Origin: a virus
Taxonomy: Duplodnaviria > Heunggongvirae > Uroviricota > Caudoviricetes
Length of the DNA stretch: 64,000 nucleotides
IMG/VR virus record: IMGVR_UViG_3300020156_000001
Location: 1 to 64,000 of that record
Direction: 5' to 3' (one strand)
Part shown: positions 1 through 64,000 of the stretch, in pieces
Position numbering within the stretch: the stretch's first letter is position 1
How the letters are laid out: the number at the start of each line of letters is the position of its first letter
The notes under the pieces: generated by a model
Seen by the model: the letters and a program-made list of their open reading frames with translations, nothing else
Told to the model about the DNA's origin: nothing
The model's database searches: none
Position numbers and translations under genes: made by a program

Positions 1-785
1 AATGGATATGCGCTTGCTGTATCGACTTCGCGAGGAATCTGGTAGAACCAGTTGTTCTTTGGACCACCTGGGATACCATCACCGAGGTTTGCAGTGGATG
101 GGGCAACGTTTGTAACCATGTAAAGTGGCTTCTGACCAGTTGAGATCATGTTACCATCACAACCAACACCGCGCTGAACGCAAACTACGCCCATGTGGTA
201 ATAGTCTTCTGTGAATACCTGAGTCCAAATACCCAAAGCAAAACCACGCTCAACAACTGTAAGCTGATAAGACATTGGGGTCTTGATGCTTAGACGTGGA
301 TATGTGTTTGTAATACCACCCAAAGCTGCCTGCTCAGAAGTCAAATAACGCATGAAGTCAGGAAGAACGATCGGATAGGAATGCAGTGTGGAAGCCGAAG
401 CAGTTGCGATATCAGCGAGCTGAGTGCGCGAACCAACTTTATAGCTAAGGCCAGTGTTTTCCAAGCTTACTAGCGCACCCGGAGGTGTGGAAGTTGGGTT
501 TGGCATACGAGCCGAACCAGTCGTTGTTTCAAAGTAGATGTGCCAACGCTCGTCTTGGTTTGCAGCAATTGGATCCACTGTTGTACCTGGACGGAAAATA
601 ACCTTTGTTGTATCAGCTTGAAGGCCACCAGAAGTGTCTGTTTCAACAACTTCAAAGCCGCCAGCAACTAGATCTCTGAAAAGGTGATATGTTAGGGAGT
701 CTGTTGTTGTAAGAGGTACGCCCGTAACATCGTTACCTTTCGCAACCATGTGCGTAAGACCTTGACGTAGTTTAGAAATAGCCAT
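1..785 (-). CDS. Virion structural protein, runs off the left edge (partial)
   Basis: Absent from ORF track (no stop in window). ATG at 785 (MAISKLRQG...), GAGG SD, TATAAATA at 814-821, frame open to the edge. Confidence 0.75.
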   Translation of the reverse strand, partial: MAISKLRQGLTHMVAKGNDVTGVPLTTTDSLTYHLFRDLVAGGFEVVETDTSGGLQADTTKVIFRPGTTVDPIAANQDERWHIYFETTTGSARMPNPTSTPPGALVSLENTGLSYKVGSRTQLADIATASASTLHSYPIVLPDFMRYLTSEQAALGGITNTYPRLSIKTPMSYQLTVVERGFALGIWTQVFTEDYYHMGVVCVQRGVGCDGNMISTGQKPLYMVTNVAPSTANLGDGIPGGPKNNWFYQIPREVDTASAYP

Positions 786-813
786 TTTATGACCTCACTG
801 TTAGAATTTCAGT

Positions 814-821
814 TATTTATA
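814..821 (-). promoter_or_regulatory. T4-like late promoter TATAAATA
   Basis: Exact T4 late consensus upstream of a structural gene; TAAATA cores also at 8681, 8984, 15716, 20998 (-) and 34663 (+). Confidence 0.7.
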
Positions 822-826
822 AGAGG

Positions 827-1765
827 TCAAACGACCTGAATAATAATAGTAATTGATGTTGGCGTTGTACCGGTATTGGTAATCTTCCAATACGTATTTG
901 GGCTAGTTGTGTCGTCCATGTTGATCAAGTTGACAAAACGCTCGCCATAATAACGCATACCAGCCAATGTAAATGAGCCATCATCAACCAAGTGGCTTGC
1001 TGTGGCAACAAAGCGATATGGGTTTGTATCGGTGCGTGTTTTTACGCTGTGGCATTCCAAGATGGATGGTGCGGAAACCTTAGCTTCAACCAACACGCAT
1101 TTGCCACCGGTTTCAAAAACAAAATCAATCGATTTGCCCACACTTAGCTGGGCTGTGGTATATGTGAGTGTGCGGATCTTGGCTGTATTGGTTGGACCAC
1201 CACCGCTAACCGAACGACCAATCTCACCCGTGTAAAGCCAGCCCTCAATCCAAATGCCGTTTTGGATAGCAACCGGAGGAGTACCATTTGGGAAGAACAA
1301 CACGCCTGTGGAATAATCAAATTCCCATTCATAGTTTTCAGCAACCGGAGACAGCTTTACAGTACCGGCGTTGCCTGGCTGACCCGCATAAACGCTGATC
1401 GTGTAGGAACGATCGATAACTGGTGGAACCCAATTACGGATACGATTTTCTTCAATCACCCCAGTATTTGGATTGGTCATAGCGTGAAACGCTGTGAGAT
1501 CCACAGTTAGATCCTTGACCAATTGAACCGCTGTTTCGCCCTTACGTGGGGAAATAACGCTGGCCCAAACCTCAGTTCCCGTTACAGTTGCAGTAACTGG
1601 TGCTGGGCTTGGAATAACATCGGAATCAGTCCAGAAGTTTTGCTGGAATGTTGGTGGGTTGCTAAGCAGGGCTTCGTTATGAGCGGCCTTGTCTTGACTT
1701 GTTGGGGTTACACCACGGTAACGCTTCCAAAGCAAGTCTAGCTTATCATTGTTATCATAGCTCAT
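827..1765 (-). CDS. Virion structural protein (N-terminal domain shared with 1755..3908)
   Basis: 312 aa; K(L/I)DLLWK and W-x-FDY-x2-GVL-x-FP motifs shared with neighbour; late operon. Confidence 0.8.
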   Translation of the reverse strand: MSYDNNDKLDLLWKRYRGVTPTSQDKAAHNEALLSNPPTFQQNFWTDSDVIPSPAPVTATVTGTEVWASVISPRKGETAVQLVKDLTVDLTAFHAMTNPNTGVIEENRIRNWVPPVIDRSYTISVYAGQPGNAGTVKLSPVAENYEWEFDYSTGVLFFPNGTPPVAIQNGIWIEGWLYTGEIGRSVSGGGPTNTAKIRTLTYTTAQLSVGKSIDFVFETGGKCVLVEAKVSAPSILECHSVKTRTDTNPYRFVATASHLVDDGSFTLAGMRYYGERFVNLINMDDTTSPNTYWKITNTGTTPTSITIIIQVV

Positions 1766-3908
1766 TGGTTACTCCGCTAAAACGTAGACCTGTAATTGCT
1801 TGACCATGTGTGAGACGGAAGCGAACGAGGATAATATTGTCTGTGGCATTTGAGCTGCTTTGTGGTCCAAATGTGACATGCACGTTTTGGGAACCACCAC
1901 TCGCTGGACGACCAACAGCACAACCCGCATTTACATCACGACCAGGAATACCCCAGCCCTCATAGTTCTGCATTGCGTTAAGCCAACCGTTTGATGTTCT
2001 GCTAAAGCCGGAAACACCCAACAGCTTGACGTAAAGCTCAGTATAACGACCTTCAATTTCAATCATAAACTGGCTTACATGTTTGCGTTGAATCGCAAAT
2101 GTTGCGTACTGGTTTGCATCATGAGAGGAATAATCCGGACCTGCTGGCAAATAGCCAGTGTAATCGGTTGTTGTATGACGGATTGCACCACCAACAATTG
2201 CCGCTTCATGCGCTGGAACTTCATCACGCGCCACCCACACAGGTAGCATACCTGGCATAAAGTTGGCTTGTGGAGTATTGCCCGATGGTAGCAGAACACG
2301 AGTCGCGTAAAGTTGCATACCCGTATCCGCAACACCTAGATCGCTCACTGGCACGTTTTGTTCCTCTACCGGGCCAAGACCAACACTGACACCACCACGC
2401 ATGTAGTTGATCATCTGTGTGCTGGTAAGATCGGCTTTACCGTTAGGATTACGAGCTGTTACACGGAACTGAACTGTGCCGTGGCTAACATTGCCATCAT
2501 AGTCGTTGATGCTGTAGATAACATTGTTGGCCGTGTATGTGGCGCCCTTTTCAAGAACCTTTGGCAAACCATTCTCATTTGGAAATGCCCAAACTGTTGG
2601 ACCAGCTTCTTGTGGAATTGTTTGGAACTCAATGTTCTTTGCATCCAAGTGGATATCTGTAGCTAGGTTATCAACCTTTGCACCCACGTATAGGATCGAA
2701 CCACGCGCATAATGTGGAATACCACTAGAGTAAACAACTGGGTTGTCCTCTTTTGGTTCAACTGTTGTGAGAGTAACTGTTGGTTTTACATTGGAGCTAT
2801 CACGAACCAACCAAAGTGTGCTGGACTCACCAGTGGTAGAATGGCGCAAGCTCAACGCGTTCAAGCCCGTTGGCAAGTTCAAGTTAACTGCGCGGGCTAC
2901 AAGTGTTTCAAAGAACGACAAGTTTGTTGATTTGTCGCTGATGTCTTGGTTCAAATCTAGGTTGCCATAGATGCCCGAATTGTCTCCGGCTACCAGTGTA
3001 ACCGAACCCGCATCCGCGTTGTTCAAGCGCACGCTGAGAGTGCCGGATTGACCATCGGCAAATGGACCAACATAGGAAGTTTCCAAGTTGATACCAACGA
3101 CCTTTTCAACAGCTTCACCAGGAACCGCAGGATTTACAGTTCCATTAGTGCTATCCTTGAAGCCTTCGGAGAGAACAACGTTTGCGTCGTTGATAACAGT
3201 TGTTGAACCAGGCATTTCCAACAGCATACCAGCGAGCATTGCTGTGGATGTTGGAACTAGATCAAGTAGAGCGCGGTTGAGATCGTCAACGGCGTCAGCA
3301 ATACGAGTTTGATTTTCAACCCAACCCTTAACGTAACCACCGGAAAAGTCACCATCGGTTAGCTCGGTTAGAACGTCGATAACATCGCCCGAGAATGTCG
3401 CTGGAAGGCCCTTTGGACCAATGTAACGGAAACCTGTGATATAAACTTCAGTTGGTGCGATTGTTGGATCTGGGAACCAAAGCACACCCGCGGCATAATC
3501 AAAGATCCAGTTTGTTTCAATACTGGAGTTGAAAATACGCTGAGTTTTGTTGGCATCCGCATAAACGCGGATTTCATAAGATGGATCAAACTTTGGACTA
3601 ATGAAGTCGCGGAGACGATTTTCAGGAGTAATGCCATTTGCGTAAACAGCCACAGCAATCCAAGCCGTATTGTCTTCAACGCTTGGTTCCGCACACATAC
3701 GAATGTCAACGGTTGCTACGGTGTTGGCTACTTCAACTGCAGGAGAAGGAATATCCTTATCGTTCTGCCAAATTTCACTTGCGCGAATCTGTTCATTGGA
3801 AACTGCAAGTTCTTCATAAGGAGACTTTTCGGCGCCAGTTTGAGTGACGCCGTATTGAATCTTTTTCCAAAGCAGATCGATTTTCTGAGAATCGTCGATA
3901 TAAGCCAT
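1755..3908 (-). CDS. Virion structural protein (tail/baseplate associated)
   Basis: 717 aa; N-term like the 312-aa ORF, C-term (YSSGIPHY, LPAGPDY, NATDNIILVRF) like the 684-aa ORF. Confidence 0.8.
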   Translation of the reverse strand: MAYIDDSQKIDLLWKKIQYGVTQTGAEKSPYEELAVSNEQIRASEIWQNDKDIPSPAVEVANTVATVDIRMCAEPSVEDNTAWIAVAVYANGITPENRLRDFISPKFDPSYEIRVYADANKTQRIFNSSIETNWIFDYAAGVLWFPDPTIAPTEVYITGFRYIGPKGLPATFSGDVIDVLTELTDGDFSGGYVKGWVENQTRIADAVDDLNRALLDLVPTSTAMLAGMLLEMPGSTTVINDANVVLSEGFKDSTNGTVNPAVPGEAVEKVVGINLETSYVGPFADGQSGTLSVRLNNADAGSVTLVAGDNSGIYGNLDLNQDISDKSTNLSFFETLVARAVNLNLPTGLNALSLRHSTTGESSTLWLVRDSSNVKPTVTLTTVEPKEDNPVVYSSGIPHYARGSILYVGAKVDNLATDIHLDAKNIEFQTIPQEAGPTVWAFPNENGLPKVLEKGATYTANNVIYSINDYDGNVSHGTVQFRVTARNPNGKADLTSTQMINYMRGGVSVGLGPVEEQNVPVSDLGVADTGMQLYATRVLLPSGNTPQANFMPGMLPVWVARDEVPAHEAAIVGGAIRHTTTDYTGYLPAGPDYSSHDANQYATFAIQRKHVSQFMIEIEGRYTELYVKLLGVSGFSRTSNGWLNAMQNYEGWGIPGRDVNAGCAVGRPASGGSQNVHVTFGPQSSSNATDNIILVRFRLTHGQAITGLRFSGVTNEL

Positions 3909-3918
3909 TTGCTATCCC

Positions 3919-5973
3919 TTATTCAGCAATTCGAATGCTTCGAATTTCATCGTTTGTGCCCAGTGCAAAACGTACCAGGATGATGTTGTCAGTTGCATTT
4001 GCGCTGCTGATGTTACCAAATGTAAACTCTACAATGGAACCCTGCTTTGACAAGAGGCAACCATCACCTGCATTTGCATGACCAGGCCAGTTAAGTGGCG
4101 CATGATCCGCTTGCTTGGTACCATCCCACCAACCTTCTACGGCGTTTGGGGTAAGTTGTGTGATGCCTGGAAGCTTTACATAAACTGCCGAATATGTGCC
4201 GTTGATGTCCAGCTTTAGTCTATTAGTTATAGTCTTGACTTTGAAGCTAATAAACTGGGTTGTAGGCTTTGTACGGAAGTCCGGACCTGTTGGCAAGAAC
4301 GTGTTGAGGTTGCCTCTAAAGTTCTTTGCAATGCCGCCGATTACAGGGGCTTCCCAAAGAGCCAAGTCACCGAGATCGCCAGCGGAACCACTGTTCCAAT
4401 CCGTGATCCAGTTTACCAAAGCTACTGCCGGACGATCACCATCACCCAAAGCAACACGCTTGATGTTTGGCTGGAATAGGCTGTCTGCGGGTGGAGTTTC
4501 CATTACAAACGGGCCTTCACCTTCCAAATAAAGCAGCGGAGTGGCTACGGGCTGAACTGTAGTCTTAAAGCTGCTCTGCGCATAATAGGACAGTATTGTT
4601 TGAACTGCCATACCCAACTGACTCAAAACGACTTCGTTGTCGTTCATTGTGATTGGGCCATGATTTATGCTGAGAATATCAGGCATACCTGTGGTATCAT
4701 AATTGATATCAGAAGTTGCTATTGGCTGCTCAAAACGCAAGCCCATGATCTTTTCACTTGGGAAAGTACGACCAACAACTTTATCAACAGTCATGTTATA
4801 GGAAAGCTTTGTGTCCACTGTGTAGTGGGGAACACCGCTCGAATACACAATATTCTCTTCATCCACTGTTAGAGTGGTAGCCGAGATAATCGGATCATCC
4901 ATCATTGTTTCCACAACAACATGGGCAGTAGATGTACCAGTTACACTGTGTGAAAGCTTAAACTCGTTGATACCATCCGGCACAACACTCTTAATTTTTG
5001 CATCAAACGCTGCAAAGCTAGAGTTACCCGCAGGGAAATCATAATCTCTTAGAACTTCCAGCTTATCGTAAACACCAACTTCGCTAGCATTTGTCATCAC
5101 AATGGAACCAGCTGCCGCGCCATTTAGCGTCAACGCAAGTGTGCCCATGCTTGCAAGACCCAAACCGGTCATTATTTCGGATTCCGCATTTACAGAATCG
5201 ATAGCTACGACAGGATCCGCATAGTTGAATGTGGTGTTTGGAACGTTATTTGGGATTGTGCCCTGTGCTAGTCGTACGCCAGTTGTTGGAACGTCACTAC
5301 CTTTGAATTCAATTCGATGTGTACCAACATCAGCAGGACGAGCAGGAAGCGCACGCTCCAATAGATAGTTGACCTGGTCAAGCGCATCGGTGAGAGTTGT
5401 TGTTCCAGAAACCCAACCCTTAATAGCGCCATCATTAATGTTAGTGTCTGTTGGGACACCGATCGTGTCTGAACCACCACCAAACTTGAAGTCGCCAACG
5501 TAGAAGAAGCGGGCTTCCAAATCTGCTTGAAATGTTCCAGGGAAAATGCCTGGAATAACAGGACCAGCTAGTGGTAGACCATTTTCTGCAACTTCAAAGA
5601 TAAAACCATCGCCATCAGGACCACAACCGTAACCGGACTGGAATGGATCAGCAAAGATATTATAGCAATCAACGTCTTCGACTTTTACACGAATAAGACC
5701 CGGGTCAACAAGTTCGATGATTTCTTTGATTTGAACTGCAATACCACCAACCGTGGTAGCTAGCCAATCTCCAACTTTGATATGCTCAGCAGTATAATAA
5801 AATTGTGCTGAAGGATCACTATGAGCTTGCGATTGAACAATTAGCTCTAGATCAAATACATACGGGTAATCGACCCAAGTATAACTTGGGTCCATTGCTG
5901 GCGTTACGACATAATTATAGTCGGGACGTAGGGTAGTCTGAACCACCCTAAGCAGTTTCATAGGCTTGGTCAT
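3919..5973 (-). CDS. Virion structural protein, paralog of 1755..3908 C-terminal part
   Basis: 684 aa; YSSGVPHY, LPTGPDF, NATDNIILVRF; AGGA SD. Confidence 0.8.
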   Translation of the reverse strand: MTKPMKLLRVVQTTLRPDYNYVVTPAMDPSYTWVDYPYVFDLELIVQSQAHSDPSAQFYYTAEHIKVGDWLATTVGGIAVQIKEIIELVDPGLIRVKVEDVDCYNIFADPFQSGYGCGPDGDGFIFEVAENGLPLAGPVIPGIFPGTFQADLEARFFYVGDFKFGGGSDTIGVPTDTNINDGAIKGWVSGTTTLTDALDQVNYLLERALPARPADVGTHRIEFKGSDVPTTGVRLAQGTIPNNVPNTTFNYADPVVAIDSVNAESEIMTGLGLASMGTLALTLNGAAAGSIVMTNASEVGVYDKLEVLRDYDFPAGNSSFAAFDAKIKSVVPDGINEFKLSHSVTGTSTAHVVVETMMDDPIISATTLTVDEENIVYSSGVPHYTVDTKLSYNMTVDKVVGRTFPSEKIMGLRFEQPIATSDINYDTTGMPDILSINHGPITMNDNEVVLSQLGMAVQTILSYYAQSSFKTTVQPVATPLLYLEGEGPFVMETPPADSLFQPNIKRVALGDGDRPAVALVNWITDWNSGSAGDLGDLALWEAPVIGGIAKNFRGNLNTFLPTGPDFRTKPTTQFISFKVKTITNRLKLDINGTYSAVYVKLPGITQLTPNAVEGWWDGTKQADHAPLNWPGHANAGDGCLLSKQGSIVEFTFGNISSANATDNIILVRFALGTNDEIRSIRIAE

Positions 5974-5988
5974 GACTATTCCTTTAAA

Positions 5989-8649
5989 TTAGAATACAAT
6001 AACGCACTTTGCAATACGCATTGTAGTCGAACGAATCGAACTTGTGCTGATACCTTGAACCTTAATATTCAAAGGGTTAGCCGTATCATAGGACATCCAG
6101 TTAGCTGTTGTTGTACCAGGAGCACTAACCCAGTTAGTGCCACCAGCAGCGCCAAACTTACCCATCATAGAAACCATTTTAGGAAAAGCAGGAGATGGCA
6201 TTGCAACAACAAATTCACCAGAACCCATAGAAACAACAGACCAACCAGTTGGAAGATCACGGATTGCAGAAACAGTTGTTGTGTCGGAAAGTTCAATTTC
6301 AAACATAACCGTGCTGCTAGAACCAGTGCCACCGGAGGAACCACCACCTGGGATAGTTACTGTGGCAACACCAGCTGTGTTTGTTACAGTAACACCAGCG
6401 CCAACAAAGTTGATTGCTGATGGGTTTGCAACTGTAGCTGCGCCTTCATCCTGAACAGCAACCGGAGCTACATGCAGACCGTTTACGCTTTCAGTAATAC
6501 GGTTGTTTGCAGTTACAGTGTCACGACGAACCGCAGCACTGATTGCTGTACCAGTTAGGGTCAAGTCAACGCTGTTGGTGTCAGTTACTGTGTATGTGGA
6601 ACCACCACCGCTAACAGTACCAAGAACAAACTTGGATGTTGCGTTGTCCCAAACAAGAGCCTTACCATTATCGCCAGCCGCTGGAGTACCAACGTTTACG
6701 TCTGTAAGCTGCTTTAGCTGAGTCCAAGAAACCTGACCAGCATCAAACGAGCCGCCCTTATCGCGTGTTAGGATCAAGTGACCATTGTTGTTGATCGTAG
6801 CTGCGGAAATACCTTCACCTGGTTCACCATCGTCGCCATCAGCACCACGAGCGCCTGGGGCGCCGTCATTACCATTAGTACCTGGAGGACCCTGAAGACC
6901 CTGATTGCCTTGATCGCCCTTTGGACCCTTAAAGCTACCCATGTCAACGAAATCTTCAGCAGCTTCCGAGAATACCCAAAGGTTACCATCGATAAAGTAA
7001 CCATCGCCAACGTTTGGATCAACTAGTGCGTCTAGTTCAGCAACATTGTTAAGCGGACCGATGATTGTGATACCTGCTTCACCTGCCGGACCAATATCAC
7101 CCTTGTCACCCTTTGGACCACGAACGTTACCCGCATCGATTGTCGTGTTGTTCGACATGTTGAGGATGAGGTTGTCACCAGTTACAGTAGCAGCGGTTAC
7201 GTGGCTACCTTCAGGGCCTTGAGGACCAGCAGCGCCGGTACCAGCAGACCATAGACCATCTTCACGAACTTCGATGATGTTGCCTTCTTCTTGCGAAATC
7301 TTAATGTTTAGCTCGAAAGGCTTGGAATTAGCAAATTCTGGACGAATTGCAGTTAGTGGAGTACCATCAGCAGTAGCACGAAGGCCATAACGGATGAATG
7401 ATTCTTCTAGACCATCACCTTCAACAATAATCGAGTCCGTTTCCGCAAATACTGGGGAAGGAACAATAACTTCGTCATGTGGGTGTTTTGCTACGCTTAG
7501 GAAACGCTGCTTTGCAGTCCAAGGATGGCTAGCAGGACTACCGTTGTAACCCTTAATCCACTTTTCAATAGTGACATTTAGCTTATTATTGGCTGTGCCA
7601 TCACCAACAAGGTACCAAGGAGTTTCAACAGTAGGAACTTGAACAGCACCGCCAGAGCTTGCTGGAACAAAGAGACCATTTGCACGCTCAACCAACGAGT
7701 TACCAGCGTCTGGGCTGATAACAACTGCACCAGAGATATCATCGCCAGCTAGAGTCAAGTTTAGCGAAGGAGTGTCGCTTACTGTATAGGTTACACCACC
7801 GGCACCACCGCCAGTCGCATAAAGACCATCGTCACGAATTTCAATGGTGTTACCAGCGTCTTCGGAAATCTTTACATCAAACTTGAAAGCTTCTGCATTA
7901 GTGATGCCAGGCCCCGAAGTAGACAAACCGGCAATCACTGGATCAATACCAGTACCCGAAACGCTAATAGTTGCGGTTTCATCAACAATTGTTGATGGAA
8001 TTATCATGTGACCAGGATTGTCAATAGTACCTGGAGTCTCAAACCAAATGTTAAATGCACGGGCTCCGGTTTCTTCTGTTATATTATATGGATTCACATT
8101 AATCCATGTCATCAAAGGATCACCAGCGGTGCCATCACCTGTTAGGAAATGTGGTCGGCCAGTGCCGTTAGTAACTATCGCATTCATGCCCCCGGTCGGA
8201 GCATCAACAAATTCGATCTTTGTACCGTCTGCGGAAACCTTCAAGAACTTGTCGCTCTGGCTTGCTGGGAAAGCAGCCGTAGAGTTCAAGTACTCATCCA
8301 AACGTGGGAGTTCAGGAATTTCAGGTCCACCAATGATGATCGTATCGGAAGTACCACGAATCGTTAGACCGTTTTCAACTGCCAAACCTCTAAAGTAGAA
8401 AGTGTTGGATTCACGACGGCGATACAAACCCTGGCCAGAACCCAAGTTACCCATCTGAATCGAATTGAGTAGATCTTGATTGCTATCTGGGGTTTCGGCG
8501 CCGGCTGCGATTGTACCAACAGCGGTTTGGTTTGAGCCGCGAATACGACGCTTGGTTACATTATTAGGATCCGTTGTACCGCCTTCTTGATCCTGTGGGA
8601 ACAATTCGCCAGTACCATACTGGATACCATAATTATCAATTGTGCTCAT
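5989..8649 (-). CDS. Collagen-like tail fibre protein
   Basis: 886 aa; G-X-Y runs (GPKGDQGNQGLQGPPGTNGNDGAPGARGADGDDGEPGEG), repeated ISxDAGNxIxxRxDGL motif; AGGAG SD and TAAATA upstream. Confidence 0.85.
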   Translation of the reverse strand: MSTIDNYGIQYGTGELFPQDQEGGTTDPNNVTKRRIRGSNQTAVGTIAAGAETPDSNQDLLNSIQMGNLGSGQGLYRRRESNTFYFRGLAVENGLTIRGTSDTIIIGGPEIPELPRLDEYLNSTAAFPASQSDKFLKVSADGTKIEFVDAPTGGMNAIVTNGTGRPHFLTGDGTAGDPLMTWINVNPYNITEETGARAFNIWFETPGTIDNPGHMIIPSTIVDETATISVSGTGIDPVIAGLSTSGPGITNAEAFKFDVKISEDAGNTIEIRDDGLYATGGGAGGVTYTVSDTPSLNLTLAGDDISGAVVISPDAGNSLVERANGLFVPASSGGAVQVPTVETPWYLVGDGTANNKLNVTIEKWIKGYNGSPASHPWTAKQRFLSVAKHPHDEVIVPSPVFAETDSIIVEGDGLEESFIRYGLRATADGTPLTAIRPEFANSKPFELNIKISQEEGNIIEVREDGLWSAGTGAAGPQGPEGSHVTAATVTGDNLILNMSNNTTIDAGNVRGPKGDKGDIGPAGEAGITIIGPLNNVAELDALVDPNVGDGYFIDGNLWVFSEAAEDFVDMGSFKGPKGDQGNQGLQGPPGTNGNDGAPGARGADGDDGEPGEGISAATINNNGHLILTRDKGGSFDAGQVSWTQLKQLTDVNVGTPAAGDNGKALVWDNATSKFVLGTVSGGGSTYTVTDTNSVDLTLTGTAISAAVRRDTVTANNRITESVNGLHVAPVAVQDEGAATVANPSAINFVGAGVTVTNTAGVATVTIPGGGSSGGTGSSSTVMFEIELSDTTTVSAIRDLPTGWSVVSMGSGEFVVAMPSPAFPKMVSMMGKFGAAGGTNWVSAPGTTTANWMSYDTANPLNIKVQGISTSSIRSTTMRIAKCVIVF

Positions 8650-8679
8650 CTTGGCGCTCCTGAAGTGACTTGCTTTGTG

Positions 8680-8952
8680 TTATTTATTCTTTGGAGCGGT
8701 AGGCGCAGCGAATGCAGGATTACTCACTGAGTGAATAGATCCGCAACTACTGCAATAGAAATCGATTTTTCTGAAAACCATGCCTTCGGTGTTGAACTCA
8801 ATCTTTGCATCGCATCGAGTGCATTCAAAGGACCAAGGCCCCAAATGTAATTGATTATGGACTACGTCAGGCTGGTCGAGCTTTAATTTAAGCCGATTGT
8901 TGCGACGAGACTGAGCAGCCAAAGGAAACGGTATCACTGCCATAACACGCAC
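8680..8952 (-). CDS. Small zinc-ribbon protein
   Basis: 90 aa, CTRC and CSSC pairs; GTG start below a TAAATA element. Confidence 0.65.
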   Translation of the reverse strand: MRVMAVIPFPLAAQSRRNNRLKLKLDQPDVVHNQLHLGPWSFECTRCDAKIEFNTEGMVFRKIDFYCSSCGSIHSVSNPAFAAPTAPKNK

Positions 8953-9043
8953 CTAAAAACCTCTTATAACAACTGCTCGCTAATATTTATCAGCGAGCTA
9001 GTTGATATTTCTAATGCTATAAGTGGGTGCGATTTAGACTATA

Positions 9044-11809
9044 TTAGTTTGATACCAACTTGCGACCAAACCAAATATTACCAACCTGCATAAATTCGAC
9101 AAGCATTACTTTGTTTGCGGCAGTTGGCATTGTTGGGGCGATACCACCATCCCAGATGATTGAACCATCTGTTTGGCCCCAAGTTACCGTGCGACCACCA
9201 GTGGCATCCTGATGCAAAGCAACTCGTAGGGTTGTAGCTTGGTTAATATCGGCAAATGCGTTTGGCATAGTGTAAGCGCCAGTAAGCGTGAGTGTGGAAT
9301 TGCCAGTGAGAGTCAAATCCCAAGTTACGCTTTGGCGTGCGTCCACTGTTAGTGCGCCATTAACGTTGAGCTTGCGAACGTAGTCGGAAACATCACCTTT
9401 TGCCGGACCATGATTGTCATAGCGATTGCCTGCGATGTTATCGATATCCGTTTTACGCATGACGTTGGCCATGGAGTATTCGCAAGTGCCAGTCTTTTGG
9501 ATTGAACTAGCTGCGAAATAACGGGCGTCAATATAATAGCGCATACTCACGTTGCTTAGCGTGAGGAAGTTCTTATAGCTGCTGGAGTAAGCTGCGGTGC
9601 TTTGAATACCTTCACGAATAAAACCGAGAGTTTCCAAATCTTCTTCATCCGGATCAGCGGCAGTCCATACGGCTTCAGAGAAGTCACCAACAATACCGCC
9701 GATATTCTTCAAGTCTAGAATACCACCGTTATGTGTTGCCTGGCCCAGCAAGCTTACGTTGTTGACTTCCGTGTTTGAGTCTTCGCCCACTGTGATAAAC
9801 AGCAAGTTGTTCATATCAGAAATCGTATTGTTGATGCGTACCTTTGCATCCATAAAGCCATCGGGATCAGCAAATGCAAAGTTGTTGACGAGACGACCGT
9901 TAAACTTGCAACGTTCAAATGTTACGGAACCGTTTTGAGTTCCAGCAAAGTTGATGATTTCCTGTGGACGACCACGTTCAGTTGGATCCTGGTGGAACCA
10001 GCAATCCTCAGCATGGAAGCTATCAATACCATCAACTGCTTCGATGATTTTGGTTGCCGTTGTAAGCGCGATATCCAAGTTGATTCCCTTGAGTACAAAG
10101 CGACCCATACCTGGAAGAATATCAAAGCTACCACGGAACTTGGTTACTTCCGGGCCCATCATTGAAATCAACTGAACGTTTTGACGATTGACAAGAACGT
10201 TTTCGTTATAAGTGCCTGGTAGCAAGTAGATAAAGTGGATCGAAGGATCACCATCGGAAATACGGTTGATTGCCAATTGAATCGTCTTGTATGGATCGTT
10301 AAGTTGGCCAGTTGTTGTAGCCGTATTGGTGGATCCATACTCGGGATCAACAACAAGGATCTTTGGAACAGTAAACGTAAACTTGCTGATCGTGTTCTTG
10401 TAAAGGGTGCGGTTTGCATCCATTGCAACCAAGTTATCCGAATAGATCTTTGGAGCTTGGATTGGTGCGTTTGAAAAGTCCACGCTGATTGTGCCGGTGC
10501 GAGTAATGCTACCAGTTGGTGACATTGTAATACCAACGCCCGCTGTAATCTCTGTTACGCCCGCGGCGCTTGTTGATTCCTTGGACCAGAACATCTGACC
10601 CGAGTTGTTGATCTTCAAGAACGCGGATGCACCAGCGGTAATTTCAGCCGCTGTAAATGGTGGCTTCTTATTTGGAAAACGCTGTTCGCTTACAACCCAC
10701 TGTTCCGGCGGAAGTTCAACCACGGCCAGCGGATCATTTGGATTAAACGCATTTGGGTCAATTGTTGTCACGTTGCGAAGAACAAATGGACCGGCATCAC
10801 GTGTTTCCCAAGTAATACCCTTGATACGTTCGCCTGTGATCTTGCGACCATTAACAGCGAGATCGCCACCAAGCTTTGGCGTGTTATCGTTTTCAACCTT
10901 AAACGTTGGCGGTGTAACGCTGGTGTTTTGAACCCTGGATAGTTCGATTTGGTATTCGTTATTGGTTGCAGAATCCCACATTACCAGCTTGGAGCCGGTT
11001 TGAATTGCTTGATTTTCTGGGTAATCCGGAAGCTTTGCAAAAGCAAAATCCACAACCGGATTAGCTGGATCCGTAGCTACGACATCAATACCTTTGCCAC
11101 CTACAACTGAAATAACCTTTGCAGGGTTTACAGGAGTTGGCGCTGGTAGCTTTGTCCAAGCCAAACCGAATTCGTTACCCGCGACTGGACGCCAAGCAAG
11201 TACCCAATAGTCAGTTGGCAAAAAGCTTACCGATGGCATTGGGAATGTTTTAGCCGCGCCGGATTCAGTACCCACGATAAGATTGCCCTTGGCCAAGGTG
11301 TGACCCTCAAGGCCAATATCAAATGTATCGGAAGCCACGCTAACAACTGTACCATATTCATCTAGCGTAAAGTTTGGAACCGTAAGTTGCTTGATATTTG
11401 TAGGATGCTGAGTACCAACGCTGGTTGCAGGATGAGGTCCATTAACCGTGCGAGTTGGAATTGCAAGCGAAGTAACTGCAATCACACGACCCTTTGAATC
11501 CACGCTGAGAACAAGACGATTGTTTTCAGTTGTGTAATCGCCCGCAACAACACCGCTATCACTTAGTGTGAGGTCGAGTGTACGGAAGATTTCAGGATCA
11601 TTACCCAAGGGCTGGCTGATACCAACGGCATCACCGGTAATTTCCAACTGCTTATCATGTAGATAAGACAGCTCGTTGCTTGCAATTTTCAAGCCTTCTT
11701 TGAGACGAGCAAAGTTGTTACGAAACCCTTGCGACGAGTTGTTCTTACCCGCAACTGGATAAGTTTCGTCAATGCTGGTCAAAAGAACGTCATTAATATT
11801 GGAAGTCAT
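9044..11809 (-). CDS. Tail fibre/spike with beta-helix (pectin-lyase-like) region
   Basis: 921 aa; N-term IDETYPVAGKNNSSQGFRNNF (virion-anchor-like); DPYKTIQLAI...LLPGTYNENV beta-helix start; C-term QDATGGRTVTW. Confidence 0.75.
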   Translation of the reverse strand: MTSNINDVLLTSIDETYPVAGKNNSSQGFRNNFARLKEGLKIASNELSYLHDKQLEITGDAVGISQPLGNDPEIFRTLDLTLSDSGVVAGDYTTENNRLVLSVDSKGRVIAVTSLAIPTRTVNGPHPATSVGTQHPTNIKQLTVPNFTLDEYGTVVSVASDTFDIGLEGHTLAKGNLIVGTESGAAKTFPMPSVSFLPTDYWVLAWRPVAGNEFGLAWTKLPAPTPVNPAKVISVVGGKGIDVVATDPANPVVDFAFAKLPDYPENQAIQTGSKLVMWDSATNNEYQIELSRVQNTSVTPPTFKVENDNTPKLGGDLAVNGRKITGERIKGITWETRDAGPFVLRNVTTIDPNAFNPNDPLAVVELPPEQWVVSEQRFPNKKPPFTAAEITAGASAFLKINNSGQMFWSKESTSAAGVTEITAGVGITMSPTGSITRTGTISVDFSNAPIQAPKIYSDNLVAMDANRTLYKNTISKFTFTVPKILVVDPEYGSTNTATTTGQLNDPYKTIQLAINRISDGDPSIHFIYLLPGTYNENVLVNRQNVQLISMMGPEVTKFRGSFDILPGMGRFVLKGINLDIALTTATKIIEAVDGIDSFHAEDCWFHQDPTERGRPQEIINFAGTQNGSVTFERCKFNGRLVNNFAFADPDGFMDAKVRINNTISDMNNLLFITVGEDSNTEVNNVSLLGQATHNGGILDLKNIGGIVGDFSEAVWTAADPDEEDLETLGFIREGIQSTAAYSSSYKNFLTLSNVSMRYYIDARYFAASSIQKTGTCEYSMANVMRKTDIDNIAGNRYDNHGPAKGDVSDYVRKLNVNGALTVDARQSVTWDLTLTGNSTLTLTGAYTMPNAFADINQATTLRVALHQDATGGRTVTWGQTDGSIIWDGGIAPTMPTAANKVMLVEFMQVGNIWFGRKLVSN

Positions 11810-11815
11810 CAGCTA

Positions 11816-14800
11816 TTACCTATACGGGTTAGCAAGCCTATCCGCGAGGATTGGTGCATCATCTTCGAACTTGTAATATTTACCAGTTTCAACTGTTTTC
11901 ACATCGAAGAGTGTTTGCTGAATTAGACCGTCAACATCGTTTGGATCTTGATCCGGAGGCAGTGGGTGATTCTGCAAATCCGGTTCATCAAATATGGTTG
12001 TTGGTTCTCCATCAACTGAGTCGAAGAATGTGGTTGTACGGGTAACAATATCACTAATATAGTAGCGGTCTAGGATAAACTCTCGACCACGGAATGTACG
12101 GTTGAAGCCTGCCTGTGTGAGCAAGTTTACTGTGGACTGGCCCTTGCCTGGCTTTACATAAGCAACAAGAATTGCAGGGGTGAATCCAACGATTTCAGGT
12201 CGGCTTGGTTGTTTGCGAGAACGCATCCACAAAGGCAAACCCTCTTGATTTGCAAGTCCAAGTCCTTGACGACCATCAACTTGAGAGATCAAATCATCAC
12301 GCGCATTTGCCACGCTATTTGGGAAATAGCGGCTTAGCTGGGATTGTTCATCCCAAAGCGTGTTGTCGTAGGGTTTGCTTTGCTTGAGGGTTAGAGTTTC
12401 CTCAGAAAGGTTATCTAGGAATCCACCGACTTTGATAAGTGGGTCATGCACGCGCATATAAACGACATCATAAACATGCGTGCCATTCATATCATGCGCG
12501 GGTGACCATGTGAGGTTACCAAACACCAAATACATGCGCTTGTGGTAATCCTTTAGGTAATCCATGATTTGATTTGGTTTTACCACAGAAGTGCCGCTCA
12601 ACACATACATGTGTGGCTGCTCTAGGGTGCCAAAGTTTGGATCAGTTGGGCGGAAAATATCATTGCGTGGAATGATCTGTTTGGAATCAGTCCAGTTGAA
12701 AACTTCCAAACGATCATAACCCATCATGTTGGCTTTAAAGTTCAACACGCTTGCGCCGGAATACTGGCTTACGATTGTGAGCGAGAACTCACGATCCACA
12801 TAACGCGCACCCACAGTCGCACGCACGATAAAGGTATACTCAATCGTGTTATCAACAAATGGCGCAATACCCGTGATATATCCGGTTTCCTGATCAAGTT
12901 CCATACCATCGGGAAGAATACCACCAGATGGATTCAGCATGTAGGAGATAGGCAAACCTTCTGGGCTTTTTGCTTCAACACCTAAGTGGCTAGCAAATGT
13001 CTCGTAAATGTTACCAATGTTACCCGCTGGGGTAATCCAAATGATCTGGTCACTATCGGGTAGATTTTCCTCTTGGTTGATAACATCGACTAGAAAGTCT
13101 TGGAAGATTTGGTTGTCTTCGATATCCGTTACAATCACGCGGAAAAAGTATTGGCCCAATTGTGCGGATGGATCAATAATACCTTCGATGTCGCCCTTGT
13201 CATCAAGACCCAATCCCACTGGAAGCACACCATTATAAACGCCCGGCGCATCAGCAATCGACGGAACAAAGTCCACTCGATAATCCAGCGCATCGCCATC
13301 CGTGTTAATCACTTCGATATGCTTGTAATAGGAATTACCAATGTTAGCTTTACCCAAACGCTTAATGCCGCTACCATAGTCGAATAGCGAGCTAAGCCAG
13401 GATGGTCTAAACGTGTGAAGTTCGTTCTTGTATTTGCAAGACAACACAAACAAACGTTCTGCAATCATACCATTTGAAGCTGTGGCGCGGATTAAAAACT
13501 CATAACGGCGAGGTTCTGTTGAGTACGGAATGTTTCCAACACGACCATTCAAATAACCAAAATACGTGGTTACTCCATTTACGGTTTGGCTACCAAGGGT
13601 AAACTGCAAACCCGGAGGCAGTGCTTTTTGCGGGGTGATCGTATATGTGACTGGGAGACCATCGACTTGAACAGCTTCAAAGCGAACAACAGTTTCATTA
13701 AACTGGTATCCTTTTTCCACAGGCACCACTGTAAGCTCACCAGCAGGTGGTGTAATCCAAACCGGTGGCTGAGGAACATTGCGAGTGTTCAAGCGGAAAC
13801 GACGCGCACTGGTCATTCGACCATCCGTTGCAAGTATCGCGTAAAGGCCAGAAACGTCTCCGGTAATCGCTGGAGCGGTTACACGAAAGTTTGCAACGTC
13901 GGCTTGTTCCATGATGTTACCAACACTAGTGACGTATTCCAGCGTCTTGTAGAACACAATCGTACCCAGTGTGGTGTATGCGGGCGGAACATCAAGGCCA
14001 ACGTAGGAAAAATCAACGCGTTCACTATCGCGGTAATAATCGGATGAACTCGCACGCAACTCAAACAACTCACGTGTTTGCTCATCAATATCGAACTGAT
14101 ATTCTTGATCAGCCCATTCAATCCGTGTGTTGGTAAACCAAGCATAAGCAAGACGATTTGGTGAATGAACATAAATGTTCGCCAGCTTGGCTTGTGTTTG
14201 TGTGCCATTGATATCCACAAACACCGGAGCATCCACACGAACATGTTGGACTTCAGTTGGTGCAAAAGGATTTGGAGTAGCTTGTTCAATAATAAGCTTG
14301 CGTACCTCAGCATGGCTGAGTTGAGGTTTTGCTTCCAACTGCATAAGCGCGATACCCGCGACTACCGGTGCAGCCATCGAAGTGCCAGTTTTCAACGCAT
14401 ATGAACCCGTGCGTGCGAGATCCACTTGTTCGTCAAAGACTTGCAAAGATGCACCGTAAATGTCCACACCAGGTGCAAACACATCAACAACATCACCCCA
14501 ATTTGAGCCTTTCCAAATGGAATCGTTTGAGCTTGCTGCGGATCTTGGAAATACCGAAGCACCAACAACAATTGGCTTGAGCGGTGAGAACACCGTTTGC
14601 AGTTGATATTGTCCATCAACTTCAACAAGCTCACGCTTTGTGCCCGCACTTGCTGGGCTTTCCAAGTAAGCATCTGTACCATTGTTACCCGCGCTGACCA
14701 CAACAGTGATACCCACGTTGATCATGCTTGCAACAATAATATGTCCTACTTCGCTTTTGCCGTTGATAGCCAAACTGAGGTTTGCAACACTTGGGCCACC

Positions 14801-15694
14801 AAGGCTTGTATGGGTTTGAACAACCCAGTCCACAGCATCCAAAAGATTTTCTGTGGTGGATGGTGCAAAATTGGAAAATGCACGAACACTGATAACAGTG
14901 GCACCCGGTGCAACACCAACAGTTGAGCCCGCTGCGATACTTGCGACGTGCGTGCCGTGATCGTCTGTTATCACGTTTACACCATCATATCCAACTTCAG
15001 TGGATGGTTCACCATAAAGAGGATCGCCAACACTACGAAAAGCATCAAAGCGATATGTGGGGCTTACACGGCCACGAAGCTCATCGTGATTGCTTTGCAC
15101 ACCAGTATCAATAACAAATACACGAGTACCAGCGCCGTTACGGGTAAAGCGGATGTTCTCGAAAAAGTTGATTGTGCGGTGTGCAATTCGTTCGATACCC
15201 CAGTTGTAACGCTGTAGGTCCTGAACACGAGTAAACTCGTTGATAGGTTGGTTATTTTCTGTAACGTTGGTGACATTGGAAAAATCAGTGGAGCTTGTTA
15301 AAGTTGCCATAAGCGTGCGGTATTGATCCGCGCTCAATGTCGTAAACAAGCTTTGAGGAAGCAACTCATAAGAGTTTACTGTGATATCCAGACGTTTTAG
15401 TAGCGCCAAACGTACTGGACCCAATGCAGCGGGCGAATCCAAGTGGATTTCGTATTGCTTGGTGGGGATGGTGTTTTCGTGCAGGTAAACGCCTTGGGTT
15501 TGTTCAACCATTGCGATACCATGCTGAGTTTTAAGCCAGTCCGCTTGTTCCGTAGTTAGCGAAACATTCATTAGCAGAGGAAAGCTTTTCCACGTGCGAA
15601 TGTCAGTAAAAGAGGATTGTTCCAACAGTGTACGAACTGCTGGTACATTCTCTATTGTATCTACGATGATATGGTAACGCTGACGATTCTGCAT
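11816..15694 (-). CDS. Subtilisin-like (S8) protease fused to Ig-like repeats and baseplate-like C-terminus
   Basis: 1292 aa; triad motifs VIDTG, HGTHVAS, GTSMAAP; oxyanion SAGN; then WITPPAG/LPPGL Ig-like repeats and GLPLWMRS..GF.PA..YVKPG. Confidence 0.9.
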   Translation of the reverse strand: MQNRQRYHIIVDTIENVPAVRTLLEQSSFTDIRTWKSFPLLMNVSLTTEQADWLKTQHGIAMVEQTQGVYLHENTIPTKQYEIHLDSPAALGPVRLALLKRLDITVNSYELLPQSLFTTLSADQYRTLMATLTSSTDFSNVTNVTENNQPINEFTRVQDLQRYNWGIERIAHRTINFFENIRFTRNGAGTRVFVIDTGVQSNHDELRGRVSPTYRFDAFRSVGDPLYGEPSTEVGYDGVNVITDDHGTHVASIAAGSTVGVAPGATVISVRAFSNFAPSTTENLLDAVDWVVQTHTSLGGPSVANLSLAINGKSEVGHIIVASMINVGITVVVSAGNNGTDAYLESPASAGTKRELVEVDGQYQLQTVFSPLKPIVVGASVFPRSAASSNDSIWKGSNWGDVVDVFAPGVDIYGASLQVFDEQVDLARTGSYALKTGTSMAAPVVAGIALMQLEAKPQLSHAEVRKLIIEQATPNPFAPTEVQHVRVDAPVFVDINGTQTQAKLANIYVHSPNRLAYAWFTNTRIEWADQEYQFDIDEQTRELFELRASSSDYYRDSERVDFSYVGLDVPPAYTTLGTIVFYKTLEYVTSVGNIMEQADVANFRVTAPAITGDVSGLYAILATDGRMTSARRFRLNTRNVPQPPVWITPPAGELTVVPVEKGYQFNETVVRFEAVQVDGLPVTYTITPQKALPPGLQFTLGSQTVNGVTTYFGYLNGRVGNIPYSTEPRRYEFLIRATASNGMIAERLFVLSCKYKNELHTFRPSWLSSLFDYGSGIKRLGKANIGNSYYKHIEVINTDGDALDYRVDFVPSIADAPGVYNGVLPVGLGLDDKGDIEGIIDPSAQLGQYFFRVIVTDIEDNQIFQDFLVDVINQEENLPDSDQIIWITPAGNIGNIYETFASHLGVEAKSPEGLPISYMLNPSGGILPDGMELDQETGYITGIAPFVDNTIEYTFIVRATVGARYVDREFSLTIVSQYSGASVLNFKANMMGYDRLEVFNWTDSKQIIPRNDIFRPTDPNFGTLEQPHMYVLSGTSVVKPNQIMDYLKDYHKRMYLVFGNLTWSPAHDMNGTHVYDVVYMRVHDPLIKVGGFLDNLSEETLTLKQSKPYDNTLWDEQSQLSRYFPNSVANARDDLISQVDGRQGLGLANQEGLPLWMRSRKQPSRPEIVGFTPAILVAYVKPGKGQSTVNLLTQAGFNRTFRGREFILDRYYISDIVTRTTTFFDSVDGEPTTIFDEPDLQNHPLPPDQDPNDVDGLIQQTLFDVKTVETGKYYKFEDDAPILADRLANPYR

Positions 15695-15728
15695 GATAAA
15701 CTCCCGCTTACGGGATATTTATCAGTGC

Positions 15729-16070
15729 TTAGTGGTGAACCTTTTTATTGAGATTGAGGCCAATTTTCCACAGAACCCCAACCTTTTCCCTTACTTTGCG
15801 AAGGGCTTGTTCAGTGCGACGAACCCTGACTATGGGCGCAATGCTTGCAAAGGTAACCGTATCAATCAAATACAAACGGATACCCAAATCCGGTGCAGGT
15901 GTGTATGTGTTATCATCGCGCATTCCGCTACGAACTTGCACGGAAAACGGTGTCCTAGGTATGCTGGTCTGCCAACAGATTTCCCCATTGCCACGCTGAA
16001 ACTCCTGAAACCTCATGGTGTGGACCATGAGGTTCCGAAAAGCTTTGATGTCGTTGGAAAAACTCTTCAA
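15729..16070 (-). CDS. Hypothetical protein
   Basis: 113 aa, GAGG SD, in minus-strand run. Confidence 0.6.
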   Translation of the reverse strand: MKSFSNDIKAFRNLMVHTMRFQEFQRGNGEICWQTSIPRTPFSVQVRSGMRDDNTYTPAPDLGIRLYLIDTVTFASIAPIVRVRRTEQALRKVREKVGVLWKIGLNLNKKVHH

Positions 16071-16077
16071 TTAGCCC

Positions 16078-16449
16078 TCATTCGTCGTCTTTGTCGAACT
16101 TTCCGCTGAGCTTAGCAATAAACATCAGCTTTTTCATGTGCGCGGTAAAGCCTGGGTAGATCTTTTCCACATCAACGAGGATGTCATCCTCGACCTTGAC
16201 CGACACGGGCTGATATCCCTTGTTGAGTTTTTCACGCATCTTCTTCTTGACTTGGTACTCATTCTCAAAGAACGAGTGGTAGTCGTTGAACTGCTTGAAA
16301 GTCATCTTGATCAACTTCTTCTCGCCACGCGGGCCCCAGAAGTTGTAGACCTTGTCGCCGATTGTAAACCAACCCCAGATCTTGTCGTTGTTCTTGGCCG
16401 GATTGTGGCACCAGCCGAAAAACCTTACTTGAATTTCACCATCAGCCAT
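16078..16449 (-). CDS. WGR-like domain protein
   Basis: DKIWG...FWGPRG...EKLNKGY pattern; start moved to ATG 16449 after AGGAGATCGAA and a TTGACA promoter. Confidence 0.65.
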   Translation of the reverse strand: MADGEIQVRFFGWCHNPAKNNDKIWGWFTIGDKVYNFWGPRGEKKLIKMTFKQFNDYHSFFENEYQVKKKMREKLNKGYQPVSVKVEDDILVDVEKIYPGFTAHMKKLMFIAKLSGKFDKDDE

Positions 16450-16508
16450 TTCGATCTCCTTTTTAAACTGGTGCCCCAAATGTAGCACCAGTTCCAGTTG
16501 TGTCAACC

Positions 16509-16814
16509 CTATGGAACAACACTTGTTAGGACACCATAGATATTTGAAAGTGAGGTCCACCCATTGACGTGGCCTTTGTTGTTGGATATTTGAACTTGAT
16601 TGCTACGCACGCCAGTTACCAAGTGCAGGTATTGTGTGCCATTGACTTTGCAGAGGACGATATCGCCTTTGGCTAAAACATGTGTGCTGGTGTAGGGCTT
16701 AACCGTGCAAAGGTCCCCACTGTTGATTTTGGGGACCATAGAATTACCGCGTGGACGAAAGCTAACAGTTTTACCCGTTTGCAAGTCTGCGATGTAGTTT
16801 GAGGCCCATCCCAT
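16509..16814 (-). CDS. S24/S26 peptidase-like protein
   Basis: GNSMVPKINSGD...GDIVLCKV..YLHLV; start moved to MGWAS. Confidence 0.7.
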   Translation of the reverse strand: MGWASNYIADLQTGKTVSFRPRGNSMVPKINSGDLCTVKPYTSTHVLAKGDIVLCKVNGTQYLHLVTGVRSNQVQISNNKGHVNGWTSLSNIYGVLTSVVP

Positions 16815-17079
16815 AATTGGTCCGCCGTTCGTGTTTGCGATGAAGATCGCTATCTGCGAAGAACAAGCGATCACCTACGTTAGTTCGATACCAAGCACGA
16901 ATTTGCTTGCGAAGCAAATCCTTTTGCGGCCGTGGGATTTCTTGCGTTGCTGCTAACACATTGCTTACCTTACGAATCATCTCGTCGGTGTCCGTAGTCG
17001 TGTGCATGAGAACACTCAAATACTTGAGCATCTTTGGGTGTTTCAGCATCTTAACAATGGTGTTGTGCGCGTTTTTCAT
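16771..17079 (-). CDS. Hypothetical protein
   Basis: 102 aa directly below a TTGACA..TGCTAA promoter. Confidence 0.55.
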   Translation of the reverse strand: MKNAHNTIVKMLKHPKMLKYLSVLMHTTTDTDEMIRKVSNVLAATQEIPRPQKDLLRKQIRAWYRTNVGDRLFFADSDLHRKHERRTNYGMGLKLHRRLANG

Positions 17080-17109
17080 ATTCCCAAATTAGCACAATTC
17101 AGGAAGATG

Positions 17110-17523
17110 TCAACCAAATCTGAGCTTAAACAGGATTGCATCTTTTGGATTCAAGAACTCCACGCGCATGGTGTACCGAAGAGTTTCCGTAAAAATCTGA
17201 TTTTCAACATGATTGGTGGTCCAATTTGCCTTGTAATAGGCAAACACTTCACCCCTACAGTTAGTTTTTAACCAAACGTAGACAGGTAAGTCTTCAAGTG
17301 AAAGAACCAATTCACCATCGTTGTTGGAAATCTTTGCACTGCCATTGTTGTGCTCAATGTTTACGATAGTTTTATCCTTGCGGGTCCAAAGAAAGAAACT
17401 AATCCATTTAGGCCAGTTACGAATGCGGATGTATTCTTGCCGATCATGATCAACACCCCAATGAGCAGCCATTCGGATGTGCGATTCTTCACGATCAATC
17501 GACGGCAAAAAGCTCCACTTCAT
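17110..17523 (-). CDS. Small protein, F-x4-DA-x2-FKL family
   Basis: Ends FLNPKDAILFKLRFG; ATGA overlap with glycosyltransferase stop. Confidence 0.7.
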   Translation of the reverse strand: MKWSFLPSIDREESHIRMAAHWGVDHDRQEYIRIRNWPKWISFFLWTRKDKTIVNIEHNNGSAKISNNDGELVLSLEDLPVYVWLKTNCRGEVFAYYKANWTTNHVENQIFTETLRYTMRVEFLNPKDAILFKLRFG

Positions 17524-18527
17524 ACAAGGTTTCTCCGGAACTGATCCGTACAAGCTTCCCACGTAAACTTGTGGGCATGATCGATAACATTCTGCTTGTT
17601 GAGATCCATTGCAAGGGTTGCAAGAGTTTCCAAATCATCACCCAAATATCCGGAGATGCCATCGGCGACAACATCAACCGGACCTACCACAGGATATCCA
17701 ACCACCGGCACACCCGATGCCATTGCTTCAAGCATTACAAGACCAAACGTATCACTTTTACTGGGAAAAGCAAAAACGTCGGCAGTGCGATAAGCTTGGG
17801 CTAGTTCCTTACCATGCAAGGGTCCAAGAAACGTAACGGCGTGACCCCAACGGCGGCGATAATCTTCCAACTTGGGTCCATCACCAACCTGCACAATAGT
17901 CCATCTCTGTTGTGCTAGGCTGGTAAACTGATTGTAAAATTCCTCGAGATTTTTCTCCGCACTTACGCGACCCACATTGAGCACGATTGGTCGGCGCATT
18001 GCGTCCATTTGACCATGACGAGGACCATTGGGCGTAAACAAACTGATGTCAACACCACGCGACCACATCTTGAGATTTTTAAAACCCTCAGCGTGGAGTT
18101 CATCCCTCATACTGGGCGTGTTAACCATCACACTGGTGGCTTTGCTGTGAAACCAACGAAGCACGCTATAAGTGAGCATGGCAGGCACGCCGTAGATCTT
18201 GTGCAGGTATTGCGGGAACTGGGTGTGATAGCTTGTGGAAAATGATCGCTTGTTTAAGCGGCACCAAATCATTGCAGCCCATCCCAATGGACCTTCAGTT
18301 GCAATGTGGATATGGTCAGGATTGAATTCAGCGATTCTTTTGCCAACACCCAAAGGCAAAGCCACTCGAATTTCCGCATAACGTGGCAAAGCAAAATTGC
18401 GGAACAAATCCGGATGGATCACTTCAACTTGAAAATCCGTGAGATGCTTGATTGTGGTTTCAAGCGTGCGAACAACCCCATTTACCTGGGGCTTCCAAGC
18501 GTCCGACACAATTACAAGCTTTTTCAT
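17520..18527 (-). CDS. GT4 glycosyltransferase, Agt-like glycolipid synthase
   Basis: DAWKPQVNGVVRTL, HIATEGPLG, VGRVSAEKN, FPSKSDTFGLVMLEAMASG; ATGA-coupled to upstream PlcP-like gene. Confidence 0.88.
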   Translation of the reverse strand: MKKLVIVSDAWKPQVNGVVRTLETTIKHLTDFQVEVIHPDLFRNFALPRYAEIRVALPLGVGKRIAEFNPDHIHIATEGPLGWAAMIWCRLNKRSFSTSYHTQFPQYLHKIYGVPAMLTYSVLRWFHSKATSVMVNTPSMRDELHAEGFKNLKMWSRGVDISLFTPNGPRHGQMDAMRRPIVLNVGRVSAEKNLEEFYNQFTSLAQQRWTIVQVGDGPKLEDYRRRWGHAVTFLGPLHGKELAQAYRTADVFAFPSKSDTFGLVMLEAMASGVPVVGYPVVGPVDVVADGISGYLGDDLETLATLAMDLNKQNVIDHAHKFTWEACTDQFRRNLV

Positions 18528-19252
18528 TTATGATACCTCAGAATTTCCAGGCGTCCATCATAATGCTCTACAAGCGCAGTGCAAGACTCAACCCAATCAC
18601 CATCGTTCGCGTAGATGAAACCATCTATCTCTTTGATTTCCGCATGATGGATATGCCCACACACGACGCCATCATATCCATTGCTACGCGCAAATCCACT
18701 CACTGTCTCCTCAAAATTACCAATGAAGTTAACAGCTTGCTTGACGTTATTTTTGGCAAACGCACTCAGTGACCAATATGGAAGCCCACGCCAATCTCGA
18801 TACTTTTGATACAAGCGATTCGCACGGATCATCCAGTTGTAGAGGAAGTCACCGATATGGGCCATCCACTTGTGATGATTGATAACCATATCAAACTCAT
18901 CACCGTGCATGACCATCAAACGTTTTCCGTTGGCCAACTCATGCACAAAGTTTTGATGAACATGGATTCCAGCAAAACTTGTACCCACGTATTCACGAGC
19001 AGCTTCATCATGATTGCCAGGAATATAAATGACTTCCGTGCCCTTGCGTGCCTTGCGCATGATCTTTTGGATAAAGTCGCTATGTGTTTGGTGCCAGTAG
19101 AAACGCTTCTTCAAACGCCAGCCATCAACAATATCACCAACCAAAAACAAACGGTCGGATTCATGCTCTTTTAGAAAATCAAGTAGCTGAGCTGCCGAGG
19201 AACCTGGAGTTCCCAAATGCACATCGCTAATCCAAATTGTACGGTACTGCAA
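18524..19252 (-). CDS. plcP: Metallophosphoesterase, PlcP-type phospholipase C (LpxH-like)
   Basis: SDVHLG, GDIVDGW, GNHD, HGD, GHIH, NDGDWVES; GNHD (PlcP type) rather than LpxH GNRD; next to Agt-like GT. Confidence 0.82.
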   Translation of the reverse strand: MQYRTIWISDVHLGTPGSSAAQLLDFLKEHESDRLFLVGDIVDGWRLKKRFYWHQTHSDFIQKIMRKARKGTEVIYIPGNHDEAAREYVGTSFAGIHVHQNFVHELANGKRLMVMHGDEFDMVINHHKWMAHIGDFLYNWMIRANRLYQKYRDWRGLPYWSLSAFAKNNVKQAVNFIGNFEETVSGFARSNGYDGVVCGHIHHAEIKEIDGFIYANDGDWVESCTALVEHYDGRLEILRYHK

Positions 19253-19328
19253 AGGACAACCTCTATTAAGTGTTATCCTTTTTTAACATTTAGATTTGTT
19301 CAGGTAGAATAAAAGAATTATGAAGCTT

Positions 19329-19709
19329 TTACGACCAAGCCATCTTGAACAACATGAGATCCTGGGCGTTGTCAAACTGGAGCATCATAAAGTTTTCCGT
19401 ATAATTGGTAAACAAATTGAAGTCGGAATCAAGCATTGCTGGATGAACTATATAGCAGAAAACTTGGTACCGTATGCCCATGTCTTTGAGCCAGTCCTCG
19501 ACCTCAAGCTTTAGCGCGATGTAAGCAAGATGGTCCCCATAAGGTGCATGTTCTACGCGATCAAACCCTCTGATATTGTCTTCATAGTTAAGGCAGATGT
19601 GATACGGGTTTAGCCGAACAGATGCTGACGCCCACAAAGGCAGCTTATAACATTCACTTGGATCACCAAAGCCATAACTGCTTGGATGCTCGATTATCGC
19701 TTGTATCAT
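19329..19709 (-). CDS. Small protein, F-x4-DA-x2-FKL family
   Basis: Ends FDNAQDLMLFKMAWS; ATGA overlap. Confidence 0.7.
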   Translation of the reverse strand: MIQAIIEHPSSYGFGDPSECYKLPLWASASVRLNPYHICLNYEDNIRGFDRVEHAPYGDHLAYIALKLEVEDWLKDMGIRYQVFCYIVHPAMLDSDFNLFTNYTENFMMLQFDNAQDLMLFKMAWS

Positions 19710-20332
19710 TTAGGCTTCTCCGAACGAACTAAGCCGTTCGTGTACAAGTCAAAATGTGCGAGCTTGAATGCCATGGCATCGGTGCGATTGGTAAAGCTGA
19801 ACAACACGCTTACGGTGCCATCTGCCATTGGCATTGTGATACTCGTTTGCAGTGTGATAAGAACAGTGCCGCGGCAAGTCTCAAACAACCACTCCAAGAG
19901 ATTCTCATCATCAACAATAATGGCGCAATCTGTGAGATCACCGTGTTCGCCCTCATGTTTCATGGGCATACGAACACCAATGGAGTTTTTCAACGAACTC
20001 ATCGCAACGTCTTGGTTTTTCAGCGAAAGAGCCCACGCATAAACGCCAATTATTGGCTTGTACCATCGTGTTAGCACGTAGGTAAAACGAGTGCGGATTA
20101 CTTCCGGTGGATTATTCGCTGGCTGTGGTGCGGAAAGAATTCGATGAAACTCTTCAGCTGAGTATTTGCCATTGGGTTTAGGAATAACTCGTCCAACACT
20201 GTAACGGTCATGATCGCTAACTCCGGTGAGAGTTAGTATGGGCTTTTCCGTGCGAATACCCATGCGTGTGGTAGCTCTGTCAAATAGAGTCCACAGTTTT
20301 CGACGAATGCCATGGGTAGCTCGCACGATCAT
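19706..20332 (-). CDS. Protein with F-x4-DA-x2-FKL domain
   Basis: FTNRTDAMAFKLAHF near the C-terminus; GGAG SD, TTGACA promoter at ~20379. Confidence 0.7.
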   Translation of the reverse strand: MIVRATHGIRRKLWTLFDRATTRMGIRTEKPILTLTGVSDHDRYSVGRVIPKPNGKYSAEEFHRILSAPQPANNPPEVIRTRFTYVLTRWYKPIIGVYAWALSLKNQDVAMSSLKNSIGVRMPMKHEGEHGDLTDCAIIVDDENLLEWLFETCRGTVLITLQTSITMPMADGTVSVLFSFTNRTDAMAFKLAHFDLYTNGLVRSEKPK

Positions 20333-20479
20333 ACTCCAAGAGTTTTCATAATGCCATAGTAGCGTAGACTGGTGTTATGTCAAGGACATATAGCCAAAGT
20401 TCATGGTGTCAGATATCGTGGATTATGCCGGGAAGAGATTCCATGGGCGATTTAGTGGGAGATTTTGCGGATACTTAGG

Positions 20480-20995
20480 TTGAAGCGAAGCGAAACTTAT
20501 GATCTTCCTACAGATTAGAGGGCATGTTTATCCCCCGGATAGAACAGAACAACAAAAAGATGCTCTAGTCTATCCAGGGGATTCACTTCCTACGAGTTCG
20601 TCAGGCACCTTCAATTAAGCGATATCACGCAGGGGGTGTTCGAGAACCTGCAACTCGCCGAAATCCTAGCCCAAGGCTAAACACGGTCGTGGGGCTAACC
20701 CACACAACGCTTTATGGCAATTGAAGGTACAACCGCAAAGCGTTTTGATGATCCCTGGTCTCATCAGGAAGAGCATCAATCATTTCTCCACACCATCAGT
20801 GGGGCGACCATTTCCACTTCAAAAAGTGCTGGCAGTCCACACGTTTGGGAAATCCATTGCAAGAGGGCCCAACGTGAGTTCGTTCCAGTTGACGCAAGCA
20901 AAGCGTCTCATAGCGCCGGTCAGACTTCCCGGTATTCGCCGTTTAAAATCAAATGCTTATTAGCTGGACTATAGCTGGTTAGCAGCCAGGATTGC
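20480..20995 (-). ncRNA. Unassigned large structured RNA candidate (~520 nt)
   Basis: ~690-bp gap with no credible ORF; many inverted repeats and a pseudoknot-like pairing; minus-strand TAAATA at 20998-21003. Strand inferred. Confidence 0.6.
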
Positions 20996-21021
20996 AATAT
21001 TTAGCGGCTCCTGATTTTCGC

Positions 21022-21543
21022 TCAGGCAATCCTTACGCGGTGGTCGCCATCATAAGTTTGCCACATCATGACTTTGCAACCTTCTACCACTTTAAGAAAG
21101 TGTTGACGAATTTCCTGACGAGGCAAGCCTTCAATAAACTCGTGTGCGGCTTTGGTTAAAACAGCAAACGGTTCAACCTTTTGGTCATCAACGTCTTTGA
21201 TGTCAAAAAATGTATAACTTATGGCTTTGGTATCGTAGAATTCAATAACGTTTAGATGTCTTAGTAACTTGCAAAGAACAGTGATTTCAGCCGAGTTGGT
21301 TTCCAGCTTTTTTGCAAGCTCCATCACTGACAAATGAACGAATGGATCAATTGAGATAGTTTGTTCGCTTTGCGCCAGCTTGTTCAGCATGGCTTGATCG
21401 ACCAGCGCAGCAAAGATATCCGCCATCATGCGGTTTCGATAATCCCGCTCTGATTTAGGCAGAATGCGGTGCAGCTGGATAGCTATGCTTTCCTGAGAAG
21501 TAGCCGGATATATGCCGCGGTATGGTCTAAGTTTTAAACTCAT
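21022..21543 (-). CDS. Hypothetical protein (possible winged helix)
   Basis: 173 aa, AGGAG SD, own promoter at ~21587. Confidence 0.7.
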   Translation of the reverse strand: MSLKLRPYRGIYPATSQESIAIQLHRILPKSERDYRNRMMADIFAALVDQAMLNKLAQSEQTISIDPFVHLSVMELAKKLETNSAEITVLCKLLRHLNVIEFYDTKAISYTFFDIKDVDDQKVEPFAVLTKAAHEFIEGLPRQEIRQHFLKVVEGCKVMMWQTYDGDHRVRIA

Positions 21544-21577
21544 GATAGCTCCTATTCAATAGAAGCCTAACATAGTT

Positions 21578-21781
21578 TCAGTGGCCGTCAACCATTTCAA
21601 TGGCAACCGCATCAGTAGTGTCGAATGCGAATTGATTTTCACAACCGATCAAACGAGGGCGGCTTTCGCCCGCCTTCATGATTGCTTCAAGTTTGCTACT
21701 TGCCCGCAAGTATATTTCAACATTGGAAATTGGCAAGTAGACTTTATAAACGCCTTTGGCGTAATAGTTTCTGTAAGCCAT
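21578..21781 (-). CDS. Hypothetical protein
   Basis: 67 aa, fills minus-strand run. Confidence 0.55.
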   Translation of the reverse strand: MAYRNYYAKGVYKVYLPISNVEIYLRASSKLEAIMKAGESRPRLIGCENQFAFDTTDAVAIEMVDGH

Positions 21782-21810
21782 GTCCGCTTTATTGCATAAA
21801 AGGCAGACGT

Positions 21811-22359
21811 TTACAAGCTTCGATTAGTATAAGTTCCCGCTAGTAATAAATGAGTAAGATCGTACTTGCGAACTCGCTCAAGGATATCGTAGCGCACGCG
21901 GTCAAGAACTGAATGTTTGGCCAGCCAATCCCAAAGCGACTCTTTTAGCTGATCCTCGGTAATATCGCCTCCGCAGAACTTGGTCAAAAACAAGTGGGGG
22001 ATAACAATCCCATGGGGATTCATATCAATGAGACCACCAAGCTTGAGTGTGAGAAACTCGGTATACCAACCCGAGAACTCACATCCTCTGGCACCAGTAA
22101 TATCCAGCCGCGCATCTGGGCCGTTTAGAATTTTGAGAACATCCAACAGCCGTACCTCAAGAGTTTTGCCAGGCTCCAAAGTCAAGCGTGCAAGCATGGC
22201 CGAGGACTTGATCGCTTTGAAAACCCTGTACAGGGATTCTCTTGTTGGACTGTGGCAGCCGTTGGCACGAAGCTTTTCATGAACCCCATCCAGGCTCATT
22301 GTAGTTGAATTGAACTGAGCTTCTGCAAGCAAGAACATAGCAACACCTTTTTTGCTCAT
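21811..22359 (-). CDS. Hypothetical protein
   Basis: 182 aa, below TTGACT promoter at 22381. Confidence 0.65.
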   Translation of the reverse strand: MSKKGVAMFLLAEAQFNSTTMSLDGVHEKLRANGCHSPTRESLYRVFKAIKSSAMLARLTLEPGKTLEVRLLDVLKILNGPDARLDITGARGCEFSGWYTEFLTLKLGGLIDMNPHGIVIPHLFLTKFCGGDITEDQLKESLWDWLAKHSVLDRVRYDILERVRKYDLTHLLLAGTYTNRSL

Positions 22360-22412
22360 ATAATTTTAGAAAACCAGGAAGTCAACCACGCATTTTACAG
22401 TTTCCAAGCACC

Positions 22413-22420
22413 TATAAATA
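22413..22420 (+). promoter_or_regulatory. T4-like late promoter TATAAATA
   Basis: Exact consensus ~40 bp before the giant FG-GAP gene, back to back with a minus-strand TTGACT promoter. Confidence 0.75.
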
Positions 22421-22459
22421 GATGAACATTTGAAAATCCCCGCATGGAGAACTCAACTC

Positions 22460-25400
22460 ATGGGCGTCAAAGCTACTGACTTCGGCAGCATTCTCATTGA
22501 AAAACACGTTGGCTTTCGTGGTGAACTAAGGTTCCCAGAAACCTTCTTGCCTACAAAGCAAGTTGGTGCTGGTACCTTTGGTCGTAACGCTGGCGATAAC
22601 TTTGGCTACTCCGTTAGTATTGACGGTATGTTGGCTGCGGTTGGTGTTCCTGCACAAGACTATAACGAAGATGGTGAACTAAGCAAAGCTGATGCGGGTG
22701 CAGTTTTTGTTTACCGTCGTAACCGCGATTCTTGGGAATTCGCTTACAAGATTTCCGCTCCAGAAGCTGATAGAGAAGAAGCCGATAACTTTGGCTACTC
22801 GGTTAGCTTGAAGGGCAATGTTCTCGTTGTTGGCTCTCCAAAGCACGCCGTTGACGCAGCACAGGCTAATCCAATTATTGGTGGTGGCGCTGCTTTTGTC
22901 TACAACATTGTTGCTGATGCCTTTGAACTAGAAGCAAAGCTAGTTCCTGCGGTTCGCGACGAAGATGACAATTTTGGTTCCGTAGTCAGCGCGTTCAAAG
23001 ACATCGTTTATGTGGGTTCTCATGCTCACGGCCGTAACGAACTGGAAGCACTTGATGCTCCTGCGGCTGGTGCAGTTTGGGCATTTGCTCGTAACTCGGA
23101 AACTGCTTCTTGGTCTCTTACAAAGAAGATTGTTGCCGGTGGTAACGATCGCAATCCAAATGACCAGTTTGGCTCCGCTGTTAGCGCACACAAGAACATT
23201 TTGGCTGTTGGCGTTCCAAACTACGATTACATCAGCAAGGGTATGGACCTTAAAACAAATGCTGGTGCGGTTTATGTATTTGAATGGAACACAGACCACT
23301 GGGTTTATCGTAGTCTAATCGTTGCTGCGGATCGCGCTGAAGGTGATCAGTTTGGTTCTGCCATTAGCGTATTCGACAAGCGCATTGCAATTGGCGCTCC
23401 AGGTAAGAACAAGGTTTACGTTTACGCACAGGACATCCTGGGCAACTACGTGTTGGCGTCCACTGCGGCTCCAACAATGCCAGTTCTCGCTGATGATCTA
23501 GAGCAGCCAACTTCTGCTACTCTCGTTGATGGCGCAAAGTTTGGTCAAGCTTTGAGCTTGAACGCTGATACTCTTGTTGTTGGTGCTCCAAATCAGCGCG
23601 GTCTTACCGTTGTTAGCATTGATCCACTTCCAGAGGATGCCGAAGAAGGCACACTAAAAACTTGGACTGGTTCGGAAACACCAAACGTTGGTTACGTATA
23701 CGTTTATGCTGTTGACGCTGATAGCAAGCTAACTCAAATCAATAAGTTTACAAGTGTTGATCGCCTAGAAGCGGGTCACGCTTTGGACAATGGTAACTTT
23801 GGTTCTTCCGTAAGTGTTGGTACTGATATTATCGTAGTTGGTGAACCTAATGCAAACGTTGGCTCCGCTGGCACCGACTATAAAACAAACGCTGGTACAG
23901 CTCATATCTATGTTCGCACCAACGGCACATTTGCTCACTCCAAGACCGTAGAAGGCTTCTACGTTGACCGCAACGATCAAGACGCATTTGCAACGGCTTT
24001 TGCACAGAACGATCGCTTTATGGTGTTTACAGCACCTGGTCAGGATTACGACACAAACAATGAGAACTACGTTAGCAACGCAGGTGCTGCTTATGTTTGG
24101 GAAAATGTTGCGGGCACTTGGACATATCGTCAAAAACTAGCGGCTGCTGATCGTTTTGCTGAAGCGGCTTTTGGTTCAAACGTTGAAATCCTAGGCGAAA
24201 CACTTTTCATTCAAGCAGCTCGTCCAAATAGCTCGGGTGCTGTTCATGTGTTTGCTTTGGAAAATGGCGCATTTGTTGAAAAGCAGCGCATTGTTCACGC
24301 CGACGCACTAGCCGGTGATATGTTTGGTTCGGTAATGCTGGCTCGTGATTCGCGCTTGTTTATCGCTTCGACCACAGTTGCCGCAAATGGCACTAACAAT
24401 CACGGCGCAGTATTCGCATACAATCTAGTTGATGGTCTTTACGAGTTTGCTTCCAAGATCGTTCCAACAACCCTTCAGTCGGCTTCGCGCTTTGGTAGCT
24501 CGCTAAGCTTGAACAACAATTTGTTGGCTGTTGGCGCTCCTGGTCATTCAACAGATTCCGGCAATGGTAACCCACTTGGTGAAGCCGGCGCAGTATTCTT
24601 GTTTACACCAGTTGAAGCTGGTTGGGAGCAAGTTGCAAAGATTGCTGGTCCAGGTACGGATCGCAACGCAAATGATTACATGGGCTTTGCTGTTGCTCGC
24701 AACGCAAACATGATTGCCGTGGGTATCCCAGGTGCAAACTATGACGCTGGTGTTTCAGTATACAAGGACTCAGCTGGTAAAGTTCAGTTGTTCTCCCGCG
24801 ATGGTATGGGTTGGAAACTTGAAGCTTCGTTGGATTCTCCAAACCGTTCCGTAATGGGTAGCTTTGGTCACTCCGTAGCAATGAGTGATACTCGCATTGT
24901 TGTTGGTGCACCAGGTGAACCCGAAGCGTTGGCTGGCACTTACGGCACAGGTCTTGCTTATGTTTGGGAAAAGGTAGCCGGTGAATGGGCAGTGGTAGCA
25001 ACTCTCAGCAATGATGAGATGCCTGCTTATGATCGTCGCTTTGGTTTTGCAGTCGCGATTGATGGCGATCGCGTTATCGTTGGCGAACCCAACTCTCGCA
25101 CTACAAGCGAAAATTCAACTGTTGTGGCAGCGGCTGGCGCGGCTTGGATCTTTGAAAAGAAGAACGGCTCTTGGAACAAAGTTTCCAAGCTTACCGCACA
25201 AGCTCTTGCGGGTCGTACTGCAAATGCAAACTTTGGTTTCTCCGTTGATATTCGCGGCACAATGGCTGTTGTGGGCGCTCCTTATGATACAACAAACGAT
25301 GTAGGCGCGGTAACTCTAGCCAATGCAGGTTCCACTTACGTATTCCGTCGCGCTGAATCTAGCGAAGGCGTTGTAAGCTGGAATCCTGAAAAGAAACTAG

Positions 25401-28400
25401 CAGGTTGGGCACAGGATCGTAACACGGATGACCGCTTTGGTTCTGCTATTGCAGCGTATGGTAACTGGGTTGTTGTTGGTGCAACTGGTCACGACTTTGA
25501 CTTGAATCGTGAAAACTTTGTGGATAACGCTGGTGCACTATTTGTTTACGAATGGGTAAACCGTGCGCTTGTTTATCGTCAAAAGCTTGTCGCACATAAC
25601 AATGCGGATCGTGTCGCAGACACTGGCTTTGGTTCAGTTGTTGCAATCAACTCCTTTACAATCGTTGCAAGCGCGCCAAATCTAAAGTCGGCCACTTCTC
25701 AGTATCGTGGTAAGGTTTGGACTTGGAAGCTTGAGAATGGTGCATGGGTTAAGGATCGTACTTTTGTATGTGCGAACTCTTCGGATCGCGATTCCACAAA
25801 CACATCCAGTACAACACGTTTTGGTTCTTCTCTCGCACTTAGCGATACAGTATTGGCTATTGGTAGCCCAGCAAGCGGCTTTGGTGCAACTTCCACCCAC
25901 GTTGATCGTGCTGGTGCTGTTGAAGTTTATCGCTTTGTTGAAAACGCATGGGCGTTTGAGAAAACGCTTGTAAGCGCACTTCGCAAAGCTGGTGATGAAT
26001 TTGGTACAACTATTGCGGTTCGTGACAATCTAATCGTTGTCGGCGGTATTGCTCCACAGTCTTCGACTCCATCGTTGGGTGCGGATACGCTTAACTATGG
26101 TGGTGGTGCAGCTTGGGTATTCCAGCAAGCCGGTGGTAACTGGAACCTAATCCAAAAGCTATCTCGCGGTGATGAAGCTGCAAACGTAAACCAGTTTGGT
26201 ACGGCTGTTCGTATCAGCGGCGACACAATGGTTGTTGGTGCTCCTGGTCACGTTTACGATGTAAATGGTCGTGACTTCAAGGTTGGTGCAGGTGCTGCCT
26301 ACGTATTCAAAATGACGGTTGATGGTTGGAAGTACAACACAACCCTACACGCACCGGATCGCGCTGAAAACCAATTGTTTGGTACTGATGTTGTGGTCAA
26401 GGACGATTTGATTTGGGTTGGTGCTCCTGGCGCGCTAAACGGCGGTGTTGTTTCGGGTGCTGTTTATGGCTTCCGTCGTGCAACTACTGGCGTTGAAACT
26501 CGTCGTACTCGTCGTGTTGCACGTTTTGTTGGTACTGGTGCAAATCAAACATTCACAGTTCCCGCAGGTATCGAAGAAGTTACCGCTTACATTTGGGGTG
26601 CTGGTGGTGCCGTAAACACCTCAGTTTCTGATGGTGGTAACGGCGGCTTTGTCCGTGTTAAGATTCCAGTAACACCGGGTGAGGAACTCACACTGGCTGT
26701 TGGTACTTCTCCAGCGGCTAATACTGGTGCTGGTGGCGGACGCTCTGAAATCCTACGTGGTGCTTCAACTCTTGCTGTTGCCGGTGGTGGCGGTGGTACT
26801 CCTGGTTTCGCACATGGTGGTGTTTGGGTTGGTACTGCAGGTTCGGCTGGCGCAAATGGTTCCTCTGGAACTGAAGCAGTTCTAGCGGGTCTCGCAGGTA
26901 CATCAAACGCTGGTGGTCTATCCCGTACAAGCACAGGCTACCTAAGTGGTAACGCTGGCTTGTTTAAGATGGGCGGCAATGGCCCAACTTATGAAGGTGC
27001 AACCTATTACACAGGTGGCTGGCCAAATGGTGGTTCTTCCACAGTTGGTGCGAATAGTTCGTTTGCTATCGGTGGTGGCGGTGACGGCTGGTATGGTGGC
27101 TCCGCAGGTGCAGTTGATCTAACTGCATCTTATCTTACAGCACCAGCCGGTGGTGGTAGCTCTTATATCGCTCCTGGTCTAACCGGTTATATGGGTTCGG
27201 TTAAAACTGAATACGATGATGCTTTTGCTTACCTAAGTGTTCTTGACAACACAGATGCACTAGCTTCCCGTCCAGCTGTTGTAAATCGCGATGGTATGGT
27301 TGTTGTTGAATGGTATGAAACATACGAGTCCAACGACTGGACTTTTGAACAACGCTTGAACATGACCACAAAGCCAATCAATGCCAACCTAGAGTTTGGT
27401 AAGACATTGGCATTTGATGGCGCAACACTGGTTGTTGGTAGCCCTGGTGATATCCATTCCCCATCTGGTGTAAACGTTGGCTTTGCCGCAGGTAGTGCCG
27501 CAGTTTATGAATTCAACGGCTTTGAATGGCAAGAATCGGCTGTTCTATTCCAGTTCGGTTTGAATTCCTATGCAAACGTCAATGCAATGTTTACCCACAG
27601 CATTAGCGTTCACGAAGACTACATCATCATTGGTGCTCCAAATCACAGCTATGATGAAGCTGGCGCAGAAGCTATGAATGGTGCGGGTATCGCTTACTTA
27701 TATCGTAAGGTTGCTGGTGCTTGGACAAACGTTCAGCGTTTGGGTCCATTGGGTTCCCAACGCAATAGCAACGATCTAATTGGTCACTCCATCCTATCCC
27801 AAGACGACTGGGTATTTGTTGGTATTCCAGGTCAGGAATACGATGCTGAAAACGCAAACAAGGTAACCAACGCAGGTGCGGTTAACGTTTGGAAGTGGGA
27901 AGGCTCCACACTAACATTCAAGCAAAAACTTACTGCACCATTTGCCGAGCGTAAGCTCAACAAGCAATTTGGTTGGGTTCTCGACTACGTTGATGGTCAG
28001 CTCTACGTAAGCAGCCCAGGTTCTCTTGTAGGTGGTACAGAAAATCTAGAAACTGCTGGTTCTCTCAATGTGTTTGGTCTTGAGGGTGATACTTGGGTTC
28101 CTGTTCAGACAATCAACCCACCGTTCTCCGCTCCTGGTTCCACACTGTTTGGTTATGATTTTGCAGTATCGCAGGATGCCCTAGCTATTACTGCCCCAGG
28201 CTCTGCAATGGATGCAATCAGCTTGGCTAACTTGACATGGCTTGCTTATCGTCCACAGGGCGATGCCAAGTACATTACACTTCAAATGCAAGAGTGGTCT
28301 GTGGAGCTTTCTTGCTTCCGTCCAGACTCCAGTTCTGCAACTTTGCTAAGCACGGAAACTCCAACAGGTCCAGGTAGTCTCTCGCTTAACGCTGCTGGTT

Positions 28401-31400
28401 TCGGAAGTCTCGAGCTTGTGGTAAGTGGGGTAAAACGCGGCGAAACTCTAGCATTTGGAACTAACGCTTGGAATCGCGTGATCATCCAGCGCAGTGGCAA
28501 CACAATGAGCTTCCACGTTAATGGAACTCAGGTAGCGTCTTGGGAAATCACTGGTCCATCGGATGTTCCTTATGGTCTTGGTGCTGGTATTATCCTTGGT
28601 AACACAGCGGGTAATGCTGATTCTGAAAAGCGTTACGAATACATTCGTGTCAACACCGAAGCTCTAATTCCAGCGGAAGCGTTCGATGACAACATGGGTC
28701 GTCGTCCATCGACAATCATGTATGCGAACTTCCGTTCCAACTACTTGGACATCGTTGAAGCATATGCGGCTACACCTGAAACACGTAACATTTCCAACGT
28801 ACCAACATTCGCACTAATCCCGGGTAAGACTTCCTCTGCAATTGCAGGTCAAGTTCACTTCTACAAGCGCGACAATGGTGTTTGGTCTTACGATCAATCG
28901 GTTCAGCCTTCGGGTCCAGTAACCGCAGGAGATCGTTTTGGTCACTCTGTGGATCTTGTTGAAGATTTCATGGTTGTTGGTTCTCCAATCCACAACTTGG
29001 ATCAAAGCAACGTTCGCCCACTTAGCAACTCTGGTGCAGTTTGGTTCTTCCAGCGCGTTGATTCCTCTTGGGTTCAACAGCAAAAGTTGTCGATGATCGG
29101 CGACGAAATGGTAAACGGCGAAGAAACTGGCGCAACAGTTGAATCCGCTGGAAACGTTATTGCTGTGGCTGCAACTCGTCATCCATACGATGATCAGGGT
29201 GAGAACTTTAGAGAATATGCAGGTGCTGTTTATGTATGGCGCTTTGAAAACGATACTTGGGTAATTGAACAAAAGATCGTTGCAAGCAACCGTCAAACAC
29301 GAGCCAACTTTGGTTACTCCATTGCAATAACCGACACGCTTATGGTTATTGGTGCACCATCAAATGATGATGCAACCAAGCCAGGCCAAGCATTTGTTTA
29401 TCGTAAGGAAGCCGGTGATACGGGTCTTTATCCTTGGAAATCCGAAGGCGAGCTAATTGCCCCAGGTACAAACGACCGTAAGCCAGGCGACAAGTTTGGT
29501 TATGCCGTTGCAATCAACAGCGATAACGAAGTTATGGTTGGTGCTCCACTGCACGACTTTAATGCTGCTGGCGCAAATGAACTTGCTGATGCTGGTGCGA
29601 TCTTTGTATTCAAGAAGGATACTTCTTGGACTCTATCCCAGAAGCTAACTGCAAATGCAATGCACAAGGGTGTTGCTGGTACAGTTGGTCGCGCTGCTGG
29701 CGAACAATTTGGTTCATCGATCACAACGTTTGGTAATGATCTAATTGTGGGTCAGCCATTCCGTGCAAATGATGCGCGTGGTCAAATGCCAGTTAGCCAA
29801 GCTGGTGGTGCCATTGTATTCACACGCGATAACGCAGATGCACTTTGGGAACAGACACAGATCATCGTTCCACAAATGCGCAACTCCGTGGCAAACGAAT
29901 ACGTTGGTAATGCTGTTTCCGGTTGGGGCGATATCTTCGTAGCTGGTTCTCCAATGAACAACTACGATGGTGACAACGACAATTACATGCAAAATGCTGG
30001 TGCCGTATATGTATGGCAAAAGCAGGGTTCGGAATGGAAGAACATTCAGAAGATCGCAGCGGTCAGCGCAAATGGTATCAATCGTCAGTCCAACGCGTTC
30101 TTTGGTGCATCGCTTATCCTTCATGAGGATATGCTAATTGTTGGTGCTCCTCAAACAACACAACAATTTACAGTTCCATCAACAACCAATGAGCAAGTTG
30201 GTGCGGTATTCATCTACAAGCTGGTAGATGGTAAATTCGAGTTCCAATACTCATTCCGTCCAGATGCTTCGGCTTCAAATTACAAGAACTACCGCTTTGG
30301 TTATTCTTTGGATTATGATGGTTCCACACTTATTGTTGGTGCCAACAATGCGGCTCAAACAAACACTGCACTTGATGGTTTTGGTCGCGCTTACTTCTTC
30401 GAACTAAATGAGGAAGGTGTATTCGAACAAACTGGTATGGTTGTTCCAAAGACAGCCCCAGCGCAAAGCATGAGCTATGGTACTTCGGTAAGCGTGCATG
30501 GTGATCTTGCTGTGGCAAGCTCCTCTACAGCTCTTAGCGGTGGCCATCCTGGCCGTGTTGTTATCATGCAGCGCATCGAAGGCACATGGGCCGAAGTTGA
30601 CATGGTTTTGGCTCAGGATCAAATGGCCGACAGTGGCTCGCAGTTTGGTTTTACTATTGAGTTTAGTGCGGACAATTCCAAAATGTTCGTTGGTGCACCA
30701 AACACCAGCTATGATCGCTTGAATCGTTTGGTATCAAATGGTGGTGCAGTATTCTTCTTTGAGAACGATAACGGCACTTGGGTATTCCGTCAGCGCATTA
30801 CACCGGTTGGTCAAAACTACCATCATGCGAATTCACAGTTTGGTTATTCGATCAGCTATAACAACGAACTAGGTTTGTTGTTCGTTGGCGCCCCAGGCAA
30901 TACCTACAACGGCATCGGCAATAGTATTGCGGCTCGTTATGGTGCAGTATTCGAGTTCAACCAGGACGAAGATGGCTTCTTCTATACAAAGAGCCGTATC
31001 CTTCCTGATCCCGCTTATGGTATGAACGGCTCCAACGACTTTGGCTACAAGATCCATTCGGAAGCTAATATGTTGTTGGCAAGTGCGCCAGGTAACACTT
31101 ATGGCAACCTCTCAACTGATCCGGCTGCTACTGCAATGGGTGGCATTCTCGCATTCCGTTTGGTGGATGAGAATTGGCTATTCATCCGCAAGATTATCCC
31201 AGAAGGTCGTAACACTGCGGTTGCAAACCGTCGCTTTGGTGAAGTGTTCAAGTACAAGGACAGCTTGCTTGCTGTGGGCGTTCCAAACAACCGTCACGAC
31301 GAATACGGCACAGACTTGTTCGATGGCTATGGCTCGGTATTCGTTTACAAGGTAGAAAGCCTAGACGCGCTTACAGTGGAATTTGTAGGTGGTAAGTTTA

Positions 31401-34400
31401 ACGCTCCTGCAAACGCAACAATCGGCTTTAACGAAGACGGTCAGTTTGATGCTGTTGAACTTCAATATGGTGGTGATGCTTATCGTGACACGCCAACAAT
31501 TGAATTCTCCGCTGCTGGCTTTGCTGCTCACGCATTTATGAATCCTGTGGGTCTTGCAAATCCAAGCTTGACTCGTTTGGGTTCGGGTACACCAACTGTA
31601 ACAGTGGTAAACGATCCACTTGACACAACTGGTGCAGGTGCTGAACTGGGTCTTACACGCGCTGGCTCTACAATTGGCAGCGTAAGTGTAACGGCTCCAG
31701 GTTCCGGCTACACCGACGTTCCAGCAGTTGAAGCAAATGGTGGTACCAATGTTAGCTTGCGTGCGGTTCTAAAGCCAACAAGCATCAGCGAAGTTACAAT
31801 TGGCAATCGTGGCGCTGGCTATACGGACTTCCCAACAGTTCAAATTGAAGCTCCGCAAACTGCTGGTCAACCCGCACAGGCACACATTGTAATGGAAGTT
31901 GATAACATGATTATCAACCAAACTACAAAGTCCTATCCTGGCGAAACGTTCAACGTTGATTTCAACGGCAACATGCTAACTCGCTTTAAAACGGCAACAG
32001 TTGATGCAGAAAGCAACATGCTAACTGTGGAAGTTGTAATCGCTGGCGAGTACAATAAGACAACAGTTCAAACTGGTCGTATTGCACATCGTGTTGTTGA
32101 AAATCGCGTTTACGGTCACATCTTGGACTTTGCTCCAGGTGTTGATGAAGACTATGGTCTGATCACAGAATCTGTTTACGAAGCTGATGATTATGGTTCC
32201 ATCACCGACACTACGATTGTTGTAAGCGAAGACTACAATATTGCAACAGACGCTCCAAGCTATGGCCCAATTACTGAGGAAGTTGTTGAGTATATGAGCT
32301 TTGGCCCGATTACAGCTACACCAGCAACGGTTAGCGTAACTGGTCGTTTGAAGACATTTACGCTGGACAACGCAGGCACAGGCTTTACTCGTCGTCCAAC
32401 AGTTGCGCTAGTTGGCACAAGCAGTGTTCCTGCTCAACTAACAGCGGTATTGACGCCAACTGAAGTTGCAAGTGTTGAAGTTGTTAATGGCGGTTACAAT
32501 GTTCCAAACGGCGTAAGCGTGGAAATCACTGGCGGTAATGGTACAGGCGCAACAGCGGTTCCAAATATCCAACTCGGTGTTATCAACGGCTTGTATGTGA
32601 TCAATGCAGGTTCAGGCTATACTCGTACACCAAAGGTTGAATTCTCGATTGATGGTTTTGCAGGTAAAGTTGAACTACAGCCAACAACCGTTGCAAGTGT
32701 TGTAACAACTGAAGTAGATGAAACCCTAAATGTTGAAGGTCGTCTCACACAGATCAAGCGTTTGTCCAATCCAATCAATGCTCGCCAAATCAACTCTCGC
32801 TTTGGTACGGCTATTGCTGGTTCTGGATCAACAGTTGCTATCTCTGGCTTGCCAGCAGTTGCAGACAACATTCCAACAAGCGGCGGTAACGTGGAAATCT
32901 TCGAAGTTCAAGAACGTGAAGATCGTGTTGTCAAGGTAGAAATGGATGGTTGGCTCAATGCAAGCTCAGCAATGGCTGGTCTTTCCGACTTTACGCTTAG
33001 CATGTGGTATCGTACATCCGACCGCACCAAGGTCAAAAACAACGGTACAATGTTCGCAGCAACAGATCCTACGCGTCCTGGTTTGTTCGAATCAATCCGT
33101 AGCACAACTGGCGGTTCGTTTACAGTACCAGCAAACGTAAACAAGATCCGCTTCCAGGGTTGGGGTGCAGGTTCTAAGAAGGCAGCTCGTCCAGACACAG
33201 GCGGCTTTGCTGGTGGTATCCTAGACGTAACTCCGGGCGAAAGCTTTGGTTGGTCTATGGACACAACAACTGGTCGTACTCGTCTAACTCGTGGTGGTGT
33301 TGAAGTCGCGAATATTGGCTCGGGTATTAACGATGCTCCAAACGGTTTTGCTGCGGATCCATTGGTTTCCAACGGCAACGCTGGCGGATGGAACCTGGCT
33401 TCCTACAATCCAAACTTTGGTGCCATCTATGTTCAAGGCCATTACCTCTCGGGTGTTGCCAACATGTATGATGCAGCAAACTTTGCAAGTGGTTACACTG
33501 GTACGGGCGTCTACAACATGACTGGTCACGTTTCCACAAAGTATGGTATTGATAACCGCATGATTCGTTTCTATTACGATTCTGGTACTTCAAGAAATGG
33601 TTCTTCCGACACTATTTCATCTGTGCCGCATATTAAGAGTGTTTACGTGAGCAAGGAATTCTCGCGTTTTGTGGATACCTTCAAAAACAATGGAACCGCT
33701 GATATCACGTTCAACGTTGTTTCCTATGTAGCTATTGGTGAAACCTATGGTTATACCACTGGCACATTCAACACCGCGCGTATGGAATTGGGAACTCAGG
33801 ATGGCACAACAAAGGTTGTAATATTGAACGGTGATGGTCAAGCTTTGCTTCCAGTGGATATTTCCAATATGTCGGTTCGCTCTCCAATGCGTGCGATGAC
33901 TTGGACAATCACATTGAAGCCAGGCGAAACAAAGTCCATTGCAACATTCTACGTTTGTGATCAACCAATCAACGGTGTGAGAACCGCTGCTAGTGCGGCT
34001 GCAACTGCTTTGCTTCCAAACCTAGAAGCTCTCTTCTATGGCTTGACCAATGCTGAAATTGCAACGATTGCAAACTTCAAGTTTGCTCGTGAAAATGAAT
34101 ATGCAACAACAGCGGATCCAATGTTCAGCAAGGTATACAATGGTGCAACTGGTTCTCCATCAAGCAGCCCAATGTATGATGGTGTTGCAGGTACTCTAAA
34201 CAACCCAGGCCTCGTAACAGTAAGCCCGGTAGTGGATACTCCAGCTAACCGTCAAAGCTTGCAGATCACCAACAATGGTAAGATCAACGTAAGCACGACA
34301 AGAGGCGAAGTTTCCTACTATACAAGCCCAATGGAAGATGGTTGGCACAACATCGTTTATACGGTTTCCGCTGAAAAGGCTTCCGTATACATCGACGGCA

Positions 34401-34633
34401 ACTATCAGTTTACAGTTGATGTTGACTCGTTGGGTGCTTCGGATATTGTTGCTTTGGGTGCCAAGTTTGACCAGGAATCAAATCTTGCGGAAAACGATAC
34501 ATTTGCAGGTTACCTAGCGGATGTGGCAGTTTGGAATACTTCGCTTACTGAGGAAGAAGTTCAAATGCTTCTCACAGCAAAGGCCGATACTATCCAGCCC
34601 GGCAATATCCGAGCTTACTGGTTGAAGAATTAA
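22460..34633 (+). CDS. Giant FG-GAP beta-propeller virion/adhesin protein with glycine-rich, LamG and GSGYT-repeat inserts
   Basis: Dozens of FG.SV...VGAP...AGAVYVF repeats; start moved to ATG 22460 (GGAGA SD; TATAAATA 22413-22420). Confidence 0.9.
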   Translation: MGVKATDFGSILIEKHVGFRGELRFPETFLPTKQVGAGTFGRNAGDNFGYSVSIDGMLAAVGVPAQDYNEDGELSKADAGAVFVYRRNRDSWEFAYKISAPEADREEADNFGYSVSLKGNVLVVGSPKHAVDAAQANPIIGGGAAFVYNIVADAFELEAKLVPAVRDEDDNFGSVVSAFKDIVYVGSHAHGRNELEALDAPAAGAVWAFARNSETASWSLTKKIVAGGNDRNPNDQFGSAVSAHKNILAVGVPNYDYISKGMDLKTNAGAVYVFEWNTDHWVYRSLIVAADRAEGDQFGSAISVFDKRIAIGAPGKNKVYVYAQDILGNYVLASTAAPTMPVLADDLEQPTSATLVDGAKFGQALSLNADTLVVGAPNQRGLTVVSIDPLPEDAEEGTLKTWTGSETPNVGYVYVYAVDADSKLTQINKFTSVDRLEAGHALDNGNFGSSVSVGTDIIVVGEPNANVGSAGTDYKTNAGTAHIYVRTNGTFAHSKTVEGFYVDRNDQDAFATAFAQNDRFMVFTAPGQDYDTNNENYVSNAGAAYVWENVAGTWTYRQKLAAADRFAEAAFGSNVEILGETLFIQAARPNSSGAVHVFALENGAFVEKQRIVHADALAGDMFGSVMLARDSRLFIASTTVAANGTNNHGAVFAYNLVDGLYEFASKIVPTTLQSASRFGSSLSLNNNLLAVGAPGHSTDSGNGNPLGEAGAVFLFTPVEAGWEQVAKIAGPGTDRNANDYMGFAVARNANMIAVGIPGANYDAGVSVYKDSAGKVQLFSRDGMGWKLEASLDSPNRSVMGSFGHSVAMSDTRIVVGAPGEPEALAGTYGTGLAYVWEKVAGEWAVVATLSNDEMPAYDRRFGFAVAIDGDRVIVGEPNSRTTSENSTVVAAAGAAWIFEKKNGSWNKVSKLTAQALAGRTANANFGFSVDIRGTMAVVGAPYDTTNDVGAVTLANAGSTYVFRRAESSEGVVSWNPEKKLAGWAQDRNTDDRFGSAIAAYGNWVVVGATGHDFDLNRENFVDNAGALFVYEWVNRALVYRQKLVAHNNADRVADTGFGSVVAINSFTIVASAPNLKSATSQYRGKVWTWKLENGAWVKDRTFVCANSSDRDSTNTSSTTRFGSSLALSDTVLAIGSPASGFGATSTHVDRAGAVEVYRFVENAWAFEKTLVSALRKAGDEFGTTIAVRDNLIVVGGIAPQSSTPSLGADTLNYGGGAAWVFQQAGGNWNLIQKLSRGDEAANVNQFGTAVRISGDTMVVGAPGHVYDVNGRDFKVGAGAAYVFKMTVDGWKYNTTLHAPDRAENQLFGTDVVVKDDLIWVGAPGALNGGVVSGAVYGFRRATTGVETRRTRRVARFVGTGANQTFTVPAGIEEVTAYIWGAGGAVNTSVSDGGNGGFVRVKIPVTPGEELTLAVGTSPAANTGAGGGRSEILRGASTLAVAGGGGGTPGFAHGGVWVGTAGSAGANGSSGTEAVLAGLAGTSNAGGLSRTSTGYLSGNAGLFKMGGNGPTYEGATYYTGGWPNGGSSTVGANSSFAIGGGGDGWYGGSAGAVDLTASYLTAPAGGGSSYIAPGLTGYMGSVKTEYDDAFAYLSVLDNTDALASRPAVVNRDGMVVVEWYETYESNDWTFEQRLNMTTKPINANLEFGKTLAFDGATLVVGSPGDIHSPSGVNVGFAAGSAAVYEFNGFEWQESAVLFQFGLNSYANVNAMFTHSISVHEDYIIIGAPNHSYDEAGAEAMNGAGIAYLYRKVAGAWTNVQRLGPLGSQRNSNDLIGHSILSQDDWVFVGIPGQEYDAENANKVTNAGAVNVWKWEGSTLTFKQKLTAPFAERKLNKQFGWVLDYVDGQLYVSSPGSLVGGTENLETAGSLNVFGLEGDTWVPVQTINPPFSAPGSTLFGYDFAVSQDALAITAPGSAMDAISLANLTWLAYRPQGDAKYITLQMQEWSVELSCFRPDSSSATLLSTETPTGPGSLSLNAAGFGSLELVVSGVKRGETLAFGTNAWNRVIIQRSGNTMSFHVNGTQVASWEITGPSDVPYGLGAGIILGNTAGNADSEKRYEYIRVNTEALIPAEAFDDNMGRRPSTIMYANFRSNYLDIVEAYAATPETRNISNVPTFALIPGKTSSAIAGQVHFYKRDNGVWSYDQSVQPSGPVTAGDRFGHSVDLVEDFMVVGSPIHNLDQSNVRPLSNSGAVWFFQRVDSSWVQQQKLSMIGDEMVNGEETGATVESAGNVIAVAATRHPYDDQGENFREYAGAVYVWRFENDTWVIEQKIVASNRQTRANFGYSIAITDTLMVIGAPSNDDATKPGQAFVYRKEAGDTGLYPWKSEGELIAPGTNDRKPGDKFGYAVAINSDNEVMVGAPLHDFNAAGANELADAGAIFVFKKDTSWTLSQKLTANAMHKGVAGTVGRAAGEQFGSSITTFGNDLIVGQPFRANDARGQMPVSQAGGAIVFTRDNADALWEQTQIIVPQMRNSVANEYVGNAVSGWGDIFVAGSPMNNYDGDNDNYMQNAGAVYVWQKQGSEWKNIQKIAAVSANGINRQSNAFFGASLILHEDMLIVGAPQTTQQFTVPSTTNEQVGAVFIYKLVDGKFEFQYSFRPDASASNYKNYRFGYSLDYDGSTLIVGANNAAQTNTALDGFGRAYFFELNEEGVFEQTGMVVPKTAPAQSMSYGTSVSVHGDLAVASSSTALSGGHPGRVVIMQRIEGTWAEVDMVLAQDQMADSGSQFGFTIEFSADNSKMFVGAPNTSYDRLNRLVSNGGAVFFFENDNGTWVFRQRITPVGQNYHHANSQFGYSISYNNELGLLFVGAPGNTYNGIGNSIAARYGAVFEFNQDEDGFFYTKSRILPDPAYGMNGSNDFGYKIHSEANMLLASAPGNTYGNLSTDPAATAMGGILAFRLVDENWLFIRKIIPEGRNTAVANRRFGEVFKYKDSLLAVGVPNNRHDEYGTDLFDGYGSVFVYKVESLDALTVEFVGGKFNAPANATIGFNEDGQFDAVELQYGGDAYRDTPTIEFSAAGFAAHAFMNPVGLANPSLTRLGSGTPTVTVVNDPLDTTGAGAELGLTRAGSTIGSVSVTAPGSGYTDVPAVEANGGTNVSLRAVLKPTSISEVTIGNRGAGYTDFPTVQIEAPQTAGQPAQAHIVMEVDNMIINQTTKSYPGETFNVDFNGNMLTRFKTATVDAESNMLTVEVVIAGEYNKTTVQTGRIAHRVVENRVYGHILDFAPGVDEDYGLITESVYEADDYGSITDTTIVVSEDYNIATDAPSYGPITEEVVEYMSFGPITATPATVSVTGRLKTFTLDNAGTGFTRRPTVALVGTSSVPAQLTAVLTPTEVASVEVVNGGYNVPNGVSVEITGGNGTGATAVPNIQLGVINGLYVINAGSGYTRTPKVEFSIDGFAGKVELQPTTVASVVTTEVDETLNVEGRLTQIKRLSNPINARQINSRFGTAIAGSGSTVAISGLPAVADNIPTSGGNVEIFEVQEREDRVVKVEMDGWLNASSAMAGLSDFTLSMWYRTSDRTKVKNNGTMFAATDPTRPGLFESIRSTTGGSFTVPANVNKIRFQGWGAGSKKAARPDTGGFAGGILDVTPGESFGWSMDTTTGRTRLTRGGVEVANIGSGINDAPNGFAADPLVSNGNAGGWNLASYNPNFGAIYVQGHYLSGVANMYDAANFASGYTGTGVYNMTGHVSTKYGIDNRMIRFYYDSGTSRNGSSDTISSVPHIKSVYVSKEFSRFVDTFKNNGTADITFNVVSYVAIGETYGYTTGTFNTARMELGTQDGTTKVVILNGDGQALLPVDISNMSVRSPMRAMTWTITLKPGETKSIATFYVCDQPINGVRTAASAAATALLPNLEALFYGLTNAEIATIANFKFARENEYATTADPMFSKVYNGATGSPSSSPMYDGVAGTLNNPGLVTVSPVVDTPANRQSLQITNNGKINVSTTRGEVSYYTSPMEDGWHNIVYTVSAEKASVYIDGNYQFTVDVDSLGASDIVALGAKFDQESNLAENDTFAGYLADVAVWNTSLTEEEVQMLLTAKADTIQPGNIRAYWLKN

Positions 34634-34704
34634 ACACAATAGGAATAGGTCTCCAGGGCGCATAAATACTCGTGAATCAAAATCGAGTTGCCCTGGAGAC
34701 AACA

Positions 34705-37700
34705 ATGACTTCTATCCCCGACAATTCAGTCAATGGTCATGATCTGATCATCAACGGAAACTCTAAAATGTCTGAAGGCATTCAAGAGAAGTCCGTTGTC
34801 CATAAAGCGTCCATTAAGCCAACAACGGTTGGATTTCTAACAAGTGCGGACAACTTTGGTTCGATCATGGACATTTTTGAGGATGTTCTTGTTGTTGGTT
34901 CTCCCACAGTAAATCAGCTTTCAGGTGCAGTTTGGGTGTTTGAGAAAACTTCCAAGCAGCGTATCCGCAAAAGCCAAAAGGTTTCTCGCGAGCGCCAAAC
35001 ATTTACCCACACCGGCTCAAAGCAAACATGGACCGCACCGGAAAATGTCAAAAACGTTACAATCCAGTTGGTTGGTGCCGGCGGTGGTGGTAACGCTTTG
35101 GGAACACACCTCGGTGGTAACGGCGCATACGTAAAGGCTGTGATTGCAGTTGATCCAGGCAAGACATATGACATTATTGTTGGTCAAGGTGGTGTAGCCG
35201 CTGGTACAACTCGCCCATTCGGTGGCGGTGGTCGTGTTCCTGAAAACAGCATCGGTGGATCCGGTGGTGGTCGCTCTGCTATTGCTGATCCTGTATTCGG
35301 CGACATGCTTACCGCAGGTGGTGGTGGTGGTGCGGGTAAAGATGGCCCAGGTGGTTTTGCCGGTGTTAAAGCAGGCGATGGCGTTGCGCTAAAAGCTGAT
35401 GGTTCCGCTATTGTTCCCGCAGTAAACGCAATCGGCGCTAATGAATACCTCACAGGTTTCAACGCTTCGGCTCTCACAACAAATTACTTGGTTGATGGTC
35501 TTTGGACTCTCACCAACAACATCATGGATCCAGCCACAGGTGTTGAAAAGCCAAACTACTTGAACACAAAGTACCAAGGTGAAGACGCTAAAGCGGCACT
35601 ATCCCTGCTTGGAAAGACCGTAAACGAAAGCGGCGCCGGCGGTGGTGGTTTCGCAGGTGGTGCTGCTGGTCCTGAGTCCTACGGCGAACGTTTTAGAACA
35701 ACAGTGGGCAATATTTTCCCAACCGGTGGTTCTGGTTCGGGTGGCTCGTCCATGGCGGATCCAACTCTCGCATTCCCATTCCGTAACACCGAAGATATGA
35801 TTCGCGATGTTGTGGTATTCGACGGTAATGCTCGTCAGCTTCCAGTTGAATTTGATGCCTTTGGTCATGGTGGCGATGATACCACACCTGGTCAGGATGG
35901 TACCATTGTTATTGAATGGGACGTATACGCTGAAGGTGATGATGAAACCACTGAAGACCTTCAAGACTGGAAGGAAACACACTTCTACACGTTCAATCCA
36001 GTTGATGCCGGTGGTATCAACTATAGCTGCCGCGTTGGTGCAGCGGTTGCCACAAATGGCGAATATATCGCTATTGGTTCACCGTATGACTTAGCAAATT
36101 CAGATGGTAACCTCTTTGCGCCACCACAAATCGGTGGTAACGGAACCCTTACAATCCTCAAGAAGGAAAATGGTGCTTGGGTTCGCACTCAACGTATTAT
36201 CGCAACTGGCACAAACGGCCGCACTGACAACCTGTTTGGTGCTTCGGTAAAGTTTATCGGCGGCAAACTATTTGTAGGCGCTCCAACAAGCGACACAGAT
36301 TCAACTGGCGCAAATGCGGTTACCGATGCTGGTGAAGTGTTTGTATTTGAACTAGTTAACGATGCTTGGGTACAAACCGGCCGCATTAGCGCGACTGGTA
36401 CTAACAGCCGTATCGCAAGCGATTCGTTTGGTTACAAGCTGGCTGGCTTTGGCGACACGCTTATGGTTGCCAGCAAGAACAGCTATGACGCACTTGGTGC
36501 AAACCTAGTTGCTGGCGCTGGTTCAGTATTCGTTTATAACGTTGATACTCTAGCACAAGTCCAACGTATTGCGGGTCCTCGCATTGCAAATGCAGGCTTT
36601 GGTTCTTCGATGAGCGTAAAAGCGGGCACGATGGTTATTGGTGCCGAAGGTACTGCTGAAACTTACGTTTACAAGCTTGAAAACACAACTTGGGTACAGG
36701 AAACAAAGAAGTCTCATGCGGCTTCGCACTTGATCTCTTACTGCCCAATGCTTGTGACAGGTAATACCGTAGCTCAATCGGTAAATGGTTTGAACTTCAC
36801 CTACGAGAGTCACACAATGAGTGAAGGTATCTCCGGTGGTACTCTTGGTGATATCTATCAGTTCTACTTTGGTAATACCCAGCGCGGCCGTAGCCGTAGC
36901 AACAACAACATGGGCTTTACTCAAAACTATGGCCGTCGTGGTGGTTTCCGCGCAAGTGTTCCAGCGATTCTATCTCGCACCGAATTTACACTTTCCAAGT
37001 GGCTTTACATTTTGCAGCCGCAAACATTCACCGGCTTTGAAAACGCTGGTACTCCAATGCCATTGTTCCGTCGTGGTTCGCTTTGGGGTGTATTCCTGGA
37101 ACGTAGCTCAGGTGAAGCAAATGGTGGTAACCTTTACTTGCAGGTAGCCAACAGCGGCAATCCAAAGCGTTTCCACTTTGGTAAGCTGCCAAAGGATCGC
37201 TGGATTCACATGGCGATTACTCTAAAGGGTACCAAGCTTCGTTTGTTCGTAAATGGTGAACTCCGCAACACCTATGATATTGCAAGTGTTTCGCTTGCAG
37301 ATGATCCTTCGATTCCAATCTCCTGGGGTTACAACCCAGCAATTGATGCTCTTGAAGCTCCGCTTTATGGTATGGGAGATTTTGCGCTTTACGATATTGC
37401 TCGTTATGATCAGTCCTACACGCCATCGGATACTTCATATTTTGAAACCCACTGGAATGAAATTCCAAAGGATCCATCCACATTTGGCCGTGGTAAGGCT
37501 GCATTTGTTGTTGACGAAAACACAATTCTAGAAGGTCTACCAACGTCCTATTCGGATGAAGCAGTTCATCACAACCCACGCACAAGACACCAAAACTCCA
37601 CAGTTCATCACGAAGACATTATGATGAACTCGGGTAAGGTTGAGATCACACAATTTGACGGTGAAGAATGGACAACTGAAAAGTCTCTTCCAATCATCAC

Positions 37701-40700
37701 TCCAGGTCACGCTTATATTCGTCCAAACTATGGCACACAGTTTGGTAAAAACGTCCATATCGACAAAGACCACTTGTATGTTTACGCGATGGATTCCATG
37801 GAACACGCCAGCAATTGGTCGCCATCGTTGGGTGCAGTATGGACATTTGATGTTCAAAACGATTTCAAGCTAATTGAAAAGGTTCTCTCACCTGCACGTA
37901 AAGACGCTGCGATGGGTGATCTCAAAGTTGAAAACGTTGACAAGATGTCAATTGTTGACCGTAGCGCAACAGTTCGTAACGAGCTTTACTTTGGCTTTGA
38001 AACGATGGCGCTTATCAACAATGGCGACAATCATGTTCCATATGCGTTCAAGAAGCTTTACTATGCGGATCGCCAACAGCGTCGTACGGATATCGAGGTT
38101 GATTCCTCTGGCTTGCCATTTAGCACGGCTTCCTATTACTATCAGACGATCACTTCGGCTGAGATGAAAACACAACAGATTTCATCACTAAATGCGCCGT
38201 TTGCAACGTTTAACTCAATAGCAAGCCCAATGCCAGCAGCTAAGGTATTCGAGCGTAACTTGGTCTCTGATAGTTCGGGTAAGACTTATGTGATGCAGCC
38301 AAACGAACGTTCAACGTTTGGTCCATACACGAAGTCGTTTCCAGGCAAGGTATCCGAACTACAGTATCAGATCAACGGTTCCTATAACTTTGTTGAAACT
38401 TTTGCTATGCCAGGTTCTGAAGGCGCCAACACAGGTTATGATACATTTGGCTTGACTGTTAAGGTTGTCAATGATACGGTTTGGATTGGTTCTTCCCAAT
38501 CCCTACACACCCAGTATAACTGGAACTCTGGTTACTATTTCGGTAAGATCTACTCCTACAAGTATTTCAAAGAACGTGCGGGTTGGGATATTGATCGTAC
38601 CCTGCAAAACATTCCATCTGCCACACCAGCAACGCATCCTATGTTTGGATCATCCTTTGATATCAAGGGCGATTTCCTCTTGGCGCGTAGCCGTGGTGCA
38701 GCCAACACAACAGCTTATCTCTACAAGATCAACGAAGACAGCTTTGAACTTGTACAGCAGGTAACAGTTGGTACAGACTCCGACGACAACAAATTTGCGG
38801 GTAGCGCAGTTGCATTCTTTGGCGACTCGATGGAATCCGTTATTGGTAGCCCATGGACTCACACCCCAAGCCGCAATTATGTGGGTCGTGTTGATCACTA
38901 TGGTTGGGATGAAACTGCTGGTCAGCTTGTTCCTGATTCCGTACTTTACCGCCCAACAATGCTTGTCGACGATCGCGAATACGTAACAAGCTTGGGTTCC
39001 GCAGCGGTTCTTTCCAATGGTCGTTTGTTCGTAGGTGCAGATTATTACTCCAAGGACGAAGCATTCAACTTGACTCGTGGTGGCAACGGTGCGGTTTATT
39101 ATTACGATAAAAACGCCGATGGTTACTGGGAACAGAAGGGCATCATGTCCAACTACGTGGGCAACACTGGTCTTCGTATGGGCGCTCGCATCCACGTTAT
39201 GGGTGACTCTGTTCTCATGCACGGAAATTACCCATCCAACAACCGTGTTGACCTAATGAAGCATGATGCGGTAACTGACACTTATGCGTTTGTTAAGTCG
39301 TTTACTTCATCGCCAAACAAGTATCCGGCAAGCGGTGCGTTTGTAAGCGAAAACCACATCGTAATAGGTCAAATCTACACCACAGCCCAAGTAAATCAGA
39401 CTGGTCCAATGACTGGTAGCTGGGTAGAGTATAAGGGTGCAGATGCAACTTGGACTGTTGGTTCCGATCATTATGTTCCAATGATCACAAATGGTGCTTA
39501 CGATTACGGCGTTATCGACTACACAAGCTTTGCAAACACGATTTATGGTCGTGCAACTGATGAGCGTTTTGGTACCGACGTTAAGCTTAGTGCGGACAAG
39601 TCCATGCTATTGGTTGGTGCACCATCAAACTATTACAACGCAAATCACGTATCAAAGAATCCAGTTGGTAACCTTGGTGCAGTTGTTGCGTTCTACTGGG
39701 ATGAAACAAACACAAAGTGGCGCTTGAACACCAAGATCCACGACACCAACAGTGAAACTCAAGGCACACAGTTTGGTCAGAAGATTACACGTTCGGGTAA
39801 CGACTTTATCGTTACATCCTACGGTACAACTCTTGAAGGTATTATCACAACCCTAAGCTATGATGTAAGCGGCGTAAACGCAAAGTGGACTCAAAAGTTC
39901 CAGTTGAAGAACAACGTAGGTTACACTTACTTTGGTTCTGGCGTTGCCTATGATAGTGTTCGTGACTTGTATGTGGTTGGTACGGAAATGGGTTCTGTGG
40001 ACTCCATGCAAAGTGGTTTGTTTGAAACAATCACTTCTACAAAAACACGCCAATCATACTCGATTGCAGGTTCCGTTAATAACCGTGTTGCTGGTATGGC
40101 ATTTGGTTACTCGGTTGCCACTTACGATGGTAAGATGGCAGTTGGTGCACCATATTACCCATACAGCAATAATGGTACAACCCCTGCTGGTCCCGGTGGC
40201 GGTCTTGTCTACACTTACGAACTTACACCTAACAATACGTTTAAGCCGGTTCAGAAAATCACATTTGAAAACCAAGCAACGAATCATTTTGGCTTGCAGT
40301 TGGGTATTTCCAATGAGCAGATGTTTGTAACTGGCACAAGCACAAAGCCTGTGGTATTGTCCAAGGATGGTTCTGGTAAGTTTGTAAACCCTGTAACAGT
40401 TAATGCCATTAACTCTTCGGGTCAGACTATTACACCTCGCACGGTTGCTTGGGATCCTGAAACAAAGGAATCAGCGTTTGTTGGTTTGTCCTCAAATGTT
40501 TGGAACATTCCTCTCAACTTTGGACCAAATGGTGTTGTTGTTCCACTAAACTGGGATGGCGACAAATACGTGCAGGATACCGCGTTCTCCAGTGCAAGCG
40601 TAACAGCAACAAACATTGTGGATCTTCCAAATCTAGCACTTTCGCTAAACACACAATTTGGTCAACATGGTATGGCATTCTCGCCGGACAAGACTAAGTT

Positions 40701-43700
40701 GGCAATTGCAGCGCCGGGTGATCATTACTCCGTTTATAAGCCTGAACCCCTATATGCGAACCAAGGCACAAACCTACTCAATGGTAAGGTTTATGTTTAC
40801 GAATGGGACGCAGATAAGAGCAAGTTTGTACTCCACAGCGTGATCCCAACACCAGCGTTTGGTGCAGCGACTTCCGAGACTATGCGTTTGAGCTGGGATG
40901 GTGATCGTTTAACAGTTGGTATTTCTAATATCCTATATGCGTATGAGCATGTTGAAGATCGTCTTTGGAAGGTTGTTGAAACAACTTCAATGGAAAGCGG
41001 CTTTGTAGGTTCGATCACAGCGTTGGAAGGTCAAGCCCTGCTTATGACCCGTCCAACATCCAAGGGTTACCCAAGTGTAGAAAATTCCGGTGCAATCCGT
41101 GTTCAACTTTACAACGATGGTATCCTAGGAAGCAGCCGTGGAATCCGTGCAGGTGCAAACGCAGAAGTGTTCAACAATGGTACTGATACTGTTGGTCGTG
41201 GTGGCGGTGGTGCAGGCGCTATCGGTGGTAAGGCTTCGGGCTACCTCAGCATCCGTGGTAAGGCAACTGGTGGTTCTAACTTGGTCCCAGCTGGTGCAAA
41301 CGAGTTTATCAGCAATGGTACAACCCGTGCAAACGCGATAAGCGAACATGCAACTGGTGCCGGTGGTAATGCTCCTGGTGCAAATGGTGAAAACGCACGC
41401 ATTGTTATCAAGGCTGGTGAAACAACTACAGTATTTGACTTCAATGGCTTTGATCAGAACTATGTGGTTCCAGCGGGTGTTTCGGAAATCGAATTCACAA
41501 TGTGGGGTGCAGGTGGTGGCTCGGCCAGCGATCGTGATCTAACAGAGTGGTATCAAGCTCGTAGTGGTCGCGGCGGTGCTGGTGCTTGCGTAAGCGGCAC
41601 GCTTGCTGTTACTGCTGGTGAAACACTCAAGCTGATCGTAGGCGGCGGTGGTTCCGGTGGTAAGCGTTTTGCTGAATCTCCAAGCCTCAAAAAGCAGCTC
41701 AAGTATGGCTTGGGTGGTATTGGTAGCCTAGCACAGAACGCTTCAGATAACTCCGGTGGCTGCGGTGGCGGTCTAGCTGCTATTGCACGCGGCGAAACCT
41801 ATCTCGCTATTGCTGGCGGTGGTGCGGGCGGTTCTATGGCTGTGGCAGCAAATGTCCGCTTGGATGGTCTGCCTGGTGGTCTTCTTGTGGATCAGGACGT
41901 TTCAATCTCCAACTCTACATCTAGCGATGCAGATCACATTTATGCTCCAGGCATTACAAACTCTCGTGCAGCTGGCGACTACTTTGGTTACAAAGTTGCT
42001 ATTGCTGGCGACGATAGCATTCTTGTTGGTGCTCCTGGTCATGACTATGATTATGTTGGCGATCGTCTTCCAGACAATGCTGGTGCCGTATACGCTTATG
42101 CTCGCACAAACGGCAAGTGGGAAATCACAACAAAGATCAACTCTGCAGTTCCAACAACTGGCGAGTTCTTTGGCTTGGACATCAACGTTGCTGCGGACAA
42201 GGTAGCAGTGTTGGGCGGTTCTCCAAAGGGCTATGGCGTAGGTTACCTACACGAGTACGTCGATGCTCTATCCAGCAACTCACTGGAAGTGTTCACACGT
42301 ACGGGTGATTCACTTACAAGCCTAGCCAAGACGCTTATCACAGACCCGGTTAAGACTGGTAAGAGTGTTGTACTTGATGGCAATGATTTGGTTTTGGGTA
42401 CTCCATCACTTAGAACAAATGGTCTGGCAACTCCATTGATTCAAGCCGGCGGCTTTGAAACATATGCGATCAATGCGCCAACAATGTCCAAGGTAGATAC
42501 CCAAGTTTCCGCTGGTGTTTCGCATGGTCGTTTTGGTGGTGACAAGTTTGGTTCTTCTGTGGAGCTTATCGGTAACCAAGTTGTTATCGGTGCCCCAGGA
42601 CACGACTACACAACAAACGGCGAAGACTATCGTTTGGATCAAGGCGCATTGTTCGTATTTGAGAAGAAGGGTCCGGTTTACAGCTTCCGTAGCAAGATCA
42701 ACTTGGAACTCGAATCCGAAGCAACAGGCTTTGGTAAGACTCTAAAGGTAATCGGCGACAAGCTCTATGCGGGCACTGATGATGTTGCTCATAACGTTGA
42801 ACTAACACAAACAAACGGCAACTGGGCAATTTCCAAGCATATTGAATCCACTGCGGGTAAGATTGCTGAGATTGTAAGCCAGAACAAGCTGATCGTGTTG
42901 GATCCAACAAGTGGTGCAGGTCTAAATGGTCAGCCAACTCTTGCGGCTTCTGGTATTGCTCACACGTTTGCAATCGAATCCGATGGCACAACAACAGATC
43001 AGAATCAGTCCTATACGATCCCAGGCAAGTCCCGTGGTCGTAACGCGGGTGATCAGTTCGGTTACTCCGTATACGCGGGCAATGACTTTGTTGTTGTTGG
43101 TGCTCCAAACCACAGCTTTGATGCAAATGGTCTCACACAGGACAAGGCAGGCGCGTTGTTCGTATTCAACAAGTCCGGCGACAAGTGGAATGCAGAAACA
43201 AAGATCGTTCCTGATCTAGCAGCTACAACAGGTTTCGGTCGCACAATTGCTGGCCGTAACGGTTGGATCATTACAAGCGGTCTAACATTGGATGATGGCT
43301 TTGCTCGTGTAATGCAGCGCGTGGCAACTGGTGTTTGGGAAACTCGTAAGGATTACACTGGTACGGGTATTGGTGGTGATGGTTTTGGTATGGCAGTGGC
43401 TGCCGCAGACACAAATAAGTTTGCAATTGGCTCTCCGCTATCCGATTCTGACTTCACAGATACTGGTTCAGTTCAAACATACGAGCGTGTTGGCGCGGAT
43501 TGGTTCAACCGCAATACTCTGCAAACACAAGGTCTAACAAAGGGTCGCAACGCAGGCGATTGGTTTGGTTACTCCGTAGCGTCGAACAAGAACTATGTGG
43601 TAATCGGTTCTCCAAAGTATGCGTATGATGCAGTTGGTGCAAATGAACTAGCTGAATCTGGTGCACTCTGGATCTACTTGAAGAACAGCAAGTTCCCAAT

Positions 43701-44220
43701 GATTGGCAAATATGTGAGCCCAGTTCGTTCGGAAAATGGTCTCTTTGGTAATGCAGTGGGCATTGATGAAAAGAGCAACCGCATTGCTGTTGGTGAACCT
43801 GGTACAAATAGTGTTCACGTGTTTGCGTTCGATGGTGAAACTCTCACTTTGGAACAAACGCTAACAGTTAGCGTTGGTACTAATGAAGTATTTGGCGTAA
43901 CATTGGCGTTTAACGCGAACACAATTATTGTGGGTTCGGCAAAAGCTTCCACTGATGCCGATGGCGCAAATGAACTTGCTGATGCAGGTGCGGCCTATGT
44001 ATTCGTCCGCGATAACTCCAACGCAACTTGGAGTCTCAAGGAAAAGATCGCAGGCTTTGCAGAACCAAATGGTCGTCAAGATGGCGATCTAATGGGAACT
44101 GCCGTTGCAATCGACGCAAAGGGCTCGGCAATTATTGGTGCTCCAGGTCACGATTGGGATATCAATGGTGCAAACGAAGTTGCCGACGCTGGTGCAGTAT
44201 TGATCAAAAAGGTAAAATGA
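34705..44220 (+). CDS. Second giant FG-GAP protein with glycine-rich and LamG domains
   Basis: FG-GAP repeats; LamG (FTLSKW...WIHMAIT...LFVNGE); ATG 34705 after GGAGA SD (frame also open from GTG 34672). Confidence 0.9.
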   Translation: MTSIPDNSVNGHDLIINGNSKMSEGIQEKSVVHKASIKPTTVGFLTSADNFGSIMDIFEDVLVVGSPTVNQLSGAVWVFEKTSKQRIRKSQKVSRERQTFTHTGSKQTWTAPENVKNVTIQLVGAGGGGNALGTHLGGNGAYVKAVIAVDPGKTYDIIVGQGGVAAGTTRPFGGGGRVPENSIGGSGGGRSAIADPVFGDMLTAGGGGGAGKDGPGGFAGVKAGDGVALKADGSAIVPAVNAIGANEYLTGFNASALTTNYLVDGLWTLTNNIMDPATGVEKPNYLNTKYQGEDAKAALSLLGKTVNESGAGGGGFAGGAAGPESYGERFRTTVGNIFPTGGSGSGGSSMADPTLAFPFRNTEDMIRDVVVFDGNARQLPVEFDAFGHGGDDTTPGQDGTIVIEWDVYAEGDDETTEDLQDWKETHFYTFNPVDAGGINYSCRVGAAVATNGEYIAIGSPYDLANSDGNLFAPPQIGGNGTLTILKKENGAWVRTQRIIATGTNGRTDNLFGASVKFIGGKLFVGAPTSDTDSTGANAVTDAGEVFVFELVNDAWVQTGRISATGTNSRIASDSFGYKLAGFGDTLMVASKNSYDALGANLVAGAGSVFVYNVDTLAQVQRIAGPRIANAGFGSSMSVKAGTMVIGAEGTAETYVYKLENTTWVQETKKSHAASHLISYCPMLVTGNTVAQSVNGLNFTYESHTMSEGISGGTLGDIYQFYFGNTQRGRSRSNNNMGFTQNYGRRGGFRASVPAILSRTEFTLSKWLYILQPQTFTGFENAGTPMPLFRRGSLWGVFLERSSGEANGGNLYLQVANSGNPKRFHFGKLPKDRWIHMAITLKGTKLRLFVNGELRNTYDIASVSLADDPSIPISWGYNPAIDALEAPLYGMGDFALYDIARYDQSYTPSDTSYFETHWNEIPKDPSTFGRGKAAFVVDENTILEGLPTSYSDEAVHHNPRTRHQNSTVHHEDIMMNSGKVEITQFDGEEWTTEKSLPIITPGHAYIRPNYGTQFGKNVHIDKDHLYVYAMDSMEHASNWSPSLGAVWTFDVQNDFKLIEKVLSPARKDAAMGDLKVENVDKMSIVDRSATVRNELYFGFETMALINNGDNHVPYAFKKLYYADRQQRRTDIEVDSSGLPFSTASYYYQTITSAEMKTQQISSLNAPFATFNSIASPMPAAKVFERNLVSDSSGKTYVMQPNERSTFGPYTKSFPGKVSELQYQINGSYNFVETFAMPGSEGANTGYDTFGLTVKVVNDTVWIGSSQSLHTQYNWNSGYYFGKIYSYKYFKERAGWDIDRTLQNIPSATPATHPMFGSSFDIKGDFLLARSRGAANTTAYLYKINEDSFELVQQVTVGTDSDDNKFAGSAVAFFGDSMESVIGSPWTHTPSRNYVGRVDHYGWDETAGQLVPDSVLYRPTMLVDDREYVTSLGSAAVLSNGRLFVGADYYSKDEAFNLTRGGNGAVYYYDKNADGYWEQKGIMSNYVGNTGLRMGARIHVMGDSVLMHGNYPSNNRVDLMKHDAVTDTYAFVKSFTSSPNKYPASGAFVSENHIVIGQIYTTAQVNQTGPMTGSWVEYKGADATWTVGSDHYVPMITNGAYDYGVIDYTSFANTIYGRATDERFGTDVKLSADKSMLLVGAPSNYYNANHVSKNPVGNLGAVVAFYWDETNTKWRLNTKIHDTNSETQGTQFGQKITRSGNDFIVTSYGTTLEGIITTLSYDVSGVNAKWTQKFQLKNNVGYTYFGSGVAYDSVRDLYVVGTEMGSVDSMQSGLFETITSTKTRQSYSIAGSVNNRVAGMAFGYSVATYDGKMAVGAPYYPYSNNGTTPAGPGGGLVYTYELTPNNTFKPVQKITFENQATNHFGLQLGISNEQMFVTGTSTKPVVLSKDGSGKFVNPVTVNAINSSGQTITPRTVAWDPETKESAFVGLSSNVWNIPLNFGPNGVVVPLNWDGDKYVQDTAFSSASVTATNIVDLPNLALSLNTQFGQHGMAFSPDKTKLAIAAPGDHYSVYKPEPLYANQGTNLLNGKVYVYEWDADKSKFVLHSVIPTPAFGAATSETMRLSWDGDRLTVGISNILYAYEHVEDRLWKVVETTSMESGFVGSITALEGQALLMTRPTSKGYPSVENSGAIRVQLYNDGILGSSRGIRAGANAEVFNNGTDTVGRGGGGAGAIGGKASGYLSIRGKATGGSNLVPAGANEFISNGTTRANAISEHATGAGGNAPGANGENARIVIKAGETTTVFDFNGFDQNYVVPAGVSEIEFTMWGAGGGSASDRDLTEWYQARSGRGGAGACVSGTLAVTAGETLKLIVGGGGSGGKRFAESPSLKKQLKYGLGGIGSLAQNASDNSGGCGGGLAAIARGETYLAIAGGGAGGSMAVAANVRLDGLPGGLLVDQDVSISNSTSSDADHIYAPGITNSRAAGDYFGYKVAIAGDDSILVGAPGHDYDYVGDRLPDNAGAVYAYARTNGKWEITTKINSAVPTTGEFFGLDINVAADKVAVLGGSPKGYGVGYLHEYVDALSSNSLEVFTRTGDSLTSLAKTLITDPVKTGKSVVLDGNDLVLGTPSLRTNGLATPLIQAGGFETYAINAPTMSKVDTQVSAGVSHGRFGGDKFGSSVELIGNQVVIGAPGHDYTTNGEDYRLDQGALFVFEKKGPVYSFRSKINLELESEATGFGKTLKVIGDKLYAGTDDVAHNVELTQTNGNWAISKHIESTAGKIAEIVSQNKLIVLDPTSGAGLNGQPTLAASGIAHTFAIESDGTTTDQNQSYTIPGKSRGRNAGDQFGYSVYAGNDFVVVGAPNHSFDANGLTQDKAGALFVFNKSGDKWNAETKIVPDLAATTGFGRTIAGRNGWIITSGLTLDDGFARVMQRVATGVWETRKDYTGTGIGGDGFGMAVAAADTNKFAIGSPLSDSDFTDTGSVQTYERVGADWFNRNTLQTQGLTKGRNAGDWFGYSVASNKNYVVIGSPKYAYDAVGANELAESGALWIYLKNSKFPMIGKYVSPVRSENGLFGNAVGIDEKSNRIAVGEPGTNSVHVFAFDGETLTLEQTLTVSVGTNEVFGVTLAFNANTIIVGSAKASTDADGANELADAGAAYVFVRDNSNATWSLKEKIAGFAEPNGRQDGDLMGTAVAIDAKGSAIIGAPGHDWDINGANEVADAGAVLIKKVK

Positions 44221-44225
44221 TATGG

Positions 44226-44257
44226 AAAAGGAGTTGGGGATTAGCCCAACTCCTTTT
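44226..44257. terminator. Bidirectional intrinsic terminator
   Basis: AAAAGGAGTTGGG-gattag-CCCAACTCCTTTT between convergent genes. Confidence 0.85.
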
Positions 44258-44283
44258 GAACCGTTGCCCCTGAGGGCGCCGGA

Positions 44284-44655
44284 TTAGGCACCCTTGGTGA
44301 TGGTTGCCTTGGCGCCTTCAATGCCGGCGTCAGCGTCTTCAGTGAGGTAGAACCAGCCGTAGCGATCAGCCTGGACGCCGAACTTCTTGCCCTGCTCGAG
44401 GGAAATGTTCAGCTTGTCAAGCTGTTCGTCGGAAAGTTGAACCTTCAGGTTCGAACCCTGCGTCGGTGCGCTTAGGAAGTCGGCAAAAACGTGCGGGCCT
44501 TTTGCACGATCAGTTGGGCGGACGAACAGTGTGCCGTCCTTAACTGCCATGCGGAAGCGCGTTCCGTTGGCATGCTTGGTCATGAAGGCCGAAGCAGCAG
44601 CCGAGTTGAACGAAATGCCTACAGCGCGGGAAGCGGTTTCGGTTTGATTTTCCAT
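44284..44655 (-). CDS. Hypothetical protein, paralog of 44984..45319
   Basis: KDGTLFVRP...RYGWFYL; start moved to ATG after AGGAGATCGA. Confidence 0.75.
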   Translation of the reverse strand: MENQTETASRAVGISFNSAAASAFMTKHANGTRFRMAVKDGTLFVRPTDRAKGPHVFADFLSAPTQGSNLKVQLSDEQLDKLNISLEQGKKFGVQADRYGWFYLTEDADAGIEGAKATITKGA

Positions 44656-44983
44656 TTTTCGATCTCCTATTGAGAAGTGCATCATGCTCTTCTTTAAGTT
44701 GCTAAACAGTTGCATCCCCTGCTCACTGCTTATGTCAGCCAATGTAATATTTTGCGGTTTTAAGTCAACCATAATGCTGAAAAAGGACGAGTCCTGACAA
44801 CACTTTTTCCAAGAACTCTACAAAATCAAGCACTTACAAATCGTAACTTTATCAACTAGTTACGTAAGAATGCTTGTCTCGCAACTTACGATGACCAAAA
44901 TCAGCTTCCAAAAGGACTTCTGATATGGCTGGAGAGGATCCTTTTCAGATCCTCTCCAATTGTTTTCCGACGTTTGCGGCCGC

Positions 44984-45319
44984 TTACTTAGCAGCAACGC
45001 GACCGAAAGCCGTGCCCTTGGCCGGGGTGCCGGCGATCGGAGCAAGCGAAACCCAACCGTACTTGGCCTTGACCAGTTCGTAAGCTGCACCAGCTTCCAG
45101 GGCGGCCAGATCCGAAACCGTTACGCGGGCGCCGTTGACCTTGGAACCTTCAACCTTGAAGCTCAGCTTGCGCATTGTTTCGCCTTCCGGGAGATTCGTT
45201 GAGATCACCCGAGCCGACGGACGAACCTGGAGAACGCCGTCCTTTTCGCGAACACGAATCTGCTTGTTTTCGCCGATGAGTGCGAGAGCTGCAACGTTGA
45301 AGTTAAGAACCTTTGCCAT
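44984..45319 (-). CDS. Hypothetical basic protein, paralog of 44284..44655
   Basis: KDGVLQVRP...KYGWVSL; AGGAAG SD; hairpin TGGAGAGGATC/GATCCTCTCCA downstream. Confidence 0.75.
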   Translation of the reverse strand: MAKVLNFNVAALALIGENKQIRVREKDGVLQVRPSARVISTNLPEGETMRKLSFKVEGSKVNGARVTVSDLAALEAGAAYELVKAKYGWVSLAPIAGTPAKGTAFGRVAAK

Positions 45320-45470
45320 GTAAGTCTTCCTTTTCTCGATCTGTGCGCGTTAGTGCGCGTTTCTGTGTTTGCATTTCCAGCGCGTTGTTTGTTGCGCTTA
45401 TGCCATTAAAGTAACACAGGAAGAGAAAGTGTCAACCAGTATATTCCTAAAAAAGCGAAAAGAATTGAAA

Positions 45471-45923
45471 TTATTTGGAAAGCTTTGAAACCATTGATAA
45501 TTTTTTACGAGCATCTTTCAAAATGTCGTAGGTTTCTTTTAATCTGTTACGCAAAACAATTTCCTGACTACGCCACCATACATCCTGTTCATCGAACTTT
45601 GCTCGATGTTTGATATAATCGGTATAAGCGGTAGTAGCTTCATCTTGTACTTCATTGAAGATCACCCACATATCATGCGTGGGATCATCCGGATCAGGAC
45701 ACGTTGGTTCTAACCCAATAGTAATGTTGAAACGCTTGATCTGTTCGGGATGAGTATCATCATACTCCTGCTTGACCAAGCTGATATAACGGGACAAGTT
45801 CACGCAGGCTTTGGCCCAGGTGTCAAAATCACCCCTGAGCCAAGCATCCAAATCACGTGGATGGTAAGGATTCCCATTGACCCATATTAGATAGTCTTCA
45901 ATGGGATGCGGTTCCTTAGGCAT
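45471..45923 (-). CDS. Hypothetical protein
   Basis: 150 aa, overlaps upstream stop. Confidence 0.6.
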   Translation of the reverse strand: MPKEPHPIEDYLIWVNGNPYHPRDLDAWLRGDFDTWAKACVNLSRYISLVKQEYDDTHPEQIKRFNITIGLEPTCPDPDDPTHDMWVIFNEVQDEATTAYTDYIKHRAKFDEQDVWWRSQEIVLRNRLKETYDILKDARKKLSMVSKLSK

Positions 45924-46371
45924 TTAGCACCGATTGAACAATGCCACTTGCGGTCTTCTTATTCAAAGAAGCACCAAAGTGGTCATTGAGAGCCTTCATC
46001 AACGGGCCCATCAGCTTTTTGCGGTCAGCCGTGGCACCAGCAGTTGCAACAAAATCCGTTGCAAACGTGCGAACTTCATCTTCAGTAGCTTCGGCCGGCA
46101 AAAATGACTTGAGTAGTTCACGCTCAGCAAGAGCACGCTGATACTGGTCCAGGTTCTTAGTCGCGCTGAGCAGTGTGATGTTTTCTTCAGCACCCTTAAG
46201 AAAGCTGTTGATCGCACGAAGTGCTTGATCGTCGCCGAACGTGGTAGCTTTTGGATCTTCCGCCTTTGCGATGTCGTTGGCCTTGGAGCCAACCGAAATC
46301 AAAAATGTTGCAAGGGGATTCTTTGCCTTGCGGTATTCCAGCGTCTTATCCTTTAGTGCCTGCGCGTACAT
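45916..46371 (-). CDS. GatB/YqeY domain protein
   Basis: ERELLKSFLP...MGPLMKAL YqeY pattern; start at MYAQ after AGGAGATCG. Confidence 0.75.
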   Translation of the reverse strand: MYAQALKDKTLEYRKAKNPLATFLISVGSKANDIAKAEDPKATTFGDDQALRAINSFLKGAEENITLLSATKNLDQYQRALAERELLKSFLPAEATEDEVRTFATDFVATAGATADRKKLMGPLMKALNDHFGASLNKKTASGIVQSVLNA

Positions 46372-46795
46372 TGCGATCTCCTTCGTGTAGCAGTACCCTT
46401 GGTCGAATTTTGTCCATGCTATTGCTTTTAGCAAGTTCTTCGGCTTTTGCTAGAGCCTTAGACTCAATCCTGAATTTCTTTGCCTTTGCAAAGTCTTGGG
46501 TCCAATCCTCAACGTATTCGGAAGATGGAACCTCTTTGATAACATCCTTCATAGGAGTCTTGATCACTGTTTCGCGATCACCCCACCGATAGATTCCATT
46601 TTTGCCACGAGCATTTGGAACTTGATAATGACCATAACCTTGCCGATTAACCCGACGATACCGTGGCTTTGCCTTTTCCTTATCGGTCCAATCTCTTGGC
46701 TCTTTTACTTTGATCGTGGTCATGATCGGGCGGGTGCCCGCATAATAGTTGTTGCCCACGCAAATGTAATAGAAGGATCCACGTTTCGTTTTCAT
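46346..46795 (-). CDS. Hypothetical basic protein
   Basis: ATGA overlap with upstream gene. Confidence 0.6.
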   Translation of the reverse strand: MKTKRGSFYYICVGNNYYAGTRPIMTTIKVKEPRDWTDKEKAKPRYRRVNRQGYGHYQVPNARGKNGIYRWGDRETVIKTPMKDVIKEVPSSEYVEDWTQDFAKAKKFRIESKALAKAEELAKSNSMDKIRPRVLLHEGDRNVRAGTKG

Positions 46796-47319
46796 GTTCG
46801 TCCAACCGTAATGTGAAATTTCCAATGGCTTGGTAGTTCAAACTCATCGCGCATGGCTTTGCCAACATCGCATACAGCATCCACAAACCAGTAAACGCCA
46901 AGCTTGTCGCTGCTAGATCCTGGAGTATCGCCAGAGAAACGCACAACGTTGGAGTATTTGAACTCCACACGCTGACCATCATATTTCTTCCACAGGTGCA
47001 TGAGATGTGGACGCGGCTTTTCACCACGAATAATGCTCATGTGAGGACCCCAAGCGGGTAGATGCAAATCCTGCCGCTTATCCTTGTGTAGAGCCCAAGA
47101 AGCTTTTTGCCGATCCAGCGCATCATAGCGAAGTGGATTAATAAAGCGATTTGCCCACCAACGGTAATAGTCAGTAATGCCACGATCAAGCTCAACAACA
47201 ACCCACCACTTTGTTTTGGCCTTCATGTCGCCACGATCCGGATCATAGACGACGGTGCCCCAGCTGGTAAACCAGTTGCGGGTTCGTTCGGCTTCCGTTA
47301 GCTTTACGTGCGCGTTCAT
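46792..47319 (-). CDS. Putative 2H phosphoesterase
   Basis: Two H-x-[ST] motifs (PHMSI, FHITV) in 175 aa; own promoter at ~47412. Confidence 0.6.
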   Translation of the reverse strand: MNAHVKLTEAERTRNWFTSWGTVVYDPDRGDMKAKTKWWVVVELDRGITDYYRWWANRFINPLRYDALDRQKASWALHKDKRQDLHLPAWGPHMSIIRGEKPRPHLMHLWKKYDGQRVEFKYSNVVRFSGDTPGSSSDKLGVYWFVDAVCDVGKAMRDEFELPSHWKFHITVGRT

Positions 47320-47442
47320 TTTAGAATACCAGTAACTTTTGCAGGTAGTTTGTTCGGCTTTTGTTTTGATATGGAAAGTCTCCGCACCATAATAACAGAG
47401 CGGAGACCAAAGTCAATTACTTGATCAGTTTGATATGGAAAA

Positions 47443-47468
47443 GCCCTGAGGTGCTCAATCCTCAGGGC
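47443..47468 (-). terminator. Intrinsic terminator
   Basis: GCCCTGAGG/CCTCAGGGC stem followed on minus strand by TTTTCCATATC. Confidence 0.8.
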
Positions 47469-47478
47469 CGTGCTTAGA

Positions 47479-47886
47479 TTATTTCCAAGCTACCCGAACC
47501 CCATAGGATCCAGGAGATGCGTGGCAGCGAGCCGCCTTTTTGGGGTTTGCTCCAACTTTATTCACGCAGAGCTTGAGGTGGCGCATACCATATTTGAGAC
47601 CTGCGCCGCAACTGTTCAGGGGACCGTCTCCCTTGCGATAGCCGAGTGCTCTTGCACTACCAGGACTAATTTGGAGGGGTCCATTGTAGCGACCCGGTGT
47701 GGAGCAACGGAATGTACTCTCTTTGTTCGCTACATACTCGATGACGTTACGTGGAACGCCATGTGCATCAGCCGATGCAAGGATGATTTGTTTAGACGAT
47801 TTAGGGGAGTTGTTTGCAACCACTTCAGTTGTGCTGCAAGATGCTACCATAACGCCAACGGCAATCATTGCCAGTATTTTTTTCAT
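47479..47886 (-). CDS. SLT lytic transglycosylase, lipoprotein signal
   Basis: MKKILAMIAVGVMVASC signal; KESTF and GPLQI SLT motifs. Confidence 0.75.
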   Translation of the reverse strand: MKKILAMIAVGVMVASCSTTEVVANNSPKSSKQIILASADAHGVPRNVIEYVANKESTFRCSTPGRYNGPLQISPGSARALGYRKGDGPLNSCGAGLKYGMRHLKLCVNKVGANPKKAARCHASPGSYGVRVAWK

Positions 47887-47909
47887 TGTTATTTCCTTTG
47901 TTTGGGCCC

Positions 47910-48311
47910 TTAATGGGTCCATTCTCTTTTTGAACCAACATCCACGTGTAGGAGACCGGGTTGACCCTTATATGTCCCTATTCCGCCAATGCCTGGGGCT
48001 CGTTTTGCAATCCGTTTCAGGGCATTCGTTGAATACCCGGGAACTCTAATGTCGGCAGCTTTACAAGAGCGGTGTAAGCTTGCGCGTCGGCCATGTCTAC
48101 GGTGGCCAGACGTAATGATTATTTGTCCTTTAGTTTCCTTTTTAATGTAGGTGAGAACACCCAGTAGTTTTGCTGGAAAACAGCCATAACTGACTGTTTT
48201 GGTTTGTGGTACGAAAAGCTGTTTAGTCCGTCTTACTTCAGTACCTGATGCGATGGACGCTGACAACACTAAGGCTATCAGGGCCACGCATAAGCCCTTT
48301 TGGTATTTCAA
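47910..48311 (-). CDS. Peptidase M15 (YcbK/DUF882-like) with signal peptide
   Basis: ITSGHR, SLH..CKAADI, GIGTY, LHVDVG; hydrophobic N-terminus. Confidence 0.82.
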   Translation of the reverse strand: MKYQKGLCVALIALVLSASIASGTEVRRTKQLFVPQTKTVSYGCFPAKLLGVLTYIKKETKGQIIITSGHRRHGRRASLHRSCKAADIRVPGYSTNALKRIAKRAPGIGGIGTYKGQPGLLHVDVGSKREWTH

Positions 48312-48335
48312 TATTACTCCTTTTTTGATATAGAA

Positions 48336-48359
48336 AAAGGGCGGACTAAGCCGCCCTTT
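48336..48359 (-). terminator. Intrinsic terminator
   Basis: AAAGGGCGG-actaag-CCGCCCTTT with T-tract. Confidence 0.75.
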
Positions 48360-48380
48360 CGGTGCTTATGTATTTAGCCC

Positions 48381-48725
48381 TTACGCAGTCACTTTTTCGA
48401 CAAATTCCTGCGTAGTGCTGTTCCACGTATATGCTTTGCCTTCCATGCGGAGACCCAGCAGATCCGAAAGGTTGATCATGCGAAACGCACCCTTGGTGTC
48501 TTCGCTGCCGTCGGCGTGTTGGACAACCTTCTGCATATCATAAACGACAAGCAGGTCCTTTGCCTTGGGATCGAACTTGAGGCCAACGCCCTTAACGCCC
48601 TTTTGAACGTTGCGGCGGCAATTCATCGTGCGCTCTTCGCCGTTTGTGCGCTTGATAAAGTCCACGGTGAACACCTTGCCCGTAGCAGTCTTTTCGAGAA
48701 AATCTGCAAGCTTGAGATTGGCCAT
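48381..48725 (-). CDS. WYL-like/SH3-fold small phage protein
   Basis: FTVDFIKRTNGEERTMNC...VYDM...FRMINL pattern. Confidence 0.65.
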   Translation of the reverse strand: MANLKLADFLEKTATGKVFTVDFIKRTNGEERTMNCRRNVQKGVKGVGLKFDPKAKDLLVVYDMQKVVQHADGSEDTKGAFRMINLSDLLGLRMEGKAYTWNSTTQEFVEKVTA

Positions 48726-48914
48726 TTCGATCACTCCTTTGTTAAACAACTGTCCACATCCTATGCGAGGACAGCCACTTTGTCAAGGCTGCTAGAGTAG
48801 AAATAGGAAGAAATCTGTTCCTGTTTGTCCACCTTACCACTTAAAGTAAACAAACTGCTAATAAAGATCAAGCCTAAAGTCATGGAAATGGCCGGAACAA
48901 GTCCGGCCATTCAA

Positions 48915-49589
48915 TTAGAATATGAAGAACAATCCGGGCAGCGAAGCAAACGCGAGGATCAATACCATGATCAATCGCGTTCCTGCAACAGCGCCGTCGT
49001 CAATGGGCAAGCCCTTGGTAATAGTTGTGGTAACTTCATCGTAGATGTCATTACCTTGGGGATCCTTCTTGATCGAATTGTCCTCATTGCGAACAAAACG
49101 CTTGGTAGTTTCCGTTGTGGTAGTTTCGGCCAAGCAAATCTTGCGGAAGTATTTGGACCAAAACGTCAGTAGCACGGTAAACCATAGGATACCAATACCA
49201 ACATCGGCGATCCGGCCGGCAATTTCAGCACCGCCCAAGTTGTAGACGAGAAGGAAAAGCGCGACCTTGCCTGGAAGTGTGCCGGCGAATTCGTTTGCAG
49301 CGACACCAAGTTCCTTGGCAGCGTTGGCGATACCCGTGCCAATAGCTTTGCCCATGTCGGCATAGCCCTGCACGGTGTCCTTGTCGAACTTGACCTTTGA
49401 CGCAATGTCGGAAAGATTTGTGGAAGTTTGCTTGGCAGAATCAACGATCTGCTGAATCTGTTTGACTTTGTCCGCAGGAAGACCATCTGTGTTGATCGTG
49501 GTCTGCGCCTGTTGTGCCGAAGCTATCGAGGGAGCGGCCATCACCGCTAGTCCCAAAAGTGCTGCGGCGAGAATGCTACGAATACGCAT
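48915..49589 (-). CDS. Exported/membrane protein
   Basis: Signal peptide MRIRSILAAALLGLAVMAAPSIASA plus ~3 hydrophobic segments; AGGAG SD. Confidence 0.75.
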   Translation of the reverse strand: MRIRSILAAALLGLAVMAAPSIASAQQAQTTINTDGLPADKVKQIQQIVDSAKQTSTNLSDIASKVKFDKDTVQGYADMGKAIGTGIANAAKELGVAANEFAGTLPGKVALFLLVYNLGGAEIAGRIADVGIGILWFTVLLTFWSKYFRKICLAETTTTETTKRFVRNEDNSIKKDPQGNDIYDEVTTTITKGLPIDDGAVAGTRLIMVLILAFASLPGLFFIF

Positions 49590-49749
49590 GTCCGCTCCTA
49601 TAGGTTTAAGGTACTCTGGTACTAAAACCACTGGAGCTTTTTGTCAATCCTCTTTTTAATTGCCGTGTAAAGGCGAGGACCAAGATAACCAATAGCAAAA
49701 CCAATGCTCATATAAAGCAGCATCCAAAACGTATACGTTTCCTGAAAGC

Positions 49750-49929
49750 TCATTTAACCACCCGTAGATGCGTTTCCGCGCGTTTTGTTGTCCGACAGTC
49801 CCAGCGCGTATAAGCGTATTGGAACAAAGCTACAAGCCCTATGATTGCGAGGATGACAGCGCCCACAACAATTCCTGCAGGAATTGTGAGCATAAAGAAT
49901 GAAAAGAAAAAATCGTGCAAATGATTCAT
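49750..49929 (-). CDS. Small membrane protein
   Basis: 59 aa from ATG 49929 with AGGAG SD; long hydrophobic stretch. Confidence 0.55.
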   Translation of the reverse strand: MNHLHDFFFSFFMLTIPAGIVVGAVILAIIGLVALFQYAYTRWDCRTTKRAETHLRVVK

Positions 49930-50130
49930 AAAATCTCCTACAAGTTGAGTTTCCCCGATCCTCAACACCGCCCTGATTACCCCAGGTGTAGCACAAACCC
50001 ATTGTAATCACATCCAGCCGCAAACCAGAAGATTGGAGAGCCAATCCCCTTTGTAGGAATAATCCAATGGACTGCTGGGCTTTCGTACCCGATGGTGCTA
50101 ACTAGGCCCCAGCGTTGTCCGTTTCCATGC
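49930..50130 (-). promoter_or_regulatory. Structured 5-prime leader or small RNA candidate
   Basis: TTGACT-17-TAAATT promoter (~50135-50163) followed by several nested helices, one pairing the SD. Confidence 0.5.
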
Positions 50131-50202
50131 AGCGAATTTATTTGAGGAATATCTAAAAGTCAAGATAATAGGGCGACCAGATATGACCGCCCTATCAAAG
50201 TT

Positions 50203-51276
50203 TTAGTCGATAATTGCCCGCTTCTGCGGAGCCTTGTTCGGGAAAAGTTTCTCGTTGATTCGATTTTGGATAGTAAGAAGATCGAACAACGGAGCATAGG
50301 TACCACGGGTGCAAAATTTATCTGAAGCTGCAAACTTCTTTGCAAATCCATTTGCTGCCGAGTAATCTTCTCCCTTGTTTTTATAGTTGCCTCCAAGCTT
50401 GTTAGCTTCGCTGGCCCAACGTGCTGCAGAAGTACCCGAATTGACAGCCGTAAACTTAACCCATTCCGTGAACTTCTGTCGCAGTTTCCAATTGAGCATA
50501 ATGTTGGGTTGCAAGCAAATTAGCTGGGTCAAACCAAGCAACATCTGTGCAGGAATAGTCTTCTGTTTCGGAACCCAAAATTCCGAAAGCTTGATTGCAA
50601 ATTTGACAACATCTTCGATACCAAATTTATCGCCAACAATAACTTTTGGCCAATGTTCGTCGGAGATTTCCTTTTCCAACGCCATATGTAAAGTACGAGC
50701 GCCGACAAAACGTTGATTCACAACTACATCACTTTCTTCAGTAGTGTGCGAATTCTTCGGCAGAATTCCAAATTCCTGGAACTTTTCGAAAAGTTCGTTT
50801 GCGCTTTCATCGCCAGCGCCACGGCGCATATTAAACTGCTCATCAAGCGAGAGCGGCTTCTTGAGATCAACCTGAAAAGCCAGGCAAAGTCGATGGGCTT
50901 GTTCTTCATCGGCCACGTCGTGAATCATAGCCGGTAAGCTTTGTAGTTGTGGACATACTGTACGAGCAATTTCACGACGGTGATCACCATCGACCAACTT
51001 CAGCACAATCCTTGAAACATTGGAAAGTGGATCCGTTTCGGTCCATCTAGCGACGATAATTGGAGTCCAAAGTTCTGGCCGATAACCGCCGTTGAGTTCA
51101 AGGTATTCCAAAGGAATTCGTTGCTGTGTTTCGCGCTGCTTTGCAATTGACGGAATGTTAATATCCACCCGACCGTACTCGGGAAACGTCATTTCCTCGA
51201 GAGGAATATGGTATTTTTCAGCATATTCCTTGGCCCGTGCTTGCGTTGCTTTGGTAGTAGTAGCTTTACTGGTCAT
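50203..51276 (-). CDS. ParB/Srx-like N-terminal domain protein
   Basis: PIIVA...LVDGDHR motif; GAGGAG SD; hairpin near 50167-50197 downstream. Confidence 0.65.
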   Translation of the reverse strand: MTSKATTTKATQARAKEYAEKYHIPLEEMTFPEYGRVDINIPSIAKQRETQQRIPLEYLELNGGYRPELWTPIIVARWTETDPLSNVSRIVLKLVDGDHRREIARTVCPQLQSLPAMIHDVADEEQAHRLCLAFQVDLKKPLSLDEQFNMRRGAGDESANELFEKFQEFGILPKNSHTTEESDVVVNQRFVGARTLHMALEKEISDEHWPKVIVGDKFGIEDVVKFAIKLSEFWVPKQKTIPAQMLLGLTQLICLQPNIMLNWKLRQKFTEWVKFTAVNSGTSAARWASEANKLGGNYKNKGEDYSAANGFAKKFAASDKFCTRGTYAPLFDLLTIQNRINEKLFPNKAPQKRAIID

Positions 51277-51402
51277 TTCAAACTCCTCATTGTGTTAAAA
51301 CCGTATCAACACACTATACGGAATTTGCGTTAGCACAAGCATTAATACAAATTACAAAACCTAGGCAATGGGCATAGTTAATAATTGGAAACCACTCATG
51401 GA

Positions 51403-51432
51403 AATAGGGCGACCGTTTCCGATCGCCCTATT
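51403..51432 (-). terminator. Intrinsic terminator
   Basis: AATAGGGCGA/TCGCCCTATT stem just after stop at 51437. Confidence 0.7.
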
Positions 51433-51436
51433 AGGA

Positions 51437-52015
51437 TTATTTGCCGAACTGAATGCCCTTGTCCGTACCAGTACGGAAAGTATCCTGCGTGGCCGCGGAA
51501 AGGATTGGGTTGTACTGGGGAGCTTTCAGATCAATCTGTGGATAGCCGGCCTGAGTGTACCAAAACTTCGACCATGGCTTGCGAAGATCGCTGCGATAAC
51601 CCTGGACACGAGCAATCAAAAGCTTCTGCTCGTTGAAGAAGTCACGCCGGCCGGACTCGATAATGCGCTGGACTTGATTGAAGAGATTTGGATCAATGTT
51701 TGGATAAGCTTCGCGAACAGCTTGTGCGACTGGCTTGACGCCGCCTTCACCATAACGTCCTTCGATAGAGCCGACGATCACTTCCTTGAGCGCGTCCTTG
51801 TAAGCGTTAGCAACGCCCATGCTTTCGATAGCAGCCTGCGTAAACTGCGAGTACTTGGCAGCGTTGGTGCTGACCTGTGCTTCGATGCCTTCTTCGTGGT
51901 CGACGCCGCTGTTGGAGTATGAGAAATACTGCGAAACAGCAAACACACCGATCAACAGCACGGCTGCGATTGAAGCAATTGCGACGAGCTTTCCGCCGCC
52001 AGTTTTTGAACTCAT
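51437..52015 (-). CDS. Membrane-anchored LemA-like protein
   Basis: N-terminal TM, helical body, IESGRRDF..Q..L pattern. Confidence 0.65.
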   Translation of the reverse strand: MSSKTGGGKLVAIASIAAVLLIGVFAVSQYFSYSNSGVDHEEGIEAQVSTNAAKYSQFTQAAIESMGVANAYKDALKEVIVGSIEGRYGEGGVKPVAQAVREAYPNIDPNLFNQVQRIIESGRRDFFNEQKLLIARVQGYRSDLRKPWSKFWYTQAGYPQIDLKAPQYNPILSAATQDTFRTGTDKGIQFGK

Positions 52016-53190
52016 CTAAATGATCTCCTGTTTGATTGAAATGCTGTGCCCAAGTCGATGTGATGGAACACAAACACAAGTCCGATACTTCCACCCACAC
52101 TTAGCACCAATGCCATAACTGTCAACCAGGTTGGCACCGGGATCTGCGACTTGAGGAACTCAAATTCCTTCATTTCTCGCCGCTCGTAATGGGCTTTTGC
52201 TGTTTCGCTGATCTTGTTGATAACATTGGGGAAGTTGATTGGTTGACCAATGCCTTCGCTAAGAGAATCGCGAATTGTAATGTCGTAGATGCTTTGCTTG
52301 GACCAGCTCATGCTTTCAGCCCACGCAAGCTTTCCATCGTTGACGCCCATAAACACAACAGCGTCGTTCTTCTTAAAGCCTTGCCAGAACCTACGCACGG
52401 CGTAAGGAAAATCCTCACTAGCAACCTTGGTATCCACAAGCACAAGAATCACATTCATTTGCTTGTTTGGTCCCAAATCCTTCAGCAAGTTTGATAACAA
52501 ACCATTCACGTAGTTGGGCACACTTACGTTACCAACGGCGATCACCCGATCCACGCGATAGTAATCATAAACTTCAATTGGATATTTGGGGAGAATGTTA
52601 AGGTACTTTTCCTCTGCCTTACCATCCTCATGGAACACGCTGTTTGAAGCGCCACGGATCCAGTTGGTGTAGGACTTTTGTGCGGCCACTGGCTCACCCA
52701 CATACGCGCTTGTGTAGCGTGGCGGCTCATACCGGCCCTGTGCATCAACGCGAGGAATGTAGAAAGTTTCCTTTACGTTGGAATCAAGCCAGTATTTGCG
52801 TTCCCAAGGATAGATGTAATTGTACTGAGTCTTGTAGTCCTGGACAGCGTGGCAACGTTTATCCTTGCCTTCGCCCGAACATACTTTGCGCGGTGGACCA
52901 TCCTTAACACGGCGTGTTGTGTATTCGGTGCAAAAACCATCAGTGTAGTCTTGCCAGCCAATTGGACAACGTTGCTGCTCAGTAATTTTGCGAGTAACCT
53001 CCCCGTTCCACAATTCATAATCGTGTGTATCGGAGTACCTTCCACCCCACCAAACCAACGATACGATAATCGCAGGAATAACAGCTTGTGCGAGAGCTTC
53101 TAGTGGGGTAATCGATTCATGCAGCAACCACATCACTAAACCAGCGATGATAATCGGCGTGAATATCGCAACGTAGAAAATAAAGTCCAT
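52012..53190 (-). CDS. Membrane protein with large soluble (TPM-like) domain
   Basis: Two N-terminal TMs, WQGFKKNDAVV, C-terminal TM; coupled to the LemA-like gene. Confidence 0.7.
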   Translation of the reverse strand: MDFIFYVAIFTPIIIAGLVMWLLHESITPLEALAQAVIPAIIVSLVWWGGRYSDTHDYELWNGEVTRKITEQQRCPIGWQDYTDGFCTEYTTRRVKDGPPRKVCSGEGKDKRCHAVQDYKTQYNYIYPWERKYWLDSNVKETFYIPRVDAQGRYEPPRYTSAYVGEPVAAQKSYTNWIRGASNSVFHEDGKAEEKYLNILPKYPIEVYDYYRVDRVIAVGNVSVPNYVNGLLSNLLKDLGPNKQMNVILVLVDTKVASEDFPYAVRRFWQGFKKNDAVVFMGVNDGKLAWAESMSWSKQSIYDITIRDSLSEGIGQPINFPNVINKISETAKAHYERREMKEFEFLKSQIPVPTWLTVMALVLSVGGSIGLVFVFHHIDLGTAFQSNRRSFR

Positions 53191-53239
53191 AAAGGATCTC
53201 CAATATTTGGGTCCTTTATATGTTCAGGAAGTCAGGAAG

Positions 53240-53446
53240 TCAACCTTTGTCGAAAGGAGCTAGGATCTTTTTGATCTCCGCTTTGGCTTCTCTCTCAGAA
53301 TAACGGTAAAACTTACGCCAGCTTGCTGCCGGATCTTCCATTGTAGTCCAAAAGATGCCAAACGTGGACACTTGGATATACCAAACGTCCTTTGATTCTC
53401 CAATCAGCGCACCGTTGATTGCGCGATATTGCCGCTTCCATGCCAT
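53240..53446 (-). CDS. Hypothetical protein
   Basis: 68 aa, AGGA SD. Confidence 0.6.
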   Translation of the reverse strand: MAWKRQYRAINGALIGESKDVWYIQVSTFGIFWTTMEDPAASWRKFYRYSEREAKAEIKKILAPFDKG

Positions 53447-53449
53447 GGC

Positions 53450-53944
53450 TTAATCCTTTTCACGGCGATAAAGAAGTTCCATCGACTTTGCTCGCCAACT
53501 CTCGCACAGATATCCGTGTCTAAAGTATGTGGTCTTGGAAAGCGAGCGCTTTGCTGACCAGCGCACCATAAAGAAACGCTCAGCATAATCATACCAATTA
53601 TGGCTGTGGAGTACGGATGCTCTGGTAAAGTGCATGTGTAGGTGAGTGTTAATGGAATAAGCAGTGTCCACGTGTACGATTGGTCCACGTGGTTCCAAAA
53701 TAAACCAGTTCTTCTTAAGACTGCGGTAGCGATCACGGCGAGTAGCGGGATCTGCGGTTACCCATGTCTTAGGGATAACGATGCCATGCTTGCGAGCAAC
53801 TTCGTTATAGATTTCCCACACAAACTTGTAATTTGCGTGGTAAGCTTCCTTGTTATACCTATCGTTGTAGGTACTCCTAACACGCTTTGCGTCTAGGATA
53901 TCATCGTGCTTGATGTCGTAACTGTGATAGATTCCATGTGCCAT
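53450..53944 (-). CDS. Hypothetical protein
   Basis: 164 aa in operon. Confidence 0.6.
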   Translation of the reverse strand: MAHGIYHSYDIKHDDILDAKRVRSTYNDRYNKEAYHANYKFVWEIYNEVARKHGIVIPKTWVTADPATRRDRYRSLKKNWFILEPRGPIVHVDTAYSINTHLHMHFTRASVLHSHNWYDYAERFFMVRWSAKRSLSKTTYFRHGYLCESWRAKSMELLYRREKD

Positions 53945-53963
53945 AATAGGAATCTAACTTGGA

Positions 53964-54302
53964 TCATGGTTTATGTTCAATATTAAAATAAACTGGAGTC
54001 ATCCCAAGTTTAGCGGCCATAGCATCGGCTTTGGTACGGAAGCCAATATAGTTAGTCAATGGTAAAGTTTTCCAGTGCCAAGGTTCCACGTTTTCCAAAT
54101 ATGGAGGTTGTAAGCCCCAAATACTAATGCAAGCGGATTCAAGTTCCTGCTTAACTTTGTTTACATAAATTTCGTGGATGAATTTCACTTTGATTTGAGC
54201 GTCGATGCCAGAAATTAAAAGGTGTGGATGGTCTACCATATATGGTAAACGGTTTTCATCGTATTCGTATTCGTATTGAATAATGCTAGAAATTTTCGCC
54301 AT
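53964..54302 (-). CDS. Small protein, F-x4-DA-x2-FKL family
   Basis: GFRTKADAMAAKLGM; GGAGG SD before MAKIS. Confidence 0.65.
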   Translation of the reverse strand: MAKISSIIQYEYEYDENRLPYMVDHPHLLISGIDAQIKVKFIHEIYVNKVKQELESACISIWGLQPPYLENVEPWHWKTLPLTNYIGFRTKADAMAAKLGMTPVYFNIEHKP

Positions 54303-54777
54303 TGAAGAGTCCTCCAGAGCGTTCGACCGTAACACCATCAAACAGAATCCTAAATTTAGCTGCATCACTGCGCTCTCTAAACGCAAAAGCAGCATGGTTG
54401 TGGTTACGATACCAACGAGCACTTGGCTTGTTATATCCTCGGCCAAAGCTGGCGTTGCATTGCTTGTCCAGCCAACGATACACCGGATGTTGCTTTGGAA
54501 TCACATAAGTGTGGTTGGATTCATCACACGCTTGGGGAACAAAAAGAAACTTTCGGTGCGGACTCATATCCAATGGAAGCTCATCGCACATCTTTATGAT
54601 AAGTGTGAAGTCCGCTGGTGGCAAACTGTCCTTCTTTGAAGATGCCCGCATGGAGTACCTTGGGTTCATCATCGGTAAAATCATATTTTGCGCGGTCAAG
54701 ATCGACGCAACTGAATGTGGTTTAACCGTTTTTATTGTGGACATCAATACTTTGTGATGTGAAATCGAATTAGTCAT
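54286..54777 (-). CDS. Small protein, F-x4-DA-x2-FKL family
   Basis: AFRERSDAAKFRILF; ATGA overlap. Confidence 0.65.
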   Translation of the reverse strand: MTNSISHHKVLMSTIKTVKPHSVASILTAQNMILPMMNPRYSMRASSKKDSLPPADFTLIIKMCDELPLDMSPHRKFLFVPQACDESNHTYVIPKQHPVYRWLDKQCNASFGRGYNKPSARWYRNHNHAAFAFRERSDAAKFRILFDGVTVERSGGLFNGENF

Positions 54778-55115
54778 AGAACACACACCGTATCCTGAGA
54801 CAAGTCAATTTCAGTACCATCCCATGTGGTTCTAAACAGCATGGCGTGCTTTTTGTTACCATAGGTGAAACCATTAACAGATGACACCACAATTCTGTTT
54901 ATTAGGTTTGGCATCCAAAGCCAAGGATTTGGCCTACCAAAAGCATCATAGTTCCATTGTATCAAATTCTGGGAAAGTTTCCATTCGTCTAAAAGATGAG
55001 AACGTGAACCCGTATGGATCATATCCATCGCTATCACTAACACCTTATGAGGTGTGGGTGAGGTTGGATGATATTCATAAGTACATTTGAGGTACGACAT
55101 ACTTGAGCCCAGCAA
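54774..55115 (-). CDS. Small protein, F-x4-DA-x2-FKL family (divergent)
   Basis: YGNKKHAMLFRTTW; start uncertain. Confidence 0.6.
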   Translation of the reverse strand: MLGSSMSYLKCTYEYHPTSPTPHKVLVIAMDMIHTGSRSHLLDEWKLSQNLIQWNYDAFGRPNPWLWMPNLINRIVVSSVNGFTYGNKKHAMLFRTTWDGTEIDLSQDTVCVL

Positions 55116-55159
55116 TTATCCTGCTGATGCTAACTGGTATGTCGATGTTTTGCAAGAGC

Positions 55160-55459
55160 TTAGTCGTTCCAAATCTTTACGCGAAGGTAACCGAACATTG
55201 GATGAGTGCAATGGTATTCCCAGTACTCACGTTCGTTTTCCTGCGTGTTCATTCCCTGATTTGGATAAAGCTGAACAAATTCCAGCGTTCGTTGGGTGCG
55301 GGTGCTACGGAGATAAAACATTGGCTTGCCGGTGCTGCGATCCGGCTTTGGGACCAAATCACTTAGATCGCTGGCTTCTGCCGTGAACAGCTTGGAATCC
55401 GCATGATACGTAAAGTTGTCCGTATCGATTACCGAATATCCTGCCATCGTTGCGATCAT
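55160..55459 (-). CDS. Hypothetical protein
   Basis: 99 aa, AGGAG SD, own promoter at ~55508. Confidence 0.7.
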   Translation of the reverse strand: MIATMAGYSVIDTDNFTYHADSKLFTAEASDLSDLVPKPDRSTGKPMFYLRSTRTQRTLEFVQLYPNQGMNTQENEREYWEYHCTHPMFGYLRVKIWND

Positions 55460-55508
55460 CGTTAGCTCCTTTGTTTGTACTTGTAATCTAGCACAACTCA
55501 GGAAGTTG

Positions 55509-55829
55509 TCAATCCTGAAATGCCAGTTTTATTACCAACGCGTCCTCTTTTTTGCGGAACTTTACGCAACGATATCCATTAGAAGCTTCGGCCGCCCATG
55601 GTACGTAGGCAACGCCAAGACGGGGAAACCTTTCCTCGCATAGCTCTTCTAGTTGCCTCCAAAGCATACTGTGTTGATCTATGCTGGCAATTCTTCCATC
55701 CTCACTAAACCGTTGGAACTTGAGAGTGTGAGGAAAAACAAAAGTTGGATTTACTAGTTCGTAAACCAATTTGGGAGGACCAAACTTAGGCGGCCGCCAG
55801 CTACCACCCAAAATAACATCAATACCCAC
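55509..55829 (-). CDS. Small protein, F-x4-DA-x2-FKL family
   Basis: KFRKKEDALVIKLAF; AGGAG SD. Confidence 0.7.
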   Translation of the reverse strand: MGIDVILGGSWRPPKFGPPKLVYELVNPTFVFPHTLKFQRFSEDGRIASIDQHSMLWRQLEELCEERFPRLGVAYVPWAAEASNGYRCVKFRKKEDALVIKLAFQD

Positions 55830-55841
55830 GTGAAACTCCTT

Positions 55842-56195
55842 TTACGGAGTATATGCGAGTTTAATCATTACTGCATCCGATTTTTTAACAAAAACAAATC
55901 GGTCTTCTTGAAACTTCCATGTGGGACCGCGAAGAAATGTTCGTGCATCGCCAATACGTTCCTCACAAAGCGCCGTAAGTTGACTCCAGCTGGAATGCGC
56001 GGGACTTGCCGGCACAACATGCCCCAGCTTATTGTACATGCGTGGAACCAGCGCATATCGATAACGAAAAACAAAGCCAGGCTTTTCTACAAACTCCAGC
56101 TTGAAATCGGTATACCGACGCATGGTGCGGAGTTCTTCTTCGGTGTAACCGTCAATATAAGTGCCCATTTCCGATCCACCCCAACTTTCTTCCAT
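55842..56195 (-). CDS. Small protein, F-x4-DA-x2-FKL family
   Basis: LCEERI...FVKKSDAVMIKLAY; resembles neighbour (LCEERF). Confidence 0.7.
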   Translation of the reverse strand: MEESWGGSEMGTYIDGYTEEELRTMRRYTDFKLEFVEKPGFVFRYRYALVPRMYNKLGHVVPASPAHSSWSQLTALCEERIGDARTFLRGPTWKFQEDRFVFVKKSDAVMIKLAYTP

Positions 56196-56509
56196 TAGCC
56201 AAATACCATCTTGAATTGCATGGCATGGGCTTTACGCCGAAACTCAATGCGATTCCTGCTGGGACTGACAAAGTAGCTGATCTGAAAGAATCCGCTACCA
56301 AACCGCGTGAAGTTCTCTTGGCAATATTCGTGGGCAGTTTTCCAAAACAGATCACCCGGCCGAACTGACCAAGTGGTGCCCTGGTCATTTTCCCATCTTA
56401 CATGGAGAACATGTTTTTGTAGAGCATACCAAGGCCCTTCCTTCTTGTAAGAGAAGATTGGTTTTGCTGCGAAAGGATACCACCCTGCCCCGTTGTCGTC
56501 GATTTCCAT
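56195..56509 (-). CDS. Small protein, F-x4-DA-x2-FKL family
   Basis: YCQENF...EFRRKAHAMQFKMVFG; TAATG overlap. Confidence 0.7.
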   Translation of the reverse strand: MEIDDNGAGWYPFAAKPIFSYKKEGPWYALQKHVLHVRWENDQGTTWSVRPGDLFWKTAHEYCQENFTRFGSGFFQISYFVSPSRNRIEFRRKAHAMQFKMVFG

Positions 56510-56787
56510 TACCGATCCTTCCAAGCTTCAAACAATGGAACGCCGATGATATCACCGGGCTTTGCATCTTCATAGGACACCGGAGGAAGCGCACCAATGG
56601 CCGTCATATGCTTGCGTGGCGGACGTTCGGGAACTGTTTCCTTGAGCTTTGCTGGCTGATGGTAGCCGGGGTTCAAAGCCTTACGTGAGGGGCTGGATGG
56701 AAAATACGGATAAACCGTTCGAGCATTGTTCATCTGCACGATGAGCATTGCGGATTGGATCATCGGTAAGATATTGATAAAGCTCAT
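56509..56787 (-). CDS. Hypothetical protein
   Basis: Fits between coupled genes. Confidence 0.5.
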   Translation of the reverse strand: MSFINILPMIQSAMLIVQMNNARTVYPYFPSSPSRKALNPGYHQPAKLKETVPERPPRKHMTAIGALPPVSYEDAKPGDIIGVPLFEAWKDR

Positions 56788-56788
56788 C

Positions 56789-57139
56789 TTACTTTTCCAT
56801 CTTCCACTTGAGGTATTCAGTGGCCTCGTCAGCAAAGTTTTTCGTTAGTTCGGATTCTGCCACCAACGCAAACTTTTGCCAAGTGTGAAGGAACTTGGAT
56901 GCTGCGATGGTGTCGAGAAAGCTGCACACGGTTTGCGGAACCATTGGAACAATATCTAGGGCATCGGTTTCTATTTCATACTTACCATCGACAAATGCGA
57001 TGATCTTGCTCATGTAAAAGCCAATATGAAAAAGCTTACTTTCCAAGCAAACGCCACCGCCGGTACCTATCCATGTTACTTGGCCGGTAAAGGTTCCGCG
57101 ATCGCTGCGAACTGTGATAATGTCGTTAACGTTGAACAT
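56789..57139 (-). CDS. Hypothetical protein
   Basis: Start MFNVN after AGGAGATCGAA. Confidence 0.65.
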   Translation of the reverse strand: MFNVNDIITVRSDRGTFTGQVTWIGTGGGVCLESKLFHIGFYMSKIIAFVDGKYEIETDALDIVPMVPQTVCSFLDTIAASKFLHTWQKFALVAESELTKNFADEATEYLKWKMEK

Positions 57140-57161
57140 TTCGATCTCCTTGATCTGCGCG

Positions 57162-57443
57162 TTAGTTAATCGCGTAGATGTCAATTCCCTTTGCTTCAGC
57201 AGCTTTGACCGCGGCCTTAACAGCTTTGCGATCCATCTTAAACGACCAAACCGAACCAACAGCAAAGCCAGCTTCACGCAGTGCTTCCGACATATCGGTG
57301 TCGATCTTCGTCATCCACTTGCCGCTCTTGTGGAATGTTGATTCGGCGGAGATCTTGGAGATCGGCTTGCTCTTGGCCCAACCATCGAGGAAGTTTGCAG
57401 CCTTGAGAATTTCAAGTTCTGTAAGCTTCTTTGCCTTAGCCAT
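57162..57443 (-). CDS. Small basic hypothetical protein
   Basis: MAKAKK start after GGAGATCGAAA; promoter at ~57499. Confidence 0.7.
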   Translation of the reverse strand: MAKAKKLTELEILKAANFLDGWAKSKPISKISAESTFHKSGKWMTKIDTDMSEALREAGFAVGSVWSFKMDRKAVKAAVKAAEAKGIDIYAIN

Positions 57444-57533
57444 TTTCGATCTCCGTTGTTTGTTCCTATGTTCTGAATCTAACATAGAGTAGGAAGGAGT
57501 CAACCGATTCAATCGTTGATGAACCAAAAATGA

Positions 57534-58025
57534 TTACCATTTTGGATTTTTGAGATTTGTCCCATTACGCTTATGGACTCGCATATGATCTACAATTTCA
57601 GTCACGCCTTTTATCAATAATCCTGCATTAATATCGCCTGACTCCAATGTTAAGCCATGGATCATAATAGAGACATAGAATTCTGGCTGTACCTTTTTAT
57701 TGAACAGAAACAAAAACACACTTGCATATTTTTCATAACTTCTGTTGATGGCACCAAATTCACGAACAGCCGCAAGTCTTGGGTATAGTAGGAAGGGATT
57801 TTCTTCTAAGACTATATCTGGCTCACGCACACCCACACTTCTTGCAAAATCTACTTGCTTTTTGAATTCATTTGAATCTGTCTCACAGCGGAAGGCGAAT
57901 TCATACATCTGCTGAAATTTTACAAATCCCTGGTGACGAGTACTTGAGGGAATGAATCCTTTGCAAGGATTAAAGGGAGTATGTGGTGTGTGATCCTCAA
58001 GCAGCATAATCGTCTCCTGTTTCAT
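57534..58025 (-). CDS. Hypothetical protein
   Basis: 163 aa; promoter at ~58054. Confidence 0.6.
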   Translation of the reverse strand: MKQETIMLLEDHTPHTPFNPCKGFIPSSTRHQGFVKFQQMYEFAFRCETDSNEFKKQVDFARSVGVREPDIVLEENPFLLYPRLAAVREFGAINRSYEKYASVFLFLFNKKVQPEFYVSIMIHGLTLESGDINAGLLIKGVTEIVDHMRVHKRNGTNLKNPKW

Positions 58026-58058
58026 TTAGGAAACTAACATAGGAACTAGGTTTGTCAA

Positions 58059-58415
58059 CTAAGAACAATAATCCACATACAAAGGAAAAAGATCATAGGT
58101 GGTTTTACCCTTAAACATTAACACGAACAGAATGGCATCCGCATGATCTCGAAAGGTAAAGACTAGTTCTGATCGTGGCCGTCGATCCCATCTATAATTC
58201 ATACCTATGCCTTGGGCACCAAACATGTTAACCATTTCGTGCCGTAGGTAAAACTGCCACATTTCAAAATGTTCGGTTACGTCCCATACCGGAACAACAC
58301 CGTCATAATATCTCTCATACTTTGGGCCAAAGTTGTACTTTAGGGAAACCCAATGAGGCTTCCATCGAGAACGATCATGAAAGTGATAATCCAAATAATA
58401 GTGGAATACTTGCAT
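58059..58415 (-). CDS. Small protein, F-x4-DA-x2-FKL family
   Basis: TFRDHADAILFVLMF; promoter at ~58468. Confidence 0.65.
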   Translation of the reverse strand: MQVFHYYLDYHFHDRSRWKPHWVSLKYNFGPKYERYYDGVVPVWDVTEHFEMWQFYLRHEMVNMFGAQGIGMNYRWDRRPRSELVFTFRDHADAILFVLMFKGKTTYDLFPLYVDYCS

Positions 58416-58519
58416 ACTGCTATTCTTCTAGAATCCTTTGAGGTAACCTAGCATGAGTAGTAAGTTTGTCAAACAGATATGGAAAAGGCTCCCACTAGGA
58501 GAGCCTTGACCATTGCTAA

Positions 58520-59161
58520 TTACAGACCACGGAGTGCTTGATCTTCTTCAGTCGAGCAACCAGGGCCGCCGAAGAAGTAGTTGAGTTCAACAAACGTCTT
58601 CTCGTCGCTTGTTGCAACCATCTTCATTGTAATTGAAGTACCGTGGGGAAGAACCGCCGGAGAGTTGGTCCATTCCTTGCTGAACTGTTTGACGCCAGCC
58701 TTGACTGCTGCGGCAAACTGATCAGCCGACTGATAACCAACCGAATTGCCGGCAGCATTGGAATTCTTTTCAGAAGTTGCCGGGCCGTACTTGCGGCCGA
58801 GAAGAACTGCCAGCTTTTCGTAAGCCTTGGTAACCTGCCAGCCGGTGCGATCGCCGCGGAAGACCTGAGAATATGCAGTCACGTTGCAGATGCCGTCGCG
58901 TGGACCACTGCGAGTTTCTACAGTGTAAGCGCCGAACATTGCATTCTTTTCCGGAAGCCCCTTGCAGTCGTAGAGGTCATCTTCGAACACCGTGCAGCCG
59001 AGTGTTTCGAGATCCGAATTCTGCGTAACGCCGAAGGGAGCAAATTCCGAAAGCTGAGCTTCCTTGGCCGGAGTTGCAGCCGGCGCATCAGCCATTGCTG
59101 GAGTTGCCGAAAGCATTGCGATGGCTGCGAGCGCAAACATTGACCTATGGGTGAATTTCAT
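58520..59161 (-). CDS. Secreted/periplasmic protein
   Basis: Signal peptide MKFTHRSMFALAAIAMLSATPAMA; AGGAGATCGAAA SD; terminator 58485-58507. Confidence 0.75.
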   Translation of the reverse strand: MKFTHRSMFALAAIAMLSATPAMADAPAATPAKEAQLSEFAPFGVTQNSDLETLGCTVFEDDLYDCKGLPEKNAMFGAYTVETRSGPRDGICNVTAYSQVFRGDRTGWQVTKAYEKLAVLLGRKYGPATSEKNSNAAGNSVGYQSADQFAAAVKAGVKQFSKEWTNSPAVLPHGTSITMKMVATSDEKTFVELNYFFGGPGCSTEEDQALRGL

Positions 59162-59228
59162 TTTCGATCTCCTATGTTTCAATAAACCAGTTCTAACACA
59201 GGATTAGGAGATGTCAACACCAGATATG

Positions 59229-59257
59229 GAAAAAGCTCCCACAAGGGGAGCCTTTTC
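59229..59257 (-). terminator. Intrinsic terminator closing the large ncRNA
   Basis: GCTCCC-acaag-GGGAGC stem, then TTTTTCCATATC on minus strand. Confidence 0.8.
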
Positions 59258-59259
59258 GA

Positions 59260-60270
59260 AAAGCCTGAGAATACAGCTTTTTGCGGTGACCTTCTAGGAT
59301 TATCCTTTGCCTTGCGAGCTAGGTTCCCTTTCATCCACATACTTGGCTTTCACCTAAGTACGTATCCACCAATGCTGCCGACTTGTATACCGCAGGCGTT
59401 AGCGGTGACATACGTTGCTATTCGACAGTTTCCAATCCACCGACCCTGCCGAGCCGTTCACCAGGCGCTAACCCAGTTATGAACCTTCTTCTATCAACAC
59501 ACTTTGGCTTGCGACCTCCATGTGACTCCATTAGCTTGCGCCTGGAGCATTAAGCACCTTTCACAACGTACCGAAACAGACTTTGCGTTTTCATATAGCG
59601 GTTTGCTAACCAAAAGCAGAGCTGTGTCAACCCATTAAGACGTGCTGTTTCCTGGTTTCATGAATGTTTCCATTCACCAAATGCCAGACGCCTCGTACCT
59701 TTCGCCTTGCGAGCTACTTAGTCATCCTTCACGGATTCAGCCGTTGCAGGCCGTATCCATTTGTATTGCCAGTTGCCCTTCCTTGCGGGGTCGGACTGAC
59801 CTGACTACACGTTGACCATTAACAGTCGACAAGTTTGCGTGAGCAGGTTAGCTTGCGGGCCTTACATCCTCACCGATCGGCTCTGGATGATTGTCCTTTC
59901 GGGACACCTTACTCCTTGTCTTCCTGTATAGTACCAACTTTCGTTGATACCTCCTACGCGGAAGGTCCGTGCTTGCTTAGTGGGGCCATATTGCTATGGT
60001 GCGCTTCATTGGGGATCCACGCTTTAAACTAAGTTGCCCTAGTCTATCCCTTTATCGGCCCTAAGCGGCCAAACTTTTTGGAATTTGCATTCCTGAACCG
60101 TTCTACTTGGGCCTATACAAGGTGAGCCTCGAATCTCACATCGTACCGGGGTTCCTGTATCGTACTACCTTTCCTAGTCCAACACGCTTGGGTTACTTTC
60201 CTCACCAAGCTACATTGTATAGGCCAAAGCAGAACCAGTTCCTGTTGCAAACGTTTCCGCTTGCGTCATG
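59260..60270 (-). ncRNA. Large ornate ncRNA (~1 kb), GOLLD-like
   Basis: No credible ORF; seven CGCAAG loops plus GAAA tetraloops on minus strand; own promoter and terminator. GOLLD identity is a resemblance from size, phage context and GNRA density, not verified. Confidence 0.75.
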
Positions 60271-60275
60271 TTCTT

Positions 60276-60304
60276 GTTATACGATAAGTCTGTTTCTGCC
60301 GCAA
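60276..60304 (-). promoter_or_regulatory. Sigma70-type promoter of the large ncRNA
   Basis: TTGCGG (60304-60299), 17 bp, TATAAC (60281-60276). Confidence 0.6.
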
Positions 60305-60434
60305 TATAAAAAATCAACTTTTTGTGAAAAAAGTTCTAAGCGTTTGAAAACAAAGGCATCTTTAGGTTATACATGACTTTGGTTGACATTTTTATAAACA
60401 GGTACTAGTATTTGTCTACACTAAGGAGACCCCA

Positions 60435-60632
60435 ATGGGCTTGTTTGATTACGGTTTTGAGAAGAAGCAGAAGAGCCCTAGCAGAAGCCTTCATGATGGC
60501 ATTGGCCTTATGATACTGCTGGCAATTATTTTGGTCCCACTGGGTATGTTTTTTCGGCTTCTCCCATATCTTCTAATCATTGGGGCGCTTTGGGCCGCAT
60601 TCTACTATGGGAGTCAAGCGTTAGGATTTTAA
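60435..60632 (+). CDS. Small membrane protein
   Basis: 65 aa, two hydrophobic segments, AAGGAG SD, plus-strand TTGACA at ~60383. Confidence 0.7.
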   Translation: MGLFDYGFEKKQKSPSRSLHDGIGLMILLAIILVPLGMFFRLLPYLLIIGALWAAFYYGSQALGF

Positions 60633-60646
60633 CGGAGGAACAAAGC

Positions 60647-60730
60647 ATGACCAAGAAAAGTATCGTGTACTATGGTAATGTGTTTCTTGTAGGAGTGGCT
60701 TTCATCTTCATCGGCTCACTCCTTTTCTGA
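60647..60730 (+). CDS. 27-aa single-TM peptide
   Basis: GGAGG SD; MTKKSIVYYGNVFLVGVAFIFIGSLLF; hairpin follows (~60737-60763). Confidence 0.5.
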   Translation: MTKKSIVYYGNVFLVGVAFIFIGSLLF

Positions 60731-60771
60731 CATGACAATGGCCCGGAATTATTCCGGACCATTTCCATGAC

Positions 60772-61101
60772 TTAGTTTGTAGTCTGTAGGAGTTCGATTT
60801 CCTCCGCAGTAAAGCCTAGATCCTTAGCGCGTTGGATGATTGCCTCACGCTTGGTGACCTTGTTTTGGATCTCAAGATCCTCGGCTGACGGTTCTTGCAG
60901 GTGCATTTCGGTGTACCACTTACCATCGTGGTACCAAGCTTCGCCCTTTATGACCGGGCAGTCGTGGCCCATAACGTAGTTCTTCTTCGCAAGCCGTCTT
61001 GCGGTGGATTCAAACTCGCAATACGCGCTTATGTATTGGCGGCCGCGGCCCTCGGTGAGATCAGTGTTTGTGTGAACAGTCCAAATCGTGCGCTTTTCCA
61101 T
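60772..61101 (-). CDS. Conserved-looking phage hypothetical protein
   Basis: NTDLTEGRG...ARRLAK..YVMG.DCP; GGAGA SD. Confidence 0.75.
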   Translation of the reverse strand: MEKRTIWTVHTNTDLTEGRGRQYISAYCEFESTARRLAKKNYVMGHDCPVIKGEAWYHDGKWYTEMHLQEPSAEDLEIQNKVTKREAIIQRAKDLGFTAEEIELLQTTN

Positions 61102-61325
61102 CAGAGTTCTCCCATTGCCCGCAGTTTGCGAATTTCAGCTTGGTCGGCGATACAAAGCATTGTTTCCGTATAAACCCAATCATCCAAATCCGATTTTCCC
61201 AGTTTAGCCGAATATCCGGCTGATGCTTTGCAATCGTCAAAGGTGTCAAACGTGAGGCCGGTTGGCCCACCTTTGGTTGTCATCATAACAAAGCCGAGAA
61301 GAATTGTTGGGAGAACCTTACGCAT
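61101..61325 (-). CDS. Small hypothetical protein
   Basis: Start MRKVLP after GGAGG; FDTFDDC motif. Confidence 0.55.
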   Translation of the reverse strand: MRKVLPTILLGFVMMTTKGGPTGLTFDTFDDCKASAGYSAKLGKSDLDDWVYTETMLCIADQAEIRKLRAMGEL

Positions 61326-61737
61326 TGGGAGCCTCCACTGTTGCGCAGTGCCAGCTTTCCATTCCGCCGCCATCCCAGTCGTACTTGAAGACTCCAACCA
61401 GACCATTATCTTCGGCCCATTGGAAGAATGACACCAAAGCAGTAGCATGGGCATGACTTGCAAATGCGGTACGAGCTTCGTTTACGCCCTTGATCGTTTT
61501 GCTGGGCCAGTTATAGCCGTTCCACGGTTCGTTTCTTGCAAGGCGAATTTTGCTTGGCGTCTTGTCCGACAGAATGTCTGCTTCAAGATCCGCAGCGATT
61601 TCCTTGAGCCGATCGGTGATCGTCGCGTTGTCCTTTGCAAACTTTGCTGCTTCCTGTTCGCGCATTCGAGTCTCAGCCAGGCTGATTGCCTGTGCGCGTG
61701 CTTCGTTTGCCGCTTTAAGCTTTTCACCAAGATTCAT
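61318..61737 (-). CDS. Hypothetical protein
   Basis: MNLGEK after AGGAGATCG; ends WDGGGMESW; promoter at ~61789. Confidence 0.7.
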   Translation of the reverse strand: MNLGEKLKAANEARAQAISLAETRMREQEAAKFAKDNATITDRLKEIAADLEADILSDKTPSKIRLARNEPWNGYNWPSKTIKGVNEARTAFASHAHATALVSFFQWAEDNGLVGVFKYDWDGGGMESWHCATVEAPNA

Positions 61738-61811
61738 TGCCGATCTCCTTTGCTTTGTTATGATCAACATAGCATGAATAGGAAGAACGTCAACCAGTTT
61801 TCTTCCTGTTT

Positions 61812-62207
61812 TTAGCCCCAAGTCAACTTGAATAGGACCCGCGCATCCCTATCTGGAATTCGCAAGTAGTTCAAGTAGATGTGTTCCTTAGCGGTGGAAT
61901 GGAACCTGTTGCGCTTGTATGTGACTTCCATCATTTCATATTCAATTTTGAGGTCTTCAAGCCAAGCTACCACTTCCGCTTTTAGTACGAAATGGTATGG
62001 TTGATCATATCGATCCATACCTTCAACTAGAGTAGGACTTAGATGCTCAAACTCAATAATATTCTCATTAGGGAGAATATACTGTTCTTCCGGATACTTT
62101 AGCTCCGACGCAATACCGTACCAAATACCGGGACCCGAATTTGACACCGTATTGGGTTTTACCTCAAGGCGATTGAGGTCTTTCTCTTTAACTATCAAAG
62201 TAGTCAT
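61812..62207 (-). CDS. Small protein, F-x4-DA-x2-FKL family
   Basis: EVVAWLED...IPDRDARVLFKLTWG. Confidence 0.7.
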   Translation of the reverse strand: MTTLIVKEKDLNRLEVKPNTVSNSGPGIWYGIASELKYPEEQYILPNENIIEFEHLSPTLVEGMDRYDQPYHFVLKAEVVAWLEDLKIEYEMMEVTYKRNRFHSTAKEHIYLNYLRIPDRDARVLFKLTWG

Positions 62208-62593
62208 CGCGGCACCGTTAGCTTGAAGCGAAGGAGATCATGCGGATCTTCAAAATAAAGGGAATATCGAGGTTCTCCATTTAGGTCCGAGATATCATCA
62301 TCGTCGATAACCTCATACACGCCAACACGCGCGGTATGTTCCTCACTTAGGAGATGAGCAATCCACCGGTTGCTTTCAAAGTGGTCTTCCGGTGCGAGTG
62401 TTTCCCAAAGATCCTTTGGTAGATCATCATGTTCGTAAAACACCCTACATTTGATTTTTGTGGGCACACGATAAAAATGTTCAAGCTCCGCTCGATAATC
62501 CTTCAAGCTGAGAGTCATCCGACTAATATATTCGATATTGTCGAATTTTACCTTAAAGTCATCGTAACTGATACTAACCATAGAATTGCTCAT
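62204..62593 (-). CDS. Small protein, F-x4-DA-x2-FKL family
   Basis: LYFEDPHDLLRFKLTV; GGAG SD. Confidence 0.7.
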   Translation of the reverse strand: MSNSMVSISYDDFKVKFDNIEYISRMTLSLKDYRAELEHFYRVPTKIKCRVFYEHDDLPKDLWETLAPEDHFESNRWIAHLLSEEHTARVGVYEVIDDDDISDLNGEPRYSLYFEDPHDLLRFKLTVPR

Positions 62594-63368
62594 TCAACAG
62601 TTTATCACTCCAGGAGCGGCCTGGATCCGAGAGAATCCGAAACTTTTTGTCCGTTGCTAGTTCCACTCTAACCCGCACGATATCACGAACTTCAGTGGAA
62701 TCCGCTGCAAGCATAACATGTCTGTGAGCTTCCTCAAGCACTTCAACTTCAATGCCCAAGCTATCAGGTACGATTGCACCCTTCCAATAACGGGGGCGAA
62801 ACGCGCAAATAGGTGTGATTGCCAATAGTGGAGCTTCAAGCGGTAGAATGGGTCCGCCGGCGCTGCGATTGTACGCGGTTGATCCAACTGGCGTAGACAC
62901 GATCAAGCCGTCACCAATAAGCTCTTCCAGCTTGACTTCGCTGTTTACGCTAATACGGAGCTTTGCAGCTTGGCTGCTTTGTCGCATCAACGAGATGTCG
63001 TTGATAGCAAGCAATTGGCTGCTTTCGCCGCTATCGGTCCAATACTCAACACGGATTGGGTTGATCTCTGTGACCACTGCATTTTGGATTTTGCTATTGA
63101 TGTCCGCGCTGAGGCTGCGGGTTTCATTCATGAGAAAACCAACTGAACCACAGTTGACACCATAGAATGGAATGTTGCGGCCCATATGCGCGTGAATCGC
63201 CTGTAGCATAGTTCCATCACCGCCAAGAACCACGATAACATCAGCATCATCGAAATTGTCTTCGGTTACCGTGTTGAAGCTGTCCTTGACAAATTTGGAT
63301 GCAATTTGTGCTTTTTCCGCTGGGCTTGCAACGATGCCAACAGTGGGATTCATGTTACGCCAAAGCAT
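62574..63368 (-). CDS. nadK: NAD kinase
   Basis: GGDGT, GSVGFL, AIND, DGLIVSTPVGSTAYNRSAGG motifs. Confidence 0.92.
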   Translation of the reverse strand: MLWRNMNPTVGIVASPAEKAQIASKFVKDSFNTVTEDNFDDADVIVVLGGDGTMLQAIHAHMGRNIPFYGVNCGSVGFLMNETRSLSADINSKIQNAVVTEINPIRVEYWTDSGESSQLLAINDISLMRQSSQAAKLRISVNSEVKLEELIGDGLIVSTPVGSTAYNRSAGGPILPLEAPLLAITPICAFRPRYWKGAIVPDSLGIEVEVLEEAHRHVMLAADSTEVRDIVRVRVELATDKKFRILSDPGRSWSDKLLNEQFYG

Positions 63369-63419
63369 ATTGGACTCCTATTTGGAATCCAAATTAGCAT
63401 GTTATGGAGATTGTGCAAC

Positions 63420-64000
63420 CTATAATGGGTTGCGAACGGCCAGCGCATAATGGTCGAATCCAGTAGAACCAACCATTGGTGACCAACTTACAAGATTGTC
63501 ACTATAAAATATAACACCGTTAGTACCTGAATAGTAGCGATTAAGAACCGTACTATATGCGAGGCTTCGTGTACCATTACCCTGCAGCACGTTTGCAGCA
63601 GAGTTCCAGTTAATTCCATCAGTTGTCCACCAAAACGCATCGCCGCCAGAACCGGCCAAAAGGGTATTGTTTTCCGCTACATAGATAAGCTTATCAAAGC
63701 CAATACGAGGAACCGCAGTTACTTCAGCCCAAGTTACTTCATCAGTGCTGCGATATAGATTTCCATATAGGTTTGCAATCCACCATGCACCAAACGCATA
63801 AGTGATTTCCATATTATAGCCACCAGTTGCAGGAATATCAAACCAAGTTGAACCGTTATCTGTGCTCTTTTGCATGTTTGGCCCCCAAGTCGTAGCAATG
63901 AGGTGACCATTGTTTGGATTGCGTCCCATACCATAGCTGTTTGAGCTAAGCTTGGAACCCCCCGCTGTTGCCCAAGTGTAACCACCATCATCCGAATAGT
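63420..64000 (-). CDS. Asp-box/BNR repeat beta-propeller protein, 5-prime part outside window
   Basis: Frame open to the edge; YSDDGGYTW, STDNGSTW, STDEVTW, TTDGINW, SDNLVSW repeats. Confidence 0.8.
   Translation of the reverse strand, partial: YSDDGGYTWATAGGSKLSSNSYGMGRNPNNGHLIATTWGPNMQKSTDNGSTWFDIPATGGYNMEITYAFGAWWIANLYGNLYRSTDEVTWAEVTAVPRIGFDKLIYVAENNTLLAGSGGDAFWWTTDGINWNSAANVLQGNGTRSLAYSTVLNRYYSGTNGVIFYSDNLVSWSPMVGSTGFDHYALAVRNPL

Follow-up and report, generated by a model that had tools for sequence, protein, structure and literature searches.

Several described systems place a stem-loop at or near a promoter. In the T4-type PeSL (promoter early stem-loop), the stem flanks the promoter and is not known to base-pair to the SD. 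Stem-loops ahead of T4 ipIII, ipII, denV, and orf61.9 were reportedly noted in 1986; if those were read as locks, the novelty of what we describe here drops. Davis, Simons, and Kleckner are said to have described, in 1985, the protection of IS10 and IS3 from external promoters. Such protection is also mentioned in PMC13181058. Closest to the present case are hairpins that sequester the RBS and have a late promoter nested within them, known for T4 e, soc, 49, I-TevI, I-TevII, I-TevIII, and segB and for Aeh1 mobE (PMC3014915; PMC2988022). All known cases of such RBS hairpins are late genes (PMC2988022), and for T4 gene e the block to initiation is established (PMC3014915).

The window analyzed here is the first 64 kb (64,000 nucleotides) of a giant soil phage, a T4-type jumbo phage whose complete genome measures 480 kb and whose kin are Sinorhizobium phage Phosso and Atu_ph07. 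From its sequence, we conclude that the predicted lock is real as a class and that it is neither general nor late-specific. Specifically, it appears likely that roughly a quarter to a third of the predicted promoters, late and sigma70-type alike, nest repeats that hide the SD, and that the genes behind them are translated mainly from their own promoters. The notion is that read-through RNA entering from upstream would adopt a fold in which its upstream arm pairs with the SD of the next gene, hiding the site. The blocking arm would be missing from RNA that the gene's own promoter initiates, and the SD of that RNA would be free. Locked genes would be translated mainly from their own promoters.

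Promoter Motifs and Individual Sites

TAAATA is the top pre-gene hexamer, enriched 15.8-fold, and it lies 12–70 nt ahead of the start in 76 of the 589 genes called with a home-made caller. The phage encodes a gp55-type late sigma at 342869–343726 of its genome (phrog_234, E 2.6e-21; phrog_12791, E 8e-90). The combination that a T4-type lock requires, a late promoter and a late sigma, is present. Late transcript starts were predicted 11 nt downstream of the first base of TAAATA, and sigma70-type starts 34 nt downstream of the first base of TTGAC. The late position relies on an A-rich peak 10–12 nt from the start of the box together with the late spacing of T4, which we take to apply here; lock counts are stable to 3-nt shifts of the predicted start in both directions. 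Many of the sigma70-type promoters, which are presumably early, are built on one stereotyped cassette whose spacer contains TTCCT. Sigma70-like cassettes precede small genes and frequently follow a terminator-like stem.

A sequence-only reading of the window proposed six late promoters within hairpins, each with the SD or start codon in the 3' arm and a blocking arm upstream of or across the promoter. All 17 of the strings it quoted are present where it placed them. We scored each site by the energy required to open positions -15 to +3 in read-through RNA versus RNA from the predicted late start, with 60 shuffles of the upstream part as the null. By this measure, two of the six hairpins are beyond chance singly, three are partial, and one is unsupported; the proposed arrangement of arms is clear at two sites and not at the rest.

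The strongest late lock (34645–34700, plus strand) has its 5' arm at 34645–34672, TAAATA at 34663–34668, a predicted start at about 34674, and a 3' arm with the SD at 34684–34700, ahead of a gene at 34705–44220 (3171 aa). Opening costs 20.5 kcal/mol in read-through RNA and 3.4 in the short RNA, 0 of 60 shuffles score as high, and the fold has a z of -4.9. The Phosso orthologue keeps the lock (19.3 vs 5.5), and three changes in its 5' arm, read by eye, yield G·U pairs. The other clear lock (15691–15728, minus strand) combines a 5' arm at 15711–15728, including TAAATA at 15716–15721, with a 3' arm at 15691–15706 that covers both the SD and the ATG. It precedes a minus-strand gene at 11816–15694 (1292 aa) with a match to a protease PHROG and a Phosso orthologue annotated as an S8 peptidase. 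Here, the values are 17.4 versus 3.4 kcal/mol, again with 0 of 60 shuffles as high, and orthologues are locked with different arms in Phosso (14.8), L178 (18.3), and Atu_ph07 (9.9).

The partial sites are all on the minus strand. A long hairpin at 8933–9033, with TAAATA (8984–8989) at its apex, lies ahead of an 87-aa CxxC gene (8680–8943) that is conserved, and unannotated, in Phosso. Although the hairpin itself is strong (z -4.1), the two leaders, long and short, are equally closed (10.4 vs 8.4 kcal/mol, or 7.1 vs 9.3 when more coding sequence is folded), and this genome gives no clear switch. A clear one is seen in the Phosso orthologue (18.4 vs 5.0–7.7). A weak lock at 8655–8698, with arms at 8687–8698 and 8655–8664 and TAAATA at 8681–8686, precedes a tail-fibre-like gene (5989–8649). 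It scores 9.0 versus 4.3 kcal/mol, 10 of 60 shuffles are as high, and the whole-region fold has a z of +0.5; its arms, CGCTCC and GGAGCG, are identical in Phosso and L178. A moderate lock at 780–836, with TAAATA at 814–819, precedes a tail-sheath-like gene (3–785) and scores 8.8 versus 4.7 kcal/mol, with 14 of 60 shuffles as high and a z of -3.1 for the hairpin alone. The unsupported site is TAAATA at 22415–22420 on the plus strand, ahead of a 4057-aa virion gene (22460–34633) that is divergent from its upstream neighbour. The values there are 6.5 versus 5.5 kcal/mol, with 18 of 60 shuffles as high and a z of +0.5, the quoted arms differ from the minimum-energy fold, and the orthologues in Phosso and L178 are likewise unlocked.

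The window also holds a predicted sigma70-type lock that was absent from the sequence-only reading (49594–49647, minus strand). TTGACA lies at 49642–49647 and the -10 box at about 49619–49624; the 5' arm (49620–49637) occupies the spacer, and the 3' arm (49594–49613) contains the SD of the gene at 48915–49589. Its score of 11.7 versus 5.2 kcal/mol, reached by 2 of 60 shuffles, is attained by no other of the window's nine sigma70-type promoters. Rfam returned nothing at the six quoted sites, and no Pfam match to RegB or RegA was found in the genome.

Genome-Wide Excess

Across the genome, each of 77 TAAATA genes was compared with 20 motif-fixed shuffles and 20 within-class swaps; 22 score above every shuffle (3.7 expected) and 17 above every swap. 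Sigma70-type (TTGAC) promoters give 34 of 118 against shuffles (5.6 expected) and 21 of 118 against swaps, and in a sample of 100 of the 230 operon-internal genes, 3 exceed every shuffle (4.8 expected). The same shuffle test returns 17 of 72 late and 31 of 106 sigma70 promoters in Phosso, and 22 of 106 and 36 of 141 in Atu_ph07. Gains of at least 10 kcal/mol occur at 17 late promoters, and 17 sigma70-type promoters are equally strong. Among the stronger late cases (gain 7–14 kcal/mol; Phosso annotations) are the endolysin, tail tube, tail sheath, portal, minor tail, and protease genes.

As a class, then, the proposed late hairpins exceed shuffled controls far beyond chance. The further proposal, that they form a general lock, finds no support because many TAAATA genes gain little: the gain is at least 8 kcal/mol in 18 of 77 and below 2 kcal/mol in 27 of 77. 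The share is close to that of T4. To confine translation to late-promoter transcripts is also too narrow because sigma70-type promoters carry the same predicted lock at the same rate. The T4-like logic is supported for the class as a whole, which exceeds both shuffles and swaps, depends on context, and is conserved; as a general rule it is not supported.

Some comparisons were set aside. With a gain of at least 8 kcal/mol as the threshold, late genes versus all other intergenic genes gave a weak contrast, 18/77 versus 51/322 (p 0.13) here and 16/72 versus 47/325 in Phosso; we rejected this control because the comparison group contains sigma70 locks. A duplex-only score that excluded arms overlapping TAAATA gave 15/78, missed the 15694 site, and was dropped. 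Sense-versus-antisense stability of selected hairpins (72/86 and 33/49) and native-versus-cross comparison in pairs chosen on both sides (23/30, 17/20, and 12/14) were selection-biased and were replaced.

Applied to T4, the same pipeline puts the known cases I-TevI, 49, I-TevII, e, and segB on top; 8 of 36 late promoters beat all 20 shuffles. T4 early-type promoters give 10 of 33, that of regB being one example. Other genomes were run with 10 shuffles, for which n/11 is expected. Late promoters scored 7/28 in RB49, 10/44 in KVP40, and 15/65 in XacN1, and were not significant in 121Q (9/74) or SCTP-2 (13/90, sampled from 123). Sigma70 promoters scored 7/30 in T5 (p 0.016) and 17/86 in XacN1 (p 0.002), and were not significant in RB49 (2/44), KVP40 (7/45), 121Q (6/71), SCTP-2 (5/78), or, with low power, E. 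coli (3/20). Phage phiCbK, with only 4 motif matches, was left unscored.

Conservation

Late gain correlates between this phage and Phosso (rho 0.77, 59 orthologue pairs). No correlation was found for late lock strength with Atu_ph07 (rho 0.13, 36 pairs) or for sigma70 lock strength across 52 orthologue pairs (rho 0.10). One sigma70 gene is locked via different arms in four genomes. When selection was on the partner only, the native upstream beat random upstreams in nearly all late cases (26 of 27) and most sigma70 cases (22 of 27). When no selection was made on the tested gene, the native upstream was not significantly better than the partner's (15/27 late, 18/27 sigma70, 9/18 Atu late; p 0.11–0.58 over the three sets). 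This comparison does not support bulk co-evolution. Relatives are scarce (0 to 4 loci per search), and a 435-kb metagenome contig was compared around the match only. Covariation among relatives, which had been suggested as a check, is seen in part: in the tail-tube leader, aligned over 6 genomes, the covariation score is reached by 2 of 500 shuffles, but the count of pairs changed on both sides (5 of 19), taken alone, is not significant, being reached by 81 of 500.

Context Dependence and Alternative Explanations

For tests of context and mismatches, this phage, Phosso, and Atu_ph07 were pooled. Strong locks (at least 8 kcal/mol) occur at 129 of 459 promoters behind co-directional genes versus 7 of 161 divergent ones. 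The restriction applies to late promoters (43/157 vs 6/98, p 1.5e-5) and to sigma70 promoters (86/302 vs 1/63, p 1.8e-7). A strand-symmetric, Watson-Crick-only score gives the same picture, with 44/157 late (6.7 expected), 80/302 sigma70 (10.5 expected), and 9/161 divergent promoters (9.4 expected). Late promoters right behind a terminator-like hairpin are locked in 0 of 17 cases versus 43 of 140 others (p 0.004); sigma70 locks are not rarer behind terminators (14/39 vs 72/263, p 0.34). The pairing maximum falls ahead of the predicted start, which at sigma70 promoters means in the -35/-10 spacer. Some of the six locked divergent late promoters are face-to-face pairs whose SDs act mutually as anti-SDs.

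These patterns bear on what the repeats are. They could be by-products of pyrimidine-rich spacers beside purine-rich SDs, arising through cassette duplication or palindrome-perfecting replication errors, a reading encouraged by the TTCCT cassette at many sigma70 promoters, by sigma70 lock strength that is not conserved gene by gene, and by the lack of the sigma70 form in RB49, 121Q, and SCTP-2. We judge it improbable, given that the locks exceed both the composition-keeping shuffles and the motif-keeping swaps, that divergent promoters show no excess, and that the mismatch spectrum is strand-asymmetric. Specifically, sense-strand mismatches number 51 G·T versus 21 A·C, compared with 132 versus 128 in shuffles (p 0.003); at a stricter cut-off, the G·U bias is weaker at sigma70 (18 vs 10) than at late promoters (13 vs 1). 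That same asymmetry makes it very improbable that the repeats act in DNA, as cruciforms or single-strand hairpins presenting or hiding the promoter. Watson-Crick pairs do predominate over G·U, by 901 to 95 at late and 1530 to 169 at sigma70 promoters, and TAAATA or the -10 box is often in the loop. Yet the fixed geometry and strand symmetry of a DNA element are not seen: the box is variably in the loop or the 5' arm, most promoters have no repeat, and the dependence on the direction of the upstream gene would go unexplained.

The context and G·U results fit any RNA-level role. The hairpins could mainly be decay or termination signals on read-through RNA, through RNase III-type cleavage or through Rho-dependent polarity after translation of the downstream gene has ceased, with ribosome exclusion secondary. 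Many stems are 15–28 bp with internal loops, lengths that suit RNase III in some cases, and T4 delayed-early RNA needs translation to escape Rho (PMC2988021). We nonetheless regard this as unlikely: in the displayed folds, the SD or start lies at the centre of the 3' arm, a decoy window in the coding region shows a gain in only 3 of 459 cases (a weak control because that window lies further away), and the initiation block has precedent in T4 gene e (PMC3014915). Hardly tenable is the general, late-only lock of the sequence-only reading, silencing early read-through on late genes. The lysis and virion genes among its stronger cases would suit it, but it is contradicted as stated by the late genes with little gain and by the equally frequent sigma70 locks, and an upstream sigma70 promoter is not preferred, late locks being not significantly commoner behind a sigma70 than behind a late promoter (18/55 vs 19/80, p 0.33).

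Implications

If locks of both promoter classes block translation of read-through RNA, their likely purpose would be to insulate timing and dosage along extended arrays of same-strand genes, protecting lysis and virion genes in the late class and small early-type genes in the sigma70 class. A broader proposal is possible, although we would stop short of calling it probable: large T4-type phages may use a genome-wide "own-promoter-only" translation code in which promoter spacers double as anti-SD arms, early and late. Locks would sit, at dozens of genes, where read-through can arrive, and output would be set by a gene's promoter class, not by the sum of upstream promoters. Rho may end untranslated read-through, which would make the lock a conditional terminator, and T4 regB, modB, and motB.2 would be overlooked examples.

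If this is true, transcript counts would mislead on the timing of phage proteins, since much of the RNA counted over many genes would be read-through that goes untranslated. The code would also explain how cumulative downstream over-expression is avoided with 100 or more tandem same-strand promoters. A T4 curiosity of a few late genes would become a design rule, testable in T4 and cultured relatives, and synthetic biology would gain a compact (~50 nt) promoter-RBS insulator.

Comparison with Known Systems

Like the PeSL cassettes, the phage has repeated sigma70-like promoters before small genes; unlike them, the stem here is predicted to pair with the SD, and RB49 has no sigma70 lock (2/44). 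As with IS10 and IS3, translation signals are predicted to be sequestered when the RNA starts outside and accessible when it starts at the nested host-type promoter. A host-type promoter nested in an RBS-sequestering structure is found here as a predicted fold, with the 5' arm in the spacer. IS10 and IS3 protect one transposase per element, whereas here there are dozens of unrelated phage genes with unrelated arm sequences; no transposase is among the annotated orthologues, and the downstream genes are diverse phage genes.

The closest match is with the T4 locks. As in T4, a gp55-type promoter lies in or beside the 5' arm, the SD or AUG lies in the 3' arm, and the short transcript is predicted to lack the blocking arm. 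The endolysin orthologue is locked as T4 gene e is (gain 12.1), and the share of late promoters is similar (8/36 in T4 vs 22/77 here), so the late half alone is ordinary. Differences from T4 are the greater absolute number of cases, with structural genes included, and the box, which is TAAATA and not TATAAATA. Beyond the late genes to which the reviews' descriptions are confined (PMC3014915; PMC2988022), the predicted lock extends here to sigma70-type promoters, at 34 of 118, and does so in a jumbo group of alphaproteobacterial type. This sigma70 class behaves like the T4-type lock family and lies outside that family as defined in print.

Promoter classes in the phage genome

The phage genome from which the window comes (G000; the window spans its positions 1-64000) is a single contig of 480,347 bp with a GC content of 46.7%, classed as complete with direct terminal repeats. 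Among cultured phages, the closest relatives are Sinorhizobium phage Phosso, which is syntenic and matches the query at 60% identity, with 404 reciprocal best hits (median 60%), and Agrobacterium phage Atu_ph07, with 216 hits at a median of 45%. We infer that the host is an alphaproteobacterium. Our home-made caller gave 589 genes initially and 619 in later analyses. Tail and virion genes occupy the left part of the window, and a gene for a gp55-type late sigma factor is found at G000 342869-343726.

TAAATA, the late promoter box, is the top-enriched hexamer 12-70 nt before gene starts (76 genes, 15.8-fold), and TTGACA defines a second promoter class (70 genes, 6.4-fold). The latter has a sigma70-type architecture, TTGAC-N16/17-TAnnnT, with a frequent extended -10 and a predicted A-rich start 34 nt from TTGAC. 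Its consensus and the small size of the genes served suggest that these promoters are early.

Several features accompany these promoters. The early-type region, roughly 48-170 kb of G000, contains dozens of copies of a stereotyped, PeSL-like cassette in which a TTGAC promoter with a TTCCT-rich spacer and an extended -10 is joined to an A-rich leader and RBS; the copies often directly follow a terminator-like hairpin or the upstream stop codon. GGAGATC lies within the final 20 nt of 42/118 sigma70 leaders versus 5/77 late leaders in G000, with window examples before starts 16449, 57443, 59161, and 61737; among sigma70 leaders of the relatives, the counts are 31/106 (Phosso) and 1/141 (Atu_ph07). 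The element could be a shut-off tag resembling the T4 RegB site or could reflect cassette ancestry; no match to RegB or RegA was found in G000. A TAAATA at window 11877-11882 (minus strand), within the end of a protease gene and 73 nt ahead of the next gene, is likely an internal late promoter, and Phosso has TAAATA there too. Close or overlapping face-to-face TAAATA pairs serve divergent genes at G000 116819/116834, 282098/282101, 333072/333105, 352261/352308, and 464379/464403; in these, the SD of each gene is the anti-SD source for the opposite strand. Finally, a GOLLD RNA lies at window 59262-59694 (minus strand; full-length Rfam RF02032 match, 184.7 bits).

Predicted locks at late promoters

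A lock is an inverted repeat that overlaps a promoter and would hide the next gene's SD or start codon in RNA arriving from upstream. We scored it as a gain: the free-energy cost of opening positions -15 to +3 in read-through RNA, less the cost in RNA truncated at the predicted start. The sequence-only reading placed six late promoters in such hairpins and viewed them as instances of a general lock. All 17 strings it quoted were found in place; the locks themselves fared unevenly. The genes starting at 34705 and 15694 scored above 60/60 shuffles, and those at 8649 (equalled by 10/60 shuffles) and 785 (equalled by 14/60) were modest. At 8943, the hairpin is strong, yet it does not switch in G000; its Phosso orthologue does. 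The lock at 22460, a gene in divergent context, was unsupported by scoring. The 77 late genes counted below do not include those starting at 785 and 8943, which we added manually.

Two of these starts belong to tandem giant genes, window 22460-34633 and 34705-44220 (plus strand; 4057 and 3171 aa), which share a PHROG 7388 domain; the first has matches to virion proteins. The gene at window 8680-8943 (minus strand) encodes 87 aa with two CxxC motifs and is conserved, unannotated, in Phosso. Its start region (8909-8958) is the same at 49/50 nt in the two phages, and in both, its predicted late 5' end pairs with an intragenic stretch, suggesting additional RNA-level control.

Genome-wide, the excess over shuffled controls that the reading anticipated is present: 22/77 TAAATA genes exceed all 20 box-fixed shuffles (3.7 expected), and 17/77 exceed all 20 swaps of upstream regions among late genes. 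The promoter-nested hairpin is a real feature. It is not a general one: gains reach at least 8 kcal/mol in 18/77 genes and stay below 2 kcal/mol in 27 of the 77. The stronger late locks include orthologues of the Phosso endolysin, tail tube, tail sheath, portal, minor tail protein, and S8 peptidase. In a separate arrangement, at G000 476025-476432 (minus strand), a strong SD-burying hairpin lies entirely 3' of TAAATA (opening 19.1 versus 19.2 kcal/mol), so the predicted late RNA is still locked; expression of this gene may depend on a different promoter, on a factor, or on processing.

Predicted locks at sigma70-type promoters

Nor are locks restricted to late genes, as had been proposed. The non-late control group proved rich in hairpins of the identical kind, located at TTGAC-N16/17-TAnnnT promoters: 34/118 exceed all shuffles (5.6 expected) and 21/118 exceed all swaps. 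Gains of at least 10 kcal/mol occur in 17 sigma70 genes, the same number as in the late class. Here, the blocking arm either occupies the spacer between -35 and -10, with pairing at its highest from -29 to -15, or extends across the -10. Operon-internal genes show no excess (3/100 sampled from 230; 4.8 expected). Some locks occur at intergenic genes with neither TAAATA nor TTGAC (14/100 sampled from 193), probably reflecting variant promoters. Phosso (late 17/72, sigma70 31/106) and Atu_ph07 (late 22/106, sigma70 36/141) agree.

How the locks may operate

The notion is that, with the predicted anti-SD arm and the promoter overlapping in sequence, polymerase from an upstream same-strand promoter would transcribe both arms and bury the SD or AUG in a helix. 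30S loading would then be blocked, as in T4 gene e, where the effect is ~100-fold (PMC3014915). Initiation at the nested promoter would drop the arm and leave the leader nearly open; mean opening energies are 4.1 and 3.3 kcal/mol for the nested-promoter leader, versus 9.4 and 9.0. Each locked gene's timing and dose would consequently be set by its own promoter. RNase III cleavage or Rho polarity may contribute besides.

Context bears on this proposal. With G000, Phosso, and Atu_ph07 pooled, the gain is 8 kcal/mol or more at 43/157 co-directional versus 6/98 divergent late promoters, and at 86/302 versus 1/63 sigma70 promoters. A Watson-Crick-only, strand-symmetric score likewise finds co-directional locks (late 44/157, 6.7 expected; sigma70 80/302, 10.5 expected) and no excess at divergent promoters (9/161; 9.4 expected). 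Among internal mismatches read on the sense strand, G·T outnumbers A·C by 51 to 21 (shuffles, 132 versus 128), a bias that RNA helices would be expected to show. Late promoters directly after a terminator-like hairpin carry locks in 0/17 cases versus 43/140 elsewhere. Sigma70 locks show no relation to such hairpins (14/39 versus 72/263), and late locks do not depend on whether the upstream promoter is sigma70 or late (18/55 versus 19/80). Counts are stable to a 3-nt move of the predicted start or to extra coding sequence.

Conservation

Late lock strength correlates with that of Phosso orthologues (rho 0.77, 59 pairs); neither the 52 sigma70 pairs with Phosso (rho 0.10) nor the 36 late pairs shared with Atu_ph07 (rho 0.13) show a correlation. 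In cases selected on the partner genome only, a gene's own upstream region outscores random ones (late 26/27, sigma70 22/27, Atu_ph07 late 13/18) but not, significantly, the partner's. Thus, the locks are conserved, and covariation, predicted for related phages, lacks support in bulk. It does appear in single cases. Specifically, in the tail-tube leader of six genomes, 83% of cells are paired and 5/19 pairs changed on both sides; the covariation score is reached by 2/500 shuffles, with the tool's caveat on related sequences. In several genes, unrelated arm sequences keep the lock across genomes.

Comparison with known systems

Stem-loops were reportedly noted in 1986 ahead of T4 ipIII, ipII, denV, and orf61.9. 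Known cases of such locks are late genes without exception (PMC2988022). At title and abstract level, where older T4 papers are sparsely covered, we found no account of locks like these, either at early promoters of phages or within this group of phages, and the main texts of PMC11242549 and PMC6102473 mention neither promoter nor hairpin.

A wider survey used a faster pipeline with 10 shuffles. Where genomes were analysed in part, the stretches taken were Phosso 5,000-469,473, the first 318 kb of XacN1, the first 400 of the 440 kb of SCTP-2, the first 111.5 kb of T5, and the first 205 kb of phiCbK. XacN1 has locks in both classes, and the sigma70 excess in T5 is weak. For KVP40 sigma70 promoters, the rank test is not significant, yet strong gains number 8 versus 1.6 expected. 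The 10-shuffle scan gave no sigma70 excess in RB49, 121Q, SCTP-2, or 400 kb of E. coli. In T4, 10/33 early-type promoters are locked, with gains of at least 8 kcal/mol at 9 versus 0.8 expected; regB ranks first, followed by genes including nrdC.8, modB, motB.2, e.8, and mrh.2. Early-type starts 62740, 136278, 53885, 13130, 123032, and 8161 of NC_000866 have predicted gains of 14-18 kcal/mol, regB highest.

By the procedure used for G000, 8/36 T4 late genes are locked (1.7 expected), about the share in G000. I-TevI, 49, I-TevII, e, and segB rank top and soc is weaker; the method therefore recovers the textbook cases. The late half of our finding comprises further members of the known T4 mechanism, at a T4-like frequency. 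Adding the sigma70 half and the outcomes of the context, terminator, and G·U tests turns the finding into a variant of that mechanism, in which translation would be promoter-gated in both promoter classes.

Follow-up and report, generated by a model that had tools for sequence, protein, structure and literature searches.

A giant FG-GAP/LamG protein of soil jumbo phages is encoded as two genes cut within a LamG domain

Main finding

In a group of soil jumbo phages, two genes together encode a giant FG-GAP/LamG protein of about 7,200 residues, and the cut between them lies inside a LamG domain. This arrangement is very probably a conserved gene fission, in which gene 2 has its own late promoter and its own Met and the two products are predicted to complement each other in trans without a covalent link. 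The product would be a virion adhesin or fibre, judging from the promoter class and partial PHROG matches. A sequence-only reading of the window (the whole stretch of 64,000 nucleotides that was analysed) had proposed fission with a new promoter and Shine-Dalgarno (SD) sequence and strand complementation between the halves. This proposal has the support of a fused relative, of the conserved split point, of the promoter motif and SD, and of the co-fold, which passed. The features of the two genes and their junction are listed in Table 1.

Table 1 Positions in the window of the two genes, their junction and the domains at the break
Feature	Position	Strand	Remarks
ATAAATA, likely late promoter of gene 1	22414..22420	+	no strong hairpin (z about -0.2)
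Gene 1	22460..34633	+	4,057 aa; 40 detected FG-GAP units, Gly-rich and LamG inserts; C-terminus inside LamG domain
Last FG-GAP unit of gene 1	32768..32920	+	residues 3437-3487; outer strand predicted from gene 2
Split LamG domain, first part	32921..33082	+	residues 3488-3541; 3493-3501 predicted to pair with gene-2 residues 14-20
Insert in LamG domain	33083..34198	+	about 370 aa, opens with a Gly-rich-type module
LamG core to W-x-x-N end	34199..34630	+	Pfam Laminin_G_3, E 3e-13; last codon AAT 34628-30
Gene 1 stop	34631..34633	+	TAA
Post-stop spacer	34634..34648	+	1/15 nt identical to Phosso; no take-off stem-loop
Conserved hairpin	34649..34700	+	SD in 3' arm; predicted to form on read-through RNA only
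ATAAATA, likely late promoter of gene 2	34662..34668	+	inside hairpin; 29 nt past stop in both phages
AAT codons +47 and +53, gene-2 frame (proposed landing sites)	34675..34683	+	only +53 has an in-frame Phosso counterpart (+52)
Shine-Dalgarno GGAG	34695..34698	+	6 nt ahead of ATG in both phages
Gene 2	34705..44220	+	3,171 aa; about 29 detected FG-GAP units, Gly-rich and LamG domains
Gene-2 residues 1-85	34705..34959	+	LamG tail strands, outer strand of gene-1 blade, one further FG-GAP unit; predicted clasp

The two genes and the break point

The stop of gene 1 and the ATG of gene 2 (34705) are separated by 71 nt, and gene 2 is read in a different frame. The termini described from the letters alone were borne out, namely IRAYWLKN-stop for gene 1 (last codon AAT, then TAA) and MTSIPDNSVNGHDL for gene 2, as were the two in-frame AAT codons of gene 2 at 34675 (+47) and 34681 (+53). 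When the assembly was checked, a single contig from run X1 was found to span 32500-36500 with zero differences. As run X1 is possibly the source of the window DNA, this contig is not independent evidence. An assembly error was nevertheless rejected, because the contig is continuous over the region and the independently sequenced Sinorhizobium phage Phosso (PV764938) carries an identical break.

The Pfam families found in both proteins were FG-GAP, LamG and Gly-rich only, with no intein halves at either end. The Rfam search of the gap gave no family at threshold (best 19.9 bits vs 45, for a frameshift family, far below). A split intein or self-splicing intron was rejected on these two results and on the alignment of both ends to the fused protein. 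No ORF and no homing endonuclease was found in the 71-nt gap of the window phage or the 73-nt gap of Phosso.

Split and fused relatives

Genes 108 and 107 of Phosso (XYS97267 and XYS97266, annotated as hypothetical proteins) are syntenic orthologues of the two genes, about 46 % and 41 % identical, with a like gap anatomy. Phosso has no LamG insert of about 370 aa, and its annotation is silent on the split. It is the only full orthologue among the INPHARED phages. The viral-contig scans gave contig L002, which ends 1,799 codons into gene 1, and 32 further loci with short shared stretches only, none of them matching the start of gene 2. No further junction DNA was found in viral contigs, and scans of metagenomes and genomes were empty; junction DNA was thus compared in two phages, the window phage and Phosso.

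At the protein level, a W-x-x-N C-terminus is present in all six distinct gene-1 proteins, and all ten gene-2 proteins start with a Met three to five residues ahead of a conserved Asp (position 6 in nine, position 4 in one). W-x-x-N in gene 1 and D6, S8, L14 and G18 in gene 2 are invariant across the aligned proteins. Pairwise identities range from 32 to 47 % for gene-1 proteins and from 28 to 78 % for gene-2 proteins, and the split point is constant across proteins sharing 28-47 % identity between distant lineages.

The search for a fused orthologue, suggested by the sequence-only reading, yielded one protein among the top 150 of 1,318 matches. This protein, P0079, is 7,078 aa long, and both gene 1 and the end of gene 2 have their match in it. 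Its chain is unbroken through the junction, where eight residues and no Met lie between W-x-x-D and the next D; the terminal Asn of the six gene-1 proteins is Asp in P0079. The match at the junction is based on BLAST (E 1e-4, gene-2 residues 6-178), motif order and an HMM of the gene-1 tail (E 3e-11), while an HMM from the first 45 gene-2 residues gave no match there. A word-indexed search with the gene-1 tail found 0 matches among longer proteins and, among proteins of near length, only two generic LamG proteins. In PDB sequence searches only a weak match to a pentraxin (3flp, E 0.009 and 0.04) was obtained. Alignment A8 was discarded, being scattered across repeats.

We infer that the protein was originally a single chain. 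The trees, which lack a real root, did not decide between fission and re-fusion; midpoint rooting places P0079 with the split protein P0041, so re-fusion is possible.

The divided LamG domain and the predicted clasp

The break would fall in a loop close to where a LamG domain of the giant protein ends. The insert in this domain occurs at the same site in proteins P0118 and P0135 and in fused P0079, and is lacking in Phosso and P0099. When the two termini were co-folded, as the sequence-only reading had suggested, gene-2 residues 4-64 were placed in the LamG domain and last propeller blade of gene 1, with a score of 0.70 (best control 0.00). Among solved complexes 116 of 157 attain the pass mark, as against 2 of 215 mismatched pairs; the mark is a rough guide here as the alignments were our own. 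The runs agree in at least 87 % of contacts, the pLDDT of the partner is at least 68, and W4054 adjoins gene-2 residues 4 and 6 in the model. The pass speaks for fit and not for binding, because halves of split genes tend to pass through their likeness to intact folds.

Gene 2 had also been thought to finish, with ADNFGS, an FG-GAP blade begun in gene 1. The completion of the blade holds, but ADNFGS is not the completing piece, since it opens the next blade; the gene-1 blade is completed by the strand just ahead of it (gene-2 residues about 27-39), as in fused P0079. The unit count suggests that gene 2 provides the closing unit of a seven-bladed propeller. On the co-fold model, the first 85 or so residues of gene 2 would lock into the unfinished LamG domain and propeller of gene 1 by beta-strand complementation.

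The two proteins might instead be made separately and each join the virion by itself, binding at the break having been lost and the broken LamG domain being a vestige. The divergence of the LamG core (33 % identity between the window phage and Phosso) and its tolerance of large inserts would fit such a vestige. However, neither complementary end varies among the aligned proteins, the interface in the passing co-fold is specific, and the unit count points to a closing propeller unit from gene 2. We therefore regard a vestige as improbable.

Likely promoter, hairpin and Shine-Dalgarno in the gap

The proposed fission promoter, left unlocated by the sequence-only reading, can probably be placed at the ATAAATA of 34662-68. 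In this genome, 40 of the 67 copies of ATAAATA are found ahead of gene starts, compared with at most 14 of 48 for any of the other 20 permutations of the motif. The genome also encodes a late sigma factor (phrog_12791, E 1e-88) of the T4 type, 80.8 % identical to that of Phosso and 50.9 % to that of Atu_ph07. For jumbo phage CBB, too, ATAAATA has been put forward as the late promoter (PMC5259590). The gp55-type sigma factor of the window phage would read this motif. Transcription of gene 2 probably begins at this separate late promoter within the gap, and its translation at a Met of its own.

The strong hairpin noticed beforehand was confirmed (about -28 kcal/mol; z = -6.1 vs dinucleotide shuffles). 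It straddles ATAAATA and pairs the SD of gene 2. Between the window phage and Phosso, 49 of 58 positions are identical over hairpin, promoter and SD, including 22 identical nt around ATAAATA, compared with 42/74 and 50/76 in the flanking coding DNA. We take the late RNA of gene 2 to start 4-6 nt past ATAAATA, by analogy with T4. The predicted cost of opening the stretch from SD to AUG then falls from 14.9 kcal/mol in the full RNA to 4.4 in the promoter-start RNA of the window phage, and from 13.3 to 4.3 in Phosso. In RNA begun at the gap promoter the SD would be open, because the 5' arm of the hairpin is missing, while in read-through RNA from gene 1 it would be occluded, a parallel to T4 gene e in both respects.

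The six strongest promoter hairpins of the genome all lie 22-54 nt behind a co-oriented ORF, a placement seen in 20 of 40 sites overall; hairpins at co-oriented and other promoter sites did not differ significantly (p 0.12). Neither strong hairpins (z < -4; 6/40 vs 11/141 control starts, p 0.22) nor opening costs of at least 12 (4/28 vs 33/287, p 0.76) were enriched at motif-bearing starts across the genome, and this lack of a general SD occlusion counts against the model.

ATAAATA is also found ahead of the gene-1 orthologue in L002. Gene 1 itself carries the late motif, and the shielding of a late gene 2 from late read-through counts against the model.

Possible ribosomal bypass and other possible roles of the hairpin

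The sequence-only reading had also raised ribosomal bypass, marked as speculative. Take-off at the AAT before the stop and landing at +53 (+52 in Phosso), where an AAT is in frame, would give a chain of about 7,240 aa, alone or beside separate initiation. Consistent with this, both DNAs close gene 1 with AAT-TAA even though AAT makes up the smaller share of the Asn codons of gene 1 (103/275), and the terminal residue is Asn in 6/6 gene-1 proteins vs Asp in the fused one. Both phages also have, at a shared position of the loop, an in-frame AAT from which the frame stays open as far as the ATG. The indels between this AAT and the ATG sum to 3, and the spacing is close to the 50 nt of gene 60. 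A stop directly after the take-off codon is, however, what any gene end has, and as the Phosso loop holds two AATs of different phase, one would be in frame by chance in about two cases out of three.

Most of the gene-60 features that were tested failed. No stem-loop forms at the take-off codon (-0.3 and 0.0 kcal/mol) and only 1 of the 15 nt past the stop is identical; in gene-60 cassettes, by contrast, selection has conserved the take-off stem-loop (bioRxiv 2022.08.31.505936). The AAT at +47 is in frame in the window phage only and that at +37 in Phosso only. None of GAG, GGA, AGG or GGG stands 5-7 nt ahead of +47, +53 or +52; the +37 AAT of Phosso has GGG, yet its counterpart in the window phage is out of frame. 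A hop would also place 12-14 residues where the fused protein has eight, and the start codon is kept in register in 10/10 gene-2 proteins. Bypass is thus very improbable. For the hairpin, first taken as a possible bypass signal, a stem that occludes the SD and encloses a late promoter is the better explanation. A combined scheme, with a hop on SD-occluded read-through RNA giving the fusion of about 7,240 aa and the internal promoter giving free gene-2 protein, is given the same small chance. If true, it would be a bypass unrelated to that of gene 60, setting the ratio of long to short fibre forms.

Lowest of all we rate a hairpin that works otherwise on read-through RNA (as a processing site, as a pause, or as a stem that ribosomes open when they finish gene 1), with complementation in trans kept; gene 2 would therefore be expressed mainly from the transcript of gene 1. 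The predicted Phosso stem does reach from just past the stop to over the AUG, and the 22 identical nt around the motif exceed the need of a 7-mer. Against it, ATAAATA is the dominant pre-gene 7-mer among its permutations and stands at the typical distance, no U-tract follows the stem, the main stem begins 15 nt past the stop, and no Rfam family reached threshold.

Significance

Conserved fission with complementation in trans would make this a clear natural example of a very large protein, likely of the virion, whose break falls within two nested folds and has stayed at one residue in widely separated jumbo phage lineages. The break itself carries no mobile element. It suggests one way to keep 7,000-residue fibres makeable, by a split, a timed promoter for the second half and a small clasp. 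The clasp of about 85 residues is a candidate natural protein-assembly pair, and the cultured relative Phosso, which grows on S. meliloti, makes each step testable. Fractured genes and T4-type promoter hairpins are both already known, so the surprise is limited.

Comparison with known systems

No report combining phage, FG-GAP, LamG and virion, or describing fission of a phage propeller protein, was found in the literature search, in which subscription journals were thinly covered. Laminin G3 or concanavalin-fold lectin domains are described in virion parts of jumbo phages (PMC7824862), and LamG3 domains are likewise found here in a jumbo phage. The present LamG domains differ in being nested in about 70 FG-GAP units; the main text of that review contains neither 'propeller' nor 'integrin'.

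Genes 39/60 of T4 are split by mobA (PMC3014915) and nrdA-a/nrdA-b of Aeh1 by mobE (PMC3045599). As in these cases, one gene in relatives is two genes here, and the halves are expected to rebuild one protein. In contrast, the gap here holds no mobile endonuclease or other ORF, no tails are added (the two ends are together three residues shorter than the fused loop), and a likely structural adhesin, not an enzyme, is broken inside nested LamG and propeller folds.

With T4 gene 60 (bioRxiv 2022.08.31.505936) the junction shares a stop preceded by a codon that is found again, in the new frame, about 50 nt further on. It lacks the take-off stem-loop, a mini-SD at the conserved landing candidate and conservation past the stop, and the ORF that follows it is equipped with an SD, an ATG and a promoter motif of its own.

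The hairpin resembles those of T4 genes e, soc, 49 and I-TevI, where the SD is paired in long transcripts and late RNA lacks the 5' strand because the late promoter sits in the DNA of that strand (PMC3014915). Here too the SD of both phages is predicted to be paired (at a cost of 14.9 and 13.3 kcal/mol to open), a likely late promoter is placed to drop the 5' arm (cost 4.4 and 4.3), and a late sigma factor is encoded. The motif is ATAAATA and not TATAAATA, however, and whereas the read-through RNA of the gene-e type is early and poorly translated, the upstream gene here is itself likely late. Unlike the T4 hairpins, the element stands where a protein that was presumably once a single chain is divided.

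Two genes for what is one protein in a relative

The break between gene 1 and gene 2, the adjacent giant genes of the window, is biological. In the sequence-only reading they looked like one protein split in mid-LamG, with gene 1 ending in IRAYWLKN and gene 2 in another frame. Coordinates and frames are as claimed, and the gap is 71 nt. The window comes from a 480-kb single contig, and the assembly is borne out at the junction: one contig of sequencing run X1, possibly the same source as the window DNA, spans 32500-36500 with zero differences, and in Sinorhizobium phage Phosso (PV764938) the syntenic genes 108 and 107 (3,692 and 3,162 aa; 73-nt gap) are broken at the same residue. Over 22430-44220 the giant genes occupy the + strand while their neighbours are nearly all on the - strand, likewise in Phosso.

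Features of the window and of G000 C1, the genome contig that carries it
Feature	Position	Strand	Description
Gene 1	ATG 22460 to TAA 34633	+	4,057 aa, C-terminus IRAYWLKN
Gene 2	ATG 34705 to 44220	+	3,171 aa, N-terminus MTSIPDNSVNGHDL
Gene 1, first 36 residues	22460-22570		resembles a compact degenerate FG-GAP blade, kept in orthologues
Insert of ~470 aa	about 31370-32760		gene 1 residues 2970-3436, between last two blades; GSGY-type repeats
Insert of ~370 aa	33083-34198		within split LamG domain
Hairpin	34649-34700		about -28 kcal/mol, z -6.1
ATAAATA	34662-68		29 nt past gene 1 stop, also in Phosso
TAA in gene-2 frame	34663		precedes AAT codons at +47 and +53 (counted from last codon of gene 1)
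ATAAATA hairpin	8965-9000	-	motif at 8990; strong (predicted), z about -4 to -5
ATAAATA hairpin	15694-15745	-	motif at 15722; strong (predicted), z about -3 to -4; upstream of 1,292-aa S8-type protease gene
Promoter-straddling hairpins (L036-L039)	G000 C1 296821, 276519, 233665	-	
	G000 C1 457832	+	
Adjacent ORFs	G000 C1 352685-369810		1,198 and 4,509 aa

Orthologues and a fused relative

Further orthologues came from a search among 1.84 billion representatives (best 150 of 1,318 matches examined) and from a second search with 27 matches. With the window and Phosso included, the C-terminus is W-x-x-N in all six distinct gene-1 proteins, and all ten gene-2 proteins start with Met, followed by a conserved Asp at position 6 in nine and position 4 in one; these starts are gene-caller output, mutually consistent in register. 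In three gene-1/gene-2 pairs the longest contigs are equal in length, and the two genes are probably neighbours.

One fused orthologue was found among the best 150 matches, P0079 (7,078 aa, encoded on one 572-kb contig), which at about 30% matches gene 1 residues 2121-3537 and gene 2 residues 2182-3171. Its junction is unbroken from the blade into LamG, which carries a Gly-rich insert where the window has its own, and on through W-x-x-D, 8 residues and D-S-S-G to the next blade; this 8-residue loop is only 5 residues long in the split form and there begins with Met. The match at the gene-2 start rests on motif order, as the sequence match there is weak (BLAST E 1e-4; no match of the gene-2-start HMM to the P0079 junction). 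Since the break falls inside a domain, the sequences imply fission at some point. The trees lack a true root and midpoint rooting places P0079 with the split relative P0041, so its one-piece form may be a later re-fusion.

Predicted fit of the cut ends

By Pfam, both proteins carry FG-GAP repeats and LamG domains, and gene 2 also carries Gly-rich ones. The FG-GAP units detected in gene 1 number 40 (41 matches, one unit interrupted), with possibly one more, degenerate, at its N-terminus; counting that, the first unit of gene 2 would be number 42 (6 x 7). In P0079, 35 units (5 x 7) run from residue 816 to the unit matching gene 2's first. We infer that gene-2 residues 1-85 complete two cut folds, the LamG domain and a propeller of seven blades.

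When gene-1 residues 3427-4057 were co-folded with gene-2 residues 1-92, the score was 0.70 (best control 0.00), with contact agreement of at least 87% between runs and partner pLDDT of at least 68. Of 157 solved complexes 116 reach the pass mark, as do 2 of 215 mismatches, a calibration that holds only roughly here because own alignments were used. In the model W4054 touches gene-2 residues 4 and 6, gene-2 residues 14-20 pair with gene-1 residues 3493-3501, and the interface takes in blade residues 3450-3486 and gene-2 residues 27-64. For the strand complementation proposed earlier, the score shows fit of the ends and not binding, because split halves tend to pass through resemblance to intact folds.

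The ~370-aa insert is long in the related protein P0118, shorter in P0135 and P0079 and absent from Phosso and P0099; its second half has no Pfam match.

Control of gene 2

A promoter and Shine-Dalgarno (SD) of its own, as the earlier reading assigned to gene 2, are supported by features of the gap. ATAAATA, proposed as late promoter in jumbo phage CBB (PMC5259590), lies 15-60 nt upstream of an ORF start in 40 of 67 genome copies (14/48 for the best of 20 other permutations), and GGAG stands in the hairpin's 3' arm, 6 nt upstream of the ATG. Opening SD to AUG is predicted to cost 14.9 kcal/mol on read-through RNA versus 4.4 if the RNA begins beyond the motif (Phosso, 13.3 versus 4.3). Between window and Phosso this module is identical at 49/58 nt, compared with 1/15 directly past the stop and 57-66% in the coding DNA to either side; the late sigma factor of the window's genome is 80.8% identical to Phosso's and 50.9% to Atu_ph07's.

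The six strongest promoter hairpins in the genome all lie behind a co-oriented ORF, among them one before the tail sheath gene, which follows a DprA-like gene, and one before a gene that follows the replicative helicase. Genome-wide, motif-bearing starts are enriched neither in strong hairpins (6/40 versus 11/141 control starts, p 0.22) nor in high opening cost (4/28 versus 33/287, p 0.76), the controls including miscalled starts. Of hairpins L036-L039, each just behind a co-oriented ORF, one precedes the tail sheath gene, one a tail-fibre-like gene and the remaining two other genes.

In T4, genes e, soc, 49 and I-TevI are described as having the same layout (PMC3014915, section 29). As far as sequence can show, gene 2 would be controlled like gene e, its late-promoter motif lying inside the SD-pairing hairpin. 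Gene 1 itself is likely late. With read-through blocked, gene 2 output would be set by its own promoter, which might keep the halves balanced.

Ribosomal bypass, an improbable alternative

The sequence-only reading also raised a T4 gene 60-type hop from the terminal AAT of gene 1 to an AAT downstream, giving one fused chain, which on two junction DNAs we regard as very improbable. AAT-TAA closes gene 1 in both DNAs, Asn is terminal in 6/6 gene-1 proteins, and AAT lies in the gene-2 frame at +53 (window) or +52 (Phosso). However, this LamG position usually carries Asn or Asp (Asp in P0079), the stop that follows the take-off AAT would stand at any gene end, and the chance of an AAT being in frame at +53/+52 is about 2 in 3. 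A hop gives 12-14 residues where P0079 has 8, and the +47 AAT falls out of frame in Phosso. Compared with the bypass cassettes in section 10 of bioRxiv 2022.08.31.505936, there is no stem-loop at the take-off codon, no conservation after the stop between window and Phosso, and no mini-SD upstream of +47, +53 or +52.

Likely function of the protein

A virion role of the giant protein, likely as a fibre or adhesin, is suggested by its late-promoter motif, by tail-protein neighbours and by partial matches to virion structural families in PHROG. LamG3 lectin domains are described on virion components of jumbo phages (PMC7824862). The GSGY-type repeats of the ~470-aa insert match PHROG virion structural and head-closure families, and this insert could be an attachment point to the virion. 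The adjacent ORFs of G000 C1 correspond in size to two proteins listed for phage AP-J-162, the baseplate wedge (1,198) and a structural protein (4,455). Atu_ph07 gave no match to gene 1 or gene 2, and for Atu_ph07 and AP-J-162 alike, searching the main text of the paper did not turn up 'FG-GAP'.

Comparison with known systems

No description of this split was found in searches of an open-access library. Fractured genes are already known, and gene 1 and gene 2 would work in the same way as T4 39/60 and Aeh1 nrdA as described in PMC3014915 and PMC3045599. The present case would combine known kinds, a fractured gene working in trans and control of the gene e type. Unlike T4 39/60 and Aeh1 nrdA, it lacks an endonuclease in its gap, and its ends carry no added tails.
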